Source of the DNA: a virus
Lineage: Duplodnaviria; Caudoviricetes
Length of the DNA: 64,000 bases
Reading direction: 5' to 3' (one strand)
Virus record (IMG/VR): IMGVR_UViG_3300021399_000099
Span: 32,001-96,000 of that record
Under the pieces are notes generated by a model. The model had not been told where the DNA came from, ran no database searches, and saw only the letters and a list, made by a program, of their open reading frames with translations. Below are positions 1 through 64,000 of the stretch, in pieces. How positions within the stretch are numbered: position 1 is the first letter of the stretch; every line of letters begins with the position of its first letter. A program made the translations under genes and the position numbers.

Positions 1-273
1 GAGCGGTTCGAGTACGAAAGTGTCCTCAAGCGGGCAATCGAGAAACTGCCCACTGAAGTCCGCCAGCAGGTCTATGACCAAATCATTGACGGAAAGGCAG
101 CTGAAGAGGAAAAGAAAGCTGACGAAATGGTCGAGGCTTTCCAGAAACTCCACTCCAGCCTGTCGGACGAGAACAAGGAACGTCTTGCCAACTCCGGGAT
201 TGAAATCCGCACTGAAGACGATGCCCGTGGCGTTATGGGCCTTATGGCTTTGATGAGCATAATGCAGGGATAA
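1..273 (+). CDS. 3' part of hypothetical protein (truncated by window start)
   Basis: Frame 1 open from base 1 (ERFEYESVLKRAIE...) to TAA 271-273. Confidence 0.75.
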   Translation, partial: ERFEYESVLKRAIEKLPTEVRQQVYDQIIDGKAAEEEKKADEMVEAFQKLHSSLSDENKERLANSGIEIRTEDDARGVMGLMALMSIMQG

Positions 274-284
274 AAACGAAATGC

Positions 285-400
285 GAAGGCGGAGTAGCTA
301 ACCGCGCCCGAACCCTTGAGGGAGGAAACGATAGGGCTTGGCCAACCGGAGGACGGGTTGGACTTAACTGCCAGGTAATCAAATACTTGGCGGTTTTGTT
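285..400 (+). other. Multi-hairpin non-coding tract ending in terminator-like hairpin
   Basis: Stems GCGG/CCGC, GCCC/GGGC, CCAACC/GGTTGG and CTGCCAGGTA/TACTTGGCGG followed by TTTT. Confidence 0.35.
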
Positions 401-469
401 TTAACTTTAGCCCCGGAATTATTTTAATATACCCCGGTCTTGTGGCACGATTTTAGCATATAGTGTGGT

Positions 470-697
470 ATGAGCAGATATTACCATAGTTTTCCAAGGG
501 CTTACAAGAAACGCCCCATCTACACCGCCCTTTTTACCGAGGAGGACAAAGCCAAAATGGAGTACAACAAAAATATGAGTTTCCGCAAGTTCGTAGCCGA
601 GTGGAACGCAGATGCACCGGAGTTGCTGGGCTGGTCGTTACTTGATTTTTACAATGCCTTCAAAAAAGGTGGCGTGCAACTCGCATTTTCCTTTTAG
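470..697 (+). CDS. hypothetical protein
   Basis: ORF directly after promoter at 443. Confidence 0.7.
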   Translation: MSRYYHSFPRAYKKRPIYTALFTEEDKAKMEYNKNMSFRKFVAEWNADAPELLGWSLLDFYNAFKKGGVQLAFSF

Positions 698-737
698 TTT
701 GGCACGGAATATGCAATACTAATAGTGTAACCCCAAA

Positions 738-962
738 ATGAGCAACGAAATGAAATACATTGTCAATTCCCAAGACCACAAAGCAGTCAATCTCGCAAAC
801 GTTATAGGTATTTCCATATCCAACAACTACCTTATGTTGTCGCTGACCGATGGACGTGAAATGCGTTTCTTCTATGGCACTGAAAACGTGCTTAACGACC
901 TTTTCAGCCGGATTATGGACTTTATCGACGAGGACGGAACAAGTGTCCTTAACTGCAACTAA
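738..962 (+). CDS. hypothetical protein
   Basis: ORF after promoter at 700. Confidence 0.75.
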   Translation: MSNEMKYIVNSQDHKAVNLANVIGISISNNYLMLSLTDGREMRFFYGTENVLNDLFSRIMDFIDEDGTSVLNCN

Positions 963-991
963 ACTATTAAAACATTCTAAATCAGTTAATT

Positions 992-1465
992 ATGAAAAAG
1001 TTTTCCGTTACCATTGACCGCACAGTTCATCAAGCCCGTACCCTTACCATCAAGGCTGAAAACGAAGAACAAGCTTACGATGCCGCTGTGGATATTTCTG
1101 CTGAGGATGATGGTTGGGACGGTACGGAGTACGACACCACCTATGAAATCAAGTTGGAGGAAGTGCCCAACGACTACATTGACCGGGAGGGAAATCCCTA
1201 CGATGCGGACGATGACGAACACTGCTGGCCCGCTGGTGGTGGTCTGCATAAGGACTGCGAATACAACGCTGACGCCCTTTATGCCTACTATGTAGTTAAA
1301 GACCGCGATAAGATTTTCGCCTACCTCACCAACAAGTGTTTTTGGCTTGAAGATTGCCAGCGGGCGTTTGAGGTGTGGAGAAAGGGCAACACCAAAATCG
1401 TCTTTGAGAACTATGACACGCGTGCTGGACTTTGGGGCTATATGCACACCGAGTTAGACAAGTAG
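992..1465 (+). CDS. acidic hypothetical protein
   Basis: 157-aa ORF with A-rich leader. Confidence 0.8.
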   Translation: MKKFSVTIDRTVHQARTLTIKAENEEQAYDAAVDISAEDDGWDGTEYDTTYEIKLEEVPNDYIDREGNPYDADDDEHCWPAGGGLHKDCEYNADALYAYYVVKDRDKIFAYLTNKCFWLEDCQRAFEVWRKGNTKIVFENYDTRAGLWGYMHTELDK

Positions 1466-1557
1466 CGACCAGGCCGGGGTATATTAAAACAATCCCGGTC
1501 CCTCGCTTAAAAATCCGGAGCTGGAGTTTGGCACGCTTTTTGCAATAGTATAGAATG

Positions 1558-1684
1558 TAATGGGAAAGTTGAAAGTGGCGGAAAAGGCAGAGCCACGCAA
1601 AGGACGGATAAGGATTGACTAACTGCACCGAAAAGTAGTAGCGTAACACTCAGTAGGATAAACTTCAAACCCCGTCACCCATTT
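1558..1684 (+). ncRNA. candidate small structured RNA transcribed from promoter 1529
   Basis: No ORF. Ends pair (AATGGG/CCCATT, TTGAA/TTCAA); internal hairpin GTGGC/GCCAC with a D-loop-like GGAAAAGGCAGA. Confidence 0.3.
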
Positions 1685-1706
1685 TATTTATAAAAACACA
1701 AAGATT

Positions 1707-1910
1707 ATGACCCCAATTAAAATCATCAGTTCTATTTGTTTGGCTTTTTGCGTTGCCGGACTTCTCGTTGCCCTTATTGAAATTGTGATGAAGTTTGTTG
1801 GATTTATCGGTAAGTCAATAGCAAAAGAGCCGTGCAAGATAAGTATTGCCGGCGAACTTATTTTTGTTTTCATTTTTTCTTTCTTTATTGTGCTCTTTTT
1901 CATTATGTAG
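1707..1910 (+). CDS. small two-TM membrane protein
   Basis: Two hydrophobic segments; TAG overlaps next promoter. Confidence 0.7.
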   Translation: MTPIKIISSICLAFCVAGLLVALIEIVMKFVGFIGKSIAKEPCKISIAGELIFVFIFSFFIVLFFIM

Positions 1911-1949
1911 GCACGGGGTTTGCAATAGTATAGACAAAACACAAAGATT

Positions 1950-2129
1950 ATGAACCGCCATCAAATTGAAAACCTTATGCAGTCCCTCGCTATGTCGCAG
2001 GGCTTCTATGGCAGATTGCTTGACCAAATCTATTCCGCGCCCGAGGATGAGCAGGAAATGTTCTGGGAGAATATGGAAGCACAGAACTTCGGCTGTGACC
2101 TTGACGTTGTCCTCTTCCTTGAAAGTTAA
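1950..2129 (+). CDS. hypothetical protein, 59 aa (MNRHQIENLMQSLAMSQGFYGRLL...), absent from ORF track
   Basis: Hand-translated; follows promoter 1909. Confidence 0.75.
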   Translation: MNRHQIENLMQSLAMSQGFYGRLLDQIYSAPEDEQEMFWENMEAQNFGCDLDVVLFLES

Positions 2130-2150
2130 ACCAATAAAATATATCGCCAT

Positions 2151-2300
2151 ATGATTGCAACTATCATTATCGGTCTTGGTCTTTTCACCGCCACGCCCAA
2201 CATTCCAGCCACCAATGTCGCACCCAAACAGACCGCCATTGTCTTCGAGGACCAGCAGGCAATCTACAACATCCCTCCCAAGAAAAAGGGACGCAAGTAG
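2151..2300 (+). CDS. small protein, 49 aa, hydrophobic N-terminus
   Basis: Hand-translated MIATIIIGLGLFTATPN...KKGRK. Confidence 0.55.
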   Translation: MIATIIIGLGLFTATPNIPATNVAPKQTAIVFEDQQAIYNIPPKKKGRK

Positions 2301-2441
2301 TACGATGCTGGAGGGGGTATATTAAAAGTATGCCCCGCCCAATTTTAACGCAGACCCGATTTTTTTTTAATTTTTTCTCTTTAGCCGGATAGTGGCACAG
2401 GTTTTGCAATAGTATAGATGTAACCAAAAAACAATAAAGAT

Positions 2442-2669
2442 ATGAGACCTCTTTTCGAAATCGCCCGCGAAATCCGCAAGGACTGGAAGAATGTTTCCTA
2501 CTATGCCGCCCCCTACCTCAATGCTATGTCCTGTCTTAATAGCGTTGATGACAAGTACATTATGGACTCCGGTCGCTCCATTGTCGCCTATTTCCTCGCA
2601 AATGCCGGTTCTTGGCGTGGCGAGACCGCAAAACGCATCAAGGCAGAACTCAAGTCTATGGTCAAGTAA
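2442..2669 (+). CDS. phage hypothetical protein (IRKDW...PYL...FLANAGSWRGE)
   Basis: ORF after promoter 2393. Confidence 0.8.
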   Translation: MRPLFEIAREIRKDWKNVSYYAAPYLNAMSCLNSVDDKYIMDSGRSIVAYFLANAGSWRGETAKRIKAELKSMVK

Positions 2670-2728
2670 GTTTGGCACGCAATTTGCCTATAGTAGTACT
2701 GAAGTTTAACCATTAACCCCTTTTCGTT

Positions 2729-3037
2729 ATGAAGACCATCAAGAAATCTCTCCTTCTCCATCAGCTGGGTGCAGTCCAGTCCATCCGCAACCTCGTTTCC
2801 CCTCGTTCCTACCGCCCTGTCGCCAATCAGTTCGATGCGGTACATACCAACGGCATTTCATTTCAATCTTACAACTCGCTTATTGCGGTGCGTATGAACG
2901 GCTATCTCTACCTCACTGCTGACCACGACTACAGCAGAACCACCAGCAAATACTGCACCGAATGGACGGGTTTCTCCACGAAGGAACGCAGAGAGGGGCT
3001 GGAGTCCGGCAAGTTCATCGCAATCGTGGAGGACTAA
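2729..3037 (+). CDS. phage hypothetical protein (FQSYNS...DYSRTTSKY)
   Basis: ORF after promoter 2673. Confidence 0.8.
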   Translation: MKTIKKSLLLHQLGAVQSIRNLVSPRSYRPVANQFDAVHTNGISFQSYNSLIAVRMNGYLYLTADHDYSRTTSKYCTEWTGFSTKERREGLESGKFIAIVED

Positions 3038-3207
3038 GCCACAATGCCTGAAGACCCTGGGGGTATATTAAATGCTCCCAGGTCCTTGCGTTAAGCCCAG
3101 CTCCGGTTTGGCACGGATATTGCAATATCAAGTAATGGTACGCACTTGAGTACCTTTTGGCACGATAGTTGTTTATAGTATAGTGTAACCAATAAACAAT
3201 AAAGACA

Positions 3208-3525
3208 ATGAAAGGTTTTTACTACATTAAGAACTCCATTGACGAATTTCGCAGTGAGCCGAGTGTCTATGCTGAAACACTTGAAAAAGCAAAGGAAGCC
3301 ATCAAGTATTGTGCGGATTGGTATCTTTCGAATGGAACCGGCAGAATCTACTTTCAGCCGACAGAGTTTGAGGTGGTCGAATTGACCCAGGAGCCCAACC
3401 GATTTTTGGGTGAAACCGAGCCAGTCAAGTACAAACGCATCCGTCAGCCCAATGCGAAATTCATCTGCCGTGGAAAGGGGCTTGACGAGAACGGAGAGGT
3501 AATTTTCTCCGAGGAAGAATACTAA
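3208..3525 (+). CDS. hypothetical protein
   Basis: ORF after promoter 3158. Confidence 0.8.
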   Translation: MKGFYYIKNSIDEFRSEPSVYAETLEKAKEAIKYCADWYLSNGTGRIYFQPTEFEVVELTQEPNRFLGETEPVKYKRIRQPNAKFICRGKGLDENGEVIFSEEEY

Positions 3526-3574
3526 TGGCACGATAGTTGCAGTATAGATAGTGTAACCAACAAAGACAACGAGT

Positions 3575-3814
3575 ATGTATAGCAAGAAAGCAAAGATGAT
3601 GGTAGCCGAGCAGATTGTCGGTATGATTGAAAACAATGTGCTGAATGAGTGTAATATGGAGTCATTTATGGGCTGGCTTGAAAACGGAGATGCCTTCTAT
3701 GACGCCGATTGCTACACCGATGAGGAGATTGATGAGGCGATGGCTTTCGCATATCAAATCGCTGGTATTGTCGACACGCTTTCTTGGCATCTTGCGCCGG
3801 AAAGAGAGGACTGA
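3575..3814 (+). CDS. acidic hypothetical protein
   Basis: ORF after promoter 3526. Confidence 0.8.
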   Translation: MYSKKAKMMVAEQIVGMIENNVLNECNMESFMGWLENGDAFYDADCYTDEEIDEAMAFAYQIAGIVDTLSWHLAPERED

Positions 3815-3861
3815 TGGCACGATAGTTGCATATATCATAGTGTAACCAAAAATCAACGAGT

Positions 3862-4323
3862 ATGTACGGAGAAGAAAAAATCATCGGCAAGAAGGTCAAT
3901 CTCTTGGAGAAGGTTGGCATCTGCGATTGGAAGATGACTGATGAGGTTTGCGAAATCGTGTCGGTTGTTCCGTGGTCGCAGGAACTGAACGATTGGTGTC
4001 AGCACTATATCGTAAGAAAACCGGACGGAACCGAAGTTGAAGTCCGTGAGTGCGAGTGCGTGTTCTCCCCCAACACCGAAAAGCCTGCCGACTATATGGC
4101 ACACGACTTTCTCAATGACAATGGGGTGTGGGCAGATGTTTGGCATCACTACGGAACTTCCGCCCTTGTGGTCAGCATTGAGTGGGGGGATTGGCGTCAT
4201 TCCCATTTGTGGGCAAAGACCCTTATGGAATACCTCGGTTATGTCAAGGTAGGCGAGGTTGTTACGGAGGAAGACGGAAGTGATTGCTATTCAGCGGAAC
4301 ACTACTTCATTAAAGCGGTGTAA
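3862..4323 (+). CDS. hypothetical protein
   Basis: ORF after promoter 3815. Confidence 0.8.
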   Translation: MYGEEKIIGKKVNLLEKVGICDWKMTDEVCEIVSVVPWSQELNDWCQHYIVRKPDGTEVEVRECECVFSPNTEKPADYMAHDFLNDNGVWADVWHHYGTSALVVSIEWGDWRHSHLWAKTLMEYLGYVKVGEVVTEEDGSDCYSAEHYFIKAV

Positions 4324-4460
4324 ATACTTGAAGGTCTGGGAGTTATGGGGTTCTCCCGGGCCTCGAGTTAAGCCATCGCCCAGCATTATTTTAATATACC
4401 CCGGTCTTGTGGCACGATAGTTGCTTATAGTATAGTACAACCAAAAAAAAAACATCAGTT

Positions 4461-5198
4461 ATGAGAGAGAACGAATACCTTATCAACACCATTCAGGAAA
4501 TCACCTTGCAAGCCTACGCTTTCGGCATTTATGACTATTTCTCCAACGAAAGGGATATGTCAAGAACGCATATCTTCAAAATCTTCGTTGAGTGGGCAAA
4601 GGAGTTTGAGGAAACCCATAAAGACTTTGATTGGATGCAGGGTTCTTTCTATGACGAGGTGGATGATTTCCTCACGTGCCGTTTTGACTCAATCAAAATC
4701 GAAGACAAGGTTAGGGACGCTTTCCCCGGTGGCATCACCAAAGGTGACCACATTTCCTATGAGGGTGGCATTTTCAAAATCACCGGCTTCACTGAAAGTG
4801 GTATTTTGGTCAAGGAAATCGGCGGGACGCTTGATAGTGAGTGGGAAACAACCGAAATCGGGTTCTCACAAAACTACAAGGTGATAATCCTCCCGGACTA
4901 CGAGGAAGTTATGGACACCACCAATGGACACAACCCGGAACTTGTAGCGAAAATCAACAACGCTTGGAACGAAAAACGCGAGCAGTTCTTCCCCATTCTT
5001 TGTGCCCTTTACAAGAGGGACAATGACGAAATCCTTGCGAGCGATGCGTTTGCTGATTGGAAGAAAGTCAGCAAGGACTACGACACCCTTTACGAGTATA
5101 TGGAGGCGAATTGGGACATTGAGGCATACAACTACCTGCAACACATAGCGGACGATACCGACTTGGAGTGCATCCTCAACTACCTGCACGCTCAGTAA
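4461..5198 (+). CDS. hypothetical protein, 245 aa
   Basis: ORF after promoter 4410, flanked by inverted bipartite elements. Confidence 0.85.
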   Translation: MRENEYLINTIQEITLQAYAFGIYDYFSNERDMSRTHIFKIFVEWAKEFEETHKDFDWMQGSFYDEVDDFLTCRFDSIKIEDKVRDAFPGGITKGDHISYEGGIFKITGFTESGILVKEIGGTLDSEWETTEIGFSQNYKVIILPDYEEVMDTTNGHNPELVAKINNAWNEKREQFFPILCALYKRDNDEILASDAFADWKKVSKDYDTLYEYMEANWDIEAYNYLQHIADDTDLECILNYLHAQ

Positions 5199-5307
5199 AA
5201 GAAGTGCCCGGGGTATATTAAAACTATCCTGGGTCTTGCTTTAAGCCGCCTTGCAGTTTGGCACGATAGTTGCTTATAGTATAAGTGTAATCAAAAAACA
5301 ACAAGAT

Positions 5308-5544
5308 ATGGCAAAGAACACTCTCAAATGGCTTGAAACCGAATACTGCGGAAAAGCTGACACCACTATCCAACCAGTTCTCGTCAATGACATCCTTCTC
5401 TACACCCTCTTTGACAACAGGGGTTTCAATTACGTTTTCACAACCATCTATGCAATCCACCTTCATTTGTCGGGTTTTGTCAATCAGTACGAATTCACCT
5501 GCGGGAGTGAGGAGGATTTGATTGAATATCTTGAAAACTGCTAA
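5308..5544 (+). CDS. hypothetical protein
   Basis: Start moved to ATG 5308 downstream of promoter 5259. Confidence 0.75.
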   Translation: MAKNTLKWLETEYCGKADTTIQPVLVNDILLYTLFDNRGFNYVFTTIYAIHLHLSGFVNQYEFTCGSEEDLIEYLENC

Positions 5545-5556
5545 AAAGACAAGAAT

Positions 5557-5802
5557 ATGAAAATGTTTTACATTATTTCGTGTGACGACCTTTGGGAGTT
5601 CCTGGAAGATACCGAGTGCCCAAAGGAAATAATCGAAGACACTGATTTTGATAGTGTCAGCGACGAGCAATACAAGGAAGCTGTAAATGCCCAAGGGTGG
5701 ATTCTTCCGCTTGACCGCTTCGTGGAGGCATTTAACGAAGATAACGACCTCTGCCCCACGCCCTCATACCACTACATCAGGGTTTTTGACAAGGAAAGTT
5801 AA
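5557..5802 (+). CDS. acidic hypothetical protein
   Basis: ORF with A-rich leader. Confidence 0.75.
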   Translation: MKMFYIISCDDLWEFLEDTECPKEIIEDTDFDSVSDEQYKEAVNAQGWILPLDRFVEAFNEDNDLCPTPSYHYIRVFDKES

Positions 5803-5864
5803 AAACAACTAAGTTTGGCACGTATCTTGTAATATAAAGGGTGTAACCGATAAAGAAACAAGTT

Positions 5865-6176
5865 ATGACCGAAAAAGATTCCAACGCCACGTGGCAGAAT
5901 AAACTGATTGACGATATGACTGACGAAGAACTCCGGGAATTCAAAGACCACTGCTTTGACGAGTATGAGAAAACCGGGTTCATTGAAAAGTTCGATTCCC
6001 CGTATGACGATATCGGTGGGGGAGAGCACGAACACAACGGAATGACTTTCAAGGTTATCCGCAGAGCCACCACCGAGGAGGTCGATATCGAGGTTATGCC
6101 CGTGTGGCTTGTCGAGTTCGAGAACGGAGATACCGCTTATTGCTACCCGGAAGAAATCTGCAAATTAGAACACTGA
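5865..6176 (+). CDS. hypothetical protein
   Basis: ORF after promoter 5816. Confidence 0.8.
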   Translation: MTEKDSNATWQNKLIDDMTDEELREFKDHCFDEYEKTGFIEKFDSPYDDIGGGEHEHNGMTFKVIRRATTEEVDIEVMPVWLVEFENGDTAYCYPEEICKLEH

Positions 6177-6305
6177 GTTTTGTGCAACTGCCTTATTTCC
6201 AGGTGGTTGCACCATTTGTTAAGCCGGAGCCACCCAGCATTTTAATATACCCCCAGGAGTTTGGCACAGGATTTGCAATATAGTATAGTGAAACCAATAA
6301 AGACA

Positions 6306-7100
6306 ATGAATATGAACTCCACCGAAATCAAGACCCTCGCCACCAAGATGTTCAACACCACCAAGAAGAACCTCGCTGATGCCCGCAAGTACAACAAGGA
6401 CAACAAGACACGCAAGGCCCAGCAGGTCAATATTTCCGTATATGACCACGATTATTGGAAAGGCAACACCCGCACCACCGAATACTATGCCTTCAATGTA
6501 GATGGCAAGGAAATCGGTAAATGCACTTACCGGAGCGACATTGAAAGTGTGTTCCGTGAGTTTGGACATATGCTGGATGCACAAAAGAAAGTCAAGGGTT
6601 GGGGCGGACTGAACTACGCCAACGATAAAATCACGTTCAATGTTGGGACGTGGGGCGGCTATTCCGTCAAGTTTATCCCGAAGGTGTGCCTTGCAGATGC
6701 TCCTTGCAGTGAATACAAGTCGCTGATGAACTTTATCAACAAGCACGGCAAAACCACCTATTGGGGTTCGACCTATGGGGCAGTCAATCTTGACAACTAT
6801 GAACTTTTTTCCGCAGCTATGGGTGGCAAGAGGGGTGTCCTTTGGGACGAATATGGCGAGCGGGTTTTCATTGACAACAAGCCGAAGAAGTGTGCCCGTC
6901 TGCTTGAAGAACTCCGCAAGACAAGAGGGTCAAAGGACATTATGATTTGCGAGAGGGGCGAGGAGAACTACATTGACCCCGAGGATAGGACATACTCCGA
7001 AAAGTATGAGATTGAGTGCGAGGGCGAAAAGCACAAGTACCTGAAAATCACTATCAAGACCCCCACCGGAAAGGTCAAGTACGAAACCAAAATCTTTTAG
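6306..7100 (+). CDS. basic hypothetical protein
   Basis: Start moved to ATG downstream of promoter 6262. Confidence 0.8.
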   Translation: MNMNSTEIKTLATKMFNTTKKNLADARKYNKDNKTRKAQQVNISVYDHDYWKGNTRTTEYYAFNVDGKEIGKCTYRSDIESVFREFGHMLDAQKKVKGWGGLNYANDKITFNVGTWGGYSVKFIPKVCLADAPCSEYKSLMNFINKHGKTTYWGSTYGAVNLDNYELFSAAMGGKRGVLWDEYGERVFIDNKPKKCARLLEELRKTRGSKDIMICERGEENYIDPEDRTYSEKYEIECEGEKHKYLKITIKTPTGKVKYETKIF

Positions 7101-7104
7101 AGAT

Positions 7105-7263
7105 ATGAACCCGTTTGAAAAGGAAGAACTTGAAAGGGCGTTGAACAATCCATTAGTGGATGTGTATCATATGCTCCCGCACTACACCATTGAAACCTAT
7201 TCCACCGGACAAGATAAACGCAGGGCACGCAGAAAGCAGGAAAGGAAAAACAAAAAGAAATAA
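7105..7263 (+). CDS. hypothetical protein, 52 aa
   Basis: Hand-translated; fills gap up to promoter 7267. Confidence 0.55.
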   Translation: MNPFEKEELERALNNPLVDVYHMLPHYTIETYSTGQDKRRARRKQERKNKKK

Positions 7264-7314
7264 GTTTGGCACGTAGTTTGCAATATAGATAGTGTAACCA
7301 AAAACAATACTGAT

Positions 7315-7452
7315 ATGACAACTTACGAAGAAATGCACGTCCTTTTTGACGAACTTACCGAGGGAGAGCAGGTTGATATTATGGTTGATTTCTACTACAC
7401 TATGCGGGATTCGCAGAAAGACAAGTTCCTCCGCGAAACAGAAAATGCTTAA
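7315..7452 (+). CDS. hypothetical protein, 45 aa
   Basis: Hand-translated MTTYEEMHVLFDEL...; follows promoter 7267. Confidence 0.65.
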   Translation: MTTYEEMHVLFDELTEGEQVDIMVDFYYTMRDSQKDKFLRETENA

Positions 7453-7465
7453 AAACCAATAAGTT

Positions 7466-7888
7466 ATGGCATACATAGTTATTCAGTGGCCCGATATCCA
7501 GCACTATATGGACTTGCAAGGTTTTGAGGAAAACTCCTACCTCATTAACGATGAAAAGGGAATGAACGATTTTGGCAGTTCCGCCTACTTTGTAGATGAG
7601 GAATGGCTGAACGAACTCGACCCAATGGGCATAGTCGAAGGTGTCGTAGAAGATTGCCTGCACACCCTTGAAGATGGTGAGGAATACGAATTCGAAACTC
7701 CCATCGAACTCTCCAACAACCTTATCGCTACAAAGTTTTGGGCAGATGACGGAAACGAAGATGTCCGTGTGGAAGTTTGGCAGACCTACCCGGATAAATC
7801 GTGGCGAGATGATATGTTCCTTTCCTCTATGGAAACCAAAGACGCGATTAAGGTCGCCAAAGCGATTAACGCCTATTGGGATTGTTAA
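7466..7888 (+). CDS. hypothetical protein (YxxxxWPxxQxxM...FGxxxYFVxEE domain)
   Basis: N-terminal domain paralogous to 7915-8079. Confidence 0.8.
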   Translation: MAYIVIQWPDIQHYMDLQGFEENSYLINDEKGMNDFGSSAYFVDEEWLNELDPMGIVEGVVEDCLHTLEDGEEYEFETPIELSNNLIATKFWADDGNEDVRVEVWQTYPDKSWRDDMFLSSMETKDAIKVAKAINAYWDC

Positions 7889-7914
7889 GTTAAACCATTA
7901 AAAACTAAATAGTT

Positions 7915-8079
7915 ATGGGATATGTAAAAGTTATGTGGCCCGAAAGCCAGGCACTTATGTCACTCACTGACGAAGAAATGGAAGAGTACGGAATTGAGTT
8001 TGGCGAGGATTGCTCCTATTTCGTGCCGGAAGAGGATTACGAAGAGATTTTCAATCTTGCCGAATCGAAATTTGACTGA
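7915..8079 (+). CDS. 54-aa paralog of the N-terminal domain of 7466-7888
   Basis: Hand-translated MGYVKVMWPESQALM...FGEDCSYFVPEE. Confidence 0.7.
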   Translation: MGYVKVMWPESQALMSLTDEEMEEYGIEFGEDCSYFVPEEDYEEIFNLAESKFD

Positions 8080-8188
8080 ATGATGCTGGGCGGGGTATAT
8101 TAAAACACCACCGCCCTTCAAGCTAAACCCGCGTCAGTTTGGCACAAGATTTGCATATAGTATAGTGTAACCAAAAAACAACAAGATT

Positions 8189-8791
8189 ATGAACGAAATC
8201 ATCGCAAACGACCTCCACACCCTCCTCGCCCACAACATTGTTTATTTCACTTACCGCAAGGTCAATGGAGAAATCCGCCACGCAGTAGGGACACGCAACC
8301 TTACCCTTGCGGAGAACTACACTTCGCAGTTTATCGCCCGTCCCCTTGGTGCTGAACAACCGAACTCCTACTATGACGTGGAGAAAATGGGGTGGCGGTC
8401 TTACAAGCCGGAAAACCTCATCAGCATTGACCGCGTGAATGACTTTGACTATGCCACCTCAGAGCCTATTCAGCAGACCAAAAAGGGCGAACTCCCCAAA
8501 AGGGAAATCCCTATCAACAAACCTATGGGGAATGGTGGTGCTGACATTGACAAAATCCTCGGTAGCATCTTCGGTGGTTTCGGTATGCCTATGGGCGAAA
8601 TCCGCAAGTCAATGGAAGATTTGGACAAGGACATCGTAATCGGTGCTCCGGCTCATAGTCCAAAAGTCGGCACTCCCACCGCAACGGAAAAGGGGATTGA
8701 ACTCCCTCTCAACGGAATTTCCGTAGAGGACTTCGCCAAAATGGTGGCTCACTATGTGGTGGAGGAAATTGTTTCACGTATAAAGGGTTAA
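8189..8791 (+). CDS. SH3/WYL-like beta-barrel protein (DUF2693/WYL_2-type) with low-complexity tail
   Basis: FTYRKVNGEIRHAVGTRN...YYDVEKMGWRSYK motif. Confidence 0.65.
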   Translation: MNEIIANDLHTLLAHNIVYFTYRKVNGEIRHAVGTRNLTLAENYTSQFIARPLGAEQPNSYYDVEKMGWRSYKPENLISIDRVNDFDYATSEPIQQTKKGELPKREIPINKPMGNGGADIDKILGSIFGGFGMPMGEIRKSMEDLDKDIVIGAPAHSPKVGTPTATEKGIELPLNGISVEDFAKMVAHYVVEEIVSRIKG

Positions 8792-8795
8792 TACT

Positions 8796-8927
8796 ATGAC
8801 TGTTTTAGAGCAAAGGTTTATGGAGCAAGTCCCACGCCTTTTGAGGGACGTTGCAAACGAAGTGGCTGAACTCCGCAAGGAGATTGCCGACTTGAAGGAA
8901 CAACTGAAAACCGCTAAAAGCGAGTAA
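8796..8927 (+). CDS. small coiled-coil protein, 43 aa
   Basis: Hand-translated MTVLEQRFMEQVPRLL...VAELRKEIADLKEQL. Confidence 0.65.
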   Translation: MTVLEQRFMEQVPRLLRDVANEVAELRKEIADLKEQLKTAKSE

Positions 8928-9044
8928 TCCAGCACCGGACGGGGGTATATTAAAATGCTCCCGTTCAATGCGTTAAGCCGACCTGGAGTTTGGCACGGCT
9001 TTTGCAATATAATACACTGAAACAACAAATAAAGACAATATCTT

Positions 9045-9257
9045 ATGAAAAAAGTATGGATTAGACTTGGCGGTGTGGTCACTACCGATGACAAAACAAT
9101 GGACGCTATCTTGTGTGGAGATACCAACGCACTCATTAAGGCCATCCACGAAAATGGCTTTGAGGTCAATGGAGAGAGTTATATCCCCGCTACTGACGAC
9201 ATTGAAAATGACGTAGAGTTTGACTTTGTTCCCACAACCTTGCTGATTGAAGAATAG
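9045..9257 (+). CDS. hypothetical protein
   Basis: ORF after promoter 8991. Confidence 0.75.
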   Translation: MKKVWIRLGGVVTTDDKTMDAILCGDTNALIKAIHENGFEVNGESYIPATDDIENDVEFDFVPTTLLIEE

Positions 9258-9451
9258 TACAACCATAAAAATTAAAACTATGTTTGAAGCTGTTACGTTT
9301 GGGGATATTATCCTTGACCTTTGTGTTGTGGCATTTCTTTTCGCCATCGTTTCCTGCTGGGCATACATTTTTTCTCCGGAAAACAAGGATGATGAATAGT
9401 CCGGCATGCATTTTGCTTATAGTATAGTGTAACCAATAAAACGAAAAAGAT

Positions 9452-9757
9452 ATGAACTTCGCTGACAAACTCCGTAACGAACTGAACAACAAGAATGAGG
9501 AAATCATCGCACGCGACATTGAACCGCGTAAGGACAAAATTATGGAAGTCCTTGCAAGGGGCATCAAGCGACTTGGCTATGTGAAAACGGATACCCTCTG
9601 TAACACCGGAACTTGTGAGGGTAGCGAGCTGGGCGTCAATTCCGGCAACATTGAGGCCTTCGCTGATTTTCTCAAAAAAGAGGGGTTCCGCGTGCAGAAA
9701 GCTTGGTGGGGTTATTCCTCTGACGGAAGACCGGATATGCTGACCATAACCCTTTAA
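9452..9757 (+). CDS. hypothetical protein
   Basis: ORF after promoter 9402. Confidence 0.8.
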   Translation: MNFADKLRNELNNKNEEIIARDIEPRKDKIMEVLARGIKRLGYVKTDTLCNTGTCEGSELGVNSGNIEAFADFLKKEGFRVQKAWWGYSSDGRPDMLTITL

Positions 9758-9810
9758 GGTTTGGCACACCTTTTGCAATATAAAGAGTATAACCCCAAAA
9801 AGCAAAAAAT

Positions 9811-10512
9811 ATGCAACCTACTATCTCACAAATGAAAACTTGGTTCAATGAGTTCAACGCAAAAGTGTTTGACGGAAAACTTCCCATTGTTCCAATCAAG
9901 TTCAACAATACCTATCGCCAACTTGGTCAGTTCTATTGGGGGGTGCGTGGTATTGGCATCAAAATCTCCCTTTTCTACGACCGCACCGAAGAGCAGTACC
10001 GCAACTGCCTGCTCCACGAAATGTGCCATCTCTATTGCTACAATCAAGGGTGGAGAAATGAGCACCACGGACATCGTTGGCAGGCAATAGCCGACAAGGC
10101 ATACCGCATTACCGGACTTTATATCCAACGCACCGAAGACGCAAAGGGCTGGAAACCCGCAAGCGGTAACGCCCAAAAGTACAAGGCGGTAAAGGAAAAA
10201 AGAACCGCCCCCGCTATCCTCGTGGATTTGGATTGTGGTAAATACCATTTCATCGTAAAGACCACGAAAAAGGTTATTTGGGATGCGTGTGACGGAAACG
10301 CAATCAAGGATAGCCGTGTTTGTGGTGTGTATATCAGCGACAACAAGAGGGTGCTTTCTTGGCAGAATAGCCGTTCTCTGCATCGCGGGTACAAGTTCGA
10401 CAAGTGGGAATATGAGCACGATATCGCTCCTATGCTGGAAAAGGCGATGAAAGTGGATAATCTTCGCAAACTCTGTTTTTGGGGTGAGTACGACTGCCTT
10501 GGGGTTCGGTAG
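9811..10512 (+). CDS. SprT-like zinc metalloprotease
   Basis: FNEFN..VFDGKLP, LGQF, LLHEMCH...HGHRWQ (HExxH plus downstream His). Confidence 0.8.
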   Translation: MQPTISQMKTWFNEFNAKVFDGKLPIVPIKFNNTYRQLGQFYWGVRGIGIKISLFYDRTEEQYRNCLLHEMCHLYCYNQGWRNEHHGHRWQAIADKAYRITGLYIQRTEDAKGWKPASGNAQKYKAVKEKRTAPAILVDLDCGKYHFIVKTTKKVIWDACDGNAIKDSRVCGVYISDNKRVLSWQNSRSLHRGYKFDKWEYEHDIAPMLEKAMKVDNLRKLCFWGEYDCLGVR

Positions 10513-10642
10513 TTGTCATTGTGGGTCAGGAGTACGCCCTGACCCCTTTCGTTAAGCCCGGGAGCTCCAGCATTTTAATATACCCCGCAAGTTTGGCACG
10601 GAATATGCATATAGTATAGTGTAACCCCAAAATGACAAAGAT

Positions 10643-11077
10643 ATGACAAAGACCTACGAAGCCAACTGGCACAACCCGGAAACCGGAATCGACATCATCG
10701 TAGCCCGCGGAAGCAAGGACTATGTAACGAAGTGTGCCCAAATGAGCCAGTTCGTACCCTTTACAATCAGGGAGTACCAGACACCTGAAGATATCCGGAC
10801 TGACTACCGGGAATGGCGTAAGGAAAACCAGAACCGCAAGCCTAACCGGGTAATCGTAAAGATGCACTGGGAAGATGATGAGAATACCGAAAAGGGCTAC
10901 CAGATTGGCACTATCGGCATTATCCCCCAGAGCAAGATTGGCAACACCGAAAACATTCCCGGCGATGCCCTTATCCTCTACTATGTATCCAGTCTCGAGG
11001 AACTCATTGGACTGATGAAACCCGGCAACGGAAGTGATTTCATTGTCGATGAAGTGCTGGAGTTCTATAAAGCATAG
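10643..11077 (+). CDS. hypothetical protein
   Basis: ORF after promoter 10594. Confidence 0.8.
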   Translation: MTKTYEANWHNPETGIDIIVARGSKDYVTKCAQMSQFVPFTIREYQTPEDIRTDYREWRKENQNRKPNRVIVKMHWEDDENTEKGYQIGTIGIIPQSKIGNTENIPGDALILYYVSSLEELIGLMKPGNGSDFIVDEVLEFYKA

Positions 11078-11151
11078 CATTGGTACGCACTTGAGTACCT
11101 TTTGGCACGGATATTGCTTATAGTATAGTATAACTAACAAAGGCAAGAAAT

Positions 11152-11511
11152 ATGAAAACTGCACAAGACATTATCAACATCGCAAGGGGAGCACTCATTA
11201 CCCATATCACTACACTTGTAAGGAAGATTGACGGATACCTTGAGTCCGGAAGCAAGCGGCTTATGACCGACCCCGGAGAGAGTGCGGTGCTGGACTTTGT
11301 GGAGTGTGCTTATGTCCCGACCATTACCGTTGAGGTGGATTATCCATGCCTTGAGGAGGTGCGTACCCTTGACTTTATTGCCACAAGCGGTGAGCACAAC
11401 TTCTATGTTGGTGCGGGCGAGAACACCGATATAAATGCTGATGACCTTTCCACGGACGAACTCGTTGTCATCGCCAAGTGCCTTGAAAAAACTTATGGCG
11501 GGATGGAGTAG
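11152..11511 (+). CDS. hypothetical protein
   Basis: ORF after promoter 11103. Confidence 0.8.
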   Translation: MKTAQDIINIARGALITHITTLVRKIDGYLESGSKRLMTDPGESAVLDFVECAYVPTITVEVDYPCLEEVRTLDFIATSGEHNFYVGAGENTDINADDLSTDELVVIAKCLEKTYGGME

Positions 11512-11563
11512 TTTGGCATAGAACTTGCTTATAGTATAGTATAACCAATAAAAACCCAAGATT

Positions 11564-11896
11564 ATGACCGAGAATACCAAAATCGCTATGCAGGCAATCA
11601 ACAAGTGGTTCTACTATGCTATGAACTATCGTATGGTAGAGGTTGAGGTTGCCGACTTTGACGGAAACCACAAGGAGTATCTGCCGGACTTTTTCAACGC
11701 GTTCCCTATGCACCTGCGTAAGCACCTTGCCGGAAAGTGGAACTACGGCTACGAAACCTACGGCTCACGTGCTGCCCTTATGTGGTTCTATGGCGAACTC
11801 TCTTCCAACTATCGCAAAGACCTTATATTGTGGGTGTTGGAGAACTACAATGACGAGTTGAAACTTTCTTTCAAGGAGGAGGACTATTATGAGTAA
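11564..11896 (+). CDS. hypothetical protein
   Basis: ORF after promoter 11514. Confidence 0.8.
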   Translation: MTENTKIAMQAINKWFYYAMNYRMVEVEVADFDGNHKEYLPDFFNAFPMHLRKHLAGKWNYGYETYGSRAALMWFYGELSSNYRKDLILWVLENYNDELKLSFKEEDYYE

Positions 11897-12008
11897 GTGC
11901 CTGGGGGTCAATGACTTCCGGGCTTGTTTAACTCCAGCCACAAGATTATTTTAATATACCCCCCGGAGTTTGGCACACGATTTGCAATATAAGAGTAAAA
12001 CAACGATT

Positions 12009-12272
12009 ATGGAAAAATGCATCACAAAAGGGTTATGGTATGCCTGCACGAAGGATTATGAAAAACTTGGTGCTAAATTCACCGCTGGGAAACTCTATAA
12101 GTGTAACGAGCACCGGGTATTGTGCGATGACCACAATGCGCCGAAAGTCTGTCTTGAAGGCCTCGGCATTTTCCGCAAGGCAACGAAGGAAGAAGTGAAA
12201 GAACATTGGGCGAAGGAACGGAGAAAGAAGAAAGAACTTTTATTGCGTTCCAAAGGCGTTTATTTAGTTTAA
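12009..12272 (+). CDS. basic hypothetical protein
   Basis: Start moved to ATG after promoter 11971. Confidence 0.7.
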   Translation: MEKCITKGLWYACTKDYEKLGAKFTAGKLYKCNEHRVLCDDHNAPKVCLEGLGIFRKATKEEVKEHWAKERRKKKELLLRSKGVYLV

Positions 12273-12326
12273 ACTTTTTGGCACACCTTTTGCAATATCT
12301 ATACTGAAACCAAAAATGCACGAGTT

Positions 12327-12581
12327 ATGACAAAGAAAGAAATCATCAACAAGATTTTCCACCGCCTTTCCGCAAATGCCGGATATGAGGTCTATGTGCC
12401 CAGCTTGCAGAACAAACTCCGCAACGGAAGATGGGGTTTGCACGCCTATTGTATCACGATTGACGATGGCTTTATCGTGTGCCGTCCGTGGGCAGGTGCT
12501 GAAGAGAGTTGGCTCGCCCGGCTTGACCGACTGACAAAGTTCGAGCTCGAGTATATATTGGAAAAATGCCCGGAACTTTAA
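12327..12581 (+). CDS. hypothetical protein
   Basis: ORF after promoter 12279. Confidence 0.75.
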   Translation: MTKKEIINKIFHRLSANAGYEVYVPSLQNKLRNGRWGLHAYCITIDDGFIVCRPWAGAEESWLARLDRLTKFELEYILEKCPEL

Positions 12582-12634
12582 GTTTGGCATAGAACTTGCT
12601 TATAGTATAGTATAACCAATAAAAACAAAAGGAT

Positions 12635-13042
12635 ATGAACACCTCCAATGATTTCCGCAAGACCCTCAGCATTGTCCGCCACGAGATTTTCGATTCCATC
12701 CGTTCCATTATGGAAAAACTGGGCGGCAAGGTATGTTTCCGTATTTACCACGAAAACGACATCATTGACTTTCGCTATACCTTTTTTGAGGTAGATGGCG
12801 ATGGCTACGGACGCGAGCTGTTCCTTGATACAGCAGTGCAGACCCCCGATGGCGACATCACCATTATGCTCCACGATACGGAGGATTCCTATGAACCTAT
12901 GTGGGAATTGGCGGATATGACCACGACCGATGCCCTCTATATGCTGGAAGAGCTGGAGCAAATTGCAGAGTTTCACGCACAATACCCCGACAAGCCAGTT
13001 CTTACCGAGTACAAAGCAGATTTTGATTGGGAGAACTATTAG
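12635..13042 (+). CDS. hypothetical protein
   Basis: ORF after promoter 12585. Confidence 0.8.
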   Translation: MNTSNDFRKTLSIVRHEIFDSIRSIMEKLGGKVCFRIYHENDIIDFRYTFFEVDGDGYGRELFLDTAVQTPDGDITIMLHDTEDSYEPMWELADMTTTDALYMLEELEQIAEFHAQYPDKPVLTEYKADFDWENY

Positions 13043-13085
13043 TCCGGCACGGGTTTTGCAATATAACAAGTAAAACGATAGCACT

Positions 13086-13538
13086 ATGGAATACAAAGTT
13101 GAATGTGACCTTGACCAATTTAATGCTTGGTCCGGCGGAAAAGACACCCTTGACGTCCTTAAAGAAAAGGGTGTATGCGATGAGGTTCAGTTCTTTATTG
13201 AGGAACTATTCTGCGACGAAATCCCCACGGAAACCGCTATCAACGATTTCCTTTGGTTTGAGCGCGATGCTATTGCCCAGCACCTTGGATACGATGATTG
13301 GGACGAGTTTGAGCACGGGGACGAGAACGAGGAGGAAACCTATAAGGACATCAACGGGGTGGAACTTGCCGTCAGCGATGAGGTTAAATGGCACGATGAA
13401 GCCGGATATGACGAGGACGGCTCTATGATTACCTTTACTATTGTGGAGGAAAGAGGGGACGGCTACTTCAATCTTGCCACCGAGGACGAGGACAATCCTG
13501 AAAGGTGGGCATACTACACTGAACTTGAAATTGTATAA
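13086..13538 (+). CDS. highly acidic phage protein (FNAWSGG...INDFLWFE)
   Basis: ORF after promoter 13045; strongly D/E-rich. Confidence 0.8.
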   Translation: MEYKVECDLDQFNAWSGGKDTLDVLKEKGVCDEVQFFIEELFCDEIPTETAINDFLWFERDAIAQHLGYDDWDEFEHGDENEEETYKDINGVELAVSDEVKWHDEAGYDEDGSMITFTIVEERGDGYFNLATEDEDNPERWAYYTELEIV

Positions 13539-13541
13539 GAT

Positions 13542-13769
13542 ATGAACACACACAACGATTGGGAGAACTTGCTCCGCATCTCCAACGAGAACTTGGAAAA
13601 GACCGGATATTCCTTGCTTATTACCGAGGATGAGGACGGCTACTATACCTGCGAGATTCGTAAAGACGGCGAACTTGTGGAAACCTACGCCGAGAACTTC
13701 TATGAGAACGAACTGAGCGACCTTATCATAGAAGCCCACCACCACGTTCTCACCACTTTGGCACGATAG
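13542..13769 (+). CDS. hypothetical protein
   Basis: ORF whose 3' end runs through promoter 13759. Confidence 0.7.
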   Translation: MNTHNDWENLLRISNENLEKTGYSLLITEDEDGYYTCEIRKDGELVETYAENFYENELSDLIIEAHHHVLTTLAR

Positions 13770-13808
13770 TTGCTTATAGTATAGTGTAACCCTAAAAAAG
13801 AAAGAAAT

Positions 13809-14018
13809 ATGAAAGCAGGTTTTGTAAGAGAGATTTACCTCCGTTCCACCCCCTCCATTGACCTTGACCTTGTCACAGAGCAGGTTGATTGCTGCCAGCA
13901 CACTATCCCTATGAGTGTCTATGACGAACTCGTTGCCGAATACTGCGAGAGTGACGATGACAAAATGTCCGCGAATATGTTTATGCTGGTGTCCGGACCT
14001 CAACTCGTCCAGGGCTAA
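13809..14018 (+). CDS. hypothetical protein
   Basis: ORF after promoter 13759. Confidence 0.7.
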   Translation: MKAGFVREIYLRSTPSIDLDLVTEQVDCCQHTIPMSVYDELVAEYCESDDDKMSANMFMLVSGPQLVQG

Positions 14019-14152
14019 AAGCAAGACAAACACCTGGTAGCCAATGAGTTACCAGGTTTCGCTAAGTCCGGACCTGGAGCTATTTTAATATACCCCCGAA
14101 GTTTGGCACACATATTGCATATACTATAGCGTAACCCTAAAAAATTGTTATT

Positions 14153-14839
14153 ATGAAAATGAATATTGAACTCCCCTTCTTCCCCGGTTTTTATGAAACA
14201 AGCCTCGAGAACAGCGACACCACTTACTGCGCTATCAAGGAAGAACTGGACTATTACCGGAAGGACTGCGACACCCCCTGCAAGGAACTCACTGAAGACG
14301 ACCTTGACTTCGATTCTGAGAATTACGAGAAGGACGTGCGTGAAAACTGGGCTGCAGCTTGGAAAGACCACGCCCCGGAAATCGTGCTCTCTCTCGAGAA
14401 TGTTACTATGTGGTCGCCCCGTTACTACAACTTTGACCATGACCGCCTTTATGCAGATATTGAACTTGCCGATAACTGGCAGGACGAAATGCGTCACTTT
14501 ATGGCTTTGAACTATGACTGGCTCAAAGACCGCATCCACGAGGACTGGACTTCCTATGACGGATTTATGTCCTTTATGAGCAACGACATTGACGAGTGGG
14601 GGGATTACCTCTTTGAAAAACTGGACTGCCGTTATATCTCCACGATGCTCGGCTATATGATGCGTGTTGAGAACAAGGACATTTTTGACGACCTTATTAT
14701 GGCTGCCCTTGACGACATTTATGAAGGTATGTATGTGGTTCTTACCGAAGAAGGAGAAGAGAAGGTGAAGAAGGGCATTGAAGATGGCTCAATCAAGGTT
14801 TATGACCCTGACCAGCTCACCATTAACTTCCCGGAATAA
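14153..14839 (+). CDS. acidic phage protein (PFFPGFYET...SPRYYNF.HD...SYDGFMSF)
   Basis: ORF after promoter 14104, flanked by inverted bipartite elements. Confidence 0.85.
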   Translation: MKMNIELPFFPGFYETSLENSDTTYCAIKEELDYYRKDCDTPCKELTEDDLDFDSENYEKDVRENWAAAWKDHAPEIVLSLENVTMWSPRYYNFDHDRLYADIELADNWQDEMRHFMALNYDWLKDRIHEDWTSYDGFMSFMSNDIDEWGDYLFEKLDCRYISTMLGYMMRVENKDIFDDLIMAALDDIYEGMYVVLTEEGEEKVKKGIEDGSIKVYDPDQLTINFPE

Positions 14840-14936
14840 GCTGCAGGGCGGGGGTATATTAAAGTGACTCCCGCCCTTGAGTTAAGCCGCTGGGACTTTG
14901 GCACGCTTATTGCAATAATAAAGAAAAAACAAGATT

Positions 14937-15293
14937 ATGAAAGAGATTTACCTTAACGGAAAAGACGCCTGCATTGACGCTGATTTCTTTGTAGGACTTG
15001 GTGCCGACCGGGACACCATCGTTGTTTCACCGGAGCGTATCAAAAATCTGCACTACATCAAGTTCCAGCTGGATGGTTGTGGCTATACTGCACATTGGTC
15101 TGATTTCAACAACCGCCTGACCATCAAGTGCAACGACCTGGAGCTCAAGGACGGGGAAGTCGCGGACAATCGTCTTTATGCGTTAAGCAAGAAAATCACC
15201 CCGGATATGTTCGGTGACCTGGTTGTGAGGAAAATCGTTGCCTGGCCTGAAGGTGATATGCCGGAACTTATGATAATCCTTTACGAGAAATAA
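14937..15293 (+). CDS. hypothetical protein
   Basis: ORF after promoter 14899. Confidence 0.8.
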   Translation: MKEIYLNGKDACIDADFFVGLGADRDTIVVSPERIKNLHYIKFQLDGCGYTAHWSDFNNRLTIKCNDLELKDGEVADNRLYALSKKITPDMFGDLVVRKIVAWPEGDMPELMIILYEK

Positions 15294-15358
15294 ACTTTGG
15301 CATACCATTTGCAATATAACAAGTACAACACAAGTTCAACCTTTAAATCCAATTAGTT

Positions 15359-15640
15359 ATGATGAATTTCGACCAAGTAAATGACAAGATTACAAAGAAT
15401 GGTTTCCGGAGGCACGCAGGAACGCGGACGAACTATATCGAGGAAACCAACACCACCCAGAAAGTGTATGACTATGAGCACCGGAAGAAGTTGGATATGT
15501 TTTCCGTATATACCAATGAGTTCGGTTCGGTTGAATACATCGAATATACGAAGGTGGATTTCAACCCGGAAACACGCAAGTACGCCCAAAAAGTAACCAT
15601 CATCAACAATCTTGCCGACCTCAACAAGATTTTGGGTTAG
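15359..15640 (+). CDS. hypothetical protein
   Basis: ORF after promoter 15298. Confidence 0.8.
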   Translation: MMNFDQVNDKITKNGFRRHAGTRTNYIEETNTTQKVYDYEHRKKLDMFSVYTNEFGSVEYIEYTKVDFNPETRKYAQKVTIINNLADLNKILG

Positions 15641-15691
15641 TTTGGCACGCGATTTGCAATATAGTAAGTATAACCAAAAAACAACAAGAAT

Positions 15692-16489
15692 ATGAGCCAT
15701 TTTATTGGATTGGTCTTTCTGCGACCTGATGCAGACCTTGAAGAAACCCTCGCCCCCTTCAACGAACAGGATGAACTCTACATGCAGTTCGTTGATAAGA
15801 CGGACGAGGTAAAGGAGCAGTGGGACAAGACACCGGAAACCTGCCCCAGCGAAGGCACTTTCATCGAGGAGATTGACCGCACCGACCTTATCAACGAGAT
15901 TTGGGACGAAGCGGCTGATACCCTTCCTCCGGAAAAAAAGGACGGCTTTTGGACACCTTACACGAAGGACAAGTATCCCACGCCTACCGACATAGCAAAG
16001 GACAAGGAATATGAGGTAGTGCCGGACGATACCAAGAGGGACGGGGTTCGTTTCGTTCAAAAGGCGGAACGCGAGTGGAAGTATGAGCCGAGCAAGGAAA
16101 AGTTCCCCACGATTGACAAACTTGCAAAGGAGTATTTCGGCTACCGCAAGGTCAATGGTCGCTACGGCTATATGAGCAATCCCAATGCCAAATACGATTG
16201 GTACAGCGAGGGCGGCAGGTGGAGTGGCTATCTTACCAACAAGGAGGGAAAGACCACTGACGTTGAACTGCTGACCGAGGTGGATTGGGACAAGACTGAC
16301 ACGCCTTTCTGCTTTGTCAATGCCAATGGCGAGTGGATTGAGAGGGGCGAAATGGGCTGGTGGGCTATGGTGTCCAATGAAAAGCCGCAAGCGAATTGGG
16401 ATGCCGAGTTCAAGGCGTATGTTCAGTCCCTGCTTGCTGAGCCGGATGCCAACGAGATTGAGGTCTATGCGATTGACTATCATATCTAA
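15692..16489 (+). CDS. phage hypothetical protein (MSHF...NPNAKYDWY..GGRW...GEMGWW...DYHI)
   Basis: ORF after promoter 15643. Confidence 0.85.
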   Translation: MSHFIGLVFLRPDADLEETLAPFNEQDELYMQFVDKTDEVKEQWDKTPETCPSEGTFIEEIDRTDLINEIWDEAADTLPPEKKDGFWTPYTKDKYPTPTDIAKDKEYEVVPDDTKRDGVRFVQKAEREWKYEPSKEKFPTIDKLAKEYFGYRKVNGRYGYMSNPNAKYDWYSEGGRWSGYLTNKEGKTTDVELLTEVDWDKTDTPFCFVNANGEWIERGEMGWWAMVSNEKPQANWDAEFKAYVQSLLAEPDANEIEVYAIDYHI

Positions 16490-16656
16490 CTCTTTCTAAC
16501 TGAATGACTTGGCTGGGCGGATTTAAAGTATCCGTTCAGCTGGGTTTTTAACGCCCGCCCTGGAGAAGTTTTAATATACCCCTACAAAAATATTTCAACA
16601 AAAACAAATCTGGCACGTGTTTTGCATAACTATGCCTGTAACCAATTAATTGCATT

Positions 16657-17196
16657 ATGGAAAGGATAGAAAAGGACTACGGCTATATGCTGAAAGACAA
16701 CTCCGGTGTGACCTATTATCACGGGGGTTGCACCGATAATGGGGTAGTGTATAAGGATTACGAGGCGTTCAAAACCGGGAACGGCATATGCTATATCAGT
16801 GAGTATGAGCTCGAGGACTTGGAGGATAAACTCGAAGAACTTGGTCGGCGTAAGAAGTGGCTGACCGCCGAAGATTATCTTGCAGAGCGTAAAAAGATTC
16901 TCGAGGAGTGCGGGGAAACGAGACAGAGCATCATTGACCAAGTCCGTGATGCTTTCGGTGACGATTACCTTTTGACTGACGAACAGGTCGAGTATTTCGC
17001 CGAAGACGTCTTTGAGTTGGCGGACTGGGCGTGTATTTCAACATATCTCGCCGAAAACTTTAACCTCGACGACCTTATCGAGTTTGACCACAACAAGGGT
17101 ACCGGTATGTTCAGTGATTTCCAGTACGAGGCGGTTATGAACGCTATGTACCCGAAGGATTATGTCGGGGAATATCTCGAGCGGACGGAAAAATAG
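16657..17196 (+). CDS. hypothetical protein
   Basis: ORF after promoter 16611. Confidence 0.8.
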   Translation: MERIEKDYGYMLKDNSGVTYYHGGCTDNGVVYKDYEAFKTGNGICYISEYELEDLEDKLEELGRRKKWLTAEDYLAERKKILEECGETRQSIIDQVRDAFGDDYLLTDEQVEYFAEDVFELADWACISTYLAENFNLDDLIEFDHNKGTGMFSDFQYEAVMNAMYPKDYVGEYLERTEK

Positions 17197-17268
17197 CCAT
17201 ATATGGTACGCACTTGAGTACCTTTTTGGCACGATAGTTGTATATAGTAAGCAAAAACCAATAAAGAT

Positions 17269-17775
17269 ATGAAAAAGACAGACTACAAGCACGGAAAGTT
17301 CACTATCTACACAACCGAGGTTAACCCCGAAGATTTTACCCGGAGTGAGTATGAAACGTGGTGCAAGGACAACGGAATTGAGCCGGGGGATGAGTACGAC
17401 TTCTATGACTATTGCGCAATGGAAACGCAGGCCTATTCTGAATCAGACATGGAGAACATTGAAGATTGCAAGGCGTACAATGTGCCGGTGGTGGTCATGG
17501 GTACGCTGGGTCTGTGGTGGGGGCATCCGGAGATTAGACCGGAGCGTTTCGAGAGTGTTGCCGACGCCATCCATCGGTGCATAGACGGGGGCGATTACAA
17601 CGAGATACACGCGGAGTTCAACGATGGGGTTATAACCGTGGATTGCTATCATCACGATGGGTGCAACTCCTTCACTATCAAGGCATTGTCCAAGAAGGGC
17701 ATCGCCAAGCAGTACGCTGAATACAAGGACTTCGACTTCAAGCGACTGCCTTATCTTTACGCTATCGGCATCTAA
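17269..17775 (+). CDS. hypothetical protein (GTLGLWWG...HHDG)
   Basis: ORF after promoter 17227. Confidence 0.8.
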   Translation: MKKTDYKHGKFTIYTTEVNPEDFTRSEYETWCKDNGIEPGDEYDFYDYCAMETQAYSESDMENIEDCKAYNVPVVVMGTLGLWWGHPEIRPERFESVADAIHRCIDGGDYNEIHAEFNDGVITVDCYHHDGCNSFTIKALSKKGIAKQYAEYKDFDFKRLPYLYAIGI

Positions 17776-17787
17776 AACAGGAAAAAT

Positions 17788-18078
17788 ATGGAAAAGATTA
17801 AAATTAAAGTGACCTACAACCCAGTAACAAGGAAATACATCGCCACCACCAACAGGGGGCGTTATCACCTGTGCAGTTTTTTCAGAAGCGATTCCGGACA
17901 AGTCTGGTCATTTGAAAACGAATCGATGCTAACGACTCAACATATCACAGGTCCGGAGTTCCCCATTGACTACTTCAAGTCCCTGTGCAAGGCATTCTGG
18001 TTTCTCAATTTCGGGGTTCAGGAATTCCCGGAGGTAGAATTAACGCAGGACTCAGGGAAACTGCTGGGTATCAAGTAA
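17788..18078 (+). CDS. hypothetical protein
   Basis: ORF. Confidence 0.75.
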   Translation: MEKIKIKVTYNPVTRKYIATTNRGRYHLCSFFRSDSGQVWSFENESMLTTQHITGPEFPIDYFKSLCKAFWFLNFGVQEFPEVELTQDSGKLLGIK

Positions 18079-18155
18079 TAGGGACTCAATTGAGTACCTT
18101 TTTGGCACGCTTCTTGCATTATACATTATTATTAACCTTTAAAAATACACTTATT

Positions 18156-18560
18156 ATGCTTACACTTATTGTCCTTTTTGCCATCGCGGTTGTTTGTTTC
18201 GTTGCCGGGGCTCTCATTCTAAAATACACTTACGAGGATTACTTGGGGGACTGTCTGGAAGCTATCGGCTCTATTGCGGCATTCGCTCTCATTATCTGTT
18301 CCCTTACCCTCATTAACAAGGACAGGCGATTTGATGCAATTCAGGAGGAGTATCAGGTAATCTCAGTAATGGTTGATAGTTATGACGGGCAGGACTATGG
18401 TAATATGACTGCACTGATAGACGAGGTAGTTCGTATGAATACCCGTATCGCCAACCATAAAGCTTTCTATACGAGCCCTTGGACAGGTATCTGGTACTCC
18501 GAGAAGATTGCTAACCTCGAGCCCATCAAGTTCAGTAAAAATCCCGGGCTCAAAGAGTAG
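18156..18560 (+). CDS. two-TM membrane protein, paralog of 59423-59836
   Basis: Start moved to ATG 18156; shared C-terminal N.RI...KA...S.W.G..Y...IA..EPI-type motif. Confidence 0.8.
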   Translation: MLTLIVLFAIAVVCFVAGALILKYTYEDYLGDCLEAIGSIAAFALIICSLTLINKDRRFDAIQEEYQVISVMVDSYDGQDYGNMTALIDEVVRMNTRIANHKAFYTSPWTGIWYSEKIANLEPIKFSKNPGLKE

Positions 18561-18614
18561 TCTGGCACGGGATTTGCATTATACCATATCGTAACCAATA
18601 AATCATTTCAAATT

Positions 18615-18959
18615 ATGTGCAGAGTAGATAATATCCGGGACAACTACAACGGTCAGACCAAGTTGTATGATTTCTATGCCCAGGCTTTTCCCACTGACAA
18701 GGAAGGTCTCAAGGACATCAACCGCAACGCAACCTTCCAGGACGCCTTTGAGTGTCTCCAGGTCGGGTTCAACTTCTACGCCTTCCTGGGGGTAGATGAC
18801 AGCATTGTACGGGAGAGGATTTTTGACGCACTTGCCACGCTGATGGGCTGTTCCTACGACCACGTTTATTATCAGTGGCTCAACCATAGTCAGGAACCCT
18901 TTGGGCTTCAAATGGTTACGGATATGACCGGGCTTCGTTTCAAAAATCAGGAGGCATAG
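18615..18959 (+). CDS. hypothetical protein (GVDDSIVRERIF...YYQWL)
   Basis: ORF after promoter 18563. Confidence 0.8.
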   Translation: MCRVDNIRDNYNGQTKLYDFYAQAFPTDKEGLKDINRNATFQDAFECLQVGFNFYAFLGVDDSIVRERIFDALATLMGCSYDHVYYQWLNHSQEPFGLQMVTDMTGLRFKNQEA

Positions 18960-18962
18960 CGT

Positions 18963-19145
18963 ATGAAACCAGTTCCTTGCACTATCATCGTTAATAACCG
19001 CTGGGGATATTGTTTCCAGCCTCAGCGGTTCCATTCCATCAACCAGGCGTATCTATATGGAAAGAACTTCCTGGGTGGCTTTGCTTTCAGGATTTTTGAT
19101 ATCGACGGGAAAATAATCAAGTCTGGATACTGCAATCCCGATTAG
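18963..19145 (+). CDS. hypothetical protein
   Basis: ORF ending at next promoter. Confidence 0.65.
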   Translation: MKPVPCTIIVNNRWGYCFQPQRFHSINQAYLYGKNFLGGFAFRIFDIDGKIIKSGYCNPD

Positions 19146-19196
19146 TTTGGCACGCTTCTTGTATATAGTATAGTGTAACCAATAAAACATACAACT

Positions 19197-19574
19197 ATGC
19201 ACGAAGCACTGAAAAAGTTTTGGAAGGACAATCAGTCCAAGCACCTTATCCAGCCCATCACTCTCTGGCTTGGAGAACAACCGGAAGGTGATTACCGGAA
19301 CGAGGAAACCGGAATCAAGGGATTTACCTTTGACGAGCACATCGGTATTGAGGCAGTCAAGGAGATTGCCGGAAAGGGCCTCTATGTCTATGCTATGAGG
19401 CACGGTGATGATTGGTGCGAGCCGGCGAGCATCGAGAAGAATGAGGTCATAGTCAATTTCTACGCGTATCTCGTTGTAGATGAACCACTTGACTTCCTCT
19501 TTGCCGAGAAGGATTGGAGCGAAGACCTTGCAGATTGGTCTATGGATTGGGGCGATGAATATTACTGGGTTTAA
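19197..19574 (+). CDS. LPD28-like domain protein
   Basis: YVYAMRHGDDWCEPASIE...VIVNFY resembles the large-polyvalent-protein domain 28 pattern (from memory). Confidence 0.5.
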   Translation: MHEALKKFWKDNQSKHLIQPITLWLGEQPEGDYRNEETGIKGFTFDEHIGIEAVKEIAGKGLYVYAMRHGDDWCEPASIEKNEVIVNFYAYLVVDEPLDFLFAEKDWSEDLADWSMDWGDEYYWV

Positions 19575-19594
19575 CAACTAAAAATCAATCAATT

Positions 19595-19999
19595 ATGGAA
19601 CATATCCTCAATGAGAATGAACTGAACGAGGCTTACGCCGAAATGAAGTCCATCTACGAAAAAACCCGCGAGCTCGAGAAAAGGAAGGGCGAAATCAACC
19701 GGATGCTCATCCAGAATGCCATCAACAAGGCAAAGAGTCGGTTCCCAGGTATCGAGCCAGGTGACAAGGTGAAGGTTGTACGTAAGACCTATGACTGGAG
19801 AAATCCCAATGCAACCGAAACCGTCATCAGGTATATGGGTGGTTATTTCCGTGACCGCTATGGCTCCAGTGATTATAATAACCACGACGAGTACATCAAG
19901 CTCGAACTCTATCAGGTGAAGAAGGACGGCTCACGCTCGCTCAAAAAGGACGAAACGAACATCAGTAGCATCATCTCCATTGAAAAGGTGGAGGAATAG
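19595..19999 (+). CDS. hypothetical protein
   Basis: ORF. Confidence 0.8.
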   Translation: MEHILNENELNEAYAEMKSIYEKTRELEKRKGEINRMLIQNAINKAKSRFPGIEPGDKVKVVRKTYDWRNPNATETVIRYMGGYFRDRYGSSDYNNHDEYIKLELYQVKKDGSRSLKKDETNISSIISIEKVEE

Positions 20000-20071
20000 G
20001 GACTCAATTGAGTACCTTTTGGCACGCTTTTTGTAATATAATATGCTGTAACCAATAAAACACAATACATT

Positions 20072-20431
20072 ATGGGACTTAGAGCAACAGTTATTAGAAA
20101 GTATGAAGTTGAATACGGTCACTCTGAAGGTTTCAACTATGGCGCTGACGAGTTGAGTGCAATTATCCGTACATTCTGCGATGACTACTTTATCGGGGAT
20201 GATGGGAACTGCGGTGGAGATACTGACGTGGTCTGGGAGATTGACCGGGAGCAGTTTAAACAAATGCTCGAACAGATAAAGAGTATGACGCACGAGGAAT
20301 TCGTTTCGGCAGTCCGGGATGAATATTATTACGAGGACGAGTGGGACAAGGAGTATATCGTGCAGGTCTTCGAGAACTTCCTTGCAGAAACACCGGAAGA
20401 TTCTAACTATGTTCGCTTCGGCTGGCTGTAG
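20072..20431 (+). CDS. acidic hypothetical protein
   Basis: ORF after promoter 20020. Confidence 0.8.
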   Translation: MGLRATVIRKYEVEYGHSEGFNYGADELSAIIRTFCDDYFIGDDGNCGGDTDVVWEIDREQFKQMLEQIKSMTHEEFVSAVRDEYYYEDEWDKEYIVQVFENFLAETPEDSNYVRFGWL

Positions 20432-20509
20432 TTTGGCACGATAGTTGCATATAATAGTACAGAACAAAACAACAATAAAAACATAAATCATTTAAAATCA
20501 ATTAGTTAT

Positions 20510-21169
20510 ATGGGTCTAGATATCTACTTCAAGAAAACCACCGTCCAGTTTCACGGTGACCCCTCGGACATCAAAGATTTCGACAACTTCTGCGAGGAAG
20601 CCAGTGATGCCGCAAGAAACGACCTCCGTGCCAAGATGGAAAAGATGCTCAAACCTCTTCGTGAGGCGTGGGATGCCCTCCAGACCAACGATTACTGGAG
20701 GAATATCTACAACGACCGCTATTTCGCCTTTGTGGAACAGCTCCGGTCTCTCATAGCCAAGAACTATGACTGGAAGATTTACCCTTACACCAAGGAGATT
20801 TTGGACTTCCCGGAGCTGGAGAAGCAGATTGACGATGAGGTCAAGTCCTACTACCTCCAGTATGATGCCTACTTCCGCAAGGTGAATTTCCTCTTCGCCT
20901 ACTACACGAACAAGGGCAAGATGGTTGATGAGTATTATGCCTTTACCGACAAGGAGGACATTGATGACATTATCAGCCGATGCGAGAGGGTACTTGCCGA
21001 CCATTCCCTTGCAAGCGAACTGCTTCCTACGCAGAGTGGCTTCTTCTTTGGCGGTACCGACTACGATGAGATGTACTTCGAGGATGTCGCTGACTGCCTC
21101 AAACAGATGAAGAAGTACCGCAAACTGCTCACTGACGGGGTTACCGGGTTCGTAATCTTCTCTTGGTAG
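20510..21169 (+). CDS. phage hypothetical protein (MGLDIY...YFRKVN...LPTQSGFFFGGTDYD)
   Basis: ORF after promoter 20434. Confidence 0.85.
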   Translation: MGLDIYFKKTTVQFHGDPSDIKDFDNFCEEASDAARNDLRAKMEKMLKPLREAWDALQTNDYWRNIYNDRYFAFVEQLRSLIAKNYDWKIYPYTKEILDFPELEKQIDDEVKSYYLQYDAYFRKVNFLFAYYTNKGKMVDEYYAFTDKEDIDDIISRCERVLADHSLASELLPTQSGFFFGGTDYDEMYFEDVADCLKQMKKYRKLLTDGVTGFVIFSW

Positions 21170-21176
21170 AACAAAG

Positions 21177-21215
21177 AAACCGGGGGCTAAAAAATGGAAA
21201 AAGTCCCCGGTTTTT
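21177..21215 (+). terminator. intrinsic terminator
   Basis: AAACCGGGGGCT...AGTCCCCGGTTTTT. Confidence 0.6.
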
Positions 21216-21273
21216 CTCCAATTTGGCACGGGATTTGCATATAGTATATCGTAACCAATTAAAACGTACTATT

Positions 21274-21495
21274 ATGACAAGAGTAAATTATCCTATGACG
21301 ATTGACGAACTTATCGTTGAGGCATTAAAAGCTAAGAAAAAGTTCGGCGGCAGCAAGTATGTCCTTATTTCCACTGATGAGGAGGGAAACGGATACCACG
21401 AGTGTTATTTCACATTTGGTGCCGGGGAGGAGATGCTTGACGGCTTCAACGGACCTTGTGACCTTAAGCCGGAGGAGTGCGTTACCCTTGGATAA
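21274..21495 (+). CDS. hypothetical protein (STDEEGNGYH)
   Basis: Start moved to ATG after promoter 21224. Confidence 0.75.
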   Translation: MTRVNYPMTIDELIVEALKAKKKFGGSKYVLISTDEEGNGYHECYFTFGAGEEMLDGFNGPCDLKPEECVTLG

Positions 21496-21529
21496 AAAGT
21501 TGTTTAACCAGTAAAAACGATATAATATT

Positions 21530-21772
21530 ATGTTTAGCGGCAAGAGATTTACCTACTATCAGCCCGAGGCTTACTACGACGATGGCACGAATGTCGATTA
21601 TGGCCCTATCCCTCCGGAACTCTATTCCTTCCAGGCATTTCCAACGAGAGAGGAGTGTGAGGCGTGGCTCGAGAACAACGGATACGAGCCCGGGGATTTC
21701 ACCATCCACGAGTACTCCGACGACGATATCGAAGATGTTGTCATAATCGATGCGGATGGTAACGTTATCTAA
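21530..21772 (+). CDS. acidic hypothetical protein
   Basis: ORF. Confidence 0.75.
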   Translation: MFSGKRFTYYQPEAYYDDGTNVDYGPIPPELYSFQAFPTREECEAWLENNGYEPGDFTIHEYSDDDIEDVVIIDADGNVI

Positions 21773-21801
21773 AAGATTAATCACTTAAAGTAATACTTCA
21801 A

Positions 21802-22083
21802 ATGAAAAGAGAAGAAATGGTAACAGAGAACCTGGCGATAGGCCTTCTGGAAACAGGCAAGAAACTCGTGTATGGTGTTCTTAATACAGCATACTATGAC
21901 CTTATGGGTTATGCATTCATCGCCGGTGACACTCCGGAATGCCTGGGAGAGGTAGGATGCTCTGAGGAGGATATCGAGGCGGCGGACATAATGGAAATCG
22001 GCAGTGTAATTTACGGAGGCTGGCCAGCAGATAAAGCCATCGTCATCATCAAAATGAAGGACGACCGGCTCGAGGTCAGGTAA
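21802..22083 (+). CDS. hypothetical protein
   Basis: ORF. Confidence 0.75.
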   Translation: MKREEMVTENLAIGLLETGKKLVYGVLNTAYYDLMGYAFIAGDTPECLGEVGCSEEDIEAADIMEIGSVIYGGWPADKAIVIIKMKDDRLEVR

Positions 22084-22202
22084 TAGGGACTCTCTTGAGT
22101 ACCTTTTCCTTATAAGGTTGATTTTTTTCCTTATTCATACTATTTATTTTAACCGGTATGTCCCTTATATTTAAATAGTGTATGTAAGATGCGGCTTAGG
22201 TT

Positions 22203-22285
22203 GCCGGTGGCGTATAGCTCAAACAGAAGAGTGCTCGAGTGGTTTAACCTCGAAGGATGTCAGGGGCGGTACCTGATTACGCGGC
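22203..22285 (+). ncRNA. aberrant tRNA-like cloverleaf upstream of rpsU
   Basis: GCGTA/TACGC acceptor-like stem, TA-GCTC...GAGT D arm, TCGAG/CTCGA stem with 9-nt loop, TCAGG-GGCGGTA-CCTGA T-like arm. Confidence 0.45.
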
Positions 22286-22305
22286 TAAGAGAAATATGTT
22301 TAATT

Positions 22306-22497
22306 ATGCTAAGAGTAATTGTAAATGAAGGAGACAAAATCGACAGAGCCCTGAAGCAATTCAAACGCAAGGTGAATAACACGAAGTTGATACAACAGCT
22401 GCGTGCCCGGAAAGAGTTTGAAAAGCCCTCAGTGACTGCCAGAAAAGGAAAACTCAGGGCGGAGTACATCCAGAGACTTCGCAATGAGCAGGAATAG
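22306..22497 (+). CDS. rpsU: ribosomal protein bS21 (phage-encoded)
   Basis: 63 aa; IDRALKQFKRK...LRARKEFEKPSV motif; Tyr54 present. Confidence 0.93.
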   Translation: MLRVIVNEGDKIDRALKQFKRKVNNTKLIQQLRARKEFEKPSVTARKGKLRAEYIQRLRNEQE

Positions 22498-22541
22498 CTC
22501 TCGAAAGATAGAGCATATTCACACAGTTTTTATTGGTTACA

Positions 22542-22579
22542 GAAGAGGGCCGTCGTGAGATGCCCCTCTTCAATTTTTT
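22542..22579 (+). terminator. intrinsic terminator
   Basis: GAAGAGGG...CCCTCTTC followed by T run. Confidence 0.55.
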
Positions 22580-22649
22580 AACCTTTCAACACACACTTTG
22601 GCACGAGTTTTGCATATATAGTGCTGTAACCAATTTAAAACAGATGATT

Positions 22650-22832
22650 ATGAATATGAACATTATCGAGTCTTGGTGGCGCCATAACGGAATCGCCGAC
22701 AGAATCCAGGCCAGTGGAATCTTTTGCTATGACGACGTGCAGTGGTTCTTCCAGAAAACAGATAACTGGTGGGATTCCCTGACAGATGACGAGAAGCGTG
22801 ACGTGTATGACGAATTCTTTAGCGAGAATTAG
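22650..22832 (+). CDS. hypothetical protein
   Basis: After promoter 22599; start uncertain (22644, 22650 or 22656). Confidence 0.7.
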   Translation: MNMNIIESWWRHNGIADRIQASGIFCYDDVQWFFQKTDNWWDSLTDDEKRDVYDEFFSEN

Positions 22833-22881
22833 GTACCGTGTCTTGTTAGTCTCAAAAAAAGTTAGTATATTAGAAATACCT

Positions 22882-22958
22882 CGGGGTGTATCGGCTCAAG
22901 CTTATACCTTGTCGAAACCGTAGCTGGTTGCACGGGGGTTCAAATCCCTCCACCCCGA
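22882..22958 (+). ncRNA. tRNA-like RNA, UAU anticodon loop, no canonical D arm
   Basis: 7-bp CGGGGTG/CACCCCG acceptor; CAAG-CTTATAC-CTTG arm; AACC-GTAGCT-GGTT hairpin; GGGGG-TTCAAAT-CCCTC T arm. Confidence 0.7.
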
Positions 22959-22979
22959 CAATATATTTAAAACTTCATT

Positions 22980-23396
22980 ATGAAACGATTCTTTAACTTA
23001 TCTACAGGTATAATGCTGGGTGTCATCGCGATAGCTGTTATAGTTGCGGTCCTTAGTTCCACCATTAATTGGCAGGCTGTAATCTGGATGGTTATCGCGG
23101 CGATGTGGGTCGCCATCGCACGCGTGAATGAGATGATGTCTGATGGTTGGAAAGAGCTGTACTATAGTACCAATGACGAATTGACGGAGCTCAGGAAACA
23201 GAACACTGACACTGACGCGAAGTATCAGACAGCAGTACAGGACCTGGATAACGTGACCCAGAAAGTCGAGGAGCTCACTCAGGCTCTGGAAGCGAAGAAG
23301 CCCCGCAGGAAAAAGAAGTTGGACCTGTCGGATGAAGACGTCACCAGGATAAAGATGGAAATGCGAACGGCAGGTCTGATTAAGGAAGAAGAATAG
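22980..23396 (+). CDS. two-TM plus coiled-coil protein
   Basis: Hydrophobic N-terminus and heptad C-terminus. Confidence 0.8.
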   Translation: MKRFFNLSTGIMLGVIAIAVIVAVLSSTINWQAVIWMVIAAMWVAIARVNEMMSDGWKELYYSTNDELTELRKQNTDTDAKYQTAVQDLDNVTQKVEELTQALEAKKPRRKKKLDLSDEDVTRIKMEMRTAGLIKEEE

Positions 23397-23414
23397 TTTT
23401 ATTGGTTATACGAT

Positions 23415-24027
23415 TGAAGCGTCGTCTAACGGCAAGACATGGGATTTTAGTTATTATAACTGAATGCACTGAGGGAAACCTTGGATGTAGAACCTCCCTA
23501 ATTCGGTGAAAGCTAAGTGAATGATGAAAGTAAGATTGTACGGCGGATTCCCAGAGATGGGGAACTATGAAGCAGTTCTTAATGTATGTACACTCATTTA
23601 TATGCCAATGCCGAGCCAATGTTATTCATCAATATATTATATGTCTTTGTAGGAGAGAACTGGAAAAGAATATTCCTTGCCCATTGTCGGCATAAGTTCC
23701 AGTATTGATGATAGACAGTGTGTAGAGACTATACAGGAGGAACCTAAGTTGAAATGCTTGATTACCCTACGCATGATTGACGTATAAATCCTATTATACA
23801 ACCAAATCATGAGTGAGATTAAAGAAACAACTAGTGAGTAGGATTAAAGCTAGGATGGTAATGAGCTGCTTGCAAGATTTCAATATGGTTAAGATACAGT
23901 CCAGACCACAAACAAATGAATCGACGAACGTCCTGAGGGATGTACAAGATAATCGTGGCGACATTTGGTAGTGAAAGCTATAGTGGCAAGGGTTCCCAGA
24001 ATAGAGGTTCGATTCCTCTCGCTTCAA
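23415..24027 (+). tRNA. tRNA-Gln(UUG), exons 23415-23448 and 23991-24027
   Basis: Joined exons give TGAAGCG/CGCTTCA acceptor, GTCT/AGAC D stem, TGGGA-TTTTGGT-TCCCA anticodon arm and AGAGG-TTCGATT-CCTCT T arm; no encoded CCA. Confidence 0.9.
23449..23990 (+). mobile_element. group I intron (542 nt, no homing endonuclease ORF seen) at tRNA position 35/36
   Basis: U before the 5' site and terminal G; P1 TTT|AGTTA-TTA-TAACTGAA with U.G pair; P AATTCGGTGAAAGC, Q AATGCCGAGC, R GTAGAGACTATAC, S AAGATACAGTCC; P3 CCTCC/GGAGG. Confidence 0.9.
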
Positions 24028-24209
24028 CAAAAAAAACATTCGGACCCTTGTTTTTTTAAAAACTTGTTTGTATATTTATATAGAGAGTAAAGATTTTCCA
24101 TTTTGTTAATAAGTTTGACCGGTTAGTTTGCCAGACACGAAGACAGCTGCCAGACCACCTGTAATAGGGACTCTTTTGAGTACCTTTTTTACGCAACACA
24201 CCTCCTTTC

Positions 24210-24540
24210 TCGTTCTTGCAGTTGGTGCCTGACGTTGTAGATGATACGGTCAAAACAAGTTCTTTGGTATATAACATAGCCGGCTCAGCGTACGTTTTCA
24301 GTGGTATCGCGGCGGTTATGTCGAACAAGGATACGTACAGCAAGATTTTTAGTATATTGAAATTACTTAAAAATCTGAGTAGCCCCACCGCGGTGATAGA
24401 CAGGCACCGTGGAATGAATGCAGGGATGGGAACTGCCGTCTTTACTACCGGTTACCTGGGAGACGTTAATAACCAGGTGCCCGTATCCTGTATTACCAGA
24501 GTGTTTAAAGAGGATGGCCACAACGGTCGTCCTCTTTTTT
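24210..24540 (+). ncRNA. candidate ~330-nt structured RNA with pseudoknot, ending in terminator
   Basis: Pairings 24224-31/24401-08, 24305-16/24387-98, 24328-35/24482-89, 24343-54/24364-76 and 24454-59/24473-78; terminator 24507-24540. Confidence 0.5.
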
Positions 24541-24592
24541 GTTTATATCCGGTTTTTTCTGTATATTTATAGTGTATAGAATATATCATATT

Positions 24593-25354
24593 ATGAAAAC
24601 ATATGGACCGAAACTAATAGTGAATGAATGGCGTGACCGTAACGGGGAATTAAAACGCGAAGAGCATAACGTGATGCCTCTGTCTGAGTCGTCCCTGAAC
24701 CAGATGATGCAGCACGGTGAAACCGGTATGGTTATCATCTCGGCGAACAGGAGTGCTATCGACTCAGAGAACCCGAAACTGTCCCTGAGGCCTGATTTTG
24801 AAAAATATGTAGAAAGCGTCGGGGGCTATGATTCCATCGACTCAGATGCATTGTACGACGAGGAGCAGAACTGGCTTAAGCGTCGTAATGCCAAGGCTGA
24901 CAAGATACTTCGCCGGGATATAAAGAATGCCGGCTTCTCTTACTCTCCAGTATATGGGGGCTATCACGGTACCGACGGCGTAGCAGACAGCTATGAGCCC
25001 AGTTATGTCGTATATTGTTACAACAGGGACGGCGAGCTCGTGAAGTTTGATTATCTAGAAGAGTTCGCTCTTGAAATGTGCAGGAAGTTTAAACAGGACA
25101 GCGTATATGTGCAGCGTCCTGGTGACCCTCCTGTATATCTGGACGGCGCCGGCAACCAGGTGAATTCAACGTCTTCAGACAACTTCAAGTTCAACAGAGA
25201 GAAGGAACAGTTCTACACCACAGCAAAGAGGGATAAGTCCAATCCACAACGCTTCACAGCGGACATTGTCTTTGAGAATATGTTTATCCCTCTGAGACCG
25301 GCGGATTACAATGAGAAACTCCGGAGGATAAAATCAGGGGAATACATACTGTAA
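24593..25354 (+). CDS. putative SAM-lyase-like protein with N-terminal propeptide
   Basis: IISANRS...GGY...EPSYVV...MCRKFKQDSVYV mirrors the T3 SAMase motif order (recalled); TATTTAT upstream. Confidence 0.45.
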   Translation: MKTYGPKLIVNEWRDRNGELKREEHNVMPLSESSLNQMMQHGETGMVIISANRSAIDSENPKLSLRPDFEKYVESVGGYDSIDSDALYDEEQNWLKRRNAKADKILRRDIKNAGFSYSPVYGGYHGTDGVADSYEPSYVVYCYNRDGELVKFDYLEEFALEMCRKFKQDSVYVQRPGDPPVYLDGAGNQVNSTSSDNFKFNREKEQFYTTAKRDKSNPQRFTADIVFENMFIPLRPADYNEKLRRIKSGEYIL

Positions 25355-25729
25355 GGTAGATTTGTTATTATGCATAGTCGATACCAGGTAAAATTGTCGA
25401 AATTCAGGCACTTTACCTGGTATTTTTGTTGAAATCTGGCACGCTTTTTGCAATATACCAGGTAAATACTTCTATGTTGCCAAGGCGGGAAATCCTGGTA
25501 CCCAGCGGACGAATCTTTTTTTAAGAGTGCCCGACGAAAAAAACCACTCTTGCCCGCTATTTTACTCAGGTAGAAATAATTTGCATTTTTTTCTTCCCGG
25601 GATATGGTTTGGCACGCTTCTTGCAATATACTGTACTGAAAGGTTAAAATAAAAAAGTGTGTGCGTGGGACCAGACCATTTCTGGGCTCTGCGGCACTGT
25701 GTATTATTGTATAGATAAAAAAATTGTAT

Positions 25730-26134
25730 ATGTGTTTATGTAAAACCCACAACGAACCAAAGATAGCCCATCACGATATCGAGGTATGGAAAATACTTAC
25801 GGATAAAGGGCTGTCGCCGTATCTGGATTACCAGTATCACCCGGGAATGAACAAACCTGCGTGTGCGAAAACAATGCCGGTCCCTGTCGAACAGCAACAT
25901 ATTAGAGGCGGATATCTGCATGCGTACGTATCCCATAAAAGGGCCGAGGAATATACTGTTCTTCTCCAGAAAATTCCCCCGAAAATTTTTGAAGACTATG
26001 TGGTCCAGAGAATGCTAATCCCCAAGGGCTCAATATATTATGAGGGCGCGAATGATGATATATGTGCCGAATGCCTCTATTGGCCAGAGGAAGACACCGT
26101 CCATCCCAACCCTATAAAGATTATGGAGATATGA
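25730..26134 (+). CDS. phage hypothetical protein, paralog of 26554-26925
   Basis: Shared MCL.KT...I.V.K.LT...SP...GYLHAY...M.IP.G..Y..G...L.WP. Confidence 0.8.
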   Translation: MCLCKTHNEPKIAHHDIEVWKILTDKGLSPYLDYQYHPGMNKPACAKTMPVPVEQQHIRGGYLHAYVSHKRAEEYTVLLQKIPPKIFEDYVVQRMLIPKGSIYYEGANDDICAECLYWPEEDTVHPNPIKIMEI

Positions 26135-26337
26135 AAAAGAAAACTGCAGATTCATCCCGGGACAGCACAAAATATTACCGGGCCACATATGTGACGTCAG
26201 ACGGCGGTACCATACAGGAGGTGTTTATCGCCAGGACCTTGGACGAAGCTAAGGAATACGCTGCCGGTCCGAATCTGTACGACCGGACTCTCCAGGGAAT
26301 AGAGGAGTTTAATGAATTAATTGAATCACTATTATGA
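26131..26337 (+). CDS. hypothetical protein
   Basis: ATGA overlap with upstream gene. Confidence 0.65.
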   Translation: MKKKTADSSRDSTKYYRATYVTSDGGTIQEVFIARTLDEAKEYAAGPNLYDRTLQGIEEFNELIESLL

Positions 26338-26510
26338 GAAACAGATTTACAGACACAGGACTCACCGCGGTCTCAGAGTTCCTAGAGACGGGCAAACTTC
26401 ACGGAACAACAGCCGAGGCAATCTACTGGGCGATTACAGCAGCCATAGCCGGCGAGGCCCATACAGTCGAGGAGGCACTTGTACAGGGGGCAAGTGAGTG
26501 GTATAAGTAA
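26334..26510 (+). CDS. hypothetical protein, 58 aa
   Basis: Hand-translated MRNRFTDTGL...GASEWYK; ATGA overlap. Confidence 0.6.
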   Translation: MRNRFTDTGLTAVSEFLETGKLHGTTAEAIYWAITAAIAGEAHTVEEALVQGASEWYK

Positions 26511-26553
26511 AAAAGCCCCGGGGAAAAAACATCATTAATGAAATAGTAAGAAT

Positions 26554-26925
26554 ATGTGTTTAGTCAAGACAGAAGAAACAGCAAGGGTTGCAACCGAACC
26601 GATAAAGGTATATAAGATTCTCACGGCAGACAACCGCAGCCCATTCCGGAACTATCGTTATAACGTAGGAGAGAACACGGCATATGGTCGCAATATCTTC
26701 TCAAGTGCCGGTCGTACGATAGACAGTGGATATCTCCACGCATATTTGTCACAGCCCGAAGCATATTCGAATCTTGCAATATTGCGGGGTTCATTAATTG
26801 GAACCCTCTCATTAAAGGTAGTTGAAATGTATATACCTGTAGGAACTGAGTACTGGTTGGGTGAAGGTTATGAAGTCGCCGCGGAACGTCTCGTTTGGCC
26901 GGACACTAATCTACCCTCCCAGTAA
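26554..26925 (+). CDS. phage hypothetical protein, paralog of 25730-26134
   Basis: Shared motifs. Confidence 0.8.
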   Translation: MCLVKTEETARVATEPIKVYKILTADNRSPFRNYRYNVGENTAYGRNIFSSAGRTIDSGYLHAYLSQPEAYSNLAILRGSLIGTLSLKVVEMYIPVGTEYWLGEGYEVAAERLVWPDTNLPSQ

Positions 26926-27000
26926 TAGGGACTCTTTTGAGTACCTTTTTTCTACCATTCCGTTTCACCCCGCTATTTATAAAGGATAAAACTTAATAGC

Positions 27001-27261
27001 GTGATGAATACATTCCTTACAAAGATTGCCATGCTTGGTCTGTTCCTTCTGGCGGTAACCTGTGCCTGGGCTGCCCTCGTTATGGTCTTCCCGGTATCCC
27101 TCGTGAATATTCTCCTAGGGATACTTGCAGCATTCTTCCTCCTCAGGGCATTCGAATTGGCCGATAAAGTCAATAAGCTCGGTCCGTACTCCGAAGGTGA
27201 AGAAGAAGATAGCCCACCACAGAAGAACGGGGATAATAACGATTCCCCGGGTGAAGAATAA
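27001..27261 (+). CDS. small two-TM membrane protein
   Basis: Hydrophobic N-half and acidic tail; TATTTATA upstream. Confidence 0.7.
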   Translation: MMNTFLTKIAMLGLFLLAVTCAWAALVMVFPVSLVNILLGILAAFFLLRAFELADKVNKLGPYSEGEEEDSPPQKNGDNNDSPGEE

Positions 27262-27801
27262 AAACTTAGCTATCAAAACAAGGCGGTCATCCAGAACATA
27301 CCTGGGTGGCCGCTAAACTTATATCCCCAGGAAGATATGATAAGTACCACCAATAAGTACTCTTTTGAGGACCTTTTCTTTAGTCGTCTGCAGGTGAATA
27401 ATATGCAACCGGAATGAATACTGAATACTGGGGTGTCCTTAAGCCCGCTATAGATATACCGGAACTGACATCTTGGCATATACCCGTAGGGCTAGCCGGA
27501 CAATTATGCGGCAACTACAAATCGTAACTGCCTTGCCCCTTACCAGTTATAATCTGTAAGTGCCCCCCTTATCACATAGATATCCGGGGGCACGTAATAA
27601 ATCGAAATCACTCCCGGGCGAATTACACTTTCTTAGTTTCAGTACCGGTTCTCCTTACATATGGATAAAAAAGTGGGCGATAAAGTTATTAGCCGAAAGA
27701 TATCTTGCTGGAATTGTTTATTTTTATTATTAAAAAATTTTAAAAAAAAATTCACAAGGAACAGTTTTTTCTATTATTTTCCCATACCCTCACTGTCAAG
27801 A

Positions 27802-28062
27802 AATCCTTACTCCAAGCATAATCCGCTTAATCAAAGTTTTTTTCATACTTTTCGCCTATCCCGACTGTTCAAAAATTCTTACTCCTTACATAATCTTATC
27901 TAATCAAAACTTTTCCTCACTCCAACCATCGAAAAGAATCCTTACTCCTTACATATTTCCATCTGTCGAAAAGAATCCTTACTCCTTACATAAAACAATA
28001 GGGCAAAATTACATAGAGTTAAAATCCTGTCATCCCCACTGAGAATCCTTACTCCTCGCATA
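27802..28062 (+). repeat. iteron-like direct repeats AAT(C/T)CTTACTCCnnnCATA x5 in a 1.2-kb non-coding tract
   Basis: Copies at 27802, 27874, 27937, 27974 and 28044; 27-bp exact repeat 27929-55/27966-92; followed by pyrimidine-rich and AT-rich tracts. Confidence 0.8.
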
Positions 28063-28465
28063 GTCTTACTTCCCTTATGTTTCTATTTAGTTCTCTTACA
28101 TTTCTCCTCATTTCTCTTAGATTTCTCTTATTTTTTCTTTTTAAAAATTATCTCCTCTCTCACGCCTGATTTTTAAAAAAACTTAACAACTAAAATGTCA
28201 TTAAATCAGGTGGAACGAGGGCTTTAAGTACCATTTATCCTAACTGGTTGAATATGAATATCTTAACATAGATTACTTATAGTCAAAATTATTTAAGTGT
28301 AGATAAGTCGTTATAAATCACATTCTTGGGGTTTTCTTTAGATTTTCCCGGATACACAAATGAAGGTATGTATTGGGTAGAATATGTTATAATTGGGGTT
28401 ATATATTATTCCTTGTTTTTCTTCATTGTGAGACTATTTATACTAAGTAAAAACAAGTATCTATT

Positions 28466-29959
28466 ATGAGAAACATAAGAAAGTTTGAGACCTATGATGA
28501 GTTCTTGGCGGCGCAGGAAGCCGTTTCCGGGAATGGTGCGTACGTTGAGGATATTGTGCCCGGCTTCGCTTACGTAAAGGAGCTGCTTGATTCCGGGAAG
28601 GGGTGTGTGTTCTATAATAAGACTGCTGAACCCGTGCCCGATGATGACTATGTATTCGGTGACATCGTATATTACGTGGAGGGGCAGGAGAAACTCCAGA
28701 AATGCTACTGGTCGGCATTTACACCTGATATGGGTGAGAAGGTAGGGCTTATCGTGGTGCCTACAAACCTTGCACCTGATGGCAATGCACGTATGATGCC
28801 GTTCGGGTTTATATCACAAGAACAACAAGAGCAGTCGGGACCGATGATGGCATCTAACCCTAATGCAAAGAATGCAAATGGTGGTGACCTTGTCCTTGGG
28901 GCTAACGATGTCACATATGAGCCGATTAGTGCTGGTTGGACGGATGACCTCTTTGACGAAAACCAGACATTCTTCAACTATGTGCCGGGATTCCCGCTTA
29001 ATGGGGAAAATGATGGCGGCGGTGAAGTAGTTGCTGCAGCGGCATCTGTTCCTGGAAGTGAGGGTGAGGAGACAAACTATCAATATGCTGTGCCGATTAA
29101 TACCGCATTATACTCTTCTGACGTGCATAATGCATATGGAACCCCGAACCCATATACGGAAGGTGAGGCGTATCCATATAGTAGCGGGGATGCTGCGATT
29201 TCTCCGTTCCTTGGGGACTCACTGGATAGGCAGGACCCGGCTTACCTATACCCTACACTGGTTGGCGGGAGCATTGGACCAAGCCCTATTAAAAGCGGGA
29301 TTATCGGCGGCAACAACTATAATGCATTCTCTGACTTCAGCGGATATACCTGGACCTATGGGTGCCCTCCTACATATGAACCCATCATTTCGAATGACCC
29401 GGGCGGTGAAGTTTTAGCAGCAAGCAATCCTGTAGAACCTGTTCTTGGTGCGTATTTTCCTCACAACTATGCCAGGATGTTCTCAACGGATGGTACAGCA
29501 GAGGGTGACTGGTATCTTCCTTCAATGGGCGAAATGGGATTCGTTGCGGCAAGGTTCGATATGATTGTAAATACCATAATGATGTATCTATACGAAGAGG
29601 GGGCACTGAACAACCTTGATACCCTTTTAGTTAAGACTTTCAACGTCTTTACAAGCACTGCCGGTGTATATACCAATAACGGCGGAATAGCAAAATCCGG
29701 GGAATTACTTAAGTCATCCGTGCCAGGGGATTCAAATACTGATTTGGATGTATATCCTGTTTTATTCTTTAAACAAAAGATAGCTGGTGGCAAAGGAGAC
29801 GGGGTTGGGCTCGTTCCTATTCCTGCAAACCAACCGTCCTATATCATTCCTTTCGCTATGATTAAGGGCGGCGAAATCCAGCATACAATGGGTGACTATA
29901 CCGAAGAGAACGGACACCAGATGAAAGACATTGTTAATAACGTTGCCGAGACACTTTAA
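28466..29959 (+). CDS. probable virion/surface protein with WYLPS..E (DUF1566/Lcl-like) motif
   Basis: GDWYLPSMGEMG; G/P/N-rich; N-terminal MRNIRKFETY; TATTTATA upstream. Confidence 0.55.
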   Translation: MRNIRKFETYDEFLAAQEAVSGNGAYVEDIVPGFAYVKELLDSGKGCVFYNKTAEPVPDDDYVFGDIVYYVEGQEKLQKCYWSAFTPDMGEKVGLIVVPTNLAPDGNARMMPFGFISQEQQEQSGPMMASNPNAKNANGGDLVLGANDVTYEPISAGWTDDLFDENQTFFNYVPGFPLNGENDGGGEVVAAAASVPGSEGEETNYQYAVPINTALYSSDVHNAYGTPNPYTEGEAYPYSSGDAAISPFLGDSLDRQDPAYLYPTLVGGSIGPSPIKSGIIGGNNYNAFSDFSGYTWTYGCPPTYEPIISNDPGGEVLAASNPVEPVLGAYFPHNYARMFSTDGTAEGDWYLPSMGEMGFVAARFDMIVNTIMMYLYEEGALNNLDTLLVKTFNVFTSTAGVYTNNGGIAKSGELLKSSVPGDSNTDLDVYPVLFFKQKIAGGKGDGVGLVPIPANQPSYIIPFAMIKGGEIQHTMGDYTEENGHQMKDIVNNVAETL

Positions 29960-30075
29960 TAAACTGATACTACATTAAAACAAATAAGCCCGAGGAACTT
30001 ATAATCCACGGGTTTTATTTTTGTCTCATAATCATAATATTTATATACAGAAAAAATTATAAACTAAAAATTATT

Positions 30076-30597
30076 ATGCTTAAAACTTCTCTTCTGTTTG
30101 TTGTTGCCGGCGTCATTCTCCTCTTTGTATTCGTGTCTGCCGGAATTATTCGCTTCGGGCTCCTGGACTCATATTCATCGTATTCCCCTAAGTGGGCCAG
30201 GGCTGTACCTATGAACAACACCAGTCTGTGGGATACGATAACATTTATGGCTGGAACGTTTATGCTGCCGGCAATCTTTGAACTTGCTGTCGGTTCCCCC
30301 TGGATGTTCCTGGGCCTCCTTGCACCCATATATATGATGATAACGGCACTTAAACCGAACTGGAACACCTCCAGGAACGCATTCCTTACACATTCGTTCT
30401 TTACGTTGATTGGAACCCTGGGAACCATTATCTGGGCAATATTCATAATGCACGCGGTCAAGGTAGTAGCAGTTACTGGCGTCTTCTATATGACCATCGC
30501 ACTGCTCACCGGAACATTGAAAAGCTCGGCAGTATTCTGGGCGGAACTCTGGATGTTCATTACAACTTACCTTTCCATAATACTCTTATTGATATAA
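30076..30597 (+). CDS. multi-pass membrane protein
   Basis: About 6 hydrophobic segments. Confidence 0.8.
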   Translation: MLKTSLLFVVAGVILLFVFVSAGIIRFGLLDSYSSYSPKWARAVPMNNTSLWDTITFMAGTFMLPAIFELAVGSPWMFLGLLAPIYMMITALKPNWNTSRNAFLTHSFFTLIGTLGTIIWAIFIMHAVKVVAVTGVFYMTIALLTGTLKSSAVFWAELWMFITTYLSIILLLI

Positions 30598-30663
30598 AAA
30601 CGGGGCACAACCAAAAACGTCAATATATTTTTCACCCCCTTAAAACTATTTATGAAGTAACAA

Positions 30664-30696
30664 AAATGCACACGGCTTTCTGGGTCGTGTGCATTT
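30664..30696. terminator. bidirectional terminator at convergence of the two arms
   Basis: AAATGCACACGGC...GTCGTGTGCATTT. Confidence 0.65.
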
Positions 30697-30710
30697 CATT
30701 AATCCGCTCT

Positions 30711-31241
30711 TTAAGCCACAATAGAAAAGTTCTCCTCAATCACAAACTTTAGAACGATATCAACACTGTGCTCAAAATCGTCAGGTGCATCATCCCCGAA
30801 GACCTCTTTCCTCGTATCATCGTCCAAGATTGATATTGACGCGTCGAATCCTCCGGTTGATGTCGTATAATAAAGTTTATCGTCGGTAGGATAATCTTCA
30901 AGTTTGTCCTTGTCGAGCTCTTTTTCCTGGTATTCTGCCGCTTCATAGACGAGTTCCTCGAGCATTTTTCTGGCGTGTTTCCTAATGTCCTCTACTTCTG
31001 GGACATAGGTTGATAGTTCCGGAAACTCACGGTTAATATGTACGGTCCGCCCGAGTTCTTTCAATTCCTCAATCTCACTTTTTCCGGCAGACCATTCCCA
31101 ACCAAGGGCCTCCATTGCGATGTCTATCTTTCCAAAATCAAACCCATCAAGGATGTCGTGGATACGATTCCACATCTGCTTTACGCCATCAGCGGTTGCG
31201 ATGTACTCCTTAAGCAATTTCATCAGTTTGGTCCTCGGCAA
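30711..31241 (-). CDS. hypothetical protein
   Basis: 176-aa ORF; start may be 31223. Confidence 0.75.
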   Translation of the reverse strand: MPRTKLMKLLKEYIATADGVKQMWNRIHDILDGFDFGKIDIAMEALGWEWSAGKSEIEELKELGRTVHINREFPELSTYVPEVEDIRKHARKMLEELVYEAAEYQEKELDKDKLEDYPTDDKLYYTTSTGGFDASISILDDDTRKEVFGDDAPDDFEHSVDIVLKFVIEENFSIVA

Positions 31242-31548
31242 AATATTCAGTGATTAGTCCGTTAATCACCTTAAGTTCAATTTCAAGGTCCCTGCGTTCA
31301 AGTGCGAGGTTGATACGCTTCCTTACCCAAGCCTCGGTGTCAAGGTTCTCACCAACGACAAGTGCCTGGGTCGAACGGACTGAAAGGTCTTCCATAGATA
31401 CAATCTCGTTGTCAATGTTACGCATGCGTTTCTCAATGTTCCTCTTCTCATCCTCGAAGGTCTCCTGCGTTGCATCTGCAAGATTCTTGGCACGCTTCTG
31501 AAGGACAGCGTCGCCGGTAGTAGTCAAAATGCTTTCAAATTTTCCCAT
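31210..31548 (-). CDS. coiled-coil hypothetical protein
   Basis: ORF. Confidence 0.8.
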   Translation of the reverse strand: MGKFESILTTTGDAVLQKRAKNLADATQETFEDEKRNIEKRMRNIDNEIVSMEDLSVRSTQALVVGENLDTEAWVRKRINLALERRDLEIELKVINGLITEYFAEDQTDEIA

Positions 31549-31584
31549 AATGTGTTGTGTATTAAATGCTTATAAACGTTATTT

Positions 31585-31872
31585 TTATCTGTGCTTTATA
31601 TAATATTTTTCTTTATCCCAAACGAATTTAACTTCATTGTGTTCATTCCTTATCTGTTCAACCACTTCTTTGGCGATAGTGTCGATAAGTTCTTTATTAA
31701 CAACGGTACCATTGTCATCACTCCCACGAATTGACCAACAAGATGAATCATTGTCGTCACAGTCGCGAATTGCCCAAGGGGATGATTCATTCGTTGTCAA
31801 TAATCTCAGCTTTTCCGGCTGACCACCATTCCACAGGTTATAAGGACCATAATCCATACTGGTTTCACCCAT
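31585..31872 (-). CDS. hypothetical protein with internal WxIRxxDD repeat
   Basis: ORF. Confidence 0.65.
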   Translation of the reverse strand: MGETSMDYGPYNLWNGGQPEKLRLLTTNESSPWAIRDCDDNDSSCWSIRGSDDNGTVVNKELIDTIAKEVVEQIRNEHNEVKFVWDKEKYYIKHR

Positions 31873-31885
31873 ATTCTCTTCCTCC

Positions 31886-32323
31886 TTAACGATATTTTAA
31901 AATATATTTATAGTGGGCTGGCAATACATGATGATAGTTGTCGGGCAATACATAGCGATAGTTGGCGGGCTCCTCTACGTCGTTCGTCGAACATTCATCA
32001 TCCCATTCCTCACCGTCGTAGTCTCCAAGTTCATTAATGACTTCATCGCGTTCTTCATCGCAAGCGACATCTGCTTTTACGTCTTGTTCCTCCAATAACC
32101 TTAGTGCGTATTCCAGCCGGTCCAGCCCCGCCCCGTCAAGTTCGAACCTAAGTGTAAAAATGTTTCTTGGTATCGGGTGAAAATTGTAAATACCCGCATC
32201 ACCTACGTCGTTTCCAATAGGACCTATAGTACCTAAAGGATGATGCCAAGGCTCTCCCTCCATCGGTTCTGCTTCACATTCAATGTCTGTTACTCCGTGT
32301 CTTTGCAAAAGTTCATAATCCAT
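31886..32323 (-). CDS. acidic hypothetical protein
   Basis: ORF with C-terminal YVLP/HVLP repeat. Confidence 0.7.
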   Translation of the reverse strand: MDYELLQRHGVTDIECEAEPMEGEPWHHPLGTIGPIGNDVGDAGIYNFHPIPRNIFTLRFELDGAGLDRLEYALRLLEEQDVKADVACDEERDEVINELGDYDGEEWDDECSTNDVEEPANYRYVLPDNYHHVLPAHYKYILKYR

Positions 32324-32394
32324 TCTTTTAAGTTAAACTTTATCTCTTTATTTTTCCTATACCTAAAGTACAAAAATTAAACGGCAAAACAAAA

Positions 32395-33027
32395 TTATCC
32401 TTTTCTTTCCGGGTGCATTTGTGCCATATATTCAAAGACCAGGCATACCTCATAATCGCTGAGGGAGAATTTCTTCTTAAGGTCTTTCTCGTGGATATTC
32501 CTGAGGAAGTCAGCCAGACCCATAAGATAGCCCCTACGTTCCGGACTGATAATCTCCGGACTGAGACCGAATTTTTGTGTGCCATCTATATCTATACCGG
32601 CATAATGTGTTTCCTCATAATGTGTTTCTTTGTCCTCCTTTTCAGGCATAGTATTTGCGTAATTGGGAAAACCATATGAGTAGGTTTCCACCTTGTATTC
32701 CGGCTTGCTCTTTTCCTCCTTGCAATCCCCGAGACGTATATCCCCAATTCCGCATTCGTACTTTTCCATACACGTTTTATTGGTGATAATCTTATAGAGA
32801 TACTCACTGTCCCAGCCAACGCCGTAACAAGCATCAATTTCCCTGTAAGCATCGTCAAAGTCGGTAATCGCCTTTGTAATGGAATCAACGGTCCATTCCT
32901 CAGAAGATAACTTTCCCAGGACCGGAGATATCTCTTCGTCAAGCATATACCCGTCACAGTGATGATAGAGGAACCGCTCATAGCCGCTTTCCTCGTTGAT
33001 AATCCAAACTGTTGCTCTTGTACTCAT
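32395..33027 (-). CDS. phage hypothetical protein (MSTRA...YHHCDGY)
   Basis: ORF. Confidence 0.8.
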   Translation of the reverse strand: MSTRATVWIINEESGYERFLYHHCDGYMLDEEISPVLGKLSSEEWTVDSITKAITDFDDAYREIDACYGVGWDSEYLYKIITNKTCMEKYECGIGDIRLGDCKEEKSKPEYKVETYSYGFPNYANTMPEKEDKETHYEETHYAGIDIDGTQKFGLSPEIISPERRGYLMGLADFLRNIHEKDLKKKFSLSDYEVCLVFEYMAQMHPERKG

Positions 33028-33158
33028 ATCTTATTTCATTTATTGTTCAATACTATAATACAAAAATTACGCGAAAAAACAAAACCGGGACACCTATGTG
33101 TTGATTTTTTTATCATTTAAGATGATATTTATCATAGGTAATTGTATATACTTAAGAA

Positions 33159-34406
33159 ATGGCAGAACAATTTAACGAAAAAGAAGGCTTGTTAAAAGCG
33201 ATAAAGACCGCATTGAAGAGTGACAACTTCATTATGGCGGTATTCAATATGTTATTCGGCGACAAGAATGGTGCCAGAGAGGTGGAATTCGAATTAAGGA
33301 AAGCCGGACAGGAGAATACTTTGAACGAAATGGTGGCTGTACATCGTTTCTTTAAGTCTAACCTTAACGAATCAAAACTCGGTAAAGCCAAGGATATCTT
33401 TAAAGCTGGAAAACTTATGAAGAAGATAGGAAGTCTTAAAGGTAAGTCGGTTGATTTTTATAGGGAAGTGTTGATTAGAACCTTGAAAAAACCAGGACAG
33501 TTAGCCGCCCTAATGTATATGATAAAGGCGGTCGTCACTCTCGGTTATCCCATTGACGACGTGATTGCGATGCCGGTAGCCATTAAGTTCTTCATTGGCC
33601 TCCTGGAAACTGCTGCAGAGGTATCAGGTGAGGAACAGACGGAAGAACAACCGAGCATCAACGAACAGATTATCACGAATAAACTTCGCCGCAGTCTTAA
33701 ACACGCTTCACACCGAGGCCAGATTAATGAAGAAATTGAAGATAAGTACGGCGGTAGAATGCCCGTAAATGTCTATACGGGGCGTTTTCAGCCATTCCAT
33801 CTCGGTCACCTATCCAACCTTGAAGAAGCAGCTAAAAGAGGCCTGAGGACCGTTATTTGCCCCGTTATGGCTGGAAAAACCGCTAAGTCAATAGCCGCAC
33901 ACCCGTTTAATGGGAAACTTGAAGAAGAAATGTTCAGCAAACTTAAAGCCACGTACGGCGACCTTATTGCTGACATCATACCAATCAGTAGGCCATCGCT
34001 TGATACTTGGGTTGAACCGATAAGGGAACGCGGGATGGAACCTATAACCTGGACAACCGGAATGGACAGAAAGCCGTCCTATGAGGCAATGATTAACAGA
34101 TACGGACAAGATTTCAACCTTGTAGATAATTTTGAAGTTATCGGTCTTGAAAAGGATATGGATGCTGAAGGCGGCTCGGCTGAAGATACCGGAAAGATAT
34201 CTGGTACCGCAATTAGGCAGTGTCTTATCGACGGAAACATAGAAGGATATAAGGCCCAGATGCCACAATGCCTATGGAATATGTTCGATGAATTTAGACA
34301 AGCTCTTATGCCAGCCCAGCAGACGATAAGTGAAAGCGATGCATATTTTGAATACAGAAAACGCCTGGACGAAGCAATCGAACGGCTTGTCAAAGGAGAG
34401 AAATAA
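33159..34406 (+). CDS. HIGH-superfamily (cytidyltransferase/NMNAT-like) nucleotidyltransferase with long N-terminal extension
   Basis: YTGRFQPFHLGH, GMDR, KISGTAIRQ; several (L/I)NE motifs. Confidence 0.8.
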   Translation: MAEQFNEKEGLLKAIKTALKSDNFIMAVFNMLFGDKNGAREVEFELRKAGQENTLNEMVAVHRFFKSNLNESKLGKAKDIFKAGKLMKKIGSLKGKSVDFYREVLIRTLKKPGQLAALMYMIKAVVTLGYPIDDVIAMPVAIKFFIGLLETAAEVSGEEQTEEQPSINEQIITNKLRRSLKHASHRGQINEEIEDKYGGRMPVNVYTGRFQPFHLGHLSNLEEAAKRGLRTVICPVMAGKTAKSIAAHPFNGKLEEEMFSKLKATYGDLIADIIPISRPSLDTWVEPIRERGMEPITWTTGMDRKPSYEAMINRYGQDFNLVDNFEVIGLEKDMDAEGGSAEDTGKISGTAIRQCLIDGNIEGYKAQMPQCLWNMFDEFRQALMPAQQTISESDAYFEYRKRLDEAIERLVKGEK

Positions 34407-34411
34407 AAAAA

Positions 34412-34445
34412 AAAACGGACTTACAATAATGTAGGTCCGTTTTTC
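34412..34445. terminator. bidirectional terminator
   Basis: AAACGGACTTACA...TGTAGGTCCGTTTTT. Confidence 0.7.
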
Positions 34446-34460
34446 TATGTAGTCAATGTT

Positions 34461-34628
34461 TTACTCGGCCACAACTTGAAGTGAATCAGCAGGTGCATCA
34501 ACTGAAGTGGAATCAACAGCCTCTACTACCTCCTCTTCAACAACAGCGTTCTTTTTCTGAGAGTTTCCACAAGATGTGGCAAAAATCATAGCAAGAACGA
34601 ATGCAATCCCATAAAGAATCTTCTTCAT
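34461..34628 (-). CDS. small lipoprotein
   Basis: MKKILYGIAFVLAMIFATS-C lipobox and acidic tail. Confidence 0.75.
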   Translation of the reverse strand: MKKILYGIAFVLAMIFATSCGNSQKKNAVVEEEVVEAVDSTSVDAPADSLQVVAE

Positions 34629-34694
34629 CGCTTTGTTGTTTTTTATCAATTATAGGCATTACGCCCGAATATATAAATAGTATCTTTCCTGGAA

Positions 34695-36323
34695 TTACTT
34701 CACAAAAGCGAAGATTTCCTGGGAAAGTGCCTTCTGTACCATTTCCTCCATAGTCAGAGGCGTACCGTCCGGCTTGGTCTGCTCTTCACCGCCAAGCAGA
34801 AGTGTGACGATAGAACCGTCAAATCCGCTGAACACGTAGTTGCCACCCTGGTCCATTGTTGCAGGAACATCGTGACCGGCACCATCACGGGATGCACAAT
34901 ACCACCAGATGAAGTTGAAGTTATCAACAAATTCATCACTGAATACCGTGCGGAGGAGTGCCCTTGCCGCTTCCTGGTTTGTAGCCTCACGCTCGCTGCG
35001 ACGATTGTAGTAACCGCTAGGATTGAACTGCATATCAGAAACTACGAGCAGGGTCTGAGGGAACTCACTCTCCGGAATTGAAGGGTGCTTTTTCCTTTCA
35101 TCCACAAGGAGTTCCACAAGAGACATGAAGTTGGTACCACCCCAAGCCGTAGTTGCATTGCGGATTGCCTGCCACTTCTCGGAGAACGTACCGGAAAGCT
35201 TCATAACACGCGAAGTGTTATCAAACATGGCAACAGTGTTGTGGAAGTAGCCCTCGTTCAACTCCGAGAAGTAAATACCGAGGGAGACGCACACATCATA
35301 AGAAGAGAGCCCATTGACACCAGAGACACCACAAGCCATCGAGCCAGAGGTATCGAGTGCGCAAAGCACGTTACCCTTAAGACCGCCCTGGTCCTTCTTT
35401 GCGAGCTCAATGAGGCCATCAAACTGCTTGTTGATGGTGTAGATTGCCGCAGCCCTTGAAGGTGCTGTGTTCATTGAGAGATTACGACCCATAGCATCAA
35501 GCTTCATACCGAGCTCATAAACATAGCCGGTGAATTTGACGGTAGGCTGGCTCATCACCCACTTGAGGTAATCTTCGGTAAGTCCGTGATTATCAAGGAA
35601 CTTGCCAGAGATAAGGTGGGTAAGGGCACGACCGGGAATGGTCTTCCAGTCAATGTCGGCATAAGACCTGGAGCAGATAAGCTTCTGGAAATCGTGGGCT
35701 GTACCCGAAGCCTTCATCTTGCGGTATTCCTTAGCACTGAGACCGAGGAAAGAAGCGAAAGCCTTAGCAAGTACGTTAAGAGTCTTAGCCCGGTCAGTCT
35801 TGCACTTTTCAGCCGACTTAATTGCGGGCATGTACTTGCGGATAAGGTCACACTGGGTGGCATCGTCGAGTCCGGCAGCCATAATGCTGAAGATGAAGCC
35901 CTTATCAATCTTGTTCTGGTTCTCCATATCAAGGAGCATAAGGGTCCAAAGGTCCTTCCAAGAGCCCACAACCGGGAGGAGCCAAGCATTACGCTTAAAT
36001 GCCTCCGGCTGATTGTATGCAACCCAAAGAATACGCTTGAACGCCTCGTCCCTAAGACCAGCACCCTTCTGTACGGCCTCGGTCTTTTCGTTCTCACTAA
36101 CCTTTACCTTTCTGGTTACAAGGCGGAGGTAGAAGGGGAAACGGATAGCTGATTCGGGGTCTTCACGCCAAAGCTTTGCCTGTTCGGCGAATACAGTTTC
36201 AATCGGCCTACCAATGGCAGTACCGGCGTGAGAAAACTGGTCAATTATAGCCTTTCCGGCAGTTGCAAAGGAAACAGCTCCGTTCTCAGTGAGAGTAATG
36301 TTCTTGTCGTAAATTGTTGTCAT
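34695..36323 (-). CDS. DUF2828-family protein (helical domain plus vWA, TROVE/Ro60-like architecture)
   Basis: TENGA N-terminus, GSWKDL, MIDAS DTSGSM, WGGTNF, VSDMQF, SGFD. Confidence 0.8.
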   Translation of the reverse strand: MTTIYDKNITLTENGAVSFATAGKAIIDQFSHAGTAIGRPIETVFAEQAKLWREDPESAIRFPFYLRLVTRKVKVSENEKTEAVQKGAGLRDEAFKRILWVAYNQPEAFKRNAWLLPVVGSWKDLWTLMLLDMENQNKIDKGFIFSIMAAGLDDATQCDLIRKYMPAIKSAEKCKTDRAKTLNVLAKAFASFLGLSAKEYRKMKASGTAHDFQKLICSRSYADIDWKTIPGRALTHLISGKFLDNHGLTEDYLKWVMSQPTVKFTGYVYELGMKLDAMGRNLSMNTAPSRAAAIYTINKQFDGLIELAKKDQGGLKGNVLCALDTSGSMACGVSGVNGLSSYDVCVSLGIYFSELNEGYFHNTVAMFDNTSRVMKLSGTFSEKWQAIRNATTAWGGTNFMSLVELLVDERKKHPSIPESEFPQTLLVVSDMQFNPSGYYNRRSEREATNQEAARALLRTVFSDEFVDNFNFIWWYCASRDGAGHDVPATMDQGGNYVFSGFDGSIVTLLLGGEEQTKPDGTPLTMEEMVQKALSQEIFAFVK

Positions 36324-36511
36324 AGTGATTGTGTTTTTTAAGTTAAACTTCGTGTTACATACATTATATTACAAAAACCGTGCCAAACACAAGGCTTTCG
36401 CTATTAACAATATTAAAATACAGACTTTTTTTCGAAAAACCAACTCTTATCAATATTTTTCATAAAAAAACCACATTAAAAGACTATTTATATGAAAAGA
36501 ATTCTTTTATT

Positions 36512-37156
36512 ATGACTATTAACGAAAAAAGACAACTAAGCAACTATATTAAAGGGCTTGTACGTGAATCCCTTGGTGAGATGGACAATATGCCCAGCTG
36601 GTACAATGAGAAGAATCACGGCTTCGGTGATGAAGACGAATACGACGACTTCAAGAGCGGTTTCGAAAATGACGAAACCGACGGTGGGTTTGATGATTAT
36701 TCTGGGGAGAACGATGGGAATGATTTCTGGGAAGAATATGGTCAGGAGCAGCCCGGAAGGCATTATGAGGGTCCGGATGTAAATCCAGTGGCCGATGAGG
36801 AAGATGAACCTGCAGGACTCGATGAACTCCGCCGGCTTGCTGAATCTTACGCCCGTCAATCAGTTGCTCAAATACTTTCCGAGAGCAAAAAAAAGAATAA
36901 AAGAAAGAACAAGAAAGAGAAATCTTCAAGTAAGGATAAAACCGTTATTTCTCAGTTAAATGCTGACGGTACAAATGCCGCCCACTACTACTACAAACTT
37001 TATGGTGTAGAGAATGGTACGGACGCAGAAAAAGCTGCCGCAAGAAGCAAGGGTTATAAAAAGGCTAAGGGTAAGAAAAACGACACAGGAGTTCCTTACA
37101 AATTCACTTCAAAGGAAAGGAACAGACTTAATTCCCTCCTTACCGACAAGAAATAA
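36512..37156 (+). CDS. probable head-packaged protein: acidic N-half, basic C-terminus
   Basis: INE/VRES/LAES/LSES motifs; TATTTATA upstream. Confidence 0.7.
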   Translation: MTINEKRQLSNYIKGLVRESLGEMDNMPSWYNEKNHGFGDEDEYDDFKSGFENDETDGGFDDYSGENDGNDFWEEYGQEQPGRHYEGPDVNPVADEEDEPAGLDELRRLAESYARQSVAQILSESKKKNKRKNKKEKSSSKDKTVISQLNADGTNAAHYYYKLYGVENGTDAEKAAARSKGYKKAKGKKNDTGVPYKFTSKERNRLNSLLTDKK

Positions 37157-37160
37157 AAAC

Positions 37161-37191
37161 AATCCCAGGCATTAAGGACCTGGGATTTTTT
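37161..37191. terminator. bidirectional terminator
   Basis: AATCCCAGG...CCTGGGATTTTT. Confidence 0.65.
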
Positions 37192-37372
37192 ATCTATAAA
37201 CAACAGTCAGCCTTCCATCCTGATGTTCTTTTATGAACTTTTTAGCTTTTCTTATGCTTTCCGTAAAATATTCATCAATGACCCAGGTAGTGTGCTCGCC
37301 CATTTTTCCTTCAATTGCCAACCAATGAATATATCTCGTGTATTCTATTCTATACCACTTTTTAGTTCTCAT
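37190..37372 (-). CDS. hypothetical protein
   Basis: ORF in operon. Confidence 0.6.
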   Translation of the reverse strand: MRTKKWYRIEYTRYIHWLAIEGKMGEHTTWVIDEYFTESIRKAKKFIKEHQDGRLTVVYR

Positions 37373-37383
37373 AAGATTTTATT

Positions 37384-37734
37384 CTAAAGCTCTTTCCAAG
37401 TATAATCATATGCCAGTTCATCTTCGGTAGCCAGGCCATCCTTGTCCCCGATATAAAAGCAATCCAAATCAAAGGCCCTTGCCCGGTAAGAACCATACGT
37501 GCCACAAAATTCGTATGCACTTGAAATAAGGTTATGCAGTTCAATCATCTCGCTCTTGTCAAGTTTTATCTTGGCGGCAAGCGGAACGTCTTTACCAGTC
37601 TTTTCCTTTAGGAAGCCCCGCATTTTGTCTGTAAATACTACGAGCCGATAGAAATCCTTGGTAATCTTGTATTTCCCGTCTTTCCACTCTTCAAGACCGG
37701 ATATTAGATTATAATCTAATTTAAAGCTCCCCAT
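37384..37734 (-). CDS. hypothetical protein
   Basis: ORF. Confidence 0.75.
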   Translation of the reverse strand: MGSFKLDYNLISGLEEWKDGKYKITKDFYRLVVFTDKMRGFLKEKTGKDVPLAAKIKLDKSEMIELHNLISSAYEFCGTYGSYRARAFDLDCFYIGDKDGLATEDELAYDYTWKEL

Positions 37735-37739
37735 AAGAA

Positions 37740-38273
37740 CTAAAGTTGCTTTTTCCTGATTTGAACAATGACTTCGTCACTCATTTTAAATTTATCAAGA
37801 ATATCATCTGGCCAATCGAGAACCGTGGGCCCAACTATCCAGCCCACCTTTGTATTGAATGACGCTCCCTGCCCAGCTATCCACTCGGCGCCGGCTTTGA
37901 ATATATTTTTAACTATTTCCGGCTTTAAAAAGTTTTTATTTTGTGTATCGGCATATTTCTCTGCTGCCTCATCAACATTATCCGGCAGTTTAGGAATCTG
38001 AGCATTACGCCACTCTGCTCCCTCCTTAAAAGATTCTCTCGCATAGGCGTGTTCAGAATAAGTACAATTATCTGCCGCCTCGTCAATGTTTGGGGAAAGT
38101 GAAGATTCAATAATTTCACCGAATTGCCCATCTAAAACCCTATGGCACATTTCGGCAATATCTTCAACTTTGTCTTGTGCGTATTCATCAGCCGTATAGT
38201 TCTCGTTGTTTATTACAAGGTCACATTTACGAATAATGAACTTTAACAAATCTTTTACGTCTTCTCTTGTCAT
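37740..38273 (-). CDS. hypothetical protein with two DEAA...FK.GAEW repeats
   Basis: Start moved to ATG 38273. Confidence 0.75.
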   Translation of the reverse strand: MTREDVKDLLKFIIRKCDLVINNENYTADEYAQDKVEDIAEMCHRVLDGQFGEIIESSLSPNIDEAADNCTYSEHAYARESFKEGAEWRNAQIPKLPDNVDEAAEKYADTQNKNFLKPEIVKNIFKAGAEWIAGQGASFNTKVGWIVGPTVLDWPDDILDKFKMSDEVIVQIRKKQL

Positions 38274-38278
38274 AATCT

Positions 38279-38476
38279 TTACTTGTATTGTTTTCCGTAA
38301 TCGTCTTCCACAACATAGACACCGTAGTTCTTGTGGTAGTCCTCGTTGAGTTCCTTGCACTTTTTCAGTGCGTCGCGGAGCGTATGGTTATCACTCCATA
38401 TGCAATCATACGAACCGTCAAAATGATACCGAACGATTGTGTATATCGGGAGGTTAATTGGTTGTTTATTTTCCAT
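38279..38476 (-). CDS. hypothetical protein
   Basis: ORF. Confidence 0.65.
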   Translation of the reverse strand: MENKQPINLPIYTIVRYHFDGSYDCIWSDNHTLRDALKKCKELNEDYHKNYGVYVVEDDYGKQYK

Positions 38477-38478
38477 AT

Positions 38479-38871
38479 CTATATTAAATTTTCAAGGCAA
38501 TATTTAATAGCCGCTTCACAGGCTTCTTCATAACTGTTAAACCAGTCCCATTGCATTTTACTTGGAATGGGAATTTCCTGTTTTTGAATGAATACTTCAT
38601 ATCCCCAATTTTTATCACTGCCTATTACAGTATTGATACCAATGAAAAGATTATGGGTTTTTCTCAACCACTTCATTGTCATTTGAAGTGTTGGGGCATG
38701 AATACACCCAATAAGCCCATCACTATAGTATATTGAAATTGGAGAGTCAAAAAATTTTATTTTTTCTGGCGTTTCAGATAAAGTATAATAGTAGCCAATA
38801 GTGTCTTCGTCAAATCCTTTCTTTTTCAAGAGTTTTGCCGTTTCAAAACTTACGTAATCTTCGGTAATCAT
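38479..38871 (-). CDS. paralog family A (MITEDYVSFE...IKYCLENLI)
   Basis: Conserved termini. Confidence 0.85.
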   Translation of the reverse strand: MITEDYVSFETAKLLKKKGFDEDTIGYYYTLSETPEKIKFFDSPISIYYSDGLIGCIHAPTLQMTMKWLRKTHNLFIGINTVIGSDKNWGYEVFIQKQEIPIPSKMQWDWFNSYEEACEAAIKYCLENLI

Positions 38872-39119
38872 AATTCTTTTATTTCCCTGATATAAGCATC
38901 AATTTTTTTTCTTGTAAGCCATATTGTGTTACTTTTTCCGCCTTTTGTACGGAAAGTTCTAAACGTGCCCACACTTGTACCTTTGTACCATCCTTCAGAC
39001 TGTTCCTTTGAAACCTTTTTTCGGAACATAAGGAGGCGTTTTATGTTAGTTCCGAAATGTTTTTGGAAGTATTTGCGTTCGTAGTTATTCAATCCTACGG
39101 TATCATGTTTTTCGTACAT
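38868..39119 (-). CDS. basic hypothetical protein
   Basis: ORF with ATGA overlap. Confidence 0.65.
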   Translation of the reverse strand: MYEKHDTVGLNNYERKYFQKHFGTNIKRLLMFRKKVSKEQSEGWYKGTSVGTFRTFRTKGGKSNTIWLTRKKIDAYIREIKEL

Positions 39120-39218
39120 TTTATTTCTTCTCCGTTATGTCTAGTTCTGGGTTTTTCCGGGTCTATCTTCCCACCCATATAATCATTAAGAATCTTTATT
39201 GCTTCTTCCTTATTCATA

Positions 39219-39446
39219 TTACATTGAGTTTAGTTTGTTGATAAGTTTGTCTAACATGAGTCTCCCACCATTAAGGGTGTCCTCATTTTTCCACTCCTTT
39301 TTATAAGCTTGTTTGAGCCACGCCTTCTGTCCTTTTGCCCAATCCAGCAGAACGTCCTTACTGAGATAGCAAACATGATAAGGCAAACTTTCCGTCAATT
39401 CTTCTGCACTTATCTCATGCACATAAATCTTATCTGGTGCTTTCAT
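39219..39446 (-). CDS. hypothetical protein (MKAPDKIY)
   Basis: ORF. Confidence 0.7.
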   Translation of the reverse strand: MKAPDKIYVHEISAEELTESLPYHVCYLSKDVLLDWAKGQKAWLKQAYKKEWKNEDTLNGGRLMLDKLINKLNSM

Positions 39447-39606
39447 TTAGTTTCCTCATTTCTTACGTTAAAGTCTTCACAATATTCGTGACCAAACACA
39501 TGGACTATTGTCGTGTGCGGATTGGTGCATATACCCTCCGGCTCGGTGCCCTCTGAACCGCTTATCGTTGGCTCATAATACTTGCAATACAAACAATAAT
39601 ACTTAC

Positions 39607-39870
39607 TCATTTCTTCCTTGCTTTAAGACCAAGTTCGTAGAAGTAATAAGCAATATTATTTAAAGTACCCCACCCAAAATCGCCATTTGGCTTATACCTT
39701 CTTGCCGCTTCCTCTAATTCCTTTTCCAAATCAACCTCTGGCTGTTCCTGCTGGAGAGAGGTAATGATAGAAAGGACATGATAGAGATTACCCTGCAAAT
39801 TGTCATATCCGCTATCGATAAGAAACTGTATCTGCGTTTTCAGTTTATCTGCGTCAATATATTTGTTCAT
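39607..39870 (-). CDS. paralog family C (KYID.DKL...SLQQEQP)
   Basis: Shared N-terminus with 40080 and 40761. Confidence 0.75.
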   Translation of the reverse strand: MNKYIDADKLKTQIQFLIDSGYDNLQGNLYHVLSIITSLQQEQPEVDLEKELEEAARRYKPNGDFGWGTLNNIAYYFYELGLKARKK

Positions 39871-39874
39871 AACG

Positions 39875-40090
39875 TTACTTATCAAGCCATTTTAATGTTT
39901 CGTAATCCACTTGAATCAAGGCAGAAGATACGCCATTTCTGTAATCTAACGCAACCATAGACAATGTTCCGTTGGAATATTTCCTTCCCCTATCGACTTG
40001 AACATTTACTGCACAGTCGCGACCGATGTCCGTACGAATTTCCTGTAACCTCTCAATAAGCCCGTCGAGAGTCATTAATTTATTTTCCAT
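39875..40090 (-). CDS. hypothetical protein
   Basis: ORF. Confidence 0.65.
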   Translation of the reverse strand: MENKLMTLDGLIERLQEIRTDIGRDCAVNVQVDRGRKYSNGTLSMVALDYRNGVSSALIQVDYETLKWLDK

Positions 40091-40487
40091 TTTGATTCTT
40101 CTTATAAGCCCATTCTTCGACTAAAGTTTGTTCATCCCACGTACTTTCATCTTCGAAAGTATAAACCCATCCATCTTCTTCGTCAAACTCAACATTTACA
40201 ATTTTACCGAGAAGATACTCTCCTTCTTCATTTGAAGTATTGATGTAATAGGCAAGAACATCACCGACATTCCACCTCGACTTTTTCCCATGGACATACT
40301 CGGTTGATAGATAGCCATATTCTGGTTGCTCATCCGGTTGTTCCTGCTGGATGGAGGTGATGAATCTCCTGATGTCTTTCAAGGCACATTTATATCCGTA
40401 TTCTGCGTCCCCATCTTCAAAACCTTGTTCTTGAAGTATCCGCCTTTCTATCTCGGCAATCAGTTTTTCTGCGTCGATGTATTTCAT
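40080..40487 (-). CDS. paralog family C with extra C-terminal domain
   Basis: MKYIDAEKL...SIQQEQP. Confidence 0.75.
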   Translation of the reverse strand: MKYIDAEKLIAEIERRILQEQGFEDGDAEYGYKCALKDIRRFITSIQQEQPDEQPEYGYLSTEYVHGKKSRWNVGDVLAYYINTSNEEGEYLLGKIVNVEFDEEDGWVYTFEDESTWDEQTLVEEWAYKKNQNGK

Positions 40488-40496
40488 AAACTAAAA

Positions 40497-40757
40497 TTAT
40501 TCTGGTACATAAGCCGGGCATGCGTCGGCCTCTTCCTTTGTTGCAAAAGCATTGTTTGGGGTTATTTTACCGGGGATGTTACACATTGGTCCCGCCTCCC
40601 CATCGTGATACATTTCAAGGTAGGACTGCTTACCCTCCTCAAGGAATACATAAACATCTACATGAGTGATTTTAACTTGCTTCGCCTCGTTGGTAACCAG
40701 GTTTTTTCTCCATACAGTATCGCCGGGGTTAAATTGCGTTTCTATTGTCAGTTTCAT
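40497..40757 (-). CDS. hypothetical protein (IETQFNPGDTVW)
   Basis: ORF. Confidence 0.75.
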   Translation of the reverse strand: MKLTIETQFNPGDTVWRKNLVTNEAKQVKITHVDVYVFLEEGKQSYLEMYHDGEAGPMCNIPGKITPNNAFATKEEADACPAYVPE

Positions 40758-40760
40758 AGG

Positions 40761-41036
40761 CTAAAATAGTTTTAACAAATCGTTAAACAAATCCAGCAAT
40801 ACACCTTCATTTGCAACGGCATTTAATGCTTTCATTTGTTCCTTGCTGGGCTTCCAATTGGACTGGGGCGAAGAAAGTTTCTGGCAAGACTCAACAATAC
40901 CTATAGCTTGTCGTAATCCGGCATCCTTGCCCATTTCCCACTCGTCGTAATCTCTATCAAGAATGGTTGGCATTAGATGCTTTCTTAACCTGGCAATCAG
41001 TTTATCTGTATCAATGTATTTGTTCATATTAGTCAT
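40761..41036 (-). CDS. paralog family C with WKPS.EQM.AL module
   Basis: MNKYIDTDKL. Confidence 0.75.
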   Translation of the reverse strand: MTNMNKYIDTDKLIARLRKHLMPTILDRDYDEWEMGKDAGLRQAIGIVESCQKLSSPQSNWKPSKEQMKALNAVANEGVLLDLFNDLLKLF

Positions 41037-41214
41037 AGATAAAGTAATCCTTAAACATACCCTGTTCCTTAAGTTGTCTCATTACGTCGTTAAAAATCTT
41101 TTTTTTAGATTTATAGTCCCTGTAATAGCTATCCGTATAGGCAAGACCTCGTTCCATTAACCCAATAAGCTTTCTTGCTTCTTTGGTTTCTAATTCAATC
41201 TGCTTCATATTCAT
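41029..41214 (-). CDS. hypothetical protein
   Basis: ORF. Confidence 0.6.
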   Translation of the reverse strand: MNMKQIELETKEARKLIGLMERGLAYTDSYYRDYKSKKKIFNDVMRQLKEQGMFKDYFIYD

Positions 41215-41234
41215 AGTACAAAAATTTTCAATCT

Positions 41235-41537
41235 TTACAAATTTTTAACGTCGTAGCCTGTTTCATATAAGGTCTTAAGACTATCAATCTGTTCGGTCAG
41301 CTGTTCTATCTTTTCCTTGTTTTGTTTGTCGATAATTCTGATGCACCTGAGAGAAAATGCCAACGTAATGGTAATCAAAACCAAGCTGTAGGCGAAAACC
41401 CTCCAACTAATCAATTTGTTTTTCTCGCTGTCTTCCTTTCCACTACAGATAGAAGATGCCACCAGGTCACATACAATGGCAAGGATGGCCCCCATAACCA
41501 GACTAATAAGAATCCAAAGTGTATTACTCATAATCAA
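41235..41537 (-). CDS. two-TM plus coiled-coil protein, similar layout to 47785-48084
   Basis: After promoter 41565. Confidence 0.75.
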   Translation of the reverse strand: MIMSNTLWILISLVMGAILAIVCDLVASSICSGKEDSEKNKLISWRVFAYSLVLITITLAFSLRCIRIIDKQNKEKIEQLTEQIDSLKTLYETGYDVKNL

Positions 41538-41597
41538 AAAATTAAATGTTCTTTACTATCATATGCAAAAACCGTGCCAAACTATTCTTGTACAATT

Positions 41598-41798
41598 TTA
41601 CACATCCTCAGACCAGTCCCCATGGTTCCAACGCCATCCGCTCATCCAGTCGCCCGCCATGTATATCCCACGACCGACCTTCATGACACACCAGGCCAGC
41701 GCGAACCACGACACCACGAACGGAGCAAGCACATACCACAGAATCTTCTTCCACCACGGGCATGTTTTCAAAAAATCTTTTATTTCTTTGTTAGTCAT
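41598..41798 (-). CDS. small membrane protein
   Basis: Trp-rich hydrophobic segment. Confidence 0.65.
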   Translation of the reverse strand: MTNKEIKDFLKTCPWWKKILWYVLAPFVVSWFALAWCVMKVGRGIYMAGDWMSGWRWNHGDWSEDV

Positions 41799-42025
41799 AT
41801 TCTGTTATTCCACTTTTCAATCATTTTCTCCTTAAGCCATTCGACATCATAACGAAATGCCGATTGTTCCATTGTCGCACCACACTCACACTTGATGGTT
41901 ATTGACTTCTTGTTGAACGCCTCATTCCGCCCCTTAAGATACCAGTAAGGTTTTTTACCACAGAAAGGGCACGGTTTAAGCTCTTCCGGGTAGGTAATGT
42001 GGTTATGTATCTCGCTCATAATCAT
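41795..42025 (-). CDS. Lar-like (restriction alleviation) zinc-ribbon protein
   Basis: LKPCPFCG...IKCECG...WNNR. Confidence 0.7.
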   Translation of the reverse strand: MIMSEIHNHITYPEELKPCPFCGKKPYWYLKGRNEAFNKKSITIKCECGATMEQSAFRYDVEWLKEKMIEKWNNRI

Positions 42026-42340
42026 TTACTTAACGTATTTGTTGATGTTCTCGTTTGTATCCGCCAGCCACTGTTTGTGTTTCTCAAGGTCGCGATTGTA
42101 CCTGTCTTGGTTTGTTTCACAGTATTTGCAACTTGGCCAATGTACGATTTCAACATCATATATACCAGACCCAATATACGAGTGATTGAAAATAAACTGG
42201 TGCGTATGCCCTTCAAATGTGAGCTCAATGAGTTTCGTGTCGTCCTCTAATGACTTCTCAGAACCCGGAACAAGGTTTTCCGCATCAAAATCGCAGGAAC
42301 ACAGCATCATAGCCGCCAATAACAAAATAAACTTTTTCAT
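42026..42340 (-). CDS. lipoprotein, paralog of 62126-62350
   Basis: MKKFILLLAAMMLCSC; FEGH...VHWPSCKYC. Confidence 0.75.
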   Translation of the reverse strand: MKKFILLLAAMMLCSCDFDAENLVPGSEKSLEDDTKLIELTFEGHTHQFIFNHSYIGSGIYDVEIVHWPSCKYCETNQDRYNRDLEKHKQWLADTNENINKYVK

Positions 42341-42419
42341 AACATTCTTTTAATATTTTCAGCCATACTATATGCAAAAACCGTGCCATATATCAGTTTC
42401 GTTTCCGTGATATATCATA

Positions 42420-42851
42420 TTATTCCCAAATTACATCAATCGTTATTTTTCCTTCCACGTCATCCCACTTGCATTGCTTGCAGATGTTCGGGAAATCTTT
42501 GCTCGTCTCAGGATACCACTCAGAAAGTATGTTTCCAATCTCATACGGGTATATTTCTGCGGCGTGCATTGATAAACAGTTCATACTGCAGATAAACCAG
42601 GCTTGTTCTGTGTCCGGTTCATCATCAAATGTGAAAAACATAACACCACTCCGCACGTATGTCACCGTCAATTTTCTCCAACGCATTTTTTCACCATCGT
42701 AATGCCAGAATTTCCTGCCGACCTTGATGTATGCTTTAACCGCCTCGTCATGCTTGCAGAAAAGTTCATATAAACGCGTGGCAAACGTAGTGCGACTATA
42801 GTTTTTGTTTATGAAATCAAGTATTTGTTGCTCTATGTTATCCTTTTCCAT
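42420..42851 (-). CDS. hypothetical protein
   Basis: ORF. Confidence 0.75.
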   Translation of the reverse strand: MEKDNIEQQILDFINKNYSRTTFATRLYELFCKHDEAVKAYIKVGRKFWHYDGEKMRWRKLTVTYVRSGVMFFTFDDEPDTEQAWFICSMNCLSMHAAEIYPYEIGNILSEWYPETSKDFPNICKQCKWDDVEGKITIDVIWE

Positions 42852-42852
42852 A

Positions 42853-43230
42853 TTAAATCAAGTTTTCAAGACAGTACTTAATAGCGGTTTCGCAGGCTTC
42901 TTTATAGGTAGAAAAACTGCATAATGATTCACCCATTTTTTGACTTGAATCATTCATAAGCCAAATAGACCACCACCATTTGTAGCTTGTTAAAGGGTCG
43001 ATAACTATAAAAAGAAAATGTACTTCCCTCAACCATTTCATTGCCATTTGGAGAGTAGGACAAGTACATGTCATATCTTCTCTTAAATCGCTATTCCACC
43101 ACTCATCACGCTTAAGATTCTTCAAATAACCTTCATGTGGCTTACAGTAGAACATCTCACAAACTTCGTTAAACCCCTTCTCCTTCAAAAGTTTAGCGAT
43201 TTCAAAACTGACGTAATCTTCAGTAATCAT
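42853..43230 (-). CDS. paralog family A
   Basis: Start moved to MITEDY at 43230. Confidence 0.85.
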   Translation of the reverse strand: MITEDYVSFEIAKLLKEKGFNEVCEMFYCKPHEGYLKNLKRDEWWNSDLREDMTCTCPTLQMAMKWLREVHFLFIVIDPLTSYKWWWSIWLMNDSSQKMGESLCSFSTYKEACETAIKYCLENLI

Positions 43231-43390
43231 AATTTTCTTTTTTATTTCCTTTCCACCAAGGACAACCGAGGCACATTTTATCAACCTCGTCCGGCTTCTT
43301 ATTTTCATCCGTTTTTTTACCAGAACACCACATTGGACTGTCCCATGACCAATGCATACCACATTTTGCAACAGCCATATCTATTCAGTT

Positions 43391-43750
43391 TTAATACATT
43401 CCTTCTTTTGCTTCAAGAGCAAGCCCCATTGGAATAAGACCACGATAGTCAAAATGATTCTCAATTAACCACGTTATTAACTCTTCAGCATTTATCGCAT
43501 TGGGTCTTAGTGATAGTTCTTCAATGTGAATGTTATAATAGCCGGATTCATCGTATGTCATACTTTCCATAGGACGGAGATAGGGCTTGCACTCTCGCAC
43601 TACGACATTATCCGTATAATTTAGGGTTCCTGTTTTAATATCAACCTCACGTAATTCTATATTTGCACCATCATTTCTATGGTATATAACCCCGTAAGGT
43701 AACCTCGCAGAAAGGTCCTTTAATAGTAGTTCTTTTTCCTCTTGTGTCAT
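43391..43750 (-). CDS. paralog family B (MTQEEKELLLKDL.ARLPY...KPYLRPM...FDYRGLI.MGLALEA)
   Basis: Conserved blocks. Confidence 0.85.
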   Translation of the reverse strand: MTQEEKELLLKDLSARLPYGVIYHRNDGANIELREVDIKTGTLNYTDNVVVRECKPYLRPMESMTYDESGYYNIHIEELSLRPNAINAEELITWLIENHFDYRGLIPMGLALEAKEGMY

Positions 43751-43752
43751 AT

Positions 43753-44163
43753 CTATATCAAGTTTTCAAGACAATACTTAATAGCTGCTTCACAGGCTTC
43801 TTCGTAAGAATCATATCCTGTCAGTGTGTCAATAAGTCCATTCTTTTTAATTTTACAAACATCGACATACCACCACAGTTCGTCATCAAGCCCCCAATCA
43901 AAAAGTAGCTCAATAGATAACCTATGCACTTCCCTTAACCATTTCATTACTATTTGAATGGAAACGTGGGGCGCCACCAGTGTCAATGTTTCAGAATCAA
44001 AAGGAAGTTCTGGGCTATATTCTTCGTTAGGAACAGTGTAACTATTGTTCTTCCGCCACTCATCTCTATCCTGCTCTGAATAAAATGGAGATTCAAGCCA
44101 ATCAAACCCCTTATCTTTCAAGAGTTTAGCGGTTTCAAACGAAACATAATCTTCTGTAATCAT
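43753..44163 (-). CDS. paralog family A
   Basis: Conserved termini. Confidence 0.85.
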   Translation of the reverse strand: MITEDYVSFETAKLLKDKGFDWLESPFYSEQDRDEWRKNNSYTVPNEEYSPELPFDSETLTLVAPHVSIQIVMKWLREVHRLSIELLFDWGLDDELWWYVDVCKIKKNGLIDTLTGYDSYEEACEAAIKYCLENLI

Positions 44164-44168
44164 ATTCT

Positions 44169-44735
44169 CTAATCTTCTTTTTTCTTCAAGAAATCAAAAT
44201 CATAATGCTTCCAATCTTTCAACTCGGTTTCCAACTTACTGAAATCCATACGGTGAGCACCAGTTTCCGCTACAATCTTTATGAGCGACTCGACGGCTTC
44301 ATTATTCACATCCAGAAGAATAGTGCTAACCAAGATACAAAACTGGAAGAACAAGAACCTTTGAACTTCTCCGGGGTAATCCACCATCCTATGGCGACCA
44401 CCGCCTACAAGCATTATATCGCCCATCAAGCAATTTGCTCCATCGACGGGAACCTTCCGTTCGTACTGTTTTCCATTCACATCGGTACGGAAATAAAGCA
44501 TGAATTTAGGATACAACGAATCAACACTCGCAATTTTAACAACCACTATATCAAAGTGGAAATCATTACGCGGACGCTCATCGCAAATATGGGCGACGAC
44601 CGATTCCCTTGCCTTTTCTTCCATTTCGTGGAGCATCTTAATAGACTCGTCCGTAGGTGCCCTGTGCTCATGGACGTTAATCGTATCAGGGAAATGGACG
44701 CTATGGTCCTCATGTACATGTGTAGTATTAAACAT
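44169..44735 (-). CDS. hypothetical protein (HEHRAPTDESIKML.EMEEKA)
   Basis: ORF. Confidence 0.8.
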   Translation of the reverse strand: MFNTTHVHEDHSVHFPDTINVHEHRAPTDESIKMLHEMEEKARESVVAHICDERPRNDFHFDIVVVKIASVDSLYPKFMLYFRTDVNGKQYERKVPVDGANCLMGDIMLVGGGRHRMVDYPGEVQRFLFFQFCILVSTILLDVNNEAVESLIKIVAETGAHRMDFSKLETELKDWKHYDFDFLKKKED

Positions 44736-44763
44736 TTTGATGAATTATTTTACTTGAATATAA

Positions 44764-45162
44764 CTAAATCAAATTTTCAAGGCAATACTTTATAGTCGCT
44801 TCAGCTGCTTCTTCGTAAGTGTTGAACTCCATTTCACCAAATGGATTTTTATATTCACCAGATTTACTGGAGAATCTGCACACGGACGGTGCGAAAAAGT
44901 AGTACTGATTATTATCAACGTCAAAACCCATCTCGACAGATATGTGGATTTTATGCACTTCCCTCAACCACTTCATTGCCATTTGAATAGAACAAACTTC
45001 TATAATCTCATCACCTATATTATAGTAGTATCCCTGTCCAGGGTTGCGTCTTAAAAACTCCCCATTAATAAACACCCCTCTAAAAGAATCATATGGTACA
45101 ACAAACCCCTTTTCCTTAAGGAGTTTCGCTGTATCAAAACTAACATAATCTTCTGTAATCAT
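44764..45162 (-). CDS. paralog family A
   Basis: Start moved to 45162. Confidence 0.85.
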   Translation of the reverse strand: MITEDYVSFDTAKLLKEKGFVVPYDSFRGVFINGEFLRRNPGQGYYYNIGDEIIEVCSIQMAMKWLREVHKIHISVEMGFDVDNNQYYFFAPSVCRFSSKSGEYKNPFGEMEFNTYEEAAEATIKYCLENLI

Positions 45163-45164
45163 AA

Positions 45165-45533
45165 TCAAATCAATTTCTCCAAACAATATTTTATTGCTGC
45201 CTCACAAGCTTCTTCATAAGATGTTTTAGATAATCTTTTATCCCATCCCTGTATATTTGCGCCAGTTGTGCGATAAAGATATCCAATATAATTTCCATTA
45301 TTTTCAATTGCCATTGTAATATGAATGTTATGCACTTCCCTCAACCATTTCATTGCCATTTGAAGGGTCGGACAAAGAAACTCATCTGTTTGAATACATG
45401 ACAACAAATCATGCGAAAATATCATAGGATTCTCAAAATCTTCAGTGTAGTAACTTTTTGTAGTCGGTTCATCAAACCCCTTCTCTTTAAGGAGTTTAGC
45501 AGTTTCAAAAGAGACATAATCTTCGGTAATCAT
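45165..45533 (-). CDS. paralog family A
   Basis: Conserved termini. Confidence 0.85.
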   Translation of the reverse strand: MITEDYVSFETAKLLKEKGFDEPTTKSYYTEDFENPMIFSHDLLSCIQTDEFLCPTLQMAMKWLREVHNIHITMAIENNGNYIGYLYRTTGANIQGWDKRLSKTSYEEACEAAIKYCLEKLI

Positions 45534-46240
45534 ATTTTATCATTCAAATATTTAATAAATCTTTCTATAATATAATTCGACATATCATCAGGGTGTTCAA
45601 ATCCTTTCTTCTTCAACTCATTTTTCAATTCCGAGTCTGTGTCTGCCCATAATCCCCATTCATTTCTAATCCATCTACCCATTGAGTTATGCACAGAAAT
45701 TGCGCCGTTTTCGAGAAGGTAATCCCTGTCTTCTTTTGAAACTACCTTAGCCAAGATTTTGACTGCTTCATCAACGGTTTTTGGGGTGGGAATCTTGTAT
45801 TCTTCTTTATTATACATCCCTTCTTTAGCTTCAAGTGCGAGCCCCATAGGTATTAAACCACGGTAGTCAAATTGACGAGCATTGAGCCAATCAGAAATTT
45901 CTGCAATGGCTGATTCTCTTCCGACTTCAGCAAATGCTACTCGTTGTAGCTCTTGATTTCTGAAATCAAAGTATTCATTTCTTTCCTCCTCAGTCATGGA
46001 AGACATTGGACGGAGATATGGCTTTAATACAATATTATCATTGACAAAATCACTGATGATATTAGTATTAAGTATTTTTTTTACTGTAACGTTACGCACT
46101 TGATTAACAGGCATGCTTATACCGTTATTCATTGGTTTTAGTTCCCTGACTACACCTTTTTTGGTAATACTGCATTTTACCTTATAAGGCAACCTTGCAC
46201 AAAGGTCCTTGAGCAATATCTGTTTTTCTTCCTGTGTCAT
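45530..46240 (-). CDS. paralog family B fused to C-terminal DUF6794-like domain
   Basis: PKTVDEA...GRWIRNEWGLW...HPDDMS (family name from memory). Confidence 0.7.
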   Translation of the reverse strand: MTQEEKQILLKDLCARLPYKVKCSITKKGVVRELKPMNNGISMPVNQVRNVTVKKILNTNIISDFVNDNIVLKPYLRPMSSMTEEERNEYFDFRNQELQRVAFAEVGRESAIAEISDWLNARQFDYRGLIPMGLALEAKEGMYNKEEYKIPTPKTVDEAVKILAKVVSKEDRDYLLENGAISVHNSMGRWIRNEWGLWADTDSELKNELKKKGFEHPDDMSNYIIERFIKYLNDKI

Positions 46241-46387
46241 ATTTTATGATTTTCAATGTCTTCAATTAACTTTTTAGCCATAGTTTTTATACTATAATCA
46301 GCATGCTCATCTAATTTTATCGCTATAGGCAAACCTATTATAAAAACCAAAGCAAACAATATTGGTAAGAAGTTCGTAATCATCTTA

Positions 46388-46876
46388 TTAACTTTTATAC
46401 ATATCTTCAGGTGCTTCGAGAGCGAGCCCCATAAGAATTAAACCTCGATAATCAAAGTGGTGAGCATTGAGCCAATCAAATACAAGTATTACTACATCAG
46501 ATGGAACTTCTGATAAGTAGAAATCAAGACATTTATATGTTCCATTTTGGAATGAAGCCAAATCAAGTTGTTCATATTTCAAACCACTATATTCTTTTAG
46601 TTTTTCAAATTCTTCCTCAGTCATACTTGACATTGGACGGAGATAAGGTTTAATGGTTTCTAAAAAACCCGTATAATGTACATCATCGGTAACTCTTCTA
46701 TAATCTTCGCCGCCAACACTTTTATATGTTTCCAACATCAGAAATAAATCATCAGAAACTCTACCAAACAGTGTATGTACTTGAGGCTCTGAATAACTTG
46801 TATTTTCTATTTTAACCCCATACGGCAACCTTGCACAAAGGTCTTTAAGCAATAGTTCTTTCTCTTCCTGTGTCAT
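46388..46876 (-). CDS. paralog family B
   Basis: Conserved blocks. Confidence 0.85.
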   Translation of the reverse strand: MTQEEKELLLKDLCARLPYGVKIENTSYSEPQVHTLFGRVSDDLFLMLETYKSVGGEDYRRVTDDVHYTGFLETIKPYLRPMSSMTEEEFEKLKEYSGLKYEQLDLASFQNGTYKCLDFYLSEVPSDVVILVFDWLNAHHFDYRGLILMGLALEAPEDMYKS

Positions 46877-47061
46877 ACTTTAATCTCTTTCATAAAAAGT
46901 TTCTACTCTTCCGCACAAACTGCATTCTTGAAAGCCCCCGCTGTGCCATGTCTAGGTCTTATACCACTTATGGTTACATCTCTTTTGTTCATCCGTAAGA
47001 GGCTGCTTTTCTAATTCCTCCGCCTTTACGTATTCATTAAAAAGTTCTTTTTCTTCCTGTG

Positions 47062-47376
47062 TCATAATAGATTGTACTTTTTACAGAACCCATTAAGGGT
47101 TACATTATTATCCTCAATGTCTTCTAATTTGTCACCATTTTCATCCAATGCGAAGTAATAAACATCGTAGCCGTAGTACTCCTCGAAGAACTCCTGCCAG
47201 TCAATCTCTGTGGTGTTTTCTTCAATGTAGTTACTGAGCTGGTTTTCCATATCTTCATCGCCCCATTGATGGATGACGAAATCGATGAAATTCTTGTATC
47301 TTTTTTCGGTTACTTCGCTGTACTGATAAGCATCAATAACCGCCGCGTAAAAGTTCTTTTTTCCCATATCTACCAA
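47062..47376 (-). CDS. acidic hypothetical protein
   Basis: ORF. Confidence 0.7.
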   Translation of the reverse strand: MVDMGKKNFYAAVIDAYQYSEVTEKRYKNFIDFVIHQWGDEDMENQLSNYIEENTTEIDWQEFFEEYYGYDVYYFALDENGDKLEDIEDNNVTLNGFCKKYNLL

Positions 47377-47509
47377 TCGTATTCGTCTAATACCTCAACA
47401 TTCGTGATTTCCATATCATCCCTATAATTGGCATCTACGATAGTGTCGAATGGGTAATTACATTCATAATCATCTGGAACCTCAATGGTAACCTTTAATT
47501 CAATGCATT

Positions 47510-47779
47510 TCATATACTAATTCCATCATTATGTCTTTTTTCAATCCATTCATCAAGTGTCATTTTCTGTTCGCGGTCTCCACGCTTCCTGTTGTAGTAA
47601 TCCGGGCAATAGCAATCTCCATCAACAAAAGTGTAATCAAGATGGATATCGTTTCCTCCGTTATGCATATAGCATTTCCCGTTACCGAGTTTTTCAACAA
47701 GACCGCGGTTGGTAGTAATCCAATGCCTACCTTTCATTGCCTTGTACCACCAACAGTTTATGCAGCGTCCGTGATTCAT
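47510..47779 (-). CDS. Cys-rich small protein (CxxC...C...C)
   Basis: ORF. Confidence 0.7.
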   Translation of the reverse strand: MNHGRCINCWWYKAMKGRHWITTNRGLVEKLGNGKCYMHNGGNDIHLDYTFVDGDCYCPDYYNRKRGDREQKMTLDEWIEKRHNDGISI

Positions 47780-47784
47780 ATATT

Positions 47785-48084
47785 TTAAATGCTTACGGTT
47801 GTGGTGTCGGTTTGCGGCATAGGTTCCTCAAGCACTTCAATCCTGGTTTTCAGTTCTTTTATTTGTTTGTCATAGCTATAACAGGCCCGACCGAGCATCA
47901 AAGCCAGTGACAAGTAGATGGTCAAGCCGAATACATACAACCAAACACTAACTCTATTCTTCGCCTTTTCCTTGGTATCGTAGTCGGTTTCTCTCGAACA
48001 TTTCTTAACATTGTCGGCAACAATATCGGGGACAATACTCATAACGATGCCAAAAACGACCAAAATAATAAAATACAGTACCAT
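47785..48084 (-). CDS. two-TM membrane protein
   Basis: Hydrophobic segments. Confidence 0.75.
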   Translation of the reverse strand: MVLYFIILVVFGIVMSIVPDIVADNVKKCSRETDYDTKEKAKNRVSVWLYVFGLTIYLSLALMLGRACYSYDKQIKELKTRIEVLEEPMPQTDTTTVSI

Positions 48085-48842
48085 TACTCTCCTACGTTAA
48101 TAAGTTTCTCAATATATTCTCTTCCTTCTCCCTTGAAAATAGGGATGTTATAATCCACAACCCAGTGTCCTTCCTCGTCCTTGATGCAGCACATTCCTCT
48201 CTGCTGTTTGGTGGGGAGGTTGTTCCATAGAATACCGGTTTTTTCTTTAACCATTGTGATAATATCATCGGTACTCTTTTTGTGGAGTTCCTTGTGCGAA
48301 AAATGTGCCTGACCGAGTGCCTGGATGGAATTACGGATAGCGTCTTGTTGTCTCCAGAGCACACAATTTGTGACTTCCTCTTTCGGTACGTTGAAAGCTC
48401 GACAATCGAAGAAGACGCCCTTGCTCAATGCCTTGTCATAAACCTCCGGATTTCTCTCATTTGACAAAAACTTAAAGCTGCCCATGGCTTCGATAAACTT
48501 CCAGGTAGCCATTGAAGCCGCGACCGATACCATCTTCTGGATACTGTTGTTGAACCAAGAACTGGTATTAAGTTCCTGATAATCAACAAGAACCAGCGTA
48601 ATCTCGTCGCTTTGCGTATAGCCGAGGACACACCCCTGGATATTCTCACAAAGGTATCTCATCGTCATTTCCATGGACTTGGCAAAAATCTTGTCGTATG
48701 GCTTGGCAAATCCCTTGGTAAAAGTGTGGAATGCCCTGCCGTCAAGCCTTAATATAACCGGCATTCTGCTGATGAGGTGGTTTCTTGTGATATTCTCGTA
48801 TCCCTTCATGCGGTCACCGAGACTTGTCTTATCTGTCGCCAT
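48084..48842 (-). CDS. tRNA-His guanylyltransferase / Thg1-like 3'-5' polymerase
   Basis: RMKGYE, RLDGRAFHTFT, YTQSDEI, FDCRAF, WRQQDAIRNSI. Confidence 0.92.
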   Translation of the reverse strand: MATDKTSLGDRMKGYENITRNHLISRMPVILRLDGRAFHTFTKGFAKPYDKIFAKSMEMTMRYLCENIQGCVLGYTQSDEITLVLVDYQELNTSSWFNNSIQKMVSVAASMATWKFIEAMGSFKFLSNERNPEVYDKALSKGVFFDCRAFNVPKEEVTNCVLWRQQDAIRNSIQALGQAHFSHKELHKKSTDDIITMVKEKTGILWNNLPTKQQRGMCCIKDEEGHWVVDYNIPIFKGEGREYIEKLINVGE

Positions 48843-49156
48843 TATTTTGTTATCTTTATAGTTTTATCGTAAAACGTCTCTTTCTTAACGGAAATACTGA
48901 TAGATTCAAATGCCGGGTCTTCCAACAATTCGTCCAAGCCAATTCCGTTCGTGTCCTTGTAGTGCTCTTTGAAATGGGTGAGAACCAGGTCATAAAGTTC
49001 GTCATCACTCTTTTCACTGTCTTCACCCTCCAAGTTCAAATACCCGCTATAATTGAAATAAGGGAAGTGTGCCCCGTCATCTTTGCAGCGAATGCATACA
49101 TTATAGATGATAATCACGTGATTTCTGTAATTGATGGTGGTGTATTCAATATTCAT
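48842..49156 (-). CDS. hypothetical protein
   Basis: ORF after promoter 49191. Confidence 0.7.
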   Translation of the reverse strand: MNIEYTTINYRNHVIIIYNVCIRCKDDGAHFPYFNYSGYLNLEGEDSEKSDDELYDLVLTHFKEHYKDTNGIGLDELLEDPAFESISISVKKETFYDKTIKITK

Positions 49157-49221
49157 AATACAAAGTTTTTAAGTTTCTGTATAGAATATTACAAAAACCG
49201 TGCCAAACTATATGGAAAACC

Positions 49222-50637
49222 TTAGGCGAGACCGATTTCCTTCGCCTTTTTCTTGACAAATGCCTCGGCCTCGTCAAAGTTGTTTCCAATCACACCGTCC
49301 AGAATTGCTTCCTTCACGGCATCTTTCAGCACAGCGATAGTCTTGGACGGCTTAAGGTGGAATGTCTCCATGATATAGTCGCCAGTAATCGGGTTTTTAA
49401 AGTTCCGGATTGCGTCTTTCTCTTCAACCTCAGCAATATGTTTCTCAATTATGATGAGGTTGTTGTAGATTCTCGTTCGCTTCTCTTCATACTTGGTAGT
49501 CACATCGCACTTTGCCAGAATGAGCAGGTCGTCGATATCGTCTCCGGCATCGAAAAGGAGCCTGCGAATTGCACTATCGGTAACCCCCTCCTCAGCAAGT
49601 GTAGTAGGACGCATATGCATATCGACCAGCTTTCTCACATGTTCCGCCATGTCCATAGGAAGGTGAAGCCTGCGGAATATACCTTCAATCATCTTGGCAC
49701 CTGCAGGGGCGTGACTTTCAAAAGTCCAACCGCGTTTTTCATCGTATTTCTTGGTCACGGCCTTACCGATATCATGGAGAAGGGCGGCCCAACGAAGTGT
49801 CAAGCTGTCAGACATTCCGGCAACATTGTCCAGGACCCTCATAGTGTGGTCAAAAATGTCCTTGTGACCCTTATCTCCGGGCATACGTAGGTTATCTACT
49901 TCCGGCAAAATAAATGGCAATAAACCGGTTTCTTTGAGCAATATGAAACCCTGTGACGGTTTCTTTGAGACCAGTATTTTGTTCAGTTCCTCGGTGATAC
50001 GCTCCCCGGAAAGAGTCTTTATTTCTTCCTTGCACTCTTTTATTGCCTCAAATGTCGGTGTAGCAATGTGGAACTCCTTACCTGGACGAGACAGTTTGCA
50101 ACGGAAGCGGATACAGCGAAGCATACGTAAAGCATCTTCCGTAAATCTGTCTTTCGGCTCGCCAACGCATCTTATAATTCCATCCTGTAAATCGTTTAGA
50201 CCACCAAATAAATCAACCAATTCACCAAAATCTGCATCATTGACACTTATACACATTGCGTTGATGGTAAAATCTCTTCTCTTCAAATCATCTTCGAGCG
50301 TCCCGTCAAACACAAACGGTTTTCTGGACCCCCTCTTATAGACTTCTTTCCTGGCGCCAACGAACTCCACCTTCTGGTCTCCGTATTTCACCATAGCCGT
50401 GCCAAAGTTCTCATACACAGTGAGTTCGCCATTGGTCAATTTTGAAAACTCCTTGGCGGCCTTGATACCGTCACCAACACACAGGAAGTCAATGTCATCG
50501 TTGTCAATGCCGAGAACAAGGTCCCTGACAAATCCACCTACAACATATATCTTGGCTCCGGTAATCTTGGCGGCACTGGAAGCCAGCAGGAAAACCGGGC
50601 ACTTAATCAATTCGTCTTTATAGTTCATTCTTGCCAT
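49222..50637 (-). CDS. cca: class II tRNA nucleotidyltransferase (CCA-adding/polyA-pol family) with HD domain
   Basis: VGGFVRD, DIDF, FGT, DLKRRDFTINA, EDALRMLR, ERITEEL, LLHDIGK. Confidence 0.9.
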   Translation of the reverse strand: MARMNYKDELIKCPVFLLASSAAKITGAKIYVVGGFVRDLVLGIDNDDIDFLCVGDGIKAAKEFSKLTNGELTVYENFGTAMVKYGDQKVEFVGARKEVYKRGSRKPFVFDGTLEDDLKRRDFTINAMCISVNDADFGELVDLFGGLNDLQDGIIRCVGEPKDRFTEDALRMLRCIRFRCKLSRPGKEFHIATPTFEAIKECKEEIKTLSGERITEELNKILVSKKPSQGFILLKETGLLPFILPEVDNLRMPGDKGHKDIFDHTMRVLDNVAGMSDSLTLRWAALLHDIGKAVTKKYDEKRGWTFESHAPAGAKMIEGIFRRLHLPMDMAEHVRKLVDMHMRPTTLAEEGVTDSAIRRLLFDAGDDIDDLLILAKCDVTTKYEEKRTRIYNNLIIIEKHIAEVEEKDAIRNFKNPITGDYIMETFHLKPSKTIAVLKDAVKEAILDGVIGNNFDEAEAFVKKKAKEIGLA

Positions 50638-50649
50638 ATTATTCTACAC

Positions 50650-50979
50650 TTAGTCAATTTTTTCATCAATGAACTGTTTCCAAATCTCAGCTTTTTTATA
50701 GTATTTTTTAGATACTTCACCATAACTCTCAGCAGCAGAACCGATTTTCTTCCAATATTTATCTTCAGACAATCTTTTGAAATCATCGCCTTTTTTCATA
50801 CAGTCATTATACATATCTTTTGCTAAAGCTTGAAGTGGAGATTCTTTATTAGCATCAAATCTATCAAGTATTTGTGAGATGAGATATACTTTATCCGCAT
50901 TACTAAAACTTGTAATTTTTTTAATAAGTTCTTCTAAATCAAGAGTTACGGAAACTTTATCAAATACAACTACATCCAT
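50650..50979 (-). CDS. hypothetical protein
   Basis: ORF. Confidence 0.7.
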   Translation of the reverse strand: MDVVVFDKVSVTLDLEELIKKITSFSNADKVYLISQILDRFDANKESPLQALAKDMYNDCMKKGDDFKRLSEDKYWKKIGSAAESYGEVSKKYYKKAEIWKQFIDEKID

Positions 50980-50982
50980 AAT

Positions 50983-51372
50983 TTAGTCCTCCTCTTCTGG
51001 AATAATAGTTTCAGCGCCGTGGTCGAATCTATCAAACCGGCTCCAAGATTCTTCATCATCATAATAAAACCCGGTTAGTTCATACATTCTTTCAATCTGA
51101 GCCGTTGTGGGCCGCGGGCAACGGTCTTCATAACCAATTGAATGCTCACAACTCCATCTATCAATAGTAGTCGTAAATCTTACCCAACCACGTCTTTCGA
51201 GGGTTTCAGTAAAAGACTGATAAAAACCTCGTTCCTCCCAAGTTTCAAATCCAATAGGGGTAGTTCCATTCATAGGAAACTCATCCCTTAAAAGAAACTC
51301 GGCAGCGTCATCGTGCCTAAATTGTGGCACATAATATACATTCCCATAAGGGTCCATCCAACAATCTCTCAT
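50983..51372 (-). CDS. hypothetical protein (WMDP.G...H...L..RGWVR)
   Basis: ORF. Confidence 0.75.
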   Translation of the reverse strand: MRDCWMDPYGNVYYVPQFRHDDAAEFLLRDEFPMNGTTPIGFETWEERGFYQSFTETLERRGWVRFTTTIDRWSCEHSIGYEDRCPRPTTAQIERMYELTGFYYDDEESWSRFDRFDHGAETIIPEEED

Positions 51373-51456
51373 AATCCTTTACAAATTAAGCATCTCACAT
51401 AGTTTTGATTTTTGCAAACCGTCACCAGCTTTAATTTCGGCAGCGTTCTCCACCAA

Positions 51457-52050
51457 TCAAATATCATCATGGTCAGCTATCTCTCCATTATAAAGCTTTT
51501 CCCAACTTGGAAGCAGTTCTCGAACCTTTTCAAGTGCCTCTTTTTCTCCGCCGGTATATTCCTGGTACTGAACCAAGTTCCATAAAATCTTGTGTATCAG
51601 TCCCTTGGTTTCATTGTGGATTTTCGCCACCCTACTATTTTTCTCCCACCATTTGTATTCCCTGACAAATATGTCCTCGGCGGTTCCTTCATATGCCCTG
51701 CAAGCACCAAGCCAGTCGCACACCATTTCAACAACGTATTTAAACGGCATCTTGTGGGGAACTCCTCCATCGTTAAGTTTGTCAATCCAATATTCATAGT
51801 GATGTTTGTTAATTCCACGGTGATGCAGCCACGCGTACGAAATGCCGGTTTTCTCCTTCGCAACGAGAATAGGAGAACGTTTTCCGGTCCAATACCTCAC
51901 GCTTTCAAAAAATTCGGTCGGCGAAAACTTTGACATATCATGTACAAGCCCGCGCCAGGTATAACCGAGCCTGGAAGTGTAATAAAACACCCATCTCTTA
52001 TGCGTAAGCACGGTTTTCAAGTGCCCGAAAAACTTTTTGATATAAGTCAT
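51457..52050 (-). CDS. DUF5662-like HD-type protein
   Basis: HK..V, HDMSKFSP.EF, WLHH...NKHH.EYW, EMVCDW. Confidence 0.75.
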   Translation of the reverse strand: MTYIKKFFGHLKTVLTHKRWVFYYTSRLGYTWRGLVHDMSKFSPTEFFESVRYWTGKRSPILVAKEKTGISYAWLHHRGINKHHYEYWIDKLNDGGVPHKMPFKYVVEMVCDWLGACRAYEGTAEDIFVREYKWWEKNSRVAKIHNETKGLIHKILWNLVQYQEYTGGEKEALEKVRELLPSWEKLYNGEIADHDDI

Positions 52051-52053
52051 TGC

Positions 52054-52287
52054 CTAGTTTTTAATTTGAAGAATATTGACCGGTTTAGTGAATGTTCCGT
52101 TAGTACAAACAATGCCTTCGGCTTCACCATTTTCAATCAAAGTCATAAGTTTTGATATCGTACAATATGCCTTTCTCATTCCATGCATTGTGTCACACAG
52201 GGTCCTTGCGTCGCCAGGATTCATACCACACGCTTTTTCGACAAGGTCCTTGAGGGTTTCCCAGTTCTGCTTGTAATTTTCTTCCAT
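52054..52287 (-). CDS. hypothetical protein
   Basis: ORF. Confidence 0.65.
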   Translation of the reverse strand: MEENYKQNWETLKDLVEKACGMNPGDARTLCDTMHGMRKAYCTISKLMTLIENGEAEGIVCTNGTFTKPVNILQIKN

Positions 52288-52298
52288 AATCCTAAATC

Positions 52299-52586
52299 TT
52301 ATTTTTCCTTATAATAAAACCAGTTCTTCTTAATTTCGTCTCGTATGGCTTGACGATGCTCCGCCGGAAACATGATACTATAATCGTCAATGAACGGTCT
52401 CCATTTTCCATTATAAAGCCCAAGTTCTGTCATCTTTGGAATAAGGTATGTATCAACGAATTCCATTGCCATCTTATAGTTCGTAATATGTGCCGGAAGT
52501 CTTTCGTCACCATAGTAAAACATCTTGGTTCTCCAGGCCCTTGCAAGTTGAAAACCTTTGTAAATGCAAATCATTTGATAACTCAT
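52299..52586 (-). CDS. hypothetical protein
   Basis: ORF. Confidence 0.7.
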   Translation of the reverse strand: MSYQMICIYKGFQLARAWRTKMFYYGDERLPAHITNYKMAMEFVDTYLIPKMTELGLYNGKWRPFIDDYSIMFPAEHRQAIRDEIKKNWFYYKEK

Positions 52587-52841
52587 AATTTTTTTTACTT
52601 TTCTTTTCTATCTATTGCTTTGTTCATCACCCATCTTACCCATTTTGGTTCATCATTTCCCCACAAATCAAGCACAATTGGAAGCCAAGCCCAAGGCAAA
52701 ATGAATAAGACAAAAACAAATTCCCAAAACAACATACTAATTAATTTCATATCTTATCTCTATCAAATATCGTGCCAAACTGAAAAAAAAATAAGCGGGG
52801 GATGTTAAAAATATCCTCCGCCACAAAATATCTGCATAAAC

Positions 52842-53705
52842 TTAGAATGAAAGATGTTCGGCCACAGCAAACTTTTTCATCTTTTCAATGGCCCCGTTCT
52901 TTAACTGTCTAGCCCTTTCACTTGACATTCCCAGTTCCTCTGCAATCTCTGCATTGGTGTATTCCTTGTTGTACCCGATACCGAAAGACATTTTAATGAC
53001 GGTCTGTTCCCTTTCAGTAAGTGAGGATATAAGGGCTCCGCTTACAGCTGAGTTGAAATCATCGTCCATCACCGGGAGATAATCATTATCAACGGCGGTC
53101 TTTTCAGTAAAGTATGGGGTGTTTTCAAAGGCCCTGGCATCTTCATCATCAAAGCAAGTGTTGATGGAAGTTGTGGATATGTCGAGAAGGTCTGTTTTGT
53201 CCTTGATTTTAAGACCATATTCCGCCTCAAGGATAGCGGCAATCTCATCTACGTCCGGGTAGCGGTTGTTATCAGCGTAGAACTTTTCCTTAATCTTGGA
53301 AAGCTTATAAACGGTTTTCGTGTTGTTTGTCTTGCGAATCAGCAAGTTGTCATTGTTCAAGTAGGCATTGATTTCCCTTCTTATATACCAGATTGCATAC
53401 GAAAGAAAACGATTACCCTTGGAGGCGTCAAAGGTGTCAAGGGCCTGCATAAGACCGATATTACCTTCATTGACAAGGTCGAGTACGTTATCGTCATTAC
53501 CATATCTTTTGGCTACGGCATAAACAAAACGTTGATTTGCGGCGATAAGGTGATTCCTGGCATCAATGTCTCCATTCCTCATCTTTTTTATAAGGTCGGC
53601 TTCTTCGGCGGCAGTAAGAACTTTATACTTGTTGATTTCTTTGAGATACACACTGATTGAGTGGTCAGCATTAATAAATCCAGTTTTCTTTTCTTTTAAA
53701 TTCAT
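52842..53705 (-). CDS. sigma70-family (RpoD-like, lacking region 1.1) RNA polymerase sigma factor
   Basis: YLKEI (1.2), NQRFVYAVAKRY, DLVNEGNIGL, FLSYAIWYIR (2), LTERE...EIAEELGMSSERARQL (4). Confidence 0.92.
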   Translation of the reverse strand: MNLKEKKTGFINADHSISVYLKEINKYKVLTAAEEADLIKKMRNGDIDARNHLIAANQRFVYAVAKRYGNDDNVLDLVNEGNIGLMQALDTFDASKGNRFLSYAIWYIRREINAYLNNDNLLIRKTNNTKTVYKLSKIKEKFYADNNRYPDVDEIAAILEAEYGLKIKDKTDLLDISTTSINTCFDDEDARAFENTPYFTEKTAVDNDYLPVMDDDFNSAVSGALISSLTEREQTVIKMSFGIGYNKEYTNAEIAEELGMSSERARQLKNGAIEKMKKFAVAEHLSF

Positions 53706-53774
53706 ATCTTATATAAGTTTTGTAATATATTCTAATCAAGTCCTGCTATAAAGTCAAGCATTATTGGGAAAGCT

Positions 53775-54113
53775 TTAATCAAGGATAAACATATTTTTTA
53801 AGGAGACACTTTTAATGTCACCATAGCCGTTTTCTTCCTTTGTCTTATATTTTTCCAGCCAAGTTTTCATTTTCTGGGCCCGGTTTAAAGATGTGAATAT
53901 ACCATTAACCTCGGGCTCAGCGTTTTCGTATTCGGTAAAAACCACAAACACACCGGAATTCTGGTTTTTATAGTTCGATTTTTCTGTTCCGCCATCAAGT
54001 TCTATATAATCTTTACTATCTACCCATGCGTTGTGGATACTAAGGTGCTCGTAACCAACCTCAGCTTCCGGGGCCTGTTTAAGGATTTCAATTAATTCTT
54101 TTGCTTTCATCAC
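53775..54113 (-). CDS. hypothetical protein
   Basis: ORF. Confidence 0.7.
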   Translation of the reverse strand: MMKAKELIEILKQAPEAEVGYEHLSIHNAWVDSKDYIELDGGTEKSNYKNQNSGVFVVFTEYENAEPEVNGIFTSLNRAQKMKTWLEKYKTKEENGYGDIKSVSLKNMFILD

Positions 54114-54421
54114 TTGTAGATTTTTACTTGTTCGTTTGCGAGAGCGGTGTTAAGCCTGGCAGAAAGAACGTTAAAAGCCAGTTCAGTTGTTCGAACATCA
54201 ACAATATCTTCTACATTATTTGAATAGTTTGGAGATACATTATCAGGTTCAACCACCTGAGAAAGAATAGAATATTCAATTTTCCTTTTCATTGCTTCAA
54301 GAGGGGAGAAAACATACTGATAGCAAACTACAATCTTGTTCCATGCGGTTACACCAAGATGGAGGAAGTAAAGGCTGCCATTATATTTAATGGTCTTAGG
54401 AAGTGAATCGATATTAATCAT
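54110..54421 (-). CDS. hypothetical protein
   Basis: ORF. Confidence 0.7.
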   Translation of the reverse strand: MINIDSLPKTIKYNGSLYFLHLGVTAWNKIVVCYQYVFSPLEAMKRKIEYSILSQVVEPDNVSPNYSNNVEDIVDVRTTELAFNVLSARLNTALANEQVKIYK

Positions 54422-54475
54422 AATTATTCTGGGTATGTGTTATTAACGGTTAAATGCTGATTAAAGTGGTTTTGT

Positions 54476-55054
54476 TTATCTATTCTCTATGGCTTCGGCA
54501 ATACCGTCTTCCATTTTCTTCAACTCATTACTTATCTTCTCTTCAGTGAAGCCAAAGAACGTCATTTCGTAAAGGCAACCGGCGACGATGTCCTCCTTGC
54601 TAAAATTATTCAATGACTCCTGGGTGATGAACATAGAAACCCAATCAGCCCATGGGCAGAACTCCATACCATATCTCACATTGTCATTTTTGGGTTTGGT
54701 ACCGTATATGTCAAGGCATTTACCATCATCCAACGGGTACTGTGTCAATTCAGCAGCAATGAACGAATTGTTGAGGTTATGGCTTTTCTTCGGTGTCAAA
54801 GTGAGAAGCATATTGAACACCGATTCATAGCCGGATTTGTTTCTTTCCTCACCCGGATACCACTTGCAAAGACACTCAAACACCGGTTCAAACTCAACGT
54901 CTTTCAATATGGAAGCAAGAGTAGTGGTTTCAATTTCAGCCACACGAGGACACTTGGCGATATCTGCGAGCGAACATTTAGCCACGTTGCAAATATCATT
55001 GTGCTTCAAGAACTTGCACCACTTACTCTCTATTTTGCAAAACTTTTTTCCCAT
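54476..55054 (-). CDS. DUF6557-like protein
   Basis: F.PW.DW...CLYEMTFFGF.E (family name from memory). Confidence 0.55.
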   Translation of the reverse strand: MGKKFCKIESKWCKFLKHNDICNVAKCSLADIAKCPRVAEIETTTLASILKDVEFEPVFECLCKWYPGEERNKSGYESVFNMLLTLTPKKSHNLNNSFIAAELTQYPLDDGKCLDIYGTKPKNDNVRYGMEFCPWADWVSMFITQESLNNFSKEDIVAGCLYEMTFFGFTEEKISNELKKMEDGIAEAIENR

Positions 55055-55226
55055 ATTTATTCTTGTGCGAACGGCATCTTGCTTATAACCTCACCTTCGA
55101 GTGTCAGGACCACATACAATTTGTCATAACCCTCGTATTTCCAGTTAATTTTGAGGTTTTCTTTCAAATATTGTTTCAGTTCTTTCTTATCCATATATGT
55201 AATATTGTTACAAAAACCGTGCCAAA

Positions 55227-56435
55227 CTACATGTTAAGCCCGTAATATTTGGCACGGCAATAAATGGTAAGGTCATTGACGAAATCCTTATCAACCTCGT
55301 CCGGCAGATTGCTCTTAGGAAGATTTTCATTTACATCAGCAAGAAGTTTCTCCGCATAGTCAATAAGATACTCGTAAGTATAATCACCATTTTTGATACC
55401 CATAAGGAAATCACGGTCATCAGTTCTCCAGAGATTGAAACCCTTACCCTCGGAGATTTCCTTGGCCATAGTGAGAAGACGTATGCAATGGCACATGTTC
55501 TTCTGGTTATAACCAGCCTCAACCGCCTTGGAATAACGCTTCTGGTTACGCTTCTCAACCCACTCCTGATACTCCTTATACTCACGGCAATGGCATGTAT
55601 AGGCGTCCTTGTTATAAGTCATGAAGCAAATAGGAACCTCACCCTTTGGAATCGAGGACAGACGCACCTCATTGGATTTCTCAATATCTTCCGGATAAAC
55701 GATACCGGAATAGTGGAAGAATTCTTTATTGTCAATCCTATATTCAATCTTACGGAGAGTATATTCATAATCACCGCCATGATACCAATTTTTCAGGATA
55801 CTATACCTATCAAGAGCACTATCAATCCCTTCAAACTTAAAGTATGCAGCGAAGTCATAATAAACTCCATACACATCTTTCATATTCGGGATACTAACAA
55901 GGCCACAATATCTCTGGTCAAGATTATGCTCTTTAAGCCATTCCTTAATCGGCTGGCTTCCCTGGTTCTTAAAGGTGTAGCAGAAATCCAGCACGTCCTT
56001 ACGCTCGGTTACCGGATTCACAATCTTCTTCCCGAGACCACGAGCCTTCTTAATCTGGTTGAAAGCGTAACCGGAAAGGGACTTGACAACCTCTTTGGAA
56101 ACGAACTTGTCCCTGTTTTTAAGAACTTCACGAATTACCGGATGAACATCCCCGACAGTAAGTCCGTCTGGCACAAAGAGACTCTCCAGTGCATTCGGGT
56201 TACCTTTACTGAGAAGGGTCATCCACTTGCCGAACTCATGATATGTCTCGTCATGCTTCTCGTCGGAAACCTCCTCCTGGTAGTCTGCACCAAGACCGAT
56301 GAGTGTAGCCAACGGAGCAAAATATACACCGTGATAGTCGATATCGCTGTCTGGACCGTCGAGATTCTGACTATGACTGCCAGCAACATACTTGTAACCA
56401 ATAAGGCCTTTCTCCTCAATATCTTTAATCGTCAT
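55227..56435 (-). CDS. DNA-pol-beta-superfamily nucleotidyltransferase (YcgL/RlaP-like)
   Basis: GSHS...SDIDYHGVY, KGNPNALESL, KNMCHCIRLL, LMGIKNG. Confidence 0.85.
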   Translation of the reverse strand: MTIKDIEEKGLIGYKYVAGSHSQNLDGPDSDIDYHGVYFAPLATLIGLGADYQEEVSDEKHDETYHEFGKWMTLLSKGNPNALESLFVPDGLTVGDVHPVIREVLKNRDKFVSKEVVKSLSGYAFNQIKKARGLGKKIVNPVTERKDVLDFCYTFKNQGSQPIKEWLKEHNLDQRYCGLVSIPNMKDVYGVYYDFAAYFKFEGIDSALDRYSILKNWYHGGDYEYTLRKIEYRIDNKEFFHYSGIVYPEDIEKSNEVRLSSIPKGEVPICFMTYNKDAYTCHCREYKEYQEWVEKRNQKRYSKAVEAGYNQKNMCHCIRLLTMAKEISEGKGFNLWRTDDRDFLMGIKNGDYTYEYLIDYAEKLLADVNENLPKSNLPDEVDKDFVNDLTIYCRAKYYGLNM

Positions 56436-56443
56436 AATAAATC

Positions 56444-56809
56444 TTATTTAAATCTAATACCTTGTTTTTCAAGGGCTTCTTTGTTTTTAGCGACAAGGAC
56501 CCAGTTTTTATATATTTCCTGGTACTGACGTTCATGCTCCGGACAACAGGCATTAATTGTTGAACTCTTTTTGACAAAAATCGTTTCGCAACCCGGTATG
56601 CAGCAAATGTGTGATGAACCAATCTGGTCGTCCTCGCATATCTGGTGGGCTCTTACTATATAGGAGGCGTCATTGCGAGGGGATTCAGAGTCTTCAATGT
56701 AGGTTTTAACTCCGCCTACAAAGCAATGAATAATAAATACAAGAGCAATAATCCCCAAGCCAACACCAATACCAATTTTTACAAAAAGATTAACAATCCG
56801 GAAAATCAT
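56444..56809 (-). CDS. membrane-anchored Zn-finger-like protein
   Basis: N-terminal TM; C..PGC...CC..H. Confidence 0.7.
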   Translation of the reverse strand: MIFRIVNLFVKIGIGVGLGIIALVFIIHCFVGGVKTYIEDSESPRNDASYIVRAHQICEDDQIGSSHICCIPGCETIFVKKSSTINACCPEHERQYQEIYKNWVLVAKNKEALEKQGIRFK

Positions 56810-56863
56810 AATAAAAATAATTTAATGTTTCTGGTATAGTATATTACAAAAACCGTGCCAAAC

Positions 56864-57541
56864 TTACTTTGCATCCGGATGTTTTGCCTTAAAAGCCTCA
56901 ACTGCAGCATGCACATCTTCACGGTTGTCGTAATAGCCCTCATCTCCAACCAGATAGCAAAGAGCCCCATGCATGAAAGGGAAAAGCTCGGTCTGGAAAA
57001 GCATCGTGTAGGCAAATGAAACCGCCATAGAACCGGAATTTCCACTGTGCCCATCGTTCCACTTATCATAGCCAGCCTTCTTTATCCCATCAACGAATTC
57101 AAAAGCATCCTTACCATCGCCGAAAGTGTCCCACATTTCCAGTTCTTTACCTGGATAAGTGCCCAAAAACCAATATGCAATGTTTTCAGCCTCGTTAATT
57201 ACACTCATCTCATAGTTGTACAGTGGAGAAGGGGCAGAGGGACGTTTTTCCCAAAGAGCCTGGATTTCCGGGTCCCTTTCGTTCTTAAGTTCCCAATTAT
57301 CGCACTCTCTATCCCAGCACGCTTTAAGATATTCATCATCGTTTTCGTAACCAAGTTCCTTGCACCTTGCCTGAAGCCTGGGATTATATACCTCTTCCCA
57401 TTCCCGCATCTTGTCCTCATACCTCACCCGTTCAATTTCCGGCTCTTCCTCAAACGTGTATCCCAGGGCTTTGAACCACAATTTGTTAAACCTTTCAATA
57501 CGCGCCTTTATGGCGTCTTTAATCTCTTCTTTTGTTGTCAT
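56864..57541 (-). CDS. hypothetical protein (GHSGNS motif)
   Basis: ORF after promoter 57575. Confidence 0.8.
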   Translation of the reverse strand: MTTKEEIKDAIKARIERFNKLWFKALGYTFEEEPEIERVRYEDKMREWEEVYNPRLQARCKELGYENDDEYLKACWDRECDNWELKNERDPEIQALWEKRPSAPSPLYNYEMSVINEAENIAYWFLGTYPGKELEMWDTFGDGKDAFEFVDGIKKAGYDKWNDGHSGNSGSMAVSFAYTMLFQTELFPFMHGALCYLVGDEGYYDNREDVHAAVEAFKAKHPDAK

Positions 57542-57591
57542 ATTTTTAATCTTTAAGTTTTGTTTGTATATTCTACAAAAACCGTACCAGA

Positions 57592-57837
57592 TTAGAACAT
57601 TTTGTCTTCATCTGGCAAGTTTTTCCAATAATGATAATCGGTACATTGGTGATAGTATTCCAGTATCTCTTTCTGTTTTTCGGTCGGTTCTAGTGCCTCG
57701 CGTGCCTCTGTGAATTCCTTCCCAAATGACCAATATTCTTCACTTCTTGGGTACAAAAGGTAGTTTCCGGTTTGAAGGTCGCAACCGAATTGAGAAATGA
57801 ATTCTTTTTCCTTTTCTGTCAGTATGCTATTCTTCAT
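57592..57837 (-). CDS. hypothetical protein
   Basis: ORF. Confidence 0.7.
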   Translation of the reverse strand: MKNSILTEKEKEFISQFGCDLQTGNYLLYPRSEEYWSFGKEFTEAREALEPTEKQKEILEYYHQCTDYHYWKNLPDEDKMF

Positions 57838-58306
57838 CTTTTTTTGTCAAGTACTTTTTAGATAGCGTTTTGATTTGTTTCAACATTTTTTCAAGGGCGG
57901 ACATAAACTCTTCTTCGTCAATAACTTGAATCGAGTCAATCATTTTTTCAAACTCTTCTTTTTCGGAAGAAAATATGTCAAATTCATACATATAGCTCCA
58001 GTTCCAATCCGTGGCGTCATAATATCCGGTAAATTCACCCCCGAACCCAAACCCACGGATTCTGCAGTTATAATCAAAGTTTTCATATCTAAACGAGTCA
58101 TCTACCCAATTAACATGTACGTAATGGGTATATCCATCTTCTTCGTACTTTATGAATTGTCCCTTCAGCCCAACTGGTAATGCCTGCTGCCGCTTTAGAT
58201 TGTGTAATTTTTTTCTTAGGTCAATTGCCTTTTCCCAAGCGGCATCATATTCTTTTTCAAGTGCTTCTATTTCAGAAACATCTACTTTCTTTACATACTT
58301 TCCCAT
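57827..58306 (-). CDS. hypothetical protein
   Basis: Start moved to MGKYVKK. Confidence 0.75.
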   Translation of the reverse strand: MGKYVKKVDVSEIEALEKEYDAAWEKAIDLRKKLHNLKRQQALPVGLKGQFIKYEEDGYTHYVHVNWVDDSFRYENFDYNCRIRGFGFGGEFTGYYDATDWNWSYMYEFDIFSSEKEEFEKMIDSIQVIDEEEFMSALEKMLKQIKTLSKKYLTKKDEE

Positions 58307-59364
58307 TTCTTGTCTTTTTGATATTTTCCAAACAACCCGAAAGTACACATTGAAGCAAAGATAGGCTTGTTAAGGTTGTATTGTTTGATAAGTTCTTTTG
58401 GCGTTACATCCATCTTTCCGTCCGTAATCTCCTCACCACAAACAGTTTCAACTACATAATCAATCTCACTTCTACCAATACAACAGGCAACCGACACTTT
58501 GACCGCCTGATTCGTTTCCTTTGCATATTTCCTTGCCATCTCCCTTGCGAAAAGATTCAGTGTGAGGTCTGCCTTTGAACCATCCTTAGTCCATGGGGAA
58601 CCGCCTCCGACATGCAGCTCACCGCCATAAAAATCAACGACGAGCTTCCTACCGGTAATACCACAATCGGCAATCGGACCGTGCATCACATAGTTTCCGG
58701 TTCCATTCAAAATAATATCGGGGTGCAGCGAAGAATCGGTTTTCAATGTATCGTACCAGTTGAAGATACTTTCCATAACTTGTGCATATTCCCCGTCATT
58801 TCTACAAGGTACTGCGGCGATAATTTTCTCAATCAGCCCATCCTTATCAAGAATGATTTCCGTCTTTATGTCTATACCACCGATGCCTTTGTCCTTTGCC
58901 TGCGTATAAAGCATATGGCACAGGTCTTTAGCCAATGAGTGAGAACGGGGGGTCATATATTCCTCATCTGGTTCAGCATAGCCAAAGAATATACCCTGGT
59001 CCCCCCATCCGTCCTTATTTACTCCTTGGCTGATATCAGGACTTTGCTTTGTTATGTCTGTCTTTATTGTGATGAAACTTGGGTTTATGACGTTATGTCT
59101 GCCCCAAGCTTTCCAATATTCCTCAGTGTATCCGATTTGCTTTATTGCGTCACTAACAAAACAGACATATTGTTCGTCTGTAAAATCTGCTGTGCTCGTA
59201 ATTTCCCCCGCCAGATGGACCATATTTCCCTTAATCATAACCTCAACGGCATATCTAACATTCGGGTCCAGTTCAAGGTATCTGTCAAGGATGTACTCAC
59301 TGATGTAGTCCGCTACCTTATCCGGATGCCCTGGACTTACATATTCACTAAATTTTCTTGTCAT
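58291..59364 (-). CDS. metK: S-adenosylmethionine synthetase
   Basis: SEYVSPGHPDKVAD, QSPDI, GDQG, G.TGRKLVVDFYG, GGG...KD.SKAD. Confidence 0.92.
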   Translation of the reverse strand: MTRKFSEYVSPGHPDKVADYISEYILDRYLELDPNVRYAVEVMIKGNMVHLAGEITSTADFTDEQYVCFVSDAIKQIGYTEEYWKAWGRHNVINPSFITIKTDITKQSPDISQGVNKDGWGDQGIFFGYAEPDEEYMTPRSHSLAKDLCHMLYTQAKDKGIGGIDIKTEIILDKDGLIEKIIAAVPCRNDGEYAQVMESIFNWYDTLKTDSSLHPDIILNGTGNYVMHGPIADCGITGRKLVVDFYGGELHVGGGSPWTKDGSKADLTLNLFAREMARKYAKETNQAVKVSVACCIGRSEIDYVVETVCGEEITDGKMDVTPKELIKQYNLNKPIFASMCTFGLFGKYQKDKKWESM

Positions 59365-59422
59365 TATAAAAAATTATTTCTATCCTTAATATACAAAAAA
59401 ATAACCGGATTCCAAAACCCGG

Positions 59423-59836
59423 TTACTCTTCAACGACAATTTGATACTTCAGCTTCGGTATTTCTATCGGCTCAACTTCCGCTATTCCCTTATTATACAT
59501 AAATCCCCACATAACACTGTTGCAATATGCTTTATTTTTCTCTATCCTTTCATTAATATATGTGGCCTCGTCGACGATTTTGCTAATAGTTTGCGGCGAC
59601 ATACTATCAGAAACGGAATAGATGAGTTCTTGTTGGTAATTCCTGTCGTTCTCAAAGGAAATAGCGTCAGAATGTTTTGTTCCGAGTTCTATACTGGTAA
59701 TCATAAAAGGCACCGTGAATAACACAGCGAAAACGCACCCGATAGAAACGGCACAGTCATTATCCTTTTTGATGCCGATACATAAAAGGGTCCAGGCCCC
59801 AATCATTAAAATAGCAAGTAAAATATAACCAATCAT
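59423..59836 (-). CDS. two-TM membrane protein, paralog of 18156-18560
   Basis: Shared C-terminal motif. Confidence 0.8.
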   Translation of the reverse strand: MIGYILLAILMIGAWTLLCIGIKKDNDCAVSIGCVFAVLFTVPFMITSIELGTKHSDAISFENDRNYQQELIYSVSDSMSPQTISKIVDEATYINERIEKNKAYCNSVMWGFMYNKGIAEVEPIEIPKLKYQIVVEE

Positions 59837-59854
59837 ATTAAAAAATTTTTAAAA

Positions 59855-60523
59855 TTACATATATTCCCCAATCCTCTGGCACACAGTATATTCGTACCCA
59901 TCCTTACCCTTTTCTTTCCCAAGTCCAGTAACGTGAATGCTTGCGTCAGTTGCCGGAGTCCATTCCCCATACTTTGCGGAAACCTGGAGGTCATCAGCAC
60001 TGAAACCAACGGAATAGATATCGCTAAGACCCCTCTCGTTGATGAAGTCAATAGTGGTCTGGACGAGGATTTCAAGGAGCTCTTTCATATCCTTCTCGGT
60101 TGTTATTGGGTCCTTGTAGTCATCATAATCGCGATACCAGCCCCAGGTTTCTTGTTGGAACACCTTTTTTGCAGCATCGTCCAAACTCTCATAGCCGCGA
60201 ATTACGGATTTCAAATCGTCCGGAAGGGCTTCAATCCTCTGCTCCCGTATTTTAAGACCCTGACGCTTTCTCTCGACCATTTCTTCATTACTCAAACGCC
60301 TGAGTTTTCCTTTTCTCTTCTGGTGGTGCTTCTTAGCCTCTTCCCTACGTTTCATCTTGGCGCCTTTCAGTTTGAGGAGGATTTCATCAACCTTGGTTCT
60401 GTGCTCATAATAAGCCTCGGAGTTTTCAAAACGAGACATTTCCTCGTCAAGTTCCTTATTGATTTCCTTTTCCTCGTCCGACTCCTTAAAGAGCCAGTCA
60501 TAATAAGTCATTTCTTCTTCCAT
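59855..60523 (-). CDS. hypothetical protein
   Basis: ORF. Confidence 0.8.
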   Translation of the reverse strand: MEEEMTYYDWLFKESDEEKEINKELDEEMSRFENSEAYYEHRTKVDEILLKLKGAKMKRREEAKKHHQKRKGKLRRLSNEEMVERKRQGLKIREQRIEALPDDLKSVIRGYESLDDAAKKVFQQETWGWYRDYDDYKDPITTEKDMKELLEILVQTTIDFINERGLSDIYSVGFSADDLQVSAKYGEWTPATDASIHVTGLGKEKGKDGYEYTVCQRIGEYM

Positions 60524-61134
60524 AATATGTGTTCGTTTTCATACCAATCAGCAAACCGTTCCAATGAATCAAAACGTTGCATGTCAAGGCAGTTTGTTTC
60601 AAAAAACCATAGGTCTTCAAGATTAACGTCCAAATTGTATGGCGCATTTATAAGAACACCATGCTCGGCGTTGCACCCTTTAAAGTTCCACCAATTGTCA
60701 TCAATCATCCAGTCTAAGTGTAGGAGGGTCTTGTTCTTAAGAAAACAGAGTCCGTCCGGGTGTATTCCATTGTCATTCAGCCAGTTAAGGGTATCAAGCT
60801 TATTCTGGAATGACTTCTGGTAGGTAACGATGATTACTTGCCCGTATTTCTGCAATGTCTCGATGGCTTTCTTCATCCCTGGAAGTGCCGGAGACTTGAG
60901 GAACAACTCATGACTATGTTCCTGGAAAAACCACTTGGATGCCGTCTCCCCAGTAAATTCCATTACCTTCGGGAACGATACATCCACATCAAAATCCTTC
61001 ACATCATCCCTAGTCATATTCTCCCCGAAATTTTCATTGTAGAGAGACACCATTCCGTCAAGTAATGAGCGAAGCACCTCGTCGCAGTCAATACCGAAAG
61101 TGATTATTCCGTCAAATTTTTCATTGGTTTTCAT
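60508..61134 (-). CDS. 5'(3')-deoxyribonucleotidase-like HAD phosphatase
   Basis: IDCDEVL, IVT, K...WL, MIDD, APYN. Confidence 0.8.
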   Translation of the reverse strand: MKTNEKFDGIITFGIDCDEVLRSLLDGMVSLYNENFGENMTRDDVKDFDVDVSFPKVMEFTGETASKWFFQEHSHELFLKSPALPGMKKAIETLQKYGQVIIVTYQKSFQNKLDTLNWLNDNGIHPDGLCFLKNKTLLHLDWMIDDNWWNFKGCNAEHGVLINAPYNLDVNLEDLWFFETNCLDMQRFDSLERFADWYENEHILWKKK

Positions 61135-61137
61135 AAA

Positions 61138-61365
61138 TCAATCTCTTAACTTGGAAGTTTGCAACTTGCCGGTCCGTACATCATAATAAAACCCCGGGAA
61201 ACGTTCATCCGTCAGTCCGCTATCAATAAGAATGTCCCGGATTCGACACCAAGGGCATTCCTGGAACATTTTTATGATGGTGTTGGCTTCTTCTTCCGTG
61301 GGGACTCTGCCGTCCTTTAATCTATTTTCTTGCCAAGCACCCCAATCAAACTTTTTAGTTTTCAT
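61138..61365 (-). CDS. hypothetical protein
   Basis: ORF. Confidence 0.65.
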   Translation of the reverse strand: MKTKKFDWGAWQENRLKDGRVPTEEEANTIIKMFQECPWCRIRDILIDSGLTDERFPGFYYDVRTGKLQTSKLRD

Positions 61366-61613
61366 CAGTAATCAAAATTAAATTGTTCGTCCAATCGTAA
61401 GTCTTCATGCGTTCCAATATACTTCTCCATCCACTCTTCATATGGATAGGCTTCCCTTATAATGAGCTTCGGAGTACCGGAATAGGCCGCTTCATAGTGA
61501 GGCCCGTAAGATTTATCTTGTATAAGGTTCAGGTCACGCATCCTTACCCAGGCCCCATTTTCCCCGATGTGCTGGTTCCACGCTATCGCGTTTTCAATGT
61601 ATTTCGGTTTCAT
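61365..61613 (-). CDS. hypothetical protein
   Basis: ORF. Confidence 0.65.
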   Translation of the reverse strand: MKPKYIENAIAWNQHIGENGAWVRMRDLNLIQDKSYGPHYEAAYSGTPKLIIREAYPYEEWMEKYIGTHEDLRLDEQFNFDY

Positions 61614-62124
61614 TTTCACGATTCAAAATCTTTATGGCCTTGTCAATGTCGGACTGGATTAAACCTGTAAGTCTATTTGTGCGGATGAAGTTATCTTTTT
61701 GACCCAGAAGGAAGTCACTGTCATCATCGAAGATAACATATTCATAATCAACATCTTCCTCTTTGAAATGCTTCCTGTAATAAGGGAAACCATTGTCATC
61801 CAGTCCATATCTGGTGCCCATTCCGCCAAAGTTGTCCTGTATCCATTTTTCAATCTCGTTCCCCCTGGTCAGCCAATCCTGGTAGAAATGGTCGGTGCAG
61901 CCAATTATCGGAAGTTCAAGCCCAACATCCTGCAGTGGCTTAATACCACTTTCTCCCCAACTGGAACTTATGACAACCTCGGCTCCGATGTCTTTTAGTT
62001 GGTTAAGGAGTGCAATGGCTTCGGGGTCAAAATCTCCGAACTTACCCCTTGTCTTGACATACCACTGCTCACTATTAACTACAGAGTCGATATCCAAAAA
62101 CACTATCTTTTTCCAGTCGCCCAT
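61594..62124 (-). CDS. HAD domain of Swiss-Army-Knife RNA-repair type (HAD_SAK_2-like)
   Basis: FLDIDSVVN, VVISSSW, RGNEIEKW, YVIFDDDSD. Confidence 0.8.
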   Translation of the reverse strand: MGDWKKIVFLDIDSVVNSEQWYVKTRGKFGDFDPEAIALLNQLKDIGAEVVISSSWGESGIKPLQDVGLELPIIGCTDHFYQDWLTRGNEIEKWIQDNFGGMGTRYGLDDNGFPYYRKHFKEEDVDYEYVIFDDDSDFLLGQKDNFIRTNRLTGLIQSDIDKAIKILNRENETEIH

Positions 62125-62125
62125 G

Positions 62126-62350
62126 TCAATCGTAATCTACCATGCACCAGCAGTTAGGGTCATGTACAAAACCGGTATAGTTGTCATAACCAGGAATATT
62201 CCGATAAAACTCAATATACTGGTGCTCTTCAAACATAAACTTTCTTGCGTAAATCTTTGTCCCGTCATCACCATATACGGCTTTCTGTGTATCCGGTTTG
62301 CATCCAAGCAGCAAAATGCCCGTAAAAATCATTGCTATCAGCTTTTTCAT
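62126..62350 (-). CDS. lipoprotein, paralog of 42026-42340
   Basis: LLLG-C lipobox; FEEH...VHDPNCWC. Confidence 0.75.
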   Translation of the reverse strand: MKKLIAMIFTGILLLGCKPDTQKAVYGDDGTKIYARKFMFEEHQYIEFYRNIPGYDNYTGFVHDPNCWCMVDYD

Positions 62351-62368
62351 ATTCGTAAAATTTTTAAA

Positions 62369-62800
62369 TTATTCAATACGTTTTCCAACGACTTTCATGT
62401 GAAGTTCGCTGAAATCACCATTCACAATCAGCGAGCCCCACTTGAAAGAATCCGTAATGTCCTGTCCGATTGTAAGTTTATTATAATAGTCTTTATTAAC
62501 CGGGATTTCTATCTCAATGGAATTCATCTCGTTCTTGGCGTGTTCAAGAATGTCAAGCGTAAAAGTGCCCTGCTTGATTTTGAATTTGACGATGTACTTG
62601 ATTTCTTTTCCGGTCACCAGAGAATTCTTCTGAACTTTAAGGTCGTGAATCTCCGTGTTAAGAGCACTTACCTGCCCCTGGAGATGTTGCTTTTCGCTGG
62701 CAAGACTTTTACATTCCTGCTGCAGTCTTGCCCGGTCTTCGTTCGTATAGCAAGACACTGATAGAATTGCGATTAACGCGAGTACGATGAACTTTTTCAT
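62369..62800 (-). CDS. lipoprotein with coiled coil
   Basis: SVS-C lipobox. Confidence 0.75.
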   Translation of the reverse strand: MKKFIVLALIAILSVSCYTNEDRARLQQECKSLASEKQHLQGQVSALNTEIHDLKVQKNSLVTGKEIKYIVKFKIKQGTFTLDILEHAKNEMNSIEIEIPVNKDYYNKLTIGQDITDSFKWGSLIVNGDFSELHMKVVGKRIE

Positions 62801-63078
62801 TTTCTTTTTATTTTTTTGTGGTTTTCAAGTTTTCTTTCGTAATCAGGGTCGTTTTCGTTGGGCTCTTCGCAATACTGTTTTCCATCTTTTGCAAAAGCAT
62901 ATACCTGGCTTATTTCTTCAAGGCGCTCGGGGAATTCAGCTTCTTCTTCCCTCATAACCCTTTCAAGGGCCTCCCTCTCCTTATTACGGAATGCTTTGTG
63001 GGAAGCCTCCTTGTCCTTCTTCTCGCTCTCAGCACCTGTCCAGCCGCCGTAAGCGTTTTTCTTGTAACTTTTTCCCAT
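62797..63078 (-). CDS. charged hypothetical protein (MGKSYKK...SEKKDK...FAKDGKQY)
   Basis: ORF after promoter 63095. Confidence 0.75.
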   Translation of the reverse strand: MGKSYKKNAYGGWTGAESEKKDKEASHKAFRNKEREALERVMREEEAEFPERLEEISQVYAFAKDGKQYCEEPNENDPDYERKLENHKKIKRK

Positions 63079-63111
63079 AGCTATATAACGTATTACAAAT
63101 ATCGTGCCAAA

Positions 63112-64000
63112 CTATATCTCGTTTTTCTTTTTTTCTATATTTTTCACCCAATCCTGGTTTTCAAGGTACCAATCAACCGTTTTTGTGACCGCTTGTAACA
63201 GACCTACTTTCGGTACCCATCCAAGTTCATCGGTAATCTTGCTATGGTTTATCGAATAGCGGAAATCGTGCCCGGGCCTGGCATTTTCTACACATTTTAT
63301 TTTGTTAAGGGTCTTTTCATATTTGTCACGGTATTCCTCGACACCATTTGTAGTTTTAAGGACCACTTGATTTATAATATTGGTAATCAATTGAAAGTTT
63401 TGTACCTCTTCCCCAGACCCAATATTGTATGCCTCACCAAGGGCACCCTTTTCGAATACGGTCATTGCAGCTGATACAATGTCGTCGGTATAAATCCACT
63501 CCCTGACCTGCTCACCTTTGTCATAAACGATAATAGGTTCATTGTTAATGATACGCTGGATTGTGGCTGGCACGAGCTTTTCCGGATATTGATTAGGACC
63601 GATGGCGTTGCACATATGACTGGTTACTACCGGGAGCTTGAATGTCTTCCAGTATGCCTTTACAAGAAGGTCGCCGCACGCCTTCGAAGCAGAATATGGG
63701 CTGGAGGGGTCAAGCTTGTTCTCCTCGGTAAAGCTCTCCCCATCCTTGTCCAGGAAACCGAAAACCTCGTCGGTGGAGAAATAATAGAACTTATGACCTG
63801 GTTCATTCCCCCAACACTTCCTCGCTTCTTCAAGCAAGTTGAATGTACCCACGATGTTTGTCTCAATAAAAGGTCTAGGCCCGGTAATGCTGTTATCCAC
63901 ATGAGACTCTGCGGCAAGATGAATGACGTCGGTTATGTCGTATTCGTCAAAAACCCATTCAACCTCTTCTGGGTCACGAATATCATAACGAGTCCATTGA
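63112..64000 (-). CDS. rfbB: dTDP-glucose 4,6-dehydratase (5' end beyond window)
   Basis: HLAAESHVDNSI, STDEVFG, YSASK, GPNQYPEKL, RPGHDFRY. Confidence 0.92.
   Translation of the reverse strand, partial: QWTRYDIRDPEEVEWVFDEYDITDVIHLAAESHVDNSITGPRPFIETNIVGTFNLLEEARKCWGNEPGHKFYYFSTDEVFGFLDKDGESFTEENKLDPSSPYSASKACGDLLVKAYWKTFKLPVVTSHMCNAIGPNQYPEKLVPATIQRIINNEPIIVYDKGEQVREWIYTDDIVSAAMTVFEKGALGEAYNIGSGEEVQNFQLITNIINQVVLKTTNGVEEYRDKYEKTLNKIKCVENARPGHDFRYSINHSKITDELGWVPKVGLLQAVTKTVDWYLENQDWVKNIEKKKNEI

Follow-up and report, generated by a model that had tools for sequence, protein, structure and literature searches.

A conserved box-N17-TTAA unit at terminator-promoter junctions in the early genes of a rumen giant phage

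Copies and geometry of the unit

The window, that is, the whole stretch of 64,000 nucleotides that was analyzed, carries 14 copies of the box GGGGTATATTAAAA between positions 422 and 16582, 12 of them exact and two with an altered last base, whereas dinucleotide shuffles give 0.8 matches at equal tolerance. Exactly 17 bp from the AAAA end of the box lies TTAA in 12 of the 14 copies and + strand CTAA in the other two, one of which is TTAG in the orientation of its box; the spacer is fixed in length and variable in sequence. Forward (F) and reverse (R) copies follow one another in the order R F F F R F R F F R R R F R. The distance to the downstream promoter motif TGGCAC is 34-39 bp for forward boxes (65 bp for one) and 7-8 bp for reverse boxes (28 bp for one). 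The positions and order of the boxes, the 17-bp spacing and the distances to the promoter had been described in a first-pass annotation of this DNA, and all were reproduced.

Element 1 (401..435, - strand) is of the reverse type, in which TTAA (401-404) precedes the 17-bp spacer and the box (422-435); upstream of the unit is a distinct terminator hairpin, and 7 bp downstream follows a variant sigma54-type promoter. Element 2 (1476..1510, + strand) is of the forward type, with the box (1476-1489) in the loop of a terminator hairpin, followed by the spacer and TTAA (1507-1510). The remaining forward copies, all on the + strand, are element 3 (2314..2348; box, spacer and TTAA, with the promoter 65 bp past the box, beyond an AT-rich insert), element 4 (3060..3094; T as the last box base), element 6 (5210..5244), at which relatives share the gene end, box, spacer and TTAA and differ thereafter, element 8 (8092..8126; CTAA instead of TTAA), element 9 (8942..8976) and element 13 (14851..14885; G as the last box base). 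The remaining reverse copies, all on the - strand, are element 5 (4368..4402), element 7 (6219..6253), element 10 (10552..10586), element 11 (11928..11962), element 12 (14062..14096; + strand CTAA) and element 14 (16548..16582), which has its promoter at 28 bp and is the final copy of the genome. In another strain, the promoter of element 7 is preceded by a forward-type element, one belonging to the gene that ends at 1465, and in two relatives the orthologue of element 12 has a box mismatch plus TTAC, so that both parts are degraded.

The phage record is 217 kb long, and the sequence available represents 61% of the phage genome. Five further boxes, each with a 17-bp spacer, lie upstream of the window at genome positions 27072-31513, which brings the total to 19 and corrects the earlier count of 14. 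All 19 genomic copies have TTAA, TTAG or CTAA at exactly 17 bp from the AAAA end; the element is restricted to 21.5 kb of the 217 kb. Box pairs less than 150 bp apart and box-TTAA-box composite sites are both absent, leaving a single copy per junction, and the site has neither dyad symmetry nor a direct-repeat structure. The two genes formerly described as bracketed by inverted pairs are expected by chance, because adjacent R-F pairs number four, against 3.5 expected for a random order of seven R and seven F.

Conservation in relatives and layout of the junctions

Among 240 unique box contexts from 82 related ruminant-gut metagenome contigs, TTAA is found at exactly 17 bp in 205; the remainder mostly have TTAG, CTAA or GTAA at 17 bp, and TTAA at 16 or 18 bp accounts for approximately 4%. 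Within this set, the geometry is kept in 43 of 52 one-mismatch boxes, which lie outside the selection made by the search pattern. Over 41 orthologous, non-identical junction pairs, identity is 82% in the flanks, 56% in the spacer, 97% in the box and 92% in the tetranucleotide, and spacers of different copies are 34% alike. The box unit in the early genes of this rumen giant-phage family is thus real and strongly conserved. A search of the genomes of 185,579 species found no element apart from 23 scattered single matches, other IMG/VR phages gave only three matches (one within a coding repeat and two single ones that lack sigma54-type promoters), and a distant relative with the same promoter type lacks the element. 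Because the element is confined to one lineage, its reader is likely to be phage-specific.

A feature missed by the first-pass annotation is that TTAA is the final four bases of the T-rich tail of the upstream terminator, in both orientations. Forward boxes occupy the terminator loop, and their hairpins are strong (mean -19.4 kcal/mol) and have variable stems around a fixed loop. Loop placement is confined to the forward type. A reverse box has a separate terminator on one side and the sigma54-type promoter on the other; in 87% of reverse junctions a distinct hairpin, across TTAA from the box, ends a few bases before TTAA (mean z -4.2). The GGGG of the box is paired in 93% of forward contexts vs 53% of reverse contexts. 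The excess of third-position substitutions places all genes of this region on a single strand. The terminator-box-TTAA module can be present or absent as a whole, since orthologous junctions have the box intact or lack the module entirely, and it is also found without any promoter: a 73-bp stretch of this kind is present in the related contig L137 and absent from the window's genome, between the same stop codon and promoter, and the copy at genome 27072, between convergent genes, has a terminator and no promoter. Another type of junction lacks the box and has the short conserved hairpin GGTAC-N8-GTACC (3137..3154, + strand), whose T-run leads into a sigma54-type promoter; this hairpin recurs at 11082 and 17205, and variant forms of it are found at 18092 and 20010. 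In other phage contigs (L032, L046 and L060), two palindrome copies lie directly upstream of every sigma54-type promoter.

The 223 classified contexts comprise 124 forward, 80 reverse and 19 promoter-less ones, and in 204 of the 223 a sigma54-type promoter is found within approximately 50 bp. This proximity would suit an enhancer or upstream activating site, from which a box-bound activator would fire the adjacent sigma54-type promoter, and others in the operon by looping, and which would account for the early timing of the box-bearing region. Promoters of this class require an activator, enhancers function in either orientation, and promoter-proximal sites exist in phages, as the palindrome pairs illustrate. 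The gaps from reverse-type boxes to TGGCAC show helical phasing, clustering at 6-10, 17-19 and 28-29 bp; however, this phasing comes from approximately four independent junction families, one of them an 11-bp tandem unit, and forward-type gaps are unphased. Moreover, the box is missing at 20 sigma54-type promoters inside its own region and at approximately 45 elsewhere, 19 contexts (one between convergent genes) have no nearby promoter, the module can be lost while the promoter is kept, and the site has neither a dyad nor a repeat. No gene for a true sigma54-interaction (enhancer-binding) ATPase was found, the sole match being a ClpB-like chaperone. This option of the first-pass annotation is possible but weakened by the box-less promoters, the promoter-less boxes and the lack of the ATPase, and we regard it as unlikely.

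The same geometry, read from TTAA to the box, also resembles a putative promoter for one of the two sigma70-family factors (with regions 1.2, 2 and 4) that the phage encodes. TTAA would start the -35 element, followed by an 18-bp spacer, TAATAT as the -10 element, the T-run as an extended -10 element and CCCC as the discriminator. As in sigma70-family promoters with an extended -10 element and a discriminator, two elements are separated by 17 ± 1 bp (±1 being tolerated in approximately 4% of copies), which is a classic signature, and a contiguous block of approximately 14 bp could be contacted by one sigma factor, the 14 invariant bases matching positions -17 to -4, which sigma regions 3.0, 2 and 1.2 contact. 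Phage-specific promoters are typically rich in information, and operon boundaries are a logical site for sense and antisense promoters: reverse copies would provide the downstream operon with a second promoter, used later, and forward copies would fire antisense over the upstream early operon and shut it off. The unit differs from such promoters in that 56% of copies would face against the genes, with converging copies that would flank two genes; in that it lies within 21.5 kb of 217 kb, although a sigma regulon would be expected to reach later genes; and in that the putative -35 element has only four conserved bases and the -10 element matches at 4 of 6. The promoter option of the first-pass annotation agrees well with the geometry and fails in its orientation, and a phage sigma70 promoter is quite improbable.

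Gene-order breaks and junction mosaicism

Synteny breaks form 21 clusters at 20 box-less promoter junctions vs 22 clusters at 19 box sites, and many breakpoints fall within the promoter itself. The crossover at TTAA by a recombinase or transposase proposed earlier is therefore not supported, because breaks are equally common at junctions without a box, no tyrosine or serine recombinase was found across the 217 kb, composite sites are absent, and the empty site seen by comparing the window's genome with L137 lacks a target duplication.

These results also bear on a site for a ruler-type nuclease, nickase or recombinase resembling I-TevI, which would bind the box and cut TTAA 17 bp away, the breaks seeding the shuffling of cassettes. 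Sites of I-TevI-like homing endonucleases are normally single, lie in alleles without the endonuclease gene and are cut. The unit resembles them in pairing an extended specific binding site with a short motif across an unconserved spacer of constant length, and the tetranucleotide varies only within YTAR. In addition, the region is highly mosaic between strains; several close relatives have the gene end, box, spacer and TTAA in common and diverge immediately past TTAA, and other pairs are identical rightwards, starting at the first G of the box. The genome has a GIY-YIG and an HNH reading frame (one each), but these map among the tRNA genes at a distance of 125 kb, in a setting where homing endonucleases abound, and neither adjoins the unit. 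The phage itself carries 19 copies, every one at a terminator and with no evidence of cutting; these would require protection from a double-strand nuclease of its own. Two-sided sites are absent. Since the identity of TTAA as a terminator tail would also be left unexplained, such a site seems improbable.

The closest known kind of element is the PeSL (promoter-early stem-loop) cassette of T4-type phages, which is built from a promoter, AT-rich sequence and a stem-loop of the form GGGG...CCCC and recombines inside these motifs (PMC2839356). Both are compact intergenic assemblies in which a terminator stem-loop (often GGGG...CCCC) is joined with AT-rich sequence and a strong early promoter; both border the small orphan genes of hyperplastic regions, break within cassettes when relatives differ by insertion, deletion or replacement, and fall into several subclasses according to the position of the stem-loop relative to the promoter (PMC2839356, PMC4122927). 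The unit described here differs in having a sigma54-type (-24/-12) promoter instead of a sigma70 one, and in its conserved core, a 14-bp box set at exactly 17 bp from TTAA and found in both orientations, with variable stems and a fixed loop. The box might accordingly be the conserved core of PeSL-like cassettes, a passive homology patch or selfish mini-repeat kept by gene conversion and read by no protein, and the fine-scale mosaicism of the junctions would agree with this. However, conversion would homogenize the spacer as well, an exact distance to a conserved TTAA is useless for homology, variable stems around a fixed loop are the opposite of REP- or MITE-like repeats, and terminal repeats and duplications are absent; a passive patch is thus very unlikely.

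A candidate docking site at operon boundaries

From the anatomy, conservation, terminator link and orientation independence of the unit we infer, with a probability of roughly one in three, that the 35-bp unit is a docking site for one sequence-specific DNA-binding protein, probably phage-encoded, that acts at operon boundaries. The core idea of the first-pass annotation, that one factor reads the box and contacts TTAA two turns away, fits all observations, because the spacer is invariant in length and variable in sequence, the unit is independent of orientation, and each junction has a single copy; the factor itself is a prediction. Such a double-stranded-DNA-binding protein would place one surface on the box and a second contact at TTAA, two helical turns away. 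Box orientation tracks the upstream gene, with no discordance among 154 pairs that have a common left flank, which is not independent support, because the longest shared homology, that of the promoter to the right of the element, explains it alone.

TTAA is a palindrome that also serves as the terminator tail; a box can therefore lie on either side of it, 17 bp away. Upstream placement would force the box into the terminator loop, and downstream placement would set it against the next promoter; the apparent flip around TTAA may thus reflect tight packing, not inversion of DNA. A polymerase releasing its RNA at TTAA would cover approximately 17-20 bp on each side, so that a box-bound protein would abut it, as a block ahead in the reverse type and directly behind in the forward type. 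Such abutment would give a clear role to reverse-type copies only; what a protein might do behind the polymerase is speculative.

In the Reb1 and TTF-I roadblock terminators of eukaryotic RNA polymerase I and in mitochondrial mTERF, which is bidirectional, a T-rich release element lies near a bound protein. The fixed short distance between such an element and a DNA-bound protein, here a predicted one, would be shared. These systems belong to another domain of life and other polymerases; the phage junctions additionally have an RNA hairpin terminator, and in half of the copies the box is behind the polymerase, not ahead of it.

No candidate for the binding protein was found among 30 early-region proteins, nearly all of them orphans, in which the only domain matches were WYL_2, SprT-like and a sub-threshold Bro-N, and no HU/IHF-family gene was found. 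Against a docking site, 14 contiguous invariant bases plus four hold information far beyond what a regulator needs for approximately 20 sites, an excess that is commoner in polymerase promoters or nucleases, and most regulator sites have the dyad or direct repeat that is absent here. If the docking-site reading holds, the boundary factor would tune, at every early operon boundary, the shares of transcription that stop, read on or start anew, and the unit would mark one type of compact terminator-promoter junction within the earliest region of this rumen giant-phage lineage, a region rich in orphan genes.

Geometry and conservation of the box-TTAA unit

The 14-bp box, GGGGTATATTAAAA, is present in 14 copies between positions 422 and 16582 of the window, and a scan of the window returned the same copy number, order and orientations as the first-pass annotation had given. 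Because only 0.8 matches are expected from dinucleotide shuffles at the same tolerance, against 15 observed, a chance origin of the copies is ruled out. The source record (216,910 bp, estimated to be 61% complete) holds 19 copies that span genome positions 27072-48582, five of them just 5′ of the window, and a scan of the whole record found no convincing copy outside this interval. A degenerate box with two mismatches and no TTAA at 17 (GGGGGATGTTAAAA, window 52797-52810) lies in the terminator loop behind a sigma70-family gene on the minus strand (52842-53705); the next sigma54-type promoter of that strand is about 20 bp further downstream.

TTAA, TTAG or CTAA begins exactly 17 bases past the AAAA end of the box in all 19 genome copies, in which the spacer and both flanks are unconserved when aligned in box orientation. 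The invariant 17-bp spacer of variable sequence that had been noticed in the window therefore extends to the whole record, and it is largely kept in relatives. Of 240 unique box contexts, drawn from the genome and from 82 listed relative contigs, 205 carry TTAA at a distance of exactly 17, and most of the others have TTAG, CTAA or GTAA at 17; the spacer is 17 bp in about 92% of contexts, with TTAA one base nearer or farther (16 or 18) in about 4%. In the 52 one-mismatch boxes, which form an unbiased subset because they are beyond the reach of the exact search pattern, TTAA is at 17 in 43. Identity across 41 orthologous, non-identical junction pairs is 82% in the flanks and 56% in the spacer, and reaches 97% in the box and 92% in the tetranucleotide. 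When orthologous junctions are located via their flanks, either the box is intact or the whole module is missing; in two contigs of one lineage (L156 and L158), the same copy is degraded in both the box and the TTAA. The initial observation is confirmed, and is far stronger than was visible from the window alone: with about 35 bits and all-or-none presence, the box-N17-TTAA unit is the strongest-conserved non-coding feature of the earliest genes of this phage.

The element marks one phage lineage. At the DNA level the box pattern is absent from GenBank phages, among which no close relatives of the phage were found, and IMG/VR contains three single matches, one in a coding repeat and two in the same stretch, which lacks sigma54-type promoters. 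A search of one genome per prokaryote species gave 23 single matches, the scatter of which over unrelated taxa rules out a host element or a prophage signature. At least 120 stretches with the pattern occur in JGI and ENA metagenome contigs; among the matches listed, 82 contigs (338 kb) also have the sigma54-type promoters of the phage, and these align to the window region at 66-98% identity. The lineage is common in the gut metagenomes of cattle, goat and sheep, the public runs with this DNA being gut or rumen metagenomes of these animals from nine studies. A distant relative with 30-60% protein identity (G001; IMG/VR 3300022654_000841) has the same promoter and A-rich leader, and neither the box nor an analogous loop motif was found in it. 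In G001, loci L084-L087, a conserved hairpin, GGTACTCAAAAGAGTACC, stands at several junctions, and G001 has a second promoter-like motif, TTTGGCAT-N5-TTTG, overlapping TATATTTG, a Bacteroidota -7 pattern. A literature search returned nothing relevant on the box sequence or on a sigma54-based phage programme of this kind.

Association of the element with terminators

Box junctions fall into two classes, forward (124 unique contexts) and reverse (80). In the forward class, the box is the loop of a strong hairpin, the 5′ arm of which ends in the GGGG of the box and the 3′ arm of which lies inside the spacer (GGGG paired in 93%; mean energy -19.4 kcal/mol). In the reverse class, no hairpin encloses the box, and in 87% a distinct hairpin stands on the far side of TTAA from the box, ending a few bases short of TTAA (mean z -4.2); only the forward boxes are enclosed in a loop. 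Read in gene direction, both classes have a common order of hairpin, short T-rich stretch (e.g. TTTCG, TTTG), TTAA and often GCC, which identifies TTAA as the end of the terminator tail. The box is located 17 bp upstream or downstream of this TTAA.

The distance from TTAA to TGGCAC is 13-16 bp in forward junctions, and that from the box to TGGCAC is 6-10 bp in most reverse junctions. This tight packing, together with a palindromic TTAA that would be both terminator tail and second contact, can explain the apparent flip of the box around the TTAA axis. An in-place inversion, as which the flip might be read, is rejected because reverse junctions have a terminator to the left of TTAA and not a reversed promoter. 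Neither two boxes at one junction nor boxes less than 150 bp apart occur in the genome and its relatives. Helical phasing of the reverse junctions is real but represents only about four independent families, and it was not seen in the forward junctions. In four related contigs (L118, L141, L119 at 5212, and L148), a reverse-type box is separated from the promoter by an additional 11-bp unit, (T/G)ACAAGTACCC, in single or double copy, so that the box is displaced by a whole number of helical turns, to gaps of 18-19 and 29 bp. Judged by substitution phase against relatives, all real genes in the box region of the window are on the plus strand. Long minus-strand frames, of up to 376 aa, that follow reverse boxes (window 986-1447, 9826-10419, 13206-14033 and 15353-16483) are shadows of plus-strand genes, since substitutions peak at their first codon position; at 15353-16483, a naive gene caller would choose the wrong strand.

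The element goes with the terminator, not with the promoter. No sigma54-type promoter is nearby in 19 of the 223 classified contexts, and the copy at genome 27072 lies beside a hairpin between convergent genes, with no promoter at all. In a related contig (L137), a 73-bp insert consisting of hairpin, box, spacer and TTAA stands between the same stop codon and promoter as in the genome of the window, in which the site (genome 41757) is empty. Patterns of inheritance count for little here. Box orientation is discordant in 0 of 154 pairs with a common upstream gene, compared with 9 of 124 with a common downstream gene, and in the strain of one public run (X2) the gene ending at window 1465 and its forward-type box are joined to the 6262 promoter, whose upstream neighbour in the window is a reverse-type box. 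The letters between the two sides of this joint (1496-to-6260) restore a 17-bp spacer and TTAA. Of the joints read from assembled contigs of public runs, the many whose short sides fall at repeated junction motifs were left out of the evidence, with this one as the exception. The promoter, which is the longest stretch of homology in common, is situated right of the element, and this alone would yield both the pattern in the pairs and the X2 joint.

The promoters themselves number about 65 across the genome (TTTGGCACG-N4-TTGC(A/T)) and are densest in the box region; their core, TGGCACG-N4-TTGC(A/T), has the sigma54 pattern, not that of an early sigma70-type promoter preceded by an AT-rich region. 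Those of the early region can also be read as TTGGCA-N16/17-TATAGT, a near-consensus sigma70-type promoter with 10/12 matches (window 1528-13785, e.g. 3157-3184, 6261-6289 and 8139-8166), a spacing that is not kept in later-region copies. Either dual promoters in the early region or a separate role of the conserved ATATAGTATAG that follows TTGC may account for this. The promoter consensus reaches upstream as (C/T)GGAG-TT(T)GGCAC (e.g. window 1521-1528, 6254-6261 and 8983-8990), and the GGAG, found upstream of most promoters, is kept in both box-junction classes and at many box-less promoters. Twenty sigma54-type promoters in the box region have no box, and follow either directly after a stop codon or after a short conserved hairpin, GGTAC-N8-GTACC, which occurs as GGTACGCACTTGAGTACC (or GGGACTCAATTGAGTACC) at window 3137-3154, 11082-11099 and 17205-17222, with variants near 18092 and 20010. 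The T-run of this hairpin merges into TTTGGCAC, and this type of junction takes over beyond the last boxes. In an unrelated phage group with dense sigma54-type promoters (L032 1-13551, L046 and L060; IMG/VR 3300036770_006768, 3300034073_004006 and 3300035670_000546), two copies of a palindrome, CTGCCATTTTGGCAG, about 13 bp apart, precede each promoter and end about 10 bp before TGGCAC; the pair is a candidate promoter-proximal activator site.

An orientation-independent enhancer, in which the box would be the activator binding site for the sigma54-type promoters, had been among the initial proposals and agrees with the occurrence of the box in either orientation. It is nevertheless unlikely, because some contexts have no promoter, the module can be lost from a junction that keeps its promoter, and there are only 19 boxes for the promoters of the whole genome. 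No HU/IHF gene, sigma54 (DNA-binding domain) or enhancer-binding ATPase was found in the 217-kb record, in which the sole Sigma54_activat match, a two-ring AAA+ protein of 878 aa encoded outside the window (genome 5106-7742; L013 718-3354), is a ClpB-like chaperone.

Shuffling of gene cassettes at the junctions

The box region is strongly mosaic between strains, with shuffled order, presence or absence of genes, and breaks at junctions. Some close relatives have the gene end, box, spacer and TTAA in common and diverge right after TTAA, and others have everything rightwards of the first G of the box in common. Across all contigs, synteny-break clusters number 22 at box junctions (19 sites), 21 at box-less promoter junctions (20 sites) and 20 at other places, and the similar counts at the two types of junction indicate that shuffling is a property of all junctions. 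A recombinase or transposase with crossover at TTAA, as had been suggested, is therefore poorly supported: box-less junctions break as often, no match to tyrosine or serine recombinases (Phage_integrase, Resolvase) was found in the 217-kb record (61% complete), and no box-TTAA-box composite site occurs in the genome or the relative contexts. Support is also poor for an invertible segment, for a passive repeat, and for a transposon or MITE, the last of which is rejected because no YTAR was seen upstream of the modules, the L137 module shows no clean target duplication relative to the empty site, and composite ends are absent. An integron attC reading of GTTAAGC fails, because there is no inverse core site (no RYYYAAC partner) and GTTAAGC lies outside the hairpin, and a REP/BIME or MITE-like repeat does not agree with stems and spacers that vary around a fixed loop box. 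No Rfam family matched window 1-18000 at E up to 0.1. In L137, two different junctions (1330-1345 and 3181-3196) have the same AAAAAAAACGA after TTAA, which suggests that a short segment may have been copied between junctions directly at TTAA.

The junctions resemble the PeSL cassettes of T4-type phages, in which an intergenic stem-loop terminator is combined with an early promoter and recombination takes place in the loop, the AT-rich region and the promoter (PMC2839356; PMC4122927). Hairpins followed by TGGCAC-N5-TTGC are found here at all junction types, and small orphan genes, a hyperplastic region, and indels between relatives that break in the cassettes are also PeSL-like. Another PeSL trait is the mini-circle, which arises when flanking cassettes recombine. 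The promoter of PeSL cassettes is of the sigma70 type with an AT-rich upstream region, whereas that of the present junctions has the sigma54 pattern; PeSL-like cassettes are thus present in an unrelated phage group with a different type of promoter.

Possible roles at operon boundaries

The element may be the docking site of one sequence-specific double-strand DNA-binding protein at operon boundaries, the reading with the most support, to which a probability of roughly one in three is assigned. Such a protein would touch both the box and, two turns away, the TTAA of the terminator tail, irrespective of orientation, and would have a boundary role at operon borders, to which we commit at modest confidence. 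A polymerase that is releasing RNA covers about 17-20 bp on either side, and with such cover around TTAA a protein bound to the box would abut the polymerase.

Rather unlikely is the idea of a molecular ruler, by which a phage protein held at the box would act on whatever is placed exactly at TTAA. In one version, this would be protein-assisted, orientation-free termination of phage transcription, equivalent in a bacterial virus to the roadblock terminators of Reb1/TTF-I or mTERF. In a second version, a programmed nick at TTAA would be the loading point of an activator that tracks to the many sigma54-type promoters without an enhancer, much as the sliding clamp of T4 late transcription is loaded at nicks. 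In a third, orientation would encode fate, with sigma-driven sense starts at reverse copies and antisense shut-off at forward copies. That the element is simply the site of a ruler-type nuclease, which would bind the box and cut TTAA, is quite improbable; one GIY-YIG and one HNH frame are located at genome 173 kb and 175 kb, 125 kb from the element region, and no link between them and the box was seen.

A sigma factor contacts about 14 contiguous bases, from -17 to -4. The phage has genes for two sigma70-family factors (regions 1.2, 2 and 4), and in the direction from TTAA to the box the element could be a promoter for one of them, with sense or antisense output according to orientation. The spacing of 17 ± 1 bp between two elements fits this proposal, which the first-pass annotation had also made, as does an arrangement in which TTAA starts the -35 element and is followed by an 18-bp spacer and TAATAT, with a T-run before and CCCC after. 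However, 56% of the copies oppose the genes, which all lie on one strand, and the element is restricted to 21.5 kb, so that a promoter of this type is also quite unlikely.

As for the protein that would read the box at these boundaries, 27 of the 30 early-region proteins have no Pfam family above the cut-off, and nearly all are orphans. The only ones with Pfam families are a WYL_2-domain protein (200 aa, window 8189-8791) and a SprT-like protein (233 aa, window 9811-10512).

Most genes of this phage lineage appear to be driven by sigma54-type promoters, an unusual trait in itself. Once its reader is identified, the element would be a compact, orientation-free DNA module of high specificity for use in engineering. 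The reader could be a boundary or termination factor of a new kind, and finding it would reveal the way in which dozens of tiny early operons are arranged and timed in a giant phage.

Follow-up and report, generated by a model that had tools for sequence, protein, structure and literature searches.

Box Array in the Window

The window, i.e., the whole stretch of 64 kb analyzed here, is part of a 216,910-bp phage contig and carries a dense array of short repeated boxes. The exact motif TGGCAC-N5-TTG(C/T) occurs 41 times in the window versus 0.16 expected occurrences, and TGGCAC-N5-TTGY with one mismatch allowed occurs 60 times versus 6. A PWM trained on the box sites themselves, with shuffled genomes as null, revealed 53 matches in the window, 42 on the plus and 11 on the minus strand, and 85 in the whole contig versus 0.33 per shuffled genome. 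Two minus-strand matches are weak and doubtful: 23604..23618 (PWM 14.5, at the upper edge of the null, 15.7) is without downstream ORF, and 50390..50404 (PWM 15.6) lies inside the CCA-adding-enzyme gene 49222-50637, without ORF start. These counts agree well with the preliminary description, which had listed about 42 plus-strand and 9 minus-strand sites. An exact match at 33262-33276 on the minus strand, without downstream ORF and below the PWM threshold, is probably a chance occurrence.

The 42 plus-strand boxes occupy 25.6 kb of the left arm, i.e., about one per 610 bp, close to the earlier estimate of one per 600 bp. Each has a sigma54-type promoter core and is given here with its PWM score, the distance to the ATG, and the ORF. 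The first, a TTAGC variant at 443..457 (22.5; 12 nt; 470-697), would be near-leaderless. It is followed by 700..714 (22.8; 23 nt; 738-962), 1529..1543 (31.5; without ATG-ORF inside 130 nt), the degenerate AGGCAC box 1909..1923 (15.9; 26 nt; 1950-2129), 2393..2407 (20.9; 34 nt; 2442-2669), and 2673..2687 (28.6; 41 nt; 2729-3037). Two boxes, 3109..3123 (26.3) and 3158..3172 (24.2; 35 nt), stand in tandem before ORF 3208-3525, the latter abutted by a terminator-like hairpin, GGTACgcacttgaGTACC plus a T run (3137..3154, plus strand); such hairpins likewise abut promoters at 11082 and 17205. The box 3526..3540 (19.0; 34 nt; 3575-3814) lies directly past a stop codon and precedes 3815..3829 (19.5; 32 nt; 3862-4323), 4410..4424 (22.9; 36 nt; 4461-5198; recombination joint 4403->12580 in relatives), 5259..5273 (29.2; 34 nt; 5308-5544), 5816..5830 (27.1; 34 nt; 5865-6176), 6262..6276 (31.6; 29 nt; 6306-7100; joints 6283->7103 and 6315->15637), and 7267..7281 (26.8; 33 nt; 7315-7452).

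A WYL_2 gene is headed by 8140..8154 (30.6; 34 nt; 8189-8791), and a SprT-like gene by 9762..9776 (27.4; 34 nt; 9811-10512; joint 3103->9758). Between them lie 8991..9005 (32.6; 39 nt; 9045-9257) and the degenerate CGGCAT box 9402..9416 with the exact leader (17.9; 35 nt; 9452-9757). Further downstream follow 10594..10608 (26.4; 34 nt; 10643-11077), 11103..11117 (24.5; 34 nt; 11152-11511; hairpin 11082-11099 upstream), 11514..11528 (TGGCAT; 22.9; 35 nt; 11564-11896; joint 8178->11511), 11971..11985 (31.0; 23 nt; 12009-12272), 12279..12293 (24.6; 33 nt; 12327-12581), 12585..12599 (TGGCAT; 22.9; 35 nt; 12635-13042), 13045..13059 (CGGCAC; 25.7; 26 nt; 13086-13538), 13759..13773 (26.8; 35 nt; 13809-14018), 14104..14118 (26.6; 34 nt; 14153-14839), 14899..14913 (28.4; 23 nt; 14937-15293), 15298..15312 (TGGCAT; 23.8; 46 nt; 15359-15640), 15643..15657 (32.9; 34 nt; 15692-16489), 16611..16625 (21.6; 31 nt; 16657-17196), and 17227..17241 (26.4; 27 nt; 17269-17775), the last abutted by the terminator-like hairpin 17205-17222. 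The arm continues with 18103..18117 (29.2; 38 nt; 18156-18560), 18563..18577 (31.1; 37 nt; 18615-18959), 19148..19162 (31.3; 34 nt; 19197-19574), 20020..20034 (29.4; 37 nt; 20072-20431), 20434..20448 (31.9; 61 nt; 20510-21169), 21224..21238 (30.0; 35 nt; 21274-21495), 22599..22613 (29.4; 30 nt; 22644-22832), 25437..25451 (28.6), which is without ATG-ORF inside 130 nt and may have a non-coding product, and 25610..25624 (30.1; 105 nt; 25730-26134).

On the minus strand, the same type of core is found at 36371..36385 (31.4; 47 nt; 34695-36323, DUF2828/DUF7788, Ro60-like), 41565..41579 (33.4; 33 nt; 41235-41531), 42374..42388 (25.6; 33 nt; 42026-42340), 49191..49205 (32.3; 34 nt; 48842-49156, then Thg1-like 48084-48842), 52763..52777 (TTTGA variant; 19.8; 12 nt; 52595-52750), 55210..55224 (29.2; 15 nt; 55057-55194), 56846..56860 (33.5; 36 nt; 56444-56809, then RlaP-like 55227-56435), 57575..57589 (degenerate TGGTAC; 19.3; 33 nt; 56864-57541), and 63095..63109 (29.5; 16 nt; 62797-63078). 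Among these, 55210..55224 is the nearest promoter upstream of a gene run that ends in a sigma factor gene (see below).

Core, Flanks, and Placement

The spacing of the two blocks is invariant, with N5 at 62 sites and each alternative from N2 to N9 at 0-2 sites, which bears out the GG-N10-G(C/T) geometry claimed for all sites. Flanks not forced by the search are conserved as well: T precedes TGGCAC at 0.73-0.89 of the sites, G follows it at 0.67, and A/T is preferred after TTGC. All three agree with the sigma54 consensus, which Barrios et al. reportedly gave in 1999 as mrNrYTGGCACG-N4-TTGCWNNw. In the contig, the ATG of a same-strand ORF of at least 35 aa lies downstream at 63 of the 69 regex sites, at a median of 34 nt after TTGY, in agreement with the co-oriented placement at gene junctions described before, and many boxes start 0-6 nt past the stop codon of the preceding gene. 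The shortest gaps between TTGY and ATG are 11, 12, 15, and 16 nt, and one ATG has its A exactly at +1 if the C of GC is set at -12. Some tRNA arrays are headed by boxes, one tRNA 5' end being 16 nt after the box.

Downstream of the boxes we observe A-rich conservation (WATATA, and AACC 15 nt after TTGY), which to our knowledge is not a sigma54 feature. The leader TAGTATAGTGTAACC, previously regarded as shared by the array, is indeed present, at 15 plus-strand sites with at most 3 mismatches (6 exact) versus 1.3 expected; being confined to these sites, it is a subset feature rather than a universal one. When five sets of sites, drawn from this and three other phage contigs, are compared, the core is the sole common block. 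One of the four contigs uses Shine-Dalgarno leaders and hence probably infects another phylum. Sequence, flanks, and geometry support the view, also taken in the preliminary description, that the core corresponds to the RpoN -24/-12 consensus, and that the boxes are promoter-like elements, one per gene.

Hairpins and Cassette Exchange

Many boxes are abutted by terminator-like hairpins. A further hairpin with the conserved loop GTATATTAAA and a covarying stem, followed by TTAAGCC (3053..3084, plus strand; MFE -25.6 kcal/mol, z -2.6), has 19 copies in the contig, 18 within genome 27-49 kb, and about 17 adjoin promoters. Recombination joints between related phages fall at promoter copies; the repeated promoter, often together with the terminator hairpin, is a homology patch where related phages swap gene cassettes. 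Cassette joints at repeats would also fit a signal acting in RNA or in recombination instead of a promoter, be it a processing site, a translation enhancer, or a site of cassette exchange, and the A-rich leader may help translation in a host not using Shine-Dalgarno sequences. However, any repeated sequence yields recombination at repeats, and two blocks at a constant distance, separated by a free N4-5 spacer, are typical of DNA sites recognized by proteins, while neither a conserved fold nor an Rfam match was found for the repeat. Moreover, transcripts would otherwise end at the terminator-like hairpins upstream of the boxes. We consider a non-promoter role highly improbable.

Transcription Genes of the Phage

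Sigma54 holoenzyme opens DNA only with an AAA+ activator. RpoN domains, RNAP families, and enhancer-binding activators were not found in the 217-kb contig, and the GAFTGA motif is absent in all six frames. The sole PF00158 match was rejected as a bEBP, the protein being a ClpB-like chaperone. A 93%-complete 344-kb contig carrying the same boxes likewise revealed neither RpoN nor an activator. The absence of sigma54 and bEBP genes reported for the window thereby extends to both contigs, and the earlier proposals of a phage-encoded sigma54 and of the phage's own activator found no support in the contig, which is 61% complete, so that either gene could sit in the missing part. Bacteroidota sigmaA-type promoters show no excess (4 found versus 5.5 expected).

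The window encodes a sigma70-family sigma factor of 287 aa with regions 1.2, 2, and 4 (52842..53705, minus strand; Pfam Sigma70_r2 2.5e-16, r4 1.8e-13), which NCBIfam marks as RpoS/RpoD/RpoH-like with scores under the equivalog cut-offs. A second sigma70-family gene is located elsewhere in the contig, outside the window. The window gene lies downstream of a box; homologues exist in two further box-bearing contigs (51% and 30% identity), and a homologue of the 344-kb contig is preceded, at a distance of about 190 nt, by tandem boxes. There is also a second class of promoter, CTATTTAT, found on the plus strand at 28434..28441, 24 nt before the 497-aa ORF 28466-29959, with other copies in the window at 22140, 26973, and 36484. 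It sits before the large genes of the phage, presumably structural ones, on which a phage sigma70-family factor probably serves this class. The preliminary description mentioned neither the sigma gene nor the second class.

The box itself might be read by either of the phage's sigma70-family sigmas, perhaps virion-delivered, or by a MotA-like activator, the sigma54 likeness then being convergent; the MotA-like protein would bind TGGCAC-N5-TTGC and pair the box with a downstream -10-like TATAnT. No AAA+ activator would be required, and the sigma genes with their homologues in box-bearing contigs are at hand. TTGGCA-N16-TATAGT scores 10/12 at about 15 left-arm sites, TAnnnT is common 1-4 nt past TTGY, and AACC could mark the start. 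Yet the spacer would then contain TTGC, which is second in conservation among the blocks, TAnnnT is without a fixed 16-18 bp-compatible offset in the right arm and in three other contigs, and a start at least 13 nt past TTGY cannot serve genes with an ATG 11-12 nt past it. In a contig whose sigma is 39% identical, just 2 boxes occur in 136 kb. Among 33 further viral contigs carrying consensus boxes in tandem, a sigma70_r2 match occurs in 5, and in 2 of the 15 near-complete ones, so that 13 of these 15 unrelated box phages are without a sigma70-family gene; a bEBP domain was found in 0 of the 33. Sigma54 fits two blocks one helical turn apart, while the sigma2/sigma4 spacing of sigma70 factors does not, and chance identity at 12-13 sigma54 consensus positions is very unlikely. 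Recognition by a phage factor appears rather unlikely on balance. TTGGCA-N16-TATAGT as a sigma70 promoter was rejected, as it fails across relatives, its -10-like element having no compatible fixed offset.

Probable Host and Reader of the Boxes

Two adjacent large phage proteins contain a BACON and a Fib_succ_major domain, and the best matches of an epimerase/dehydratase-family gene (Pfam GDP_Man_Dehyd) are nearly all from Bacteroidota. The contig represents a giant rumen phage, probably with a host of the order Bacteroidales. RpoN was found in 120 of 121 Bacteroidales genomes, and sigma54-type boxes of this order lie ahead of hsp20, lon, and 10 of 12 groES genes. A 2025 prediction study ties sigma54 to a chaperone/protease regulon in Bacteroidota (PMC12316311). 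Both observations suggest that sigma54 transcription in this host may be tied to stress and possibly of high capacity. The upstream TGTCA element and the TTTTGTCA/TGACA repeats of the host groES and hsp20 promoters are absent at the phage boxes; without TGTCA, the closed complex would have to be opened either by an activator working from solution or by a phage factor not yet described.

The strict form TGGCACG-N4-TTGCW has 27 matches in the contig (124 per Mb), while the slightly stricter TTGGCACG-N4-TTGCW has 9 in 61 Bacteroidales genomes versus 9 in the reversed control, i.e., chance level. On these numbers, titration of host RpoN by the array, as suggested earlier, is plausible. The density would also suit a sink or roadblock, in which host sigma54 holoenzyme is held in closed complexes, so as to silence the sigma54 regulon of the host (probably heat shock) or to insulate genes, and transcription comes from elsewhere. 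Neither activator nor enhancer was found, the phage has its own ClpB-like chaperone, and many other phages carry dense tandem boxes. A sink, however, needs neither co-orientation and a fixed 34-nt ATG distance nor placement after terminators and before tRNA arrays, and roughly 80 box-headed genes have no other promoter class available; we regard it as improbable.

As the phage revealed no gene for sigma54, for RNA polymerase, or for an enhancer-binding ATPase, host sigma54 holoenzyme is the likeliest reader, and we hold this reading, drawn from sequence, with moderate confidence. Binding, start, timing, and cascade are what we infer as follows. The boxes, about 85 per 217 kb, would be the main non-structural promoters, heading almost all small genes in a hyperplastic arm of 28 kb and, elsewhere, operons of tRNA/RNA-repair genes, tRNA arrays, and the gene run ending in the sigma gene. 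Host sigma54 would recognize (A)GTT-TGGCAC-G-N4-TTGC-A as its -24/-12 element, with transcription starting 11-12 nt after the GC, giving A-rich leaders of about 22 nt without Shine-Dalgarno sequence and a few leaderless mRNAs. Early and accessory genes would thus probably run on the host route seemingly used for heat-shock genes, and the box-driven products would include the phage sigma70-family factor, which would then probably turn to the CTATTTAT class in a cascade.

Comparison with Known Systems

T4 middle promoters carry a MotA box, and its late promoters consist of TATAAATA read with gp55. The two classes proposed here would likewise form a cascade of phage-specific promoters, and the CTATTTAT sites ahead of large genes look like late promoters that consist of a -10 element alone and are served by a phage sigma; the sigmas found here, however, are full RpoS/RpoD-like proteins and not gp55-like. 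With bacterial RpoN promoters, the boxes share the core, the GG-N10-GC spacing, the flank preferences, and the position upstream of genes, and the predicted Bacteroidota chaperone regulon offers a parallel in the probable host order. They differ in their near-consensus copy number, against a chance-level strict consensus in the host-order genomes, in having neither an enhancer-like site nor an activator gene in the element, and in the AT-rich block directly after the GC and the very short or absent leaders.

In T4-type phages, PeSLs, i.e., a terminator stem-loop plus promoter, lie between nearly every small ORFan of a plastic region (PMC2839356, PMC4122927). Stem-loop and promoter cassettes with swap joints at repeats between related genomes are common to both systems, but the promoters of PeSLs are early ones of sigma70 type, the boxes have a sigma54-type core, and the phages are unrelated in lineage and host phylum. 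A published precedent, overlooked in the preliminary description, is the lytic Pseudomonas phage YuA, for which a sigma54-like promoter was reported (Ceyssens et al. 2008, as cited in PMC10914365). The re-mapping associates YuA with one region of sigma54-like type (P015), in addition to sigma70-like and phage-specific promoters (PMC10914365). As in YuA, a phage without its own sigma54 appears, here from sequence, to use a host sigma54-type promoter; unlike in YuA, this type would dominate a giant genome, heading most early-like and accessory genes.

Distribution and placement of the promoter-like boxes

The window spans bases 32001-96000 of an IMG/VR virus contig of 216,910 bp that is rated 61% complete by CheckV, so that the full phage probably measures about 350 kb. 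GC content lies between 37 and 47%, with a strand switch near 27-30 kb, and DNA near-identical or related to the contig is present in rumen, goat, sheep and bovine gut metagenomes.

The exact core TGGCAC-N5-TTG(C/T), here called the box, is found 41 times in the window, where 0.16 occurrences would be expected; with one mismatch allowed, the count rises to 60 against an expected 6. Relaxing the pattern yields 69 sites over the whole contig. Of these, 42 are plus-strand sites at genome 30-58 kb, and all others are on the minus strand: three divergent ones at 28.0-29.6 kb, a single intragenic match at 48.2 kb, and the remainder at 65-183 kb. The stretches 0-28 kb and 184-217 kb have none. A position weight matrix built from the sites matches 85 times in the contig, compared with 0.33 times per shuffled genome. 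Within the window it has 53 matches, of which 42 are on the plus and 11, two of them weak, on the minus strand. This is in good agreement with the preliminary description, which had counted about 42 plus-strand and 9 minus-strand motifs. The GG-N10-G(C/T) spacing and the placement at gene junctions reported there were likewise recovered: the GG and GC doublets lie 10 bp apart, the N5 spacer is found at 62 sites and other spacings from N2 to N9 at 0-2, and at 63 of the 69 sites an ORF begins downstream, at a median of 34 nt past TTGY.

About 20 sites begin 0-6 nt past the stop codon of the preceding gene, and the stop codon thus belongs to a 'TAA/TAG-GTT-TGGCAC' context. tRNA genes are also preceded by sites, the 5' end of tRNA-Arg(cct) lying 16 nt past one of them. 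No ATG lies less than 11 nt from its box, and one falls exactly at the predicted +1 (with the C at -12). The boxes are almost certainly promoters. RNA run X20 consists of contigs, with one identical 225-nt piece within ORF 3862-4323 and others about 90% identical.

Box sequence, leader and adjoining structures

The logo of the sites reads (A)GTT-TGGCAC-G-N4-TTGC-A, followed by a weaker WATATA and by 'AACC' about 15 nt past TTGC. Where the search pattern left the base free, T before TGGCAC reaches 0.73-0.89, G after it 0.67, and A after TTGC 0.78; these flanks agree with the sigma54 consensus (Y before, G after, W after TTGC), as they do in three other phage contigs. The conserved blocks are separated by one helical turn, as is established for sigma54. 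The shared leader TAGTATAGTGTAACC proposed earlier is real, but confined to 15 sites, and the extended motif including it found no match in IMG/VR.

In the left arm, the plus-strand array of small genes, about 22 of 45 sites are preceded by a hairpin or repeat element, and the others adjoin the stop codon of the upstream gene. One type of element is a terminator-like hairpin GGTACgcacttgaGTACC with a T run. The other is a hairpin whose loop GTATATTAAA is conserved and whose G/C stem covaries, with TTAAGCC after it; 18 of the 19 copies of this repeat in the contig lie at genome 27-49 kb, and they occur in two forms. The GTATATTAAA form is located at window 1479, 2317, 3063, 5213, 8095, 8945 and 14854, the TTTAATATAC form at window 423, 4390, 6241, 10574, 11950, 14084 and 16570. 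In the latter, inversion affects the AT-rich word but not TTAAGCC, and the repeat is preceded by a terminator hairpin distinct from it. Over the window, Rfam reported no family and ARAGORN no tRNA. Near the junction of the arms, four stretches of about 150-400 nt contain no ORF (window 22833-22979, 23397-23793, 26338-26553 and 27262-27660) and have no Rfam match either; one carries a tRNA-like 3' half (GGTTCAAATCCCTCCACC) that ARAGORN did not call.

Transcription genes encoded by the phage

Neither RpoN domains (PF04552, PF04963, PF00309, TIGR02395) nor RNA polymerase domains (PF00940, PF00562, PF00623) were detected in the contig, the control for PF00940 giving no signal as well. Bacterial enhancer-binding activators (bEBPs) were not detected either, and GAFTGA is absent in six frames. 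The absence of sigma54 and bEBP genes noted for the window thus extends, by profile and motif searches, to the whole contig, and the proposal that the phage might supply its own sigma54 or activator found no candidate there. RpoN and bEBP were also not found in a 344-kb contig (93% complete) that carries the same boxes.

Two apparent candidates were rejected. The PF00158 match at genome 5106-7742 (plus strand; 718-3354 of locus L010) is a ClpB/ClpA-like double-AAA chaperone of 878 aa, which would be notable if the phage diverts the sigma54 heat-shock route of its host. A weak rpoN/Sigma54_DBD match in the 344-kb contig (E 0.07-0.19), suggestive of a mini-sigma54, is a DUF6794 protein, whose family has about eight N-terminal-domain paralogues in the 217-kb contig. 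A domain of about 130 aa starting MITEDYVSFETAKLLKEKGF has about eight paralogues (window 38482-46240, minus strand; genome 139018-139401 and 158091-158450); in the one at window 45530-46240 the domain is joined to a DUF6794 domain, which shares 73% identity with a protein found in the 344-kb phage.

Two sigma factors of the sigma70 family are encoded by the phage, both RpoS/RpoD/RpoH-like with regions 1.2, 2 and 4: one of 287 aa (window 52842-53705, minus strand), whose gene sits downstream of the box at 55210-55224, and one of 236 aa (genome 206847-207557, minus strand; 1150-1860 of locus L022). Homologues occur in three other IMG/VR contigs with 51%, 39% and 30% identity. A search by sigma protein pattern alone revealed no relatives, and megablast against GenBank phages gave no match.

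A phage factor as a possible rival reader of the boxes

With these sigma factors at hand, the main rival explanation is that a phage factor reads the boxes, which we consider unlikely. The sigma70 reading TTGGCA-N16-TATAGT fits about 15 left-arm sites in a consensus scan, but not the other site sets. Across the site sets, TAnnnT offsets cluster at 16-19 (spacer 11-14) or are scattered, and none gives a 16-18 bp spacer; two conserved hexamers 16-18 bp apart, as would mark a sigma70-family promoter of a phage sigma, were not found across them. TTGC would fall within the spacer of a -35/-10 promoter. Four genes have their first ATG 11-16 nt past TTGY and the next in-frame ATG only 29-45 codons on, which places the predicted start site within about 12 nt of the GC; this position would fit sigma54 geometry, not a downstream -10 hexamer. 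Host sigmaA promoters (TTTG-N17-21-TAnnTTTG) are not enriched, with 4 found against 5.5 expected in 217 kb.

Three further contigs with matching boxes were traced through an IMG/VR pattern search. The first, of 80.7 kb, carries 25 exact sites, or 50 when the relaxed pattern is used, together with similar leaders ('TGTAAACCAAT') and identical GGTACTC...GAGTACC hairpins. The second measures 94.5 kb and the third, IMGVR_UViG_3300028048_000039 (loci L142-L143), 344.6 kb at 93% completeness, with boxes clustered at 188-209 kb. Sigma homologues are present in the 94.5-kb contig (51% identity) and in the 344-kb contig (30%), where tandem boxes lie about 190 nt upstream of the sigma gene and the DUF6794 family recurs. 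The 344-kb phage combines the TGGCAC-N5-TTGY core with a TATTAnTG element 6 nt past TTGY, leaders of 55-65 nt and GGAGG ribosome-binding sites after the boxes. The ribosome-binding sites indicate that it probably infects another phylum, which suggests that this type of promoter also serves in a host from that phylum. When the logos of five site sets are compared, the sigma54-type core is the sole common block.

At least 120 IMG/VR contigs carry tandem consensus boxes. Among the matches listed, 33 such contigs were examined, 15 of them at least 90% complete: a sigma70_r2 match is present in 5 of the 33 and in 2 of the 15, and a bEBP domain in none of the 33. Boxes and phage sigma genes thus do not generally go together, a pattern in favour of a universal reader on the host side. 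In the literature, phage YuA was the only published case found.

The probable host and its predicted sigma54 regulon

A BACON domain in a 1301-aa protein, a Fib_succ_major domain in the adjacent 749-aa protein, an epimerase/dehydratase-family gene (Pfam GDP_Man_Dehyd) with best matches nearly all in Bacteroidota, and leaders without Shine-Dalgarno sequence together point to a host from the Bacteroidota, probably the Bacteroidales. Of 121 Bacteroidales genomes sampled, 120 encode RpoN. Hence sigma54 protein, while not found among the products of the phage contig, would be available from a host of the order that we infer.

In 61 Bacteroidales genomes the strict consensus has 9 matches against 9 for the reversed control, i.e., chance level; the near-identical TGGCACG-N4-TTGCW has 27 in the 217-kb contig. 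Sigma54-type boxes of the form TTGGCA(C/T)-N5-TCGC/GTGA/TTGA lie upstream of groES in 10 of 12 Bacteroidales cases (loci L279-L289, L147, L149), and real-looking ones precede one hsp20 and one lon gene. In line with these sites, chaperone and protease COGs are enriched in the Bacteroidota sigma54 regulon according to a prediction study of 2025 (PMC12316311). TTTTGTCA/TGACA repeats 35-90 nt further upstream of the host boxes are a candidate enhancer of a Bacteroidales heat-shock sigma54 regulon. Upstream of the phage sites there is no TGTCA element of the host type, nor is this element enriched or clustered anywhere in the contig. One 2.0-Mb Bacteroidales genome (G050) has five strict boxes (contigs C1, C5, C6, C14 and C21) against 0-1 in other genomes; one is TTGGCACGATAGTTGCA, the commonest spacer version in the phage, and several precede small secreted or periplasmic proteins.

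Sigma54 transcription is defined by its absolute need for an ATP-driven activator. Neither an AAA+ enhancer-binding activator nor upstream binding sites for one were found in the phage contig; an activator of the host that acts from solution may take this part. Reading of the boxes by the host sigma54 holoenzyme is the best-supported explanation and probably the correct one.

Gene content and a second promoter-like motif

Left-arm proteins are mostly ORFans, with WYL_2 and SprT-like domains as exceptions. The large ORFs are mostly unknown to PHROGs and Pfam, and no structural or replication modules were assigned. Genes of an RNA/tRNA toolkit, all on the minus strand, are mostly found in box-headed operons: a Ro60/TROVE-like protein (window 34695-36323), Thg1 (48084-48842), a CCA-adding enzyme with HD domain (49222-50637), RlaP (55227-56435) and SAM synthetase (58291-59364). 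The bacterial rsr-rtcBA RNA-repair operon is also sigma54-dependent.

A second motif, aaCTATTTAT(a), has 35 copies in the contig against 17 expected. It sits 16-35 nt 5' of the ATG of large genes without boxes (1121, 1297, 796, 768, 749, 711, 591, 502 and 497 aa). Plus-strand copies in the window are located at 22140, 26973, 28434 and 36484, and about 20 more lie elsewhere in the contig, e.g., at genome 23221 (minus), 106767 (plus) and 203235 (plus). The motif is a plausible candidate for a late class served by the phage sigmas, for which CTATTTAT would be the expected targets, and is comparable in this respect to TATAAATA of T4.

A tentative joint reading and its implications

Phages are usually taken to depend on sigma70 or on polymerases of their own. 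Taken together, the observations may fit a giant Bacteroidota phage in which core-only sigma54 promoters drive the tRNA arrays, the gene run with the phage's own sigma, and most of the early and accessory transcription. It would capture the heat-shock-type sigma54 polymerase of the host. To open this polymerase, the phage would need no classical enhancer-bound activator, but either an undescribed factor of its own or an activator that acts from solution. The stress regulon of the host would be starved as well, and the promoter would double as the point where accessory cassettes are exchanged. As a whole we hold this reading to be possible rather than probable. About 85 super-consensus sigma54 sites without activator or enhancer would imply either a new way of firing the sigma54 polymerase or a large-scale takeover of the host stress regulon. 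The phage also provides a concrete and cheap test system, 60-bp fragments with Bacteroides sigma54. An answer would help to explain the many sigma54-type arrays in uncultivated phages, and the boxes offer compact orthogonal promoters for Bacteroidota engineering.

Cassette exchange at promoter copies and comparison with T4-type phages

In contigs of related phages from three DNA runs (rumen, goat, bovine), at least eight joints between non-adjacent cassettes fall at promoter copies, among them window 3103->9758, 4403->12580, 6315->15637, 8178->11511, 1547->12611 and 11991/12313. This is promoter-mediated modular shuffling, as with the promoter-early stem-loop cassettes (PeSLs) in hyperplastic regions of T4-type phages (PMC2839356, PMC4122927), where cassettes are likewise exchanged between related phages at repeats. 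PeSLs, too, place a stem-loop and a promoter between small variable genes, which corresponds to the hairpin or repeat preceding about half of the left-arm sites. However, the PeSL promoter is a sigma70 early promoter, whereas the boxes of our phage are of sigma54 type and a -35/-10 reading is not conserved. The idea that promoters serve as shuffling points is extended from T4-type phages to an unrelated phage lineage.

Follow-up and report, generated by a model that had tools for sequence, protein, structure and literature searches.

The closest described relatives of the element studied here are the group I introns of subgroup IC3 in bacterial tRNA genes, among them those of Anabaena tRNA-Leu(UAA), Azoarcus tRNA-Ile(CAU), tRNA-fMet and tRNA-Arg(CCU), which are about 200-250 nt long. 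In the accessible part of one survey (Williams 2020, 10.1101/2020.01.27.920355), bacterial tRNA group I introns fall into 21 site classes, and the seed alignment of 26 sequences places introns at position 35/36 in tRNA-Lys, -Tyr, -Asn and -Asp, with tRNA-Gln absent. A preliminary description of the present locus had named Leu(UAA), fMet, Ile(CAU) and Arg(CCU) as the classic sites, which is overstated as a full list; it also called a Gln site in a phage tRNA unusual. A preprint on Patescibacteria (Nakagawa et al. 2025, bioRxiv 10.1101/2025.07.03.662931), as far as accessible, reports tRNA group I introns with a 'novel insertion site'; these lie in bacterial chromosomes and in other tRNAs, in contrast to the phage tRNA-Gln considered here.

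In phages, reviews place group I introns mainly in protein-coding genes, with examples in T4-like phages, the Bastillevirinae (PMC11878797), crAss-like phages (PMC7886860) and Jug phages (PMC12880540). These are likewise self-splicing ribozymes, with endonucleases inside or nearby, and the accessible parts of the sources describe no tRNA host; a further source, also accessible in part, assigns over half of viral introns to IA2 (PMC11835236). Introns in phage tRNAs were stated to be unreported by Devoto 2019 (PMC6784885), which described 'enigmatic' tRNA introns of Lak megaphages with no group I assignment. The Lak inserts also occupy the anticodon loop in a gut jumbo phage, but the described example is tRNA-shaped, whereas the present intron has a full group I core and no tRNA inside. 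Exchange of intron segments is known from yeast mitochondrial omega introns, which are mosaic via gene conversion, with the intron uncoupled from its endonuclease (Wu and Hao 2014, PMC4059233). Our literature search, which covered mostly work outside subscription journals, found no report of group I introns in tRNA-Gln or in any phage tRNA, nor of domain exchange across tRNA sites.

Here we describe a 542-nt group I intron in a phage tRNA-Gln(UUG) gene. The single insertion is modestly novel, as both the intron family and the position are known and only for this tRNA and for a phage host was no earlier report found; the part worth following is the phage lineage to which it belongs, with its matched guides and exchangeable domains.

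The intron lies between anticodon positions 35 and 36 of tRNA-Gln(UUG)

The window, a stretch of 64,000 nt, belongs to a 217-kb phage record with an estimated completeness of 61%. The tRNA exons, the intron elements and the flanking genes described here are all on the plus strand. Exon 1 (23415..23448) comprises tRNA positions 1-35 and ends at U35, the U(-1) of the 5' splice site, and exon 2 (23991..24027) runs from G36 to the discriminator A73, with CCA not encoded. Excision of 23449-23990 (542 nt), which had been proposed as a group I intron, leaves a standard cloverleaf with a U1-A72 pair, a 5-bp anticodon stem, a 7-nt loop and the anticodon UUG. ARAGORN with intron search indeed called tRNA-Gln(ttg) i(35,542) at 23415-24028. 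The split gene was missed by default ARAGORN and by Rfam at the gathering score, as had been anticipated.

The splice junction was fixed by comparison with syntenic loci, which were fetched via homologues of the upstream 138-aa ORF. The locus in the syntenic contig L286 lacks exactly 542 bp, and the tRNA there matches the predicted spliced sequence base for base, with an Rfam tRNA score of 60.1 bits. Because this allele and the flanking bases fix the boundary, the predicted junction TTTT|GGTT has a single possible placement, which confirms the proposed insertion at position 35/36. Alternative junctions (Pro-UGG, an ochre-suppressor UUA and other registers) break either the U/terminal-G rule or the 7-nt loop. 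Intron-less alleles were also found in the close relatives L291-293 and in L024, the site label of which is doubtful. The tRNA-Gln region is identical in three further assemblies (L282-L284), and a strain variant (L285) differs from the window by five small changes in the intron, which spare the P1, P3, P4 and P7 pairs. The locus is therefore not an assembly artefact.

In two further contigs (L287/L288, 4496-4557), the syntenic tRNA-Gln carries a different insert, 62 nt long and at position 34/35. It has no group I core and ends in a helix followed by C, resembling the tRNA-shaped class of inserts. Thus, from the comparison of L286, the window and L287/L288, three states of the Gln locus are known: empty, occupied by a group I intron, and occupied by the 62-nt insert.

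Upstream of the gene lie a phage bS21 ribosomal protein gene (22306..22497), kept in the syntenic loci, and the 138-aa ORF (22980..23396), which ends 18 nt before tRNA-Gln. A SAM-lyase-like gene (PF23780; 24593..25354) is found downstream in all syntenic loci. A promoter and terminator scan at the locus gave signals no more frequent than chance. The best structure matches of bS21 are 9i5v and 7jil, the latter from Flavobacterium. We infer a Bacteroidota host, and the names of the records suggest rumen samples as the source of this jumbo phage.

The intron has an intact catalytic core and four expanded peripheral domains

The P1 hairpin with the internal guide occupies 23449..23464, where G23462 pairs with U35 and 23463-64 pair with U34/U33; P1 thus has a U23448.G23462 wobble, two pairs below it and a five-pair extension above. 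The P10 strand of the guide (23458-61) pairs with exon 2 over its first four bases. This guide is common to all long Gln-site introns. It also permits a P1 register shifted one base upstream, so that mis-splicing would be possible. P1 is followed by the P2 hairpin with a GAAA loop (23465..23489) and by the P3 5' strand, J3/4, the P4 5' strand and J4/5 (23493..23511), in which P3 pairs with 23736-23740 and P4 (23502-07) with 23610-15. P5 carries an extension of ~80 nt (23512..23605), and P6a one of ~86 nt (23620..23717), the latter with a close match only in the strain variant among the introns compared. The R element (23725..23740) holds the P7 5' strand and then the P3 3' strand. After P8, with an extension of ~120 nt (23743..23888), comes the S element, composed of J8/7 and the P7 3' strand (23889..23902). 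The 3' region (23906..23990) comprises P9.0 (23906-09 with 23983-86, 4 bp), P9.1 with an extension of ~50 nt, the P9.2 GAAA hairpin and the terminal G at 23990.

Alignment to RF00028 and comparison of 138 related introns showed that the P, Q, R and S elements, the P3/P7 pseudoknot and the P4-P6 domain are all present. The wobble in P1, the P/Q/R/S elements, the P3 and P7 pairings and the terminal G had been recognised in the preliminary description, and each could be mapped. The G-binding pair (23727/23901) is G-C in 138/138 introns aligned, P3 shows compensatory changes, and the core pairs are conserved or covarying. P9.0 and the end of P7 have one mismatch each, and the catalytic-core pairs are all intact.

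A group I model search, which had been suggested as a check, gave a mixed outcome. The RF00028 score was 19.5 bits (E 0.032), below the gathering threshold of 50. This low score is not disqualifying because the long extensions break the model and because the RF00028 seed holds no bacterial sequences, according to the accessible part of Williams 2020 (10.1101/2020.01.27.920355). A covariance model built solely from 18 bacterial Leu, fMet and Arg tRNA introns (R1) matched the intron in two halves, with 44.3 and 32.9 bits (E 1.5e-11 and 1.5e-8), the second ending at G23990. The only matches of R1 in the genome were this intron and its sister in tRNA-Leu(UAA). By its match to R1, which reaches the terminal G, and by the shared S motif, the element can be placed with the classical tRNA introns of bacteria in the IC3 lineage. 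These comparisons confirm that 23449-23990 is a group I intron, for which self-splicing is predicted.

The intron resembles the bacterial IC3 tRNA introns in its core motifs, P2, P9.0/P9.2, 3' end and U(-1)/terminal-G rule, and its core is 60-70% identical to those of the bacterial tRNA introns compared. It differs from them in its phage host, in its tRNA and in its length. Furthermore, the IC3 subgroup lacks P5abc, and this intron instead has a long, non-conserved P5 extension; its four peripheral domains are all expanded and, unlike those of the bacterial introns, appear to be exchanged between sites.

The intron contains no notable sense-strand ORF and no nuclease similarity, in agreement with the earlier statement that an endonuclease ORF is not evident. 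It had also been proposed that the long extensions are remnants of such an ORF. Comparison by tblastn with 13 ORFs of related introns gave only short or core-overlapping matches, with no similarity outside the core. The extensions have helical folds (P6 and P8, median z about -1.4) and recur in other introns at 81-100% identity. The proposal is thus not supported, and the extensions are better read as helical domains that are exchanged between introns. A stronger form of the same idea, in which a decaying intron sits in an effectively dead tRNA gene and its extensions are endonuclease debris, could draw on the two mismatches, on the presence of a redundant intact Gln(UUG) gene and on the damage seen in some relatives. 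It is very unlikely given the intact catalytic-core pairs, exons identical to the intact allele, and the restriction of the changes in L285 to positions outside P1, P3, P4 and P7 pairs. Among the damaged members, the terminal G is replaced by A in L035 and L039, and L026 has lost anticodon bases.

The extensions were also considered as copies of the intron's own exons. The likeness is striking in three introns, yet over 31 introns it is not systematic (Wilcoxon test, p 0.74). Look-alikes of the anticodon arm or exon 2 occur in P6 of the L032 Gln intron, in P5 of the Leu intron of this genome and at 23545-23554 of the window, and their frequency over the whole set is no higher than chance.

Related introns occupy at least about nine tRNA sites

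Relatives were collected by motif scans, and sites were assigned by anchored calling with hand checks, which leaves a few doubtful labels (L064, L024). The long-intron lineage has at least about 35 distinct members, with cores 82-96% identical to that of this intron. In a core tree of 159 columns, which has weak internal support, the lineage forms a supported branch (96/94) within which two short, long-branch rows fall. Its members occupy at least about nine tRNA sites: position 34/35 of Leu(UAA), Leu(UAG), Arg(UCU), Ser(UGA) and Lys(UUU), 33/34 of Leu(UAA), 36/37 of Lys(UUU) and of a CAU tRNA, and 35/36 of Gln(UUG). Besides the intron in the window, at least five further long introns lie at Gln 35/36 (L032, L299, L314, L323 and L330), and short introns were found at Gln 35/36 (L121) and Gln 34/35 (L109). 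In L299, L314, L323 and L330, the Gln intron adjoins a common ORF of about 480-570 aa.

In several complete phages, two or three introns of the lineage occur together. In the phage described here, the sister intron is 442 nt long and lies at position 33/34 of tRNA-Leu(UAA) (G000 C1 166883-167409, minus; L030 6884-7410), with a core 94% identical to that of the Gln intron. This site precedes the classical 34/35 site of cyanobacteria by one base and is also occupied in L003, L015 and the bacterial L222.

Among the matches listed, nearly all are on viral or phage-like contigs, and two are on MAG contigs (L177, L202). A search of 401 Bacteroidia genomes found no long-lineage intron, and short S-motif matches only, in 4 of them. 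An annotated phage collection gave only short core-motif matches, and searches of viral contigs with the exon-1 pattern and with bS21 gave no match. Gut Clostridia MAGs (L140-L258) contain at least 16 distinct group I introns at position 35/36 of tRNA-Asn(GUU), with a 7-pair guide match. The Patescibacteria introns reportedly occupy 35/36 of tRNA-Asn and tRNA-Asp and are said to be of a different subgroup.

Some related introns encode ORFs, in the P1 loop of L044, L202 and L222, antisense in P6 of L061, L120 and L126, and also in L083, L088, L102 and L115. The ORFs are of HNH type in Leu introns and of a different nuclease-like family in Lys introns.

Guides match their own exons and peripheral domains are shared across sites

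Over 19 site classes, the guides form 5.3 pairs with their own exons and 3.1 with the exons of other sites (p 8e-6), a partly circular comparison as pairing also helped to call the sites. P10 alone, subject to the same partly circular site calling, forms 2.8 pairs with its own exons and 1.6 with others (p 5e-4). Despite their common guide, the seven long Gln-site cores were rejected as one clade (AU p 0.0009, 159 columns).

The peripheral domains are shared singly. Comparison of 35 long introns in all 595 pairs found a single peripheral domain in common, at >=80% identity, in 20 pairs and two domains in none (0/595); 15 of these 20 pairs are introns at different tRNA sites. The P5 extensions of the Gln intron and of L002, an Arg(UCU) 34/35 intron, have 91% identity over 80 nt, and P6, P8 and P9 of the two introns are unrelated. 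Likewise, L044 and L273, two introns 255 kb apart on one contig, have P8 domains that are 91% identical. The simplest reading of these alignments is that the P5, P6, P8 and P9 domains reassort independently through recombination at conserved blocks of the core. The locus in the window was assembled identically several times, so that misassembly is no explanation for it, but misassembly could affect some of the mosaic partners. Two introns have chimeric exon pairs, L024 with exon 1 of a Ser and exon 2 of a Lys tRNA and L038 with exon 1 of an Arg and exon 2 of a Leu tRNA, which reflect either recombinational deletion between tandem introns or misassembly.

Alternatively, the intron of another tRNA could have reached the Gln site by reverse splicing followed by reverse transcription, perhaps several times, with the peripheral differences due to drift. 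This route has been proposed for group I introns (PMC1299323, PMC3984707), and cores 94-96% identical at different tRNA sites and the polyphyly of the Gln-site introns speak for it. As the main explanation we consider it unlikely. The guide of this intron pairs poorly with most other sites, so that guide changes would have to precede each move, and the sharing of one domain at a time fits DNA recombination better than hops of whole introns; a search of the phage record, which represents 61% of the genome, found no reverse transcriptase. Reverse splicing may nevertheless account for the first arrival at a site.

The phage carries redundant tRNA-Gln genes and free-standing endonucleases

A cluster of ~47 intact tRNAs and a tmRNA lies ~110 kb from the split gene and includes an intact Gln(UUG), with an A1-C72 mismatch, and an intact Gln(CUG). 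This bears on the earlier suggestion that splicing gates the supply of tRNA-Gln or keeps the anticodon out of reach of host anticodon nucleases until it is needed. Phage tRNAs counter tRNA-cleaving defences (PMC11555353), and the lineage occupies Lys(UUU), the target of PrrC, and other U34 tRNAs. However, the two intact genes are present in the same genome, the close relatives L286, L291-293 and L024 have intron-less alleles, and the mature product is the same as the intron-less tRNA. Furthermore, the U(-1) rule alone explains the bias towards U-rich anticodons. We therefore regard both gating and hiding as very unlikely.

The cluster also contains free-standing HNH (C1 174487-175587, minus) and GIY-YIG (C1 172470-173405, minus) genes, and the HNH protein is 44% identical to an ORF within a related Leu intron. 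The presence of these genes in the cluster raises the alternative that the insertion shields the tRNA gene, destroying the target of tRNA-gene-cutting homing endonucleases of competing phages and being favoured in mixed infections. The 62-nt insert at 34/35 of the same Gln locus, which marks the anticodon as a repeated insertion hotspot, and the precedent of collaborative homing (PMC3984707) are in line with such a role. Since the Gln gene lies about 110-120 kb from the two endonuclease genes and their cut sites are only putative, and since shielding overlaps with a selfish element that would require no benefit to the phage, we give this alternative a low probability.

The genome carries further unusual tRNA genes. 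Lak-like tRNA-shaped anticodon inserts are present in tRNA-Phe, -Asn and -Arg (G000 C1 177345-177601, 179141-179319 and 182397-182575, all minus), and the Phe insert contains a nested tRNA-like element bearing its own insert. Five tRNA-Leu genes in a row (G000 C1 177788-178545, minus) have short variable arms, compared with the usual long arm of bacterial tRNA-Leu. A tRNA with a CUA anticodon (G000 C1 162435-162507, minus) is amber suppressor-like; long ORFs nonetheless end in TAG. A recoded genome was considered and rejected, as translation with codes 15 and 4 brings only a modest gain in ORF coverage and all three stop codons, TAA, TAG and TGA, terminate long ORFs.

Discussion

We conclude that the element is probably a self-splicing group I intron of IC3 type that behaves like a near-neutral mobile element within the tRNA gene of a phage. 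Its patchy presence, the redundancy of the tRNA and the shuffling of domains point to a near-neutral, selfish element spreading by DNA recombination and not to a switch of tRNA supply. By the two-step guanosine pathway established for group I introns, free guanosine would attack after U35, held in the U.G pair of P1, and exon 2 would be aligned by P10 and the terminal G. The joined exons would give a normal tRNA-Gln(UUG), the same as the intron-less tRNA, to which CCA could be added by a host enzyme or by the product of the phage PolyA_pol/HD gene, of the CCA-adding type, at 49222-50637 of the window. Less certain is how the intron spreads at the DNA level without its own nuclease; it may do so by recombination between phages or by trans (collaborative) homing, which is known (PMC3984707) and for which the free-standing HNH and GIY-YIG genes of the tRNA cluster are candidate sources. 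Recombination in near-identical core segments would then swap domains among tRNAs, with the short guide staying tied to its exon. The exchange differs from that of yeast omega in that omega alleles recombine at one site, whereas here introns of different tRNA genes would do so.

A bolder reading of the same exchange is that jumbo rumen and gut phages maintain a recombining pool of ORF-less group I ribozymes as a cassette system, with a fixed core, a site-set guide and four exchangeable domains as cargo under selection, which, once freed by splicing, might serve for instance as decoys or regulators. We hold this to be quite unlikely; if true, the intron would be a delivery vehicle rather than a passenger.

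Because default annotation misses such genes, phage tRNA sets are undercounted. The lineage also offers naturally occurring ribozymes as scaffolds, in which four positions accommodate large inserts. Whether group I introns without an ORF arrive at new sites by reverse splicing, trans homing or recombination is a long-standing question. The related introns at at least about nine sites, with their matched guides, empty alleles in near relatives and visible domain crossovers, allow it to be tested by comparing genomes already available and by simple assays in vitro.
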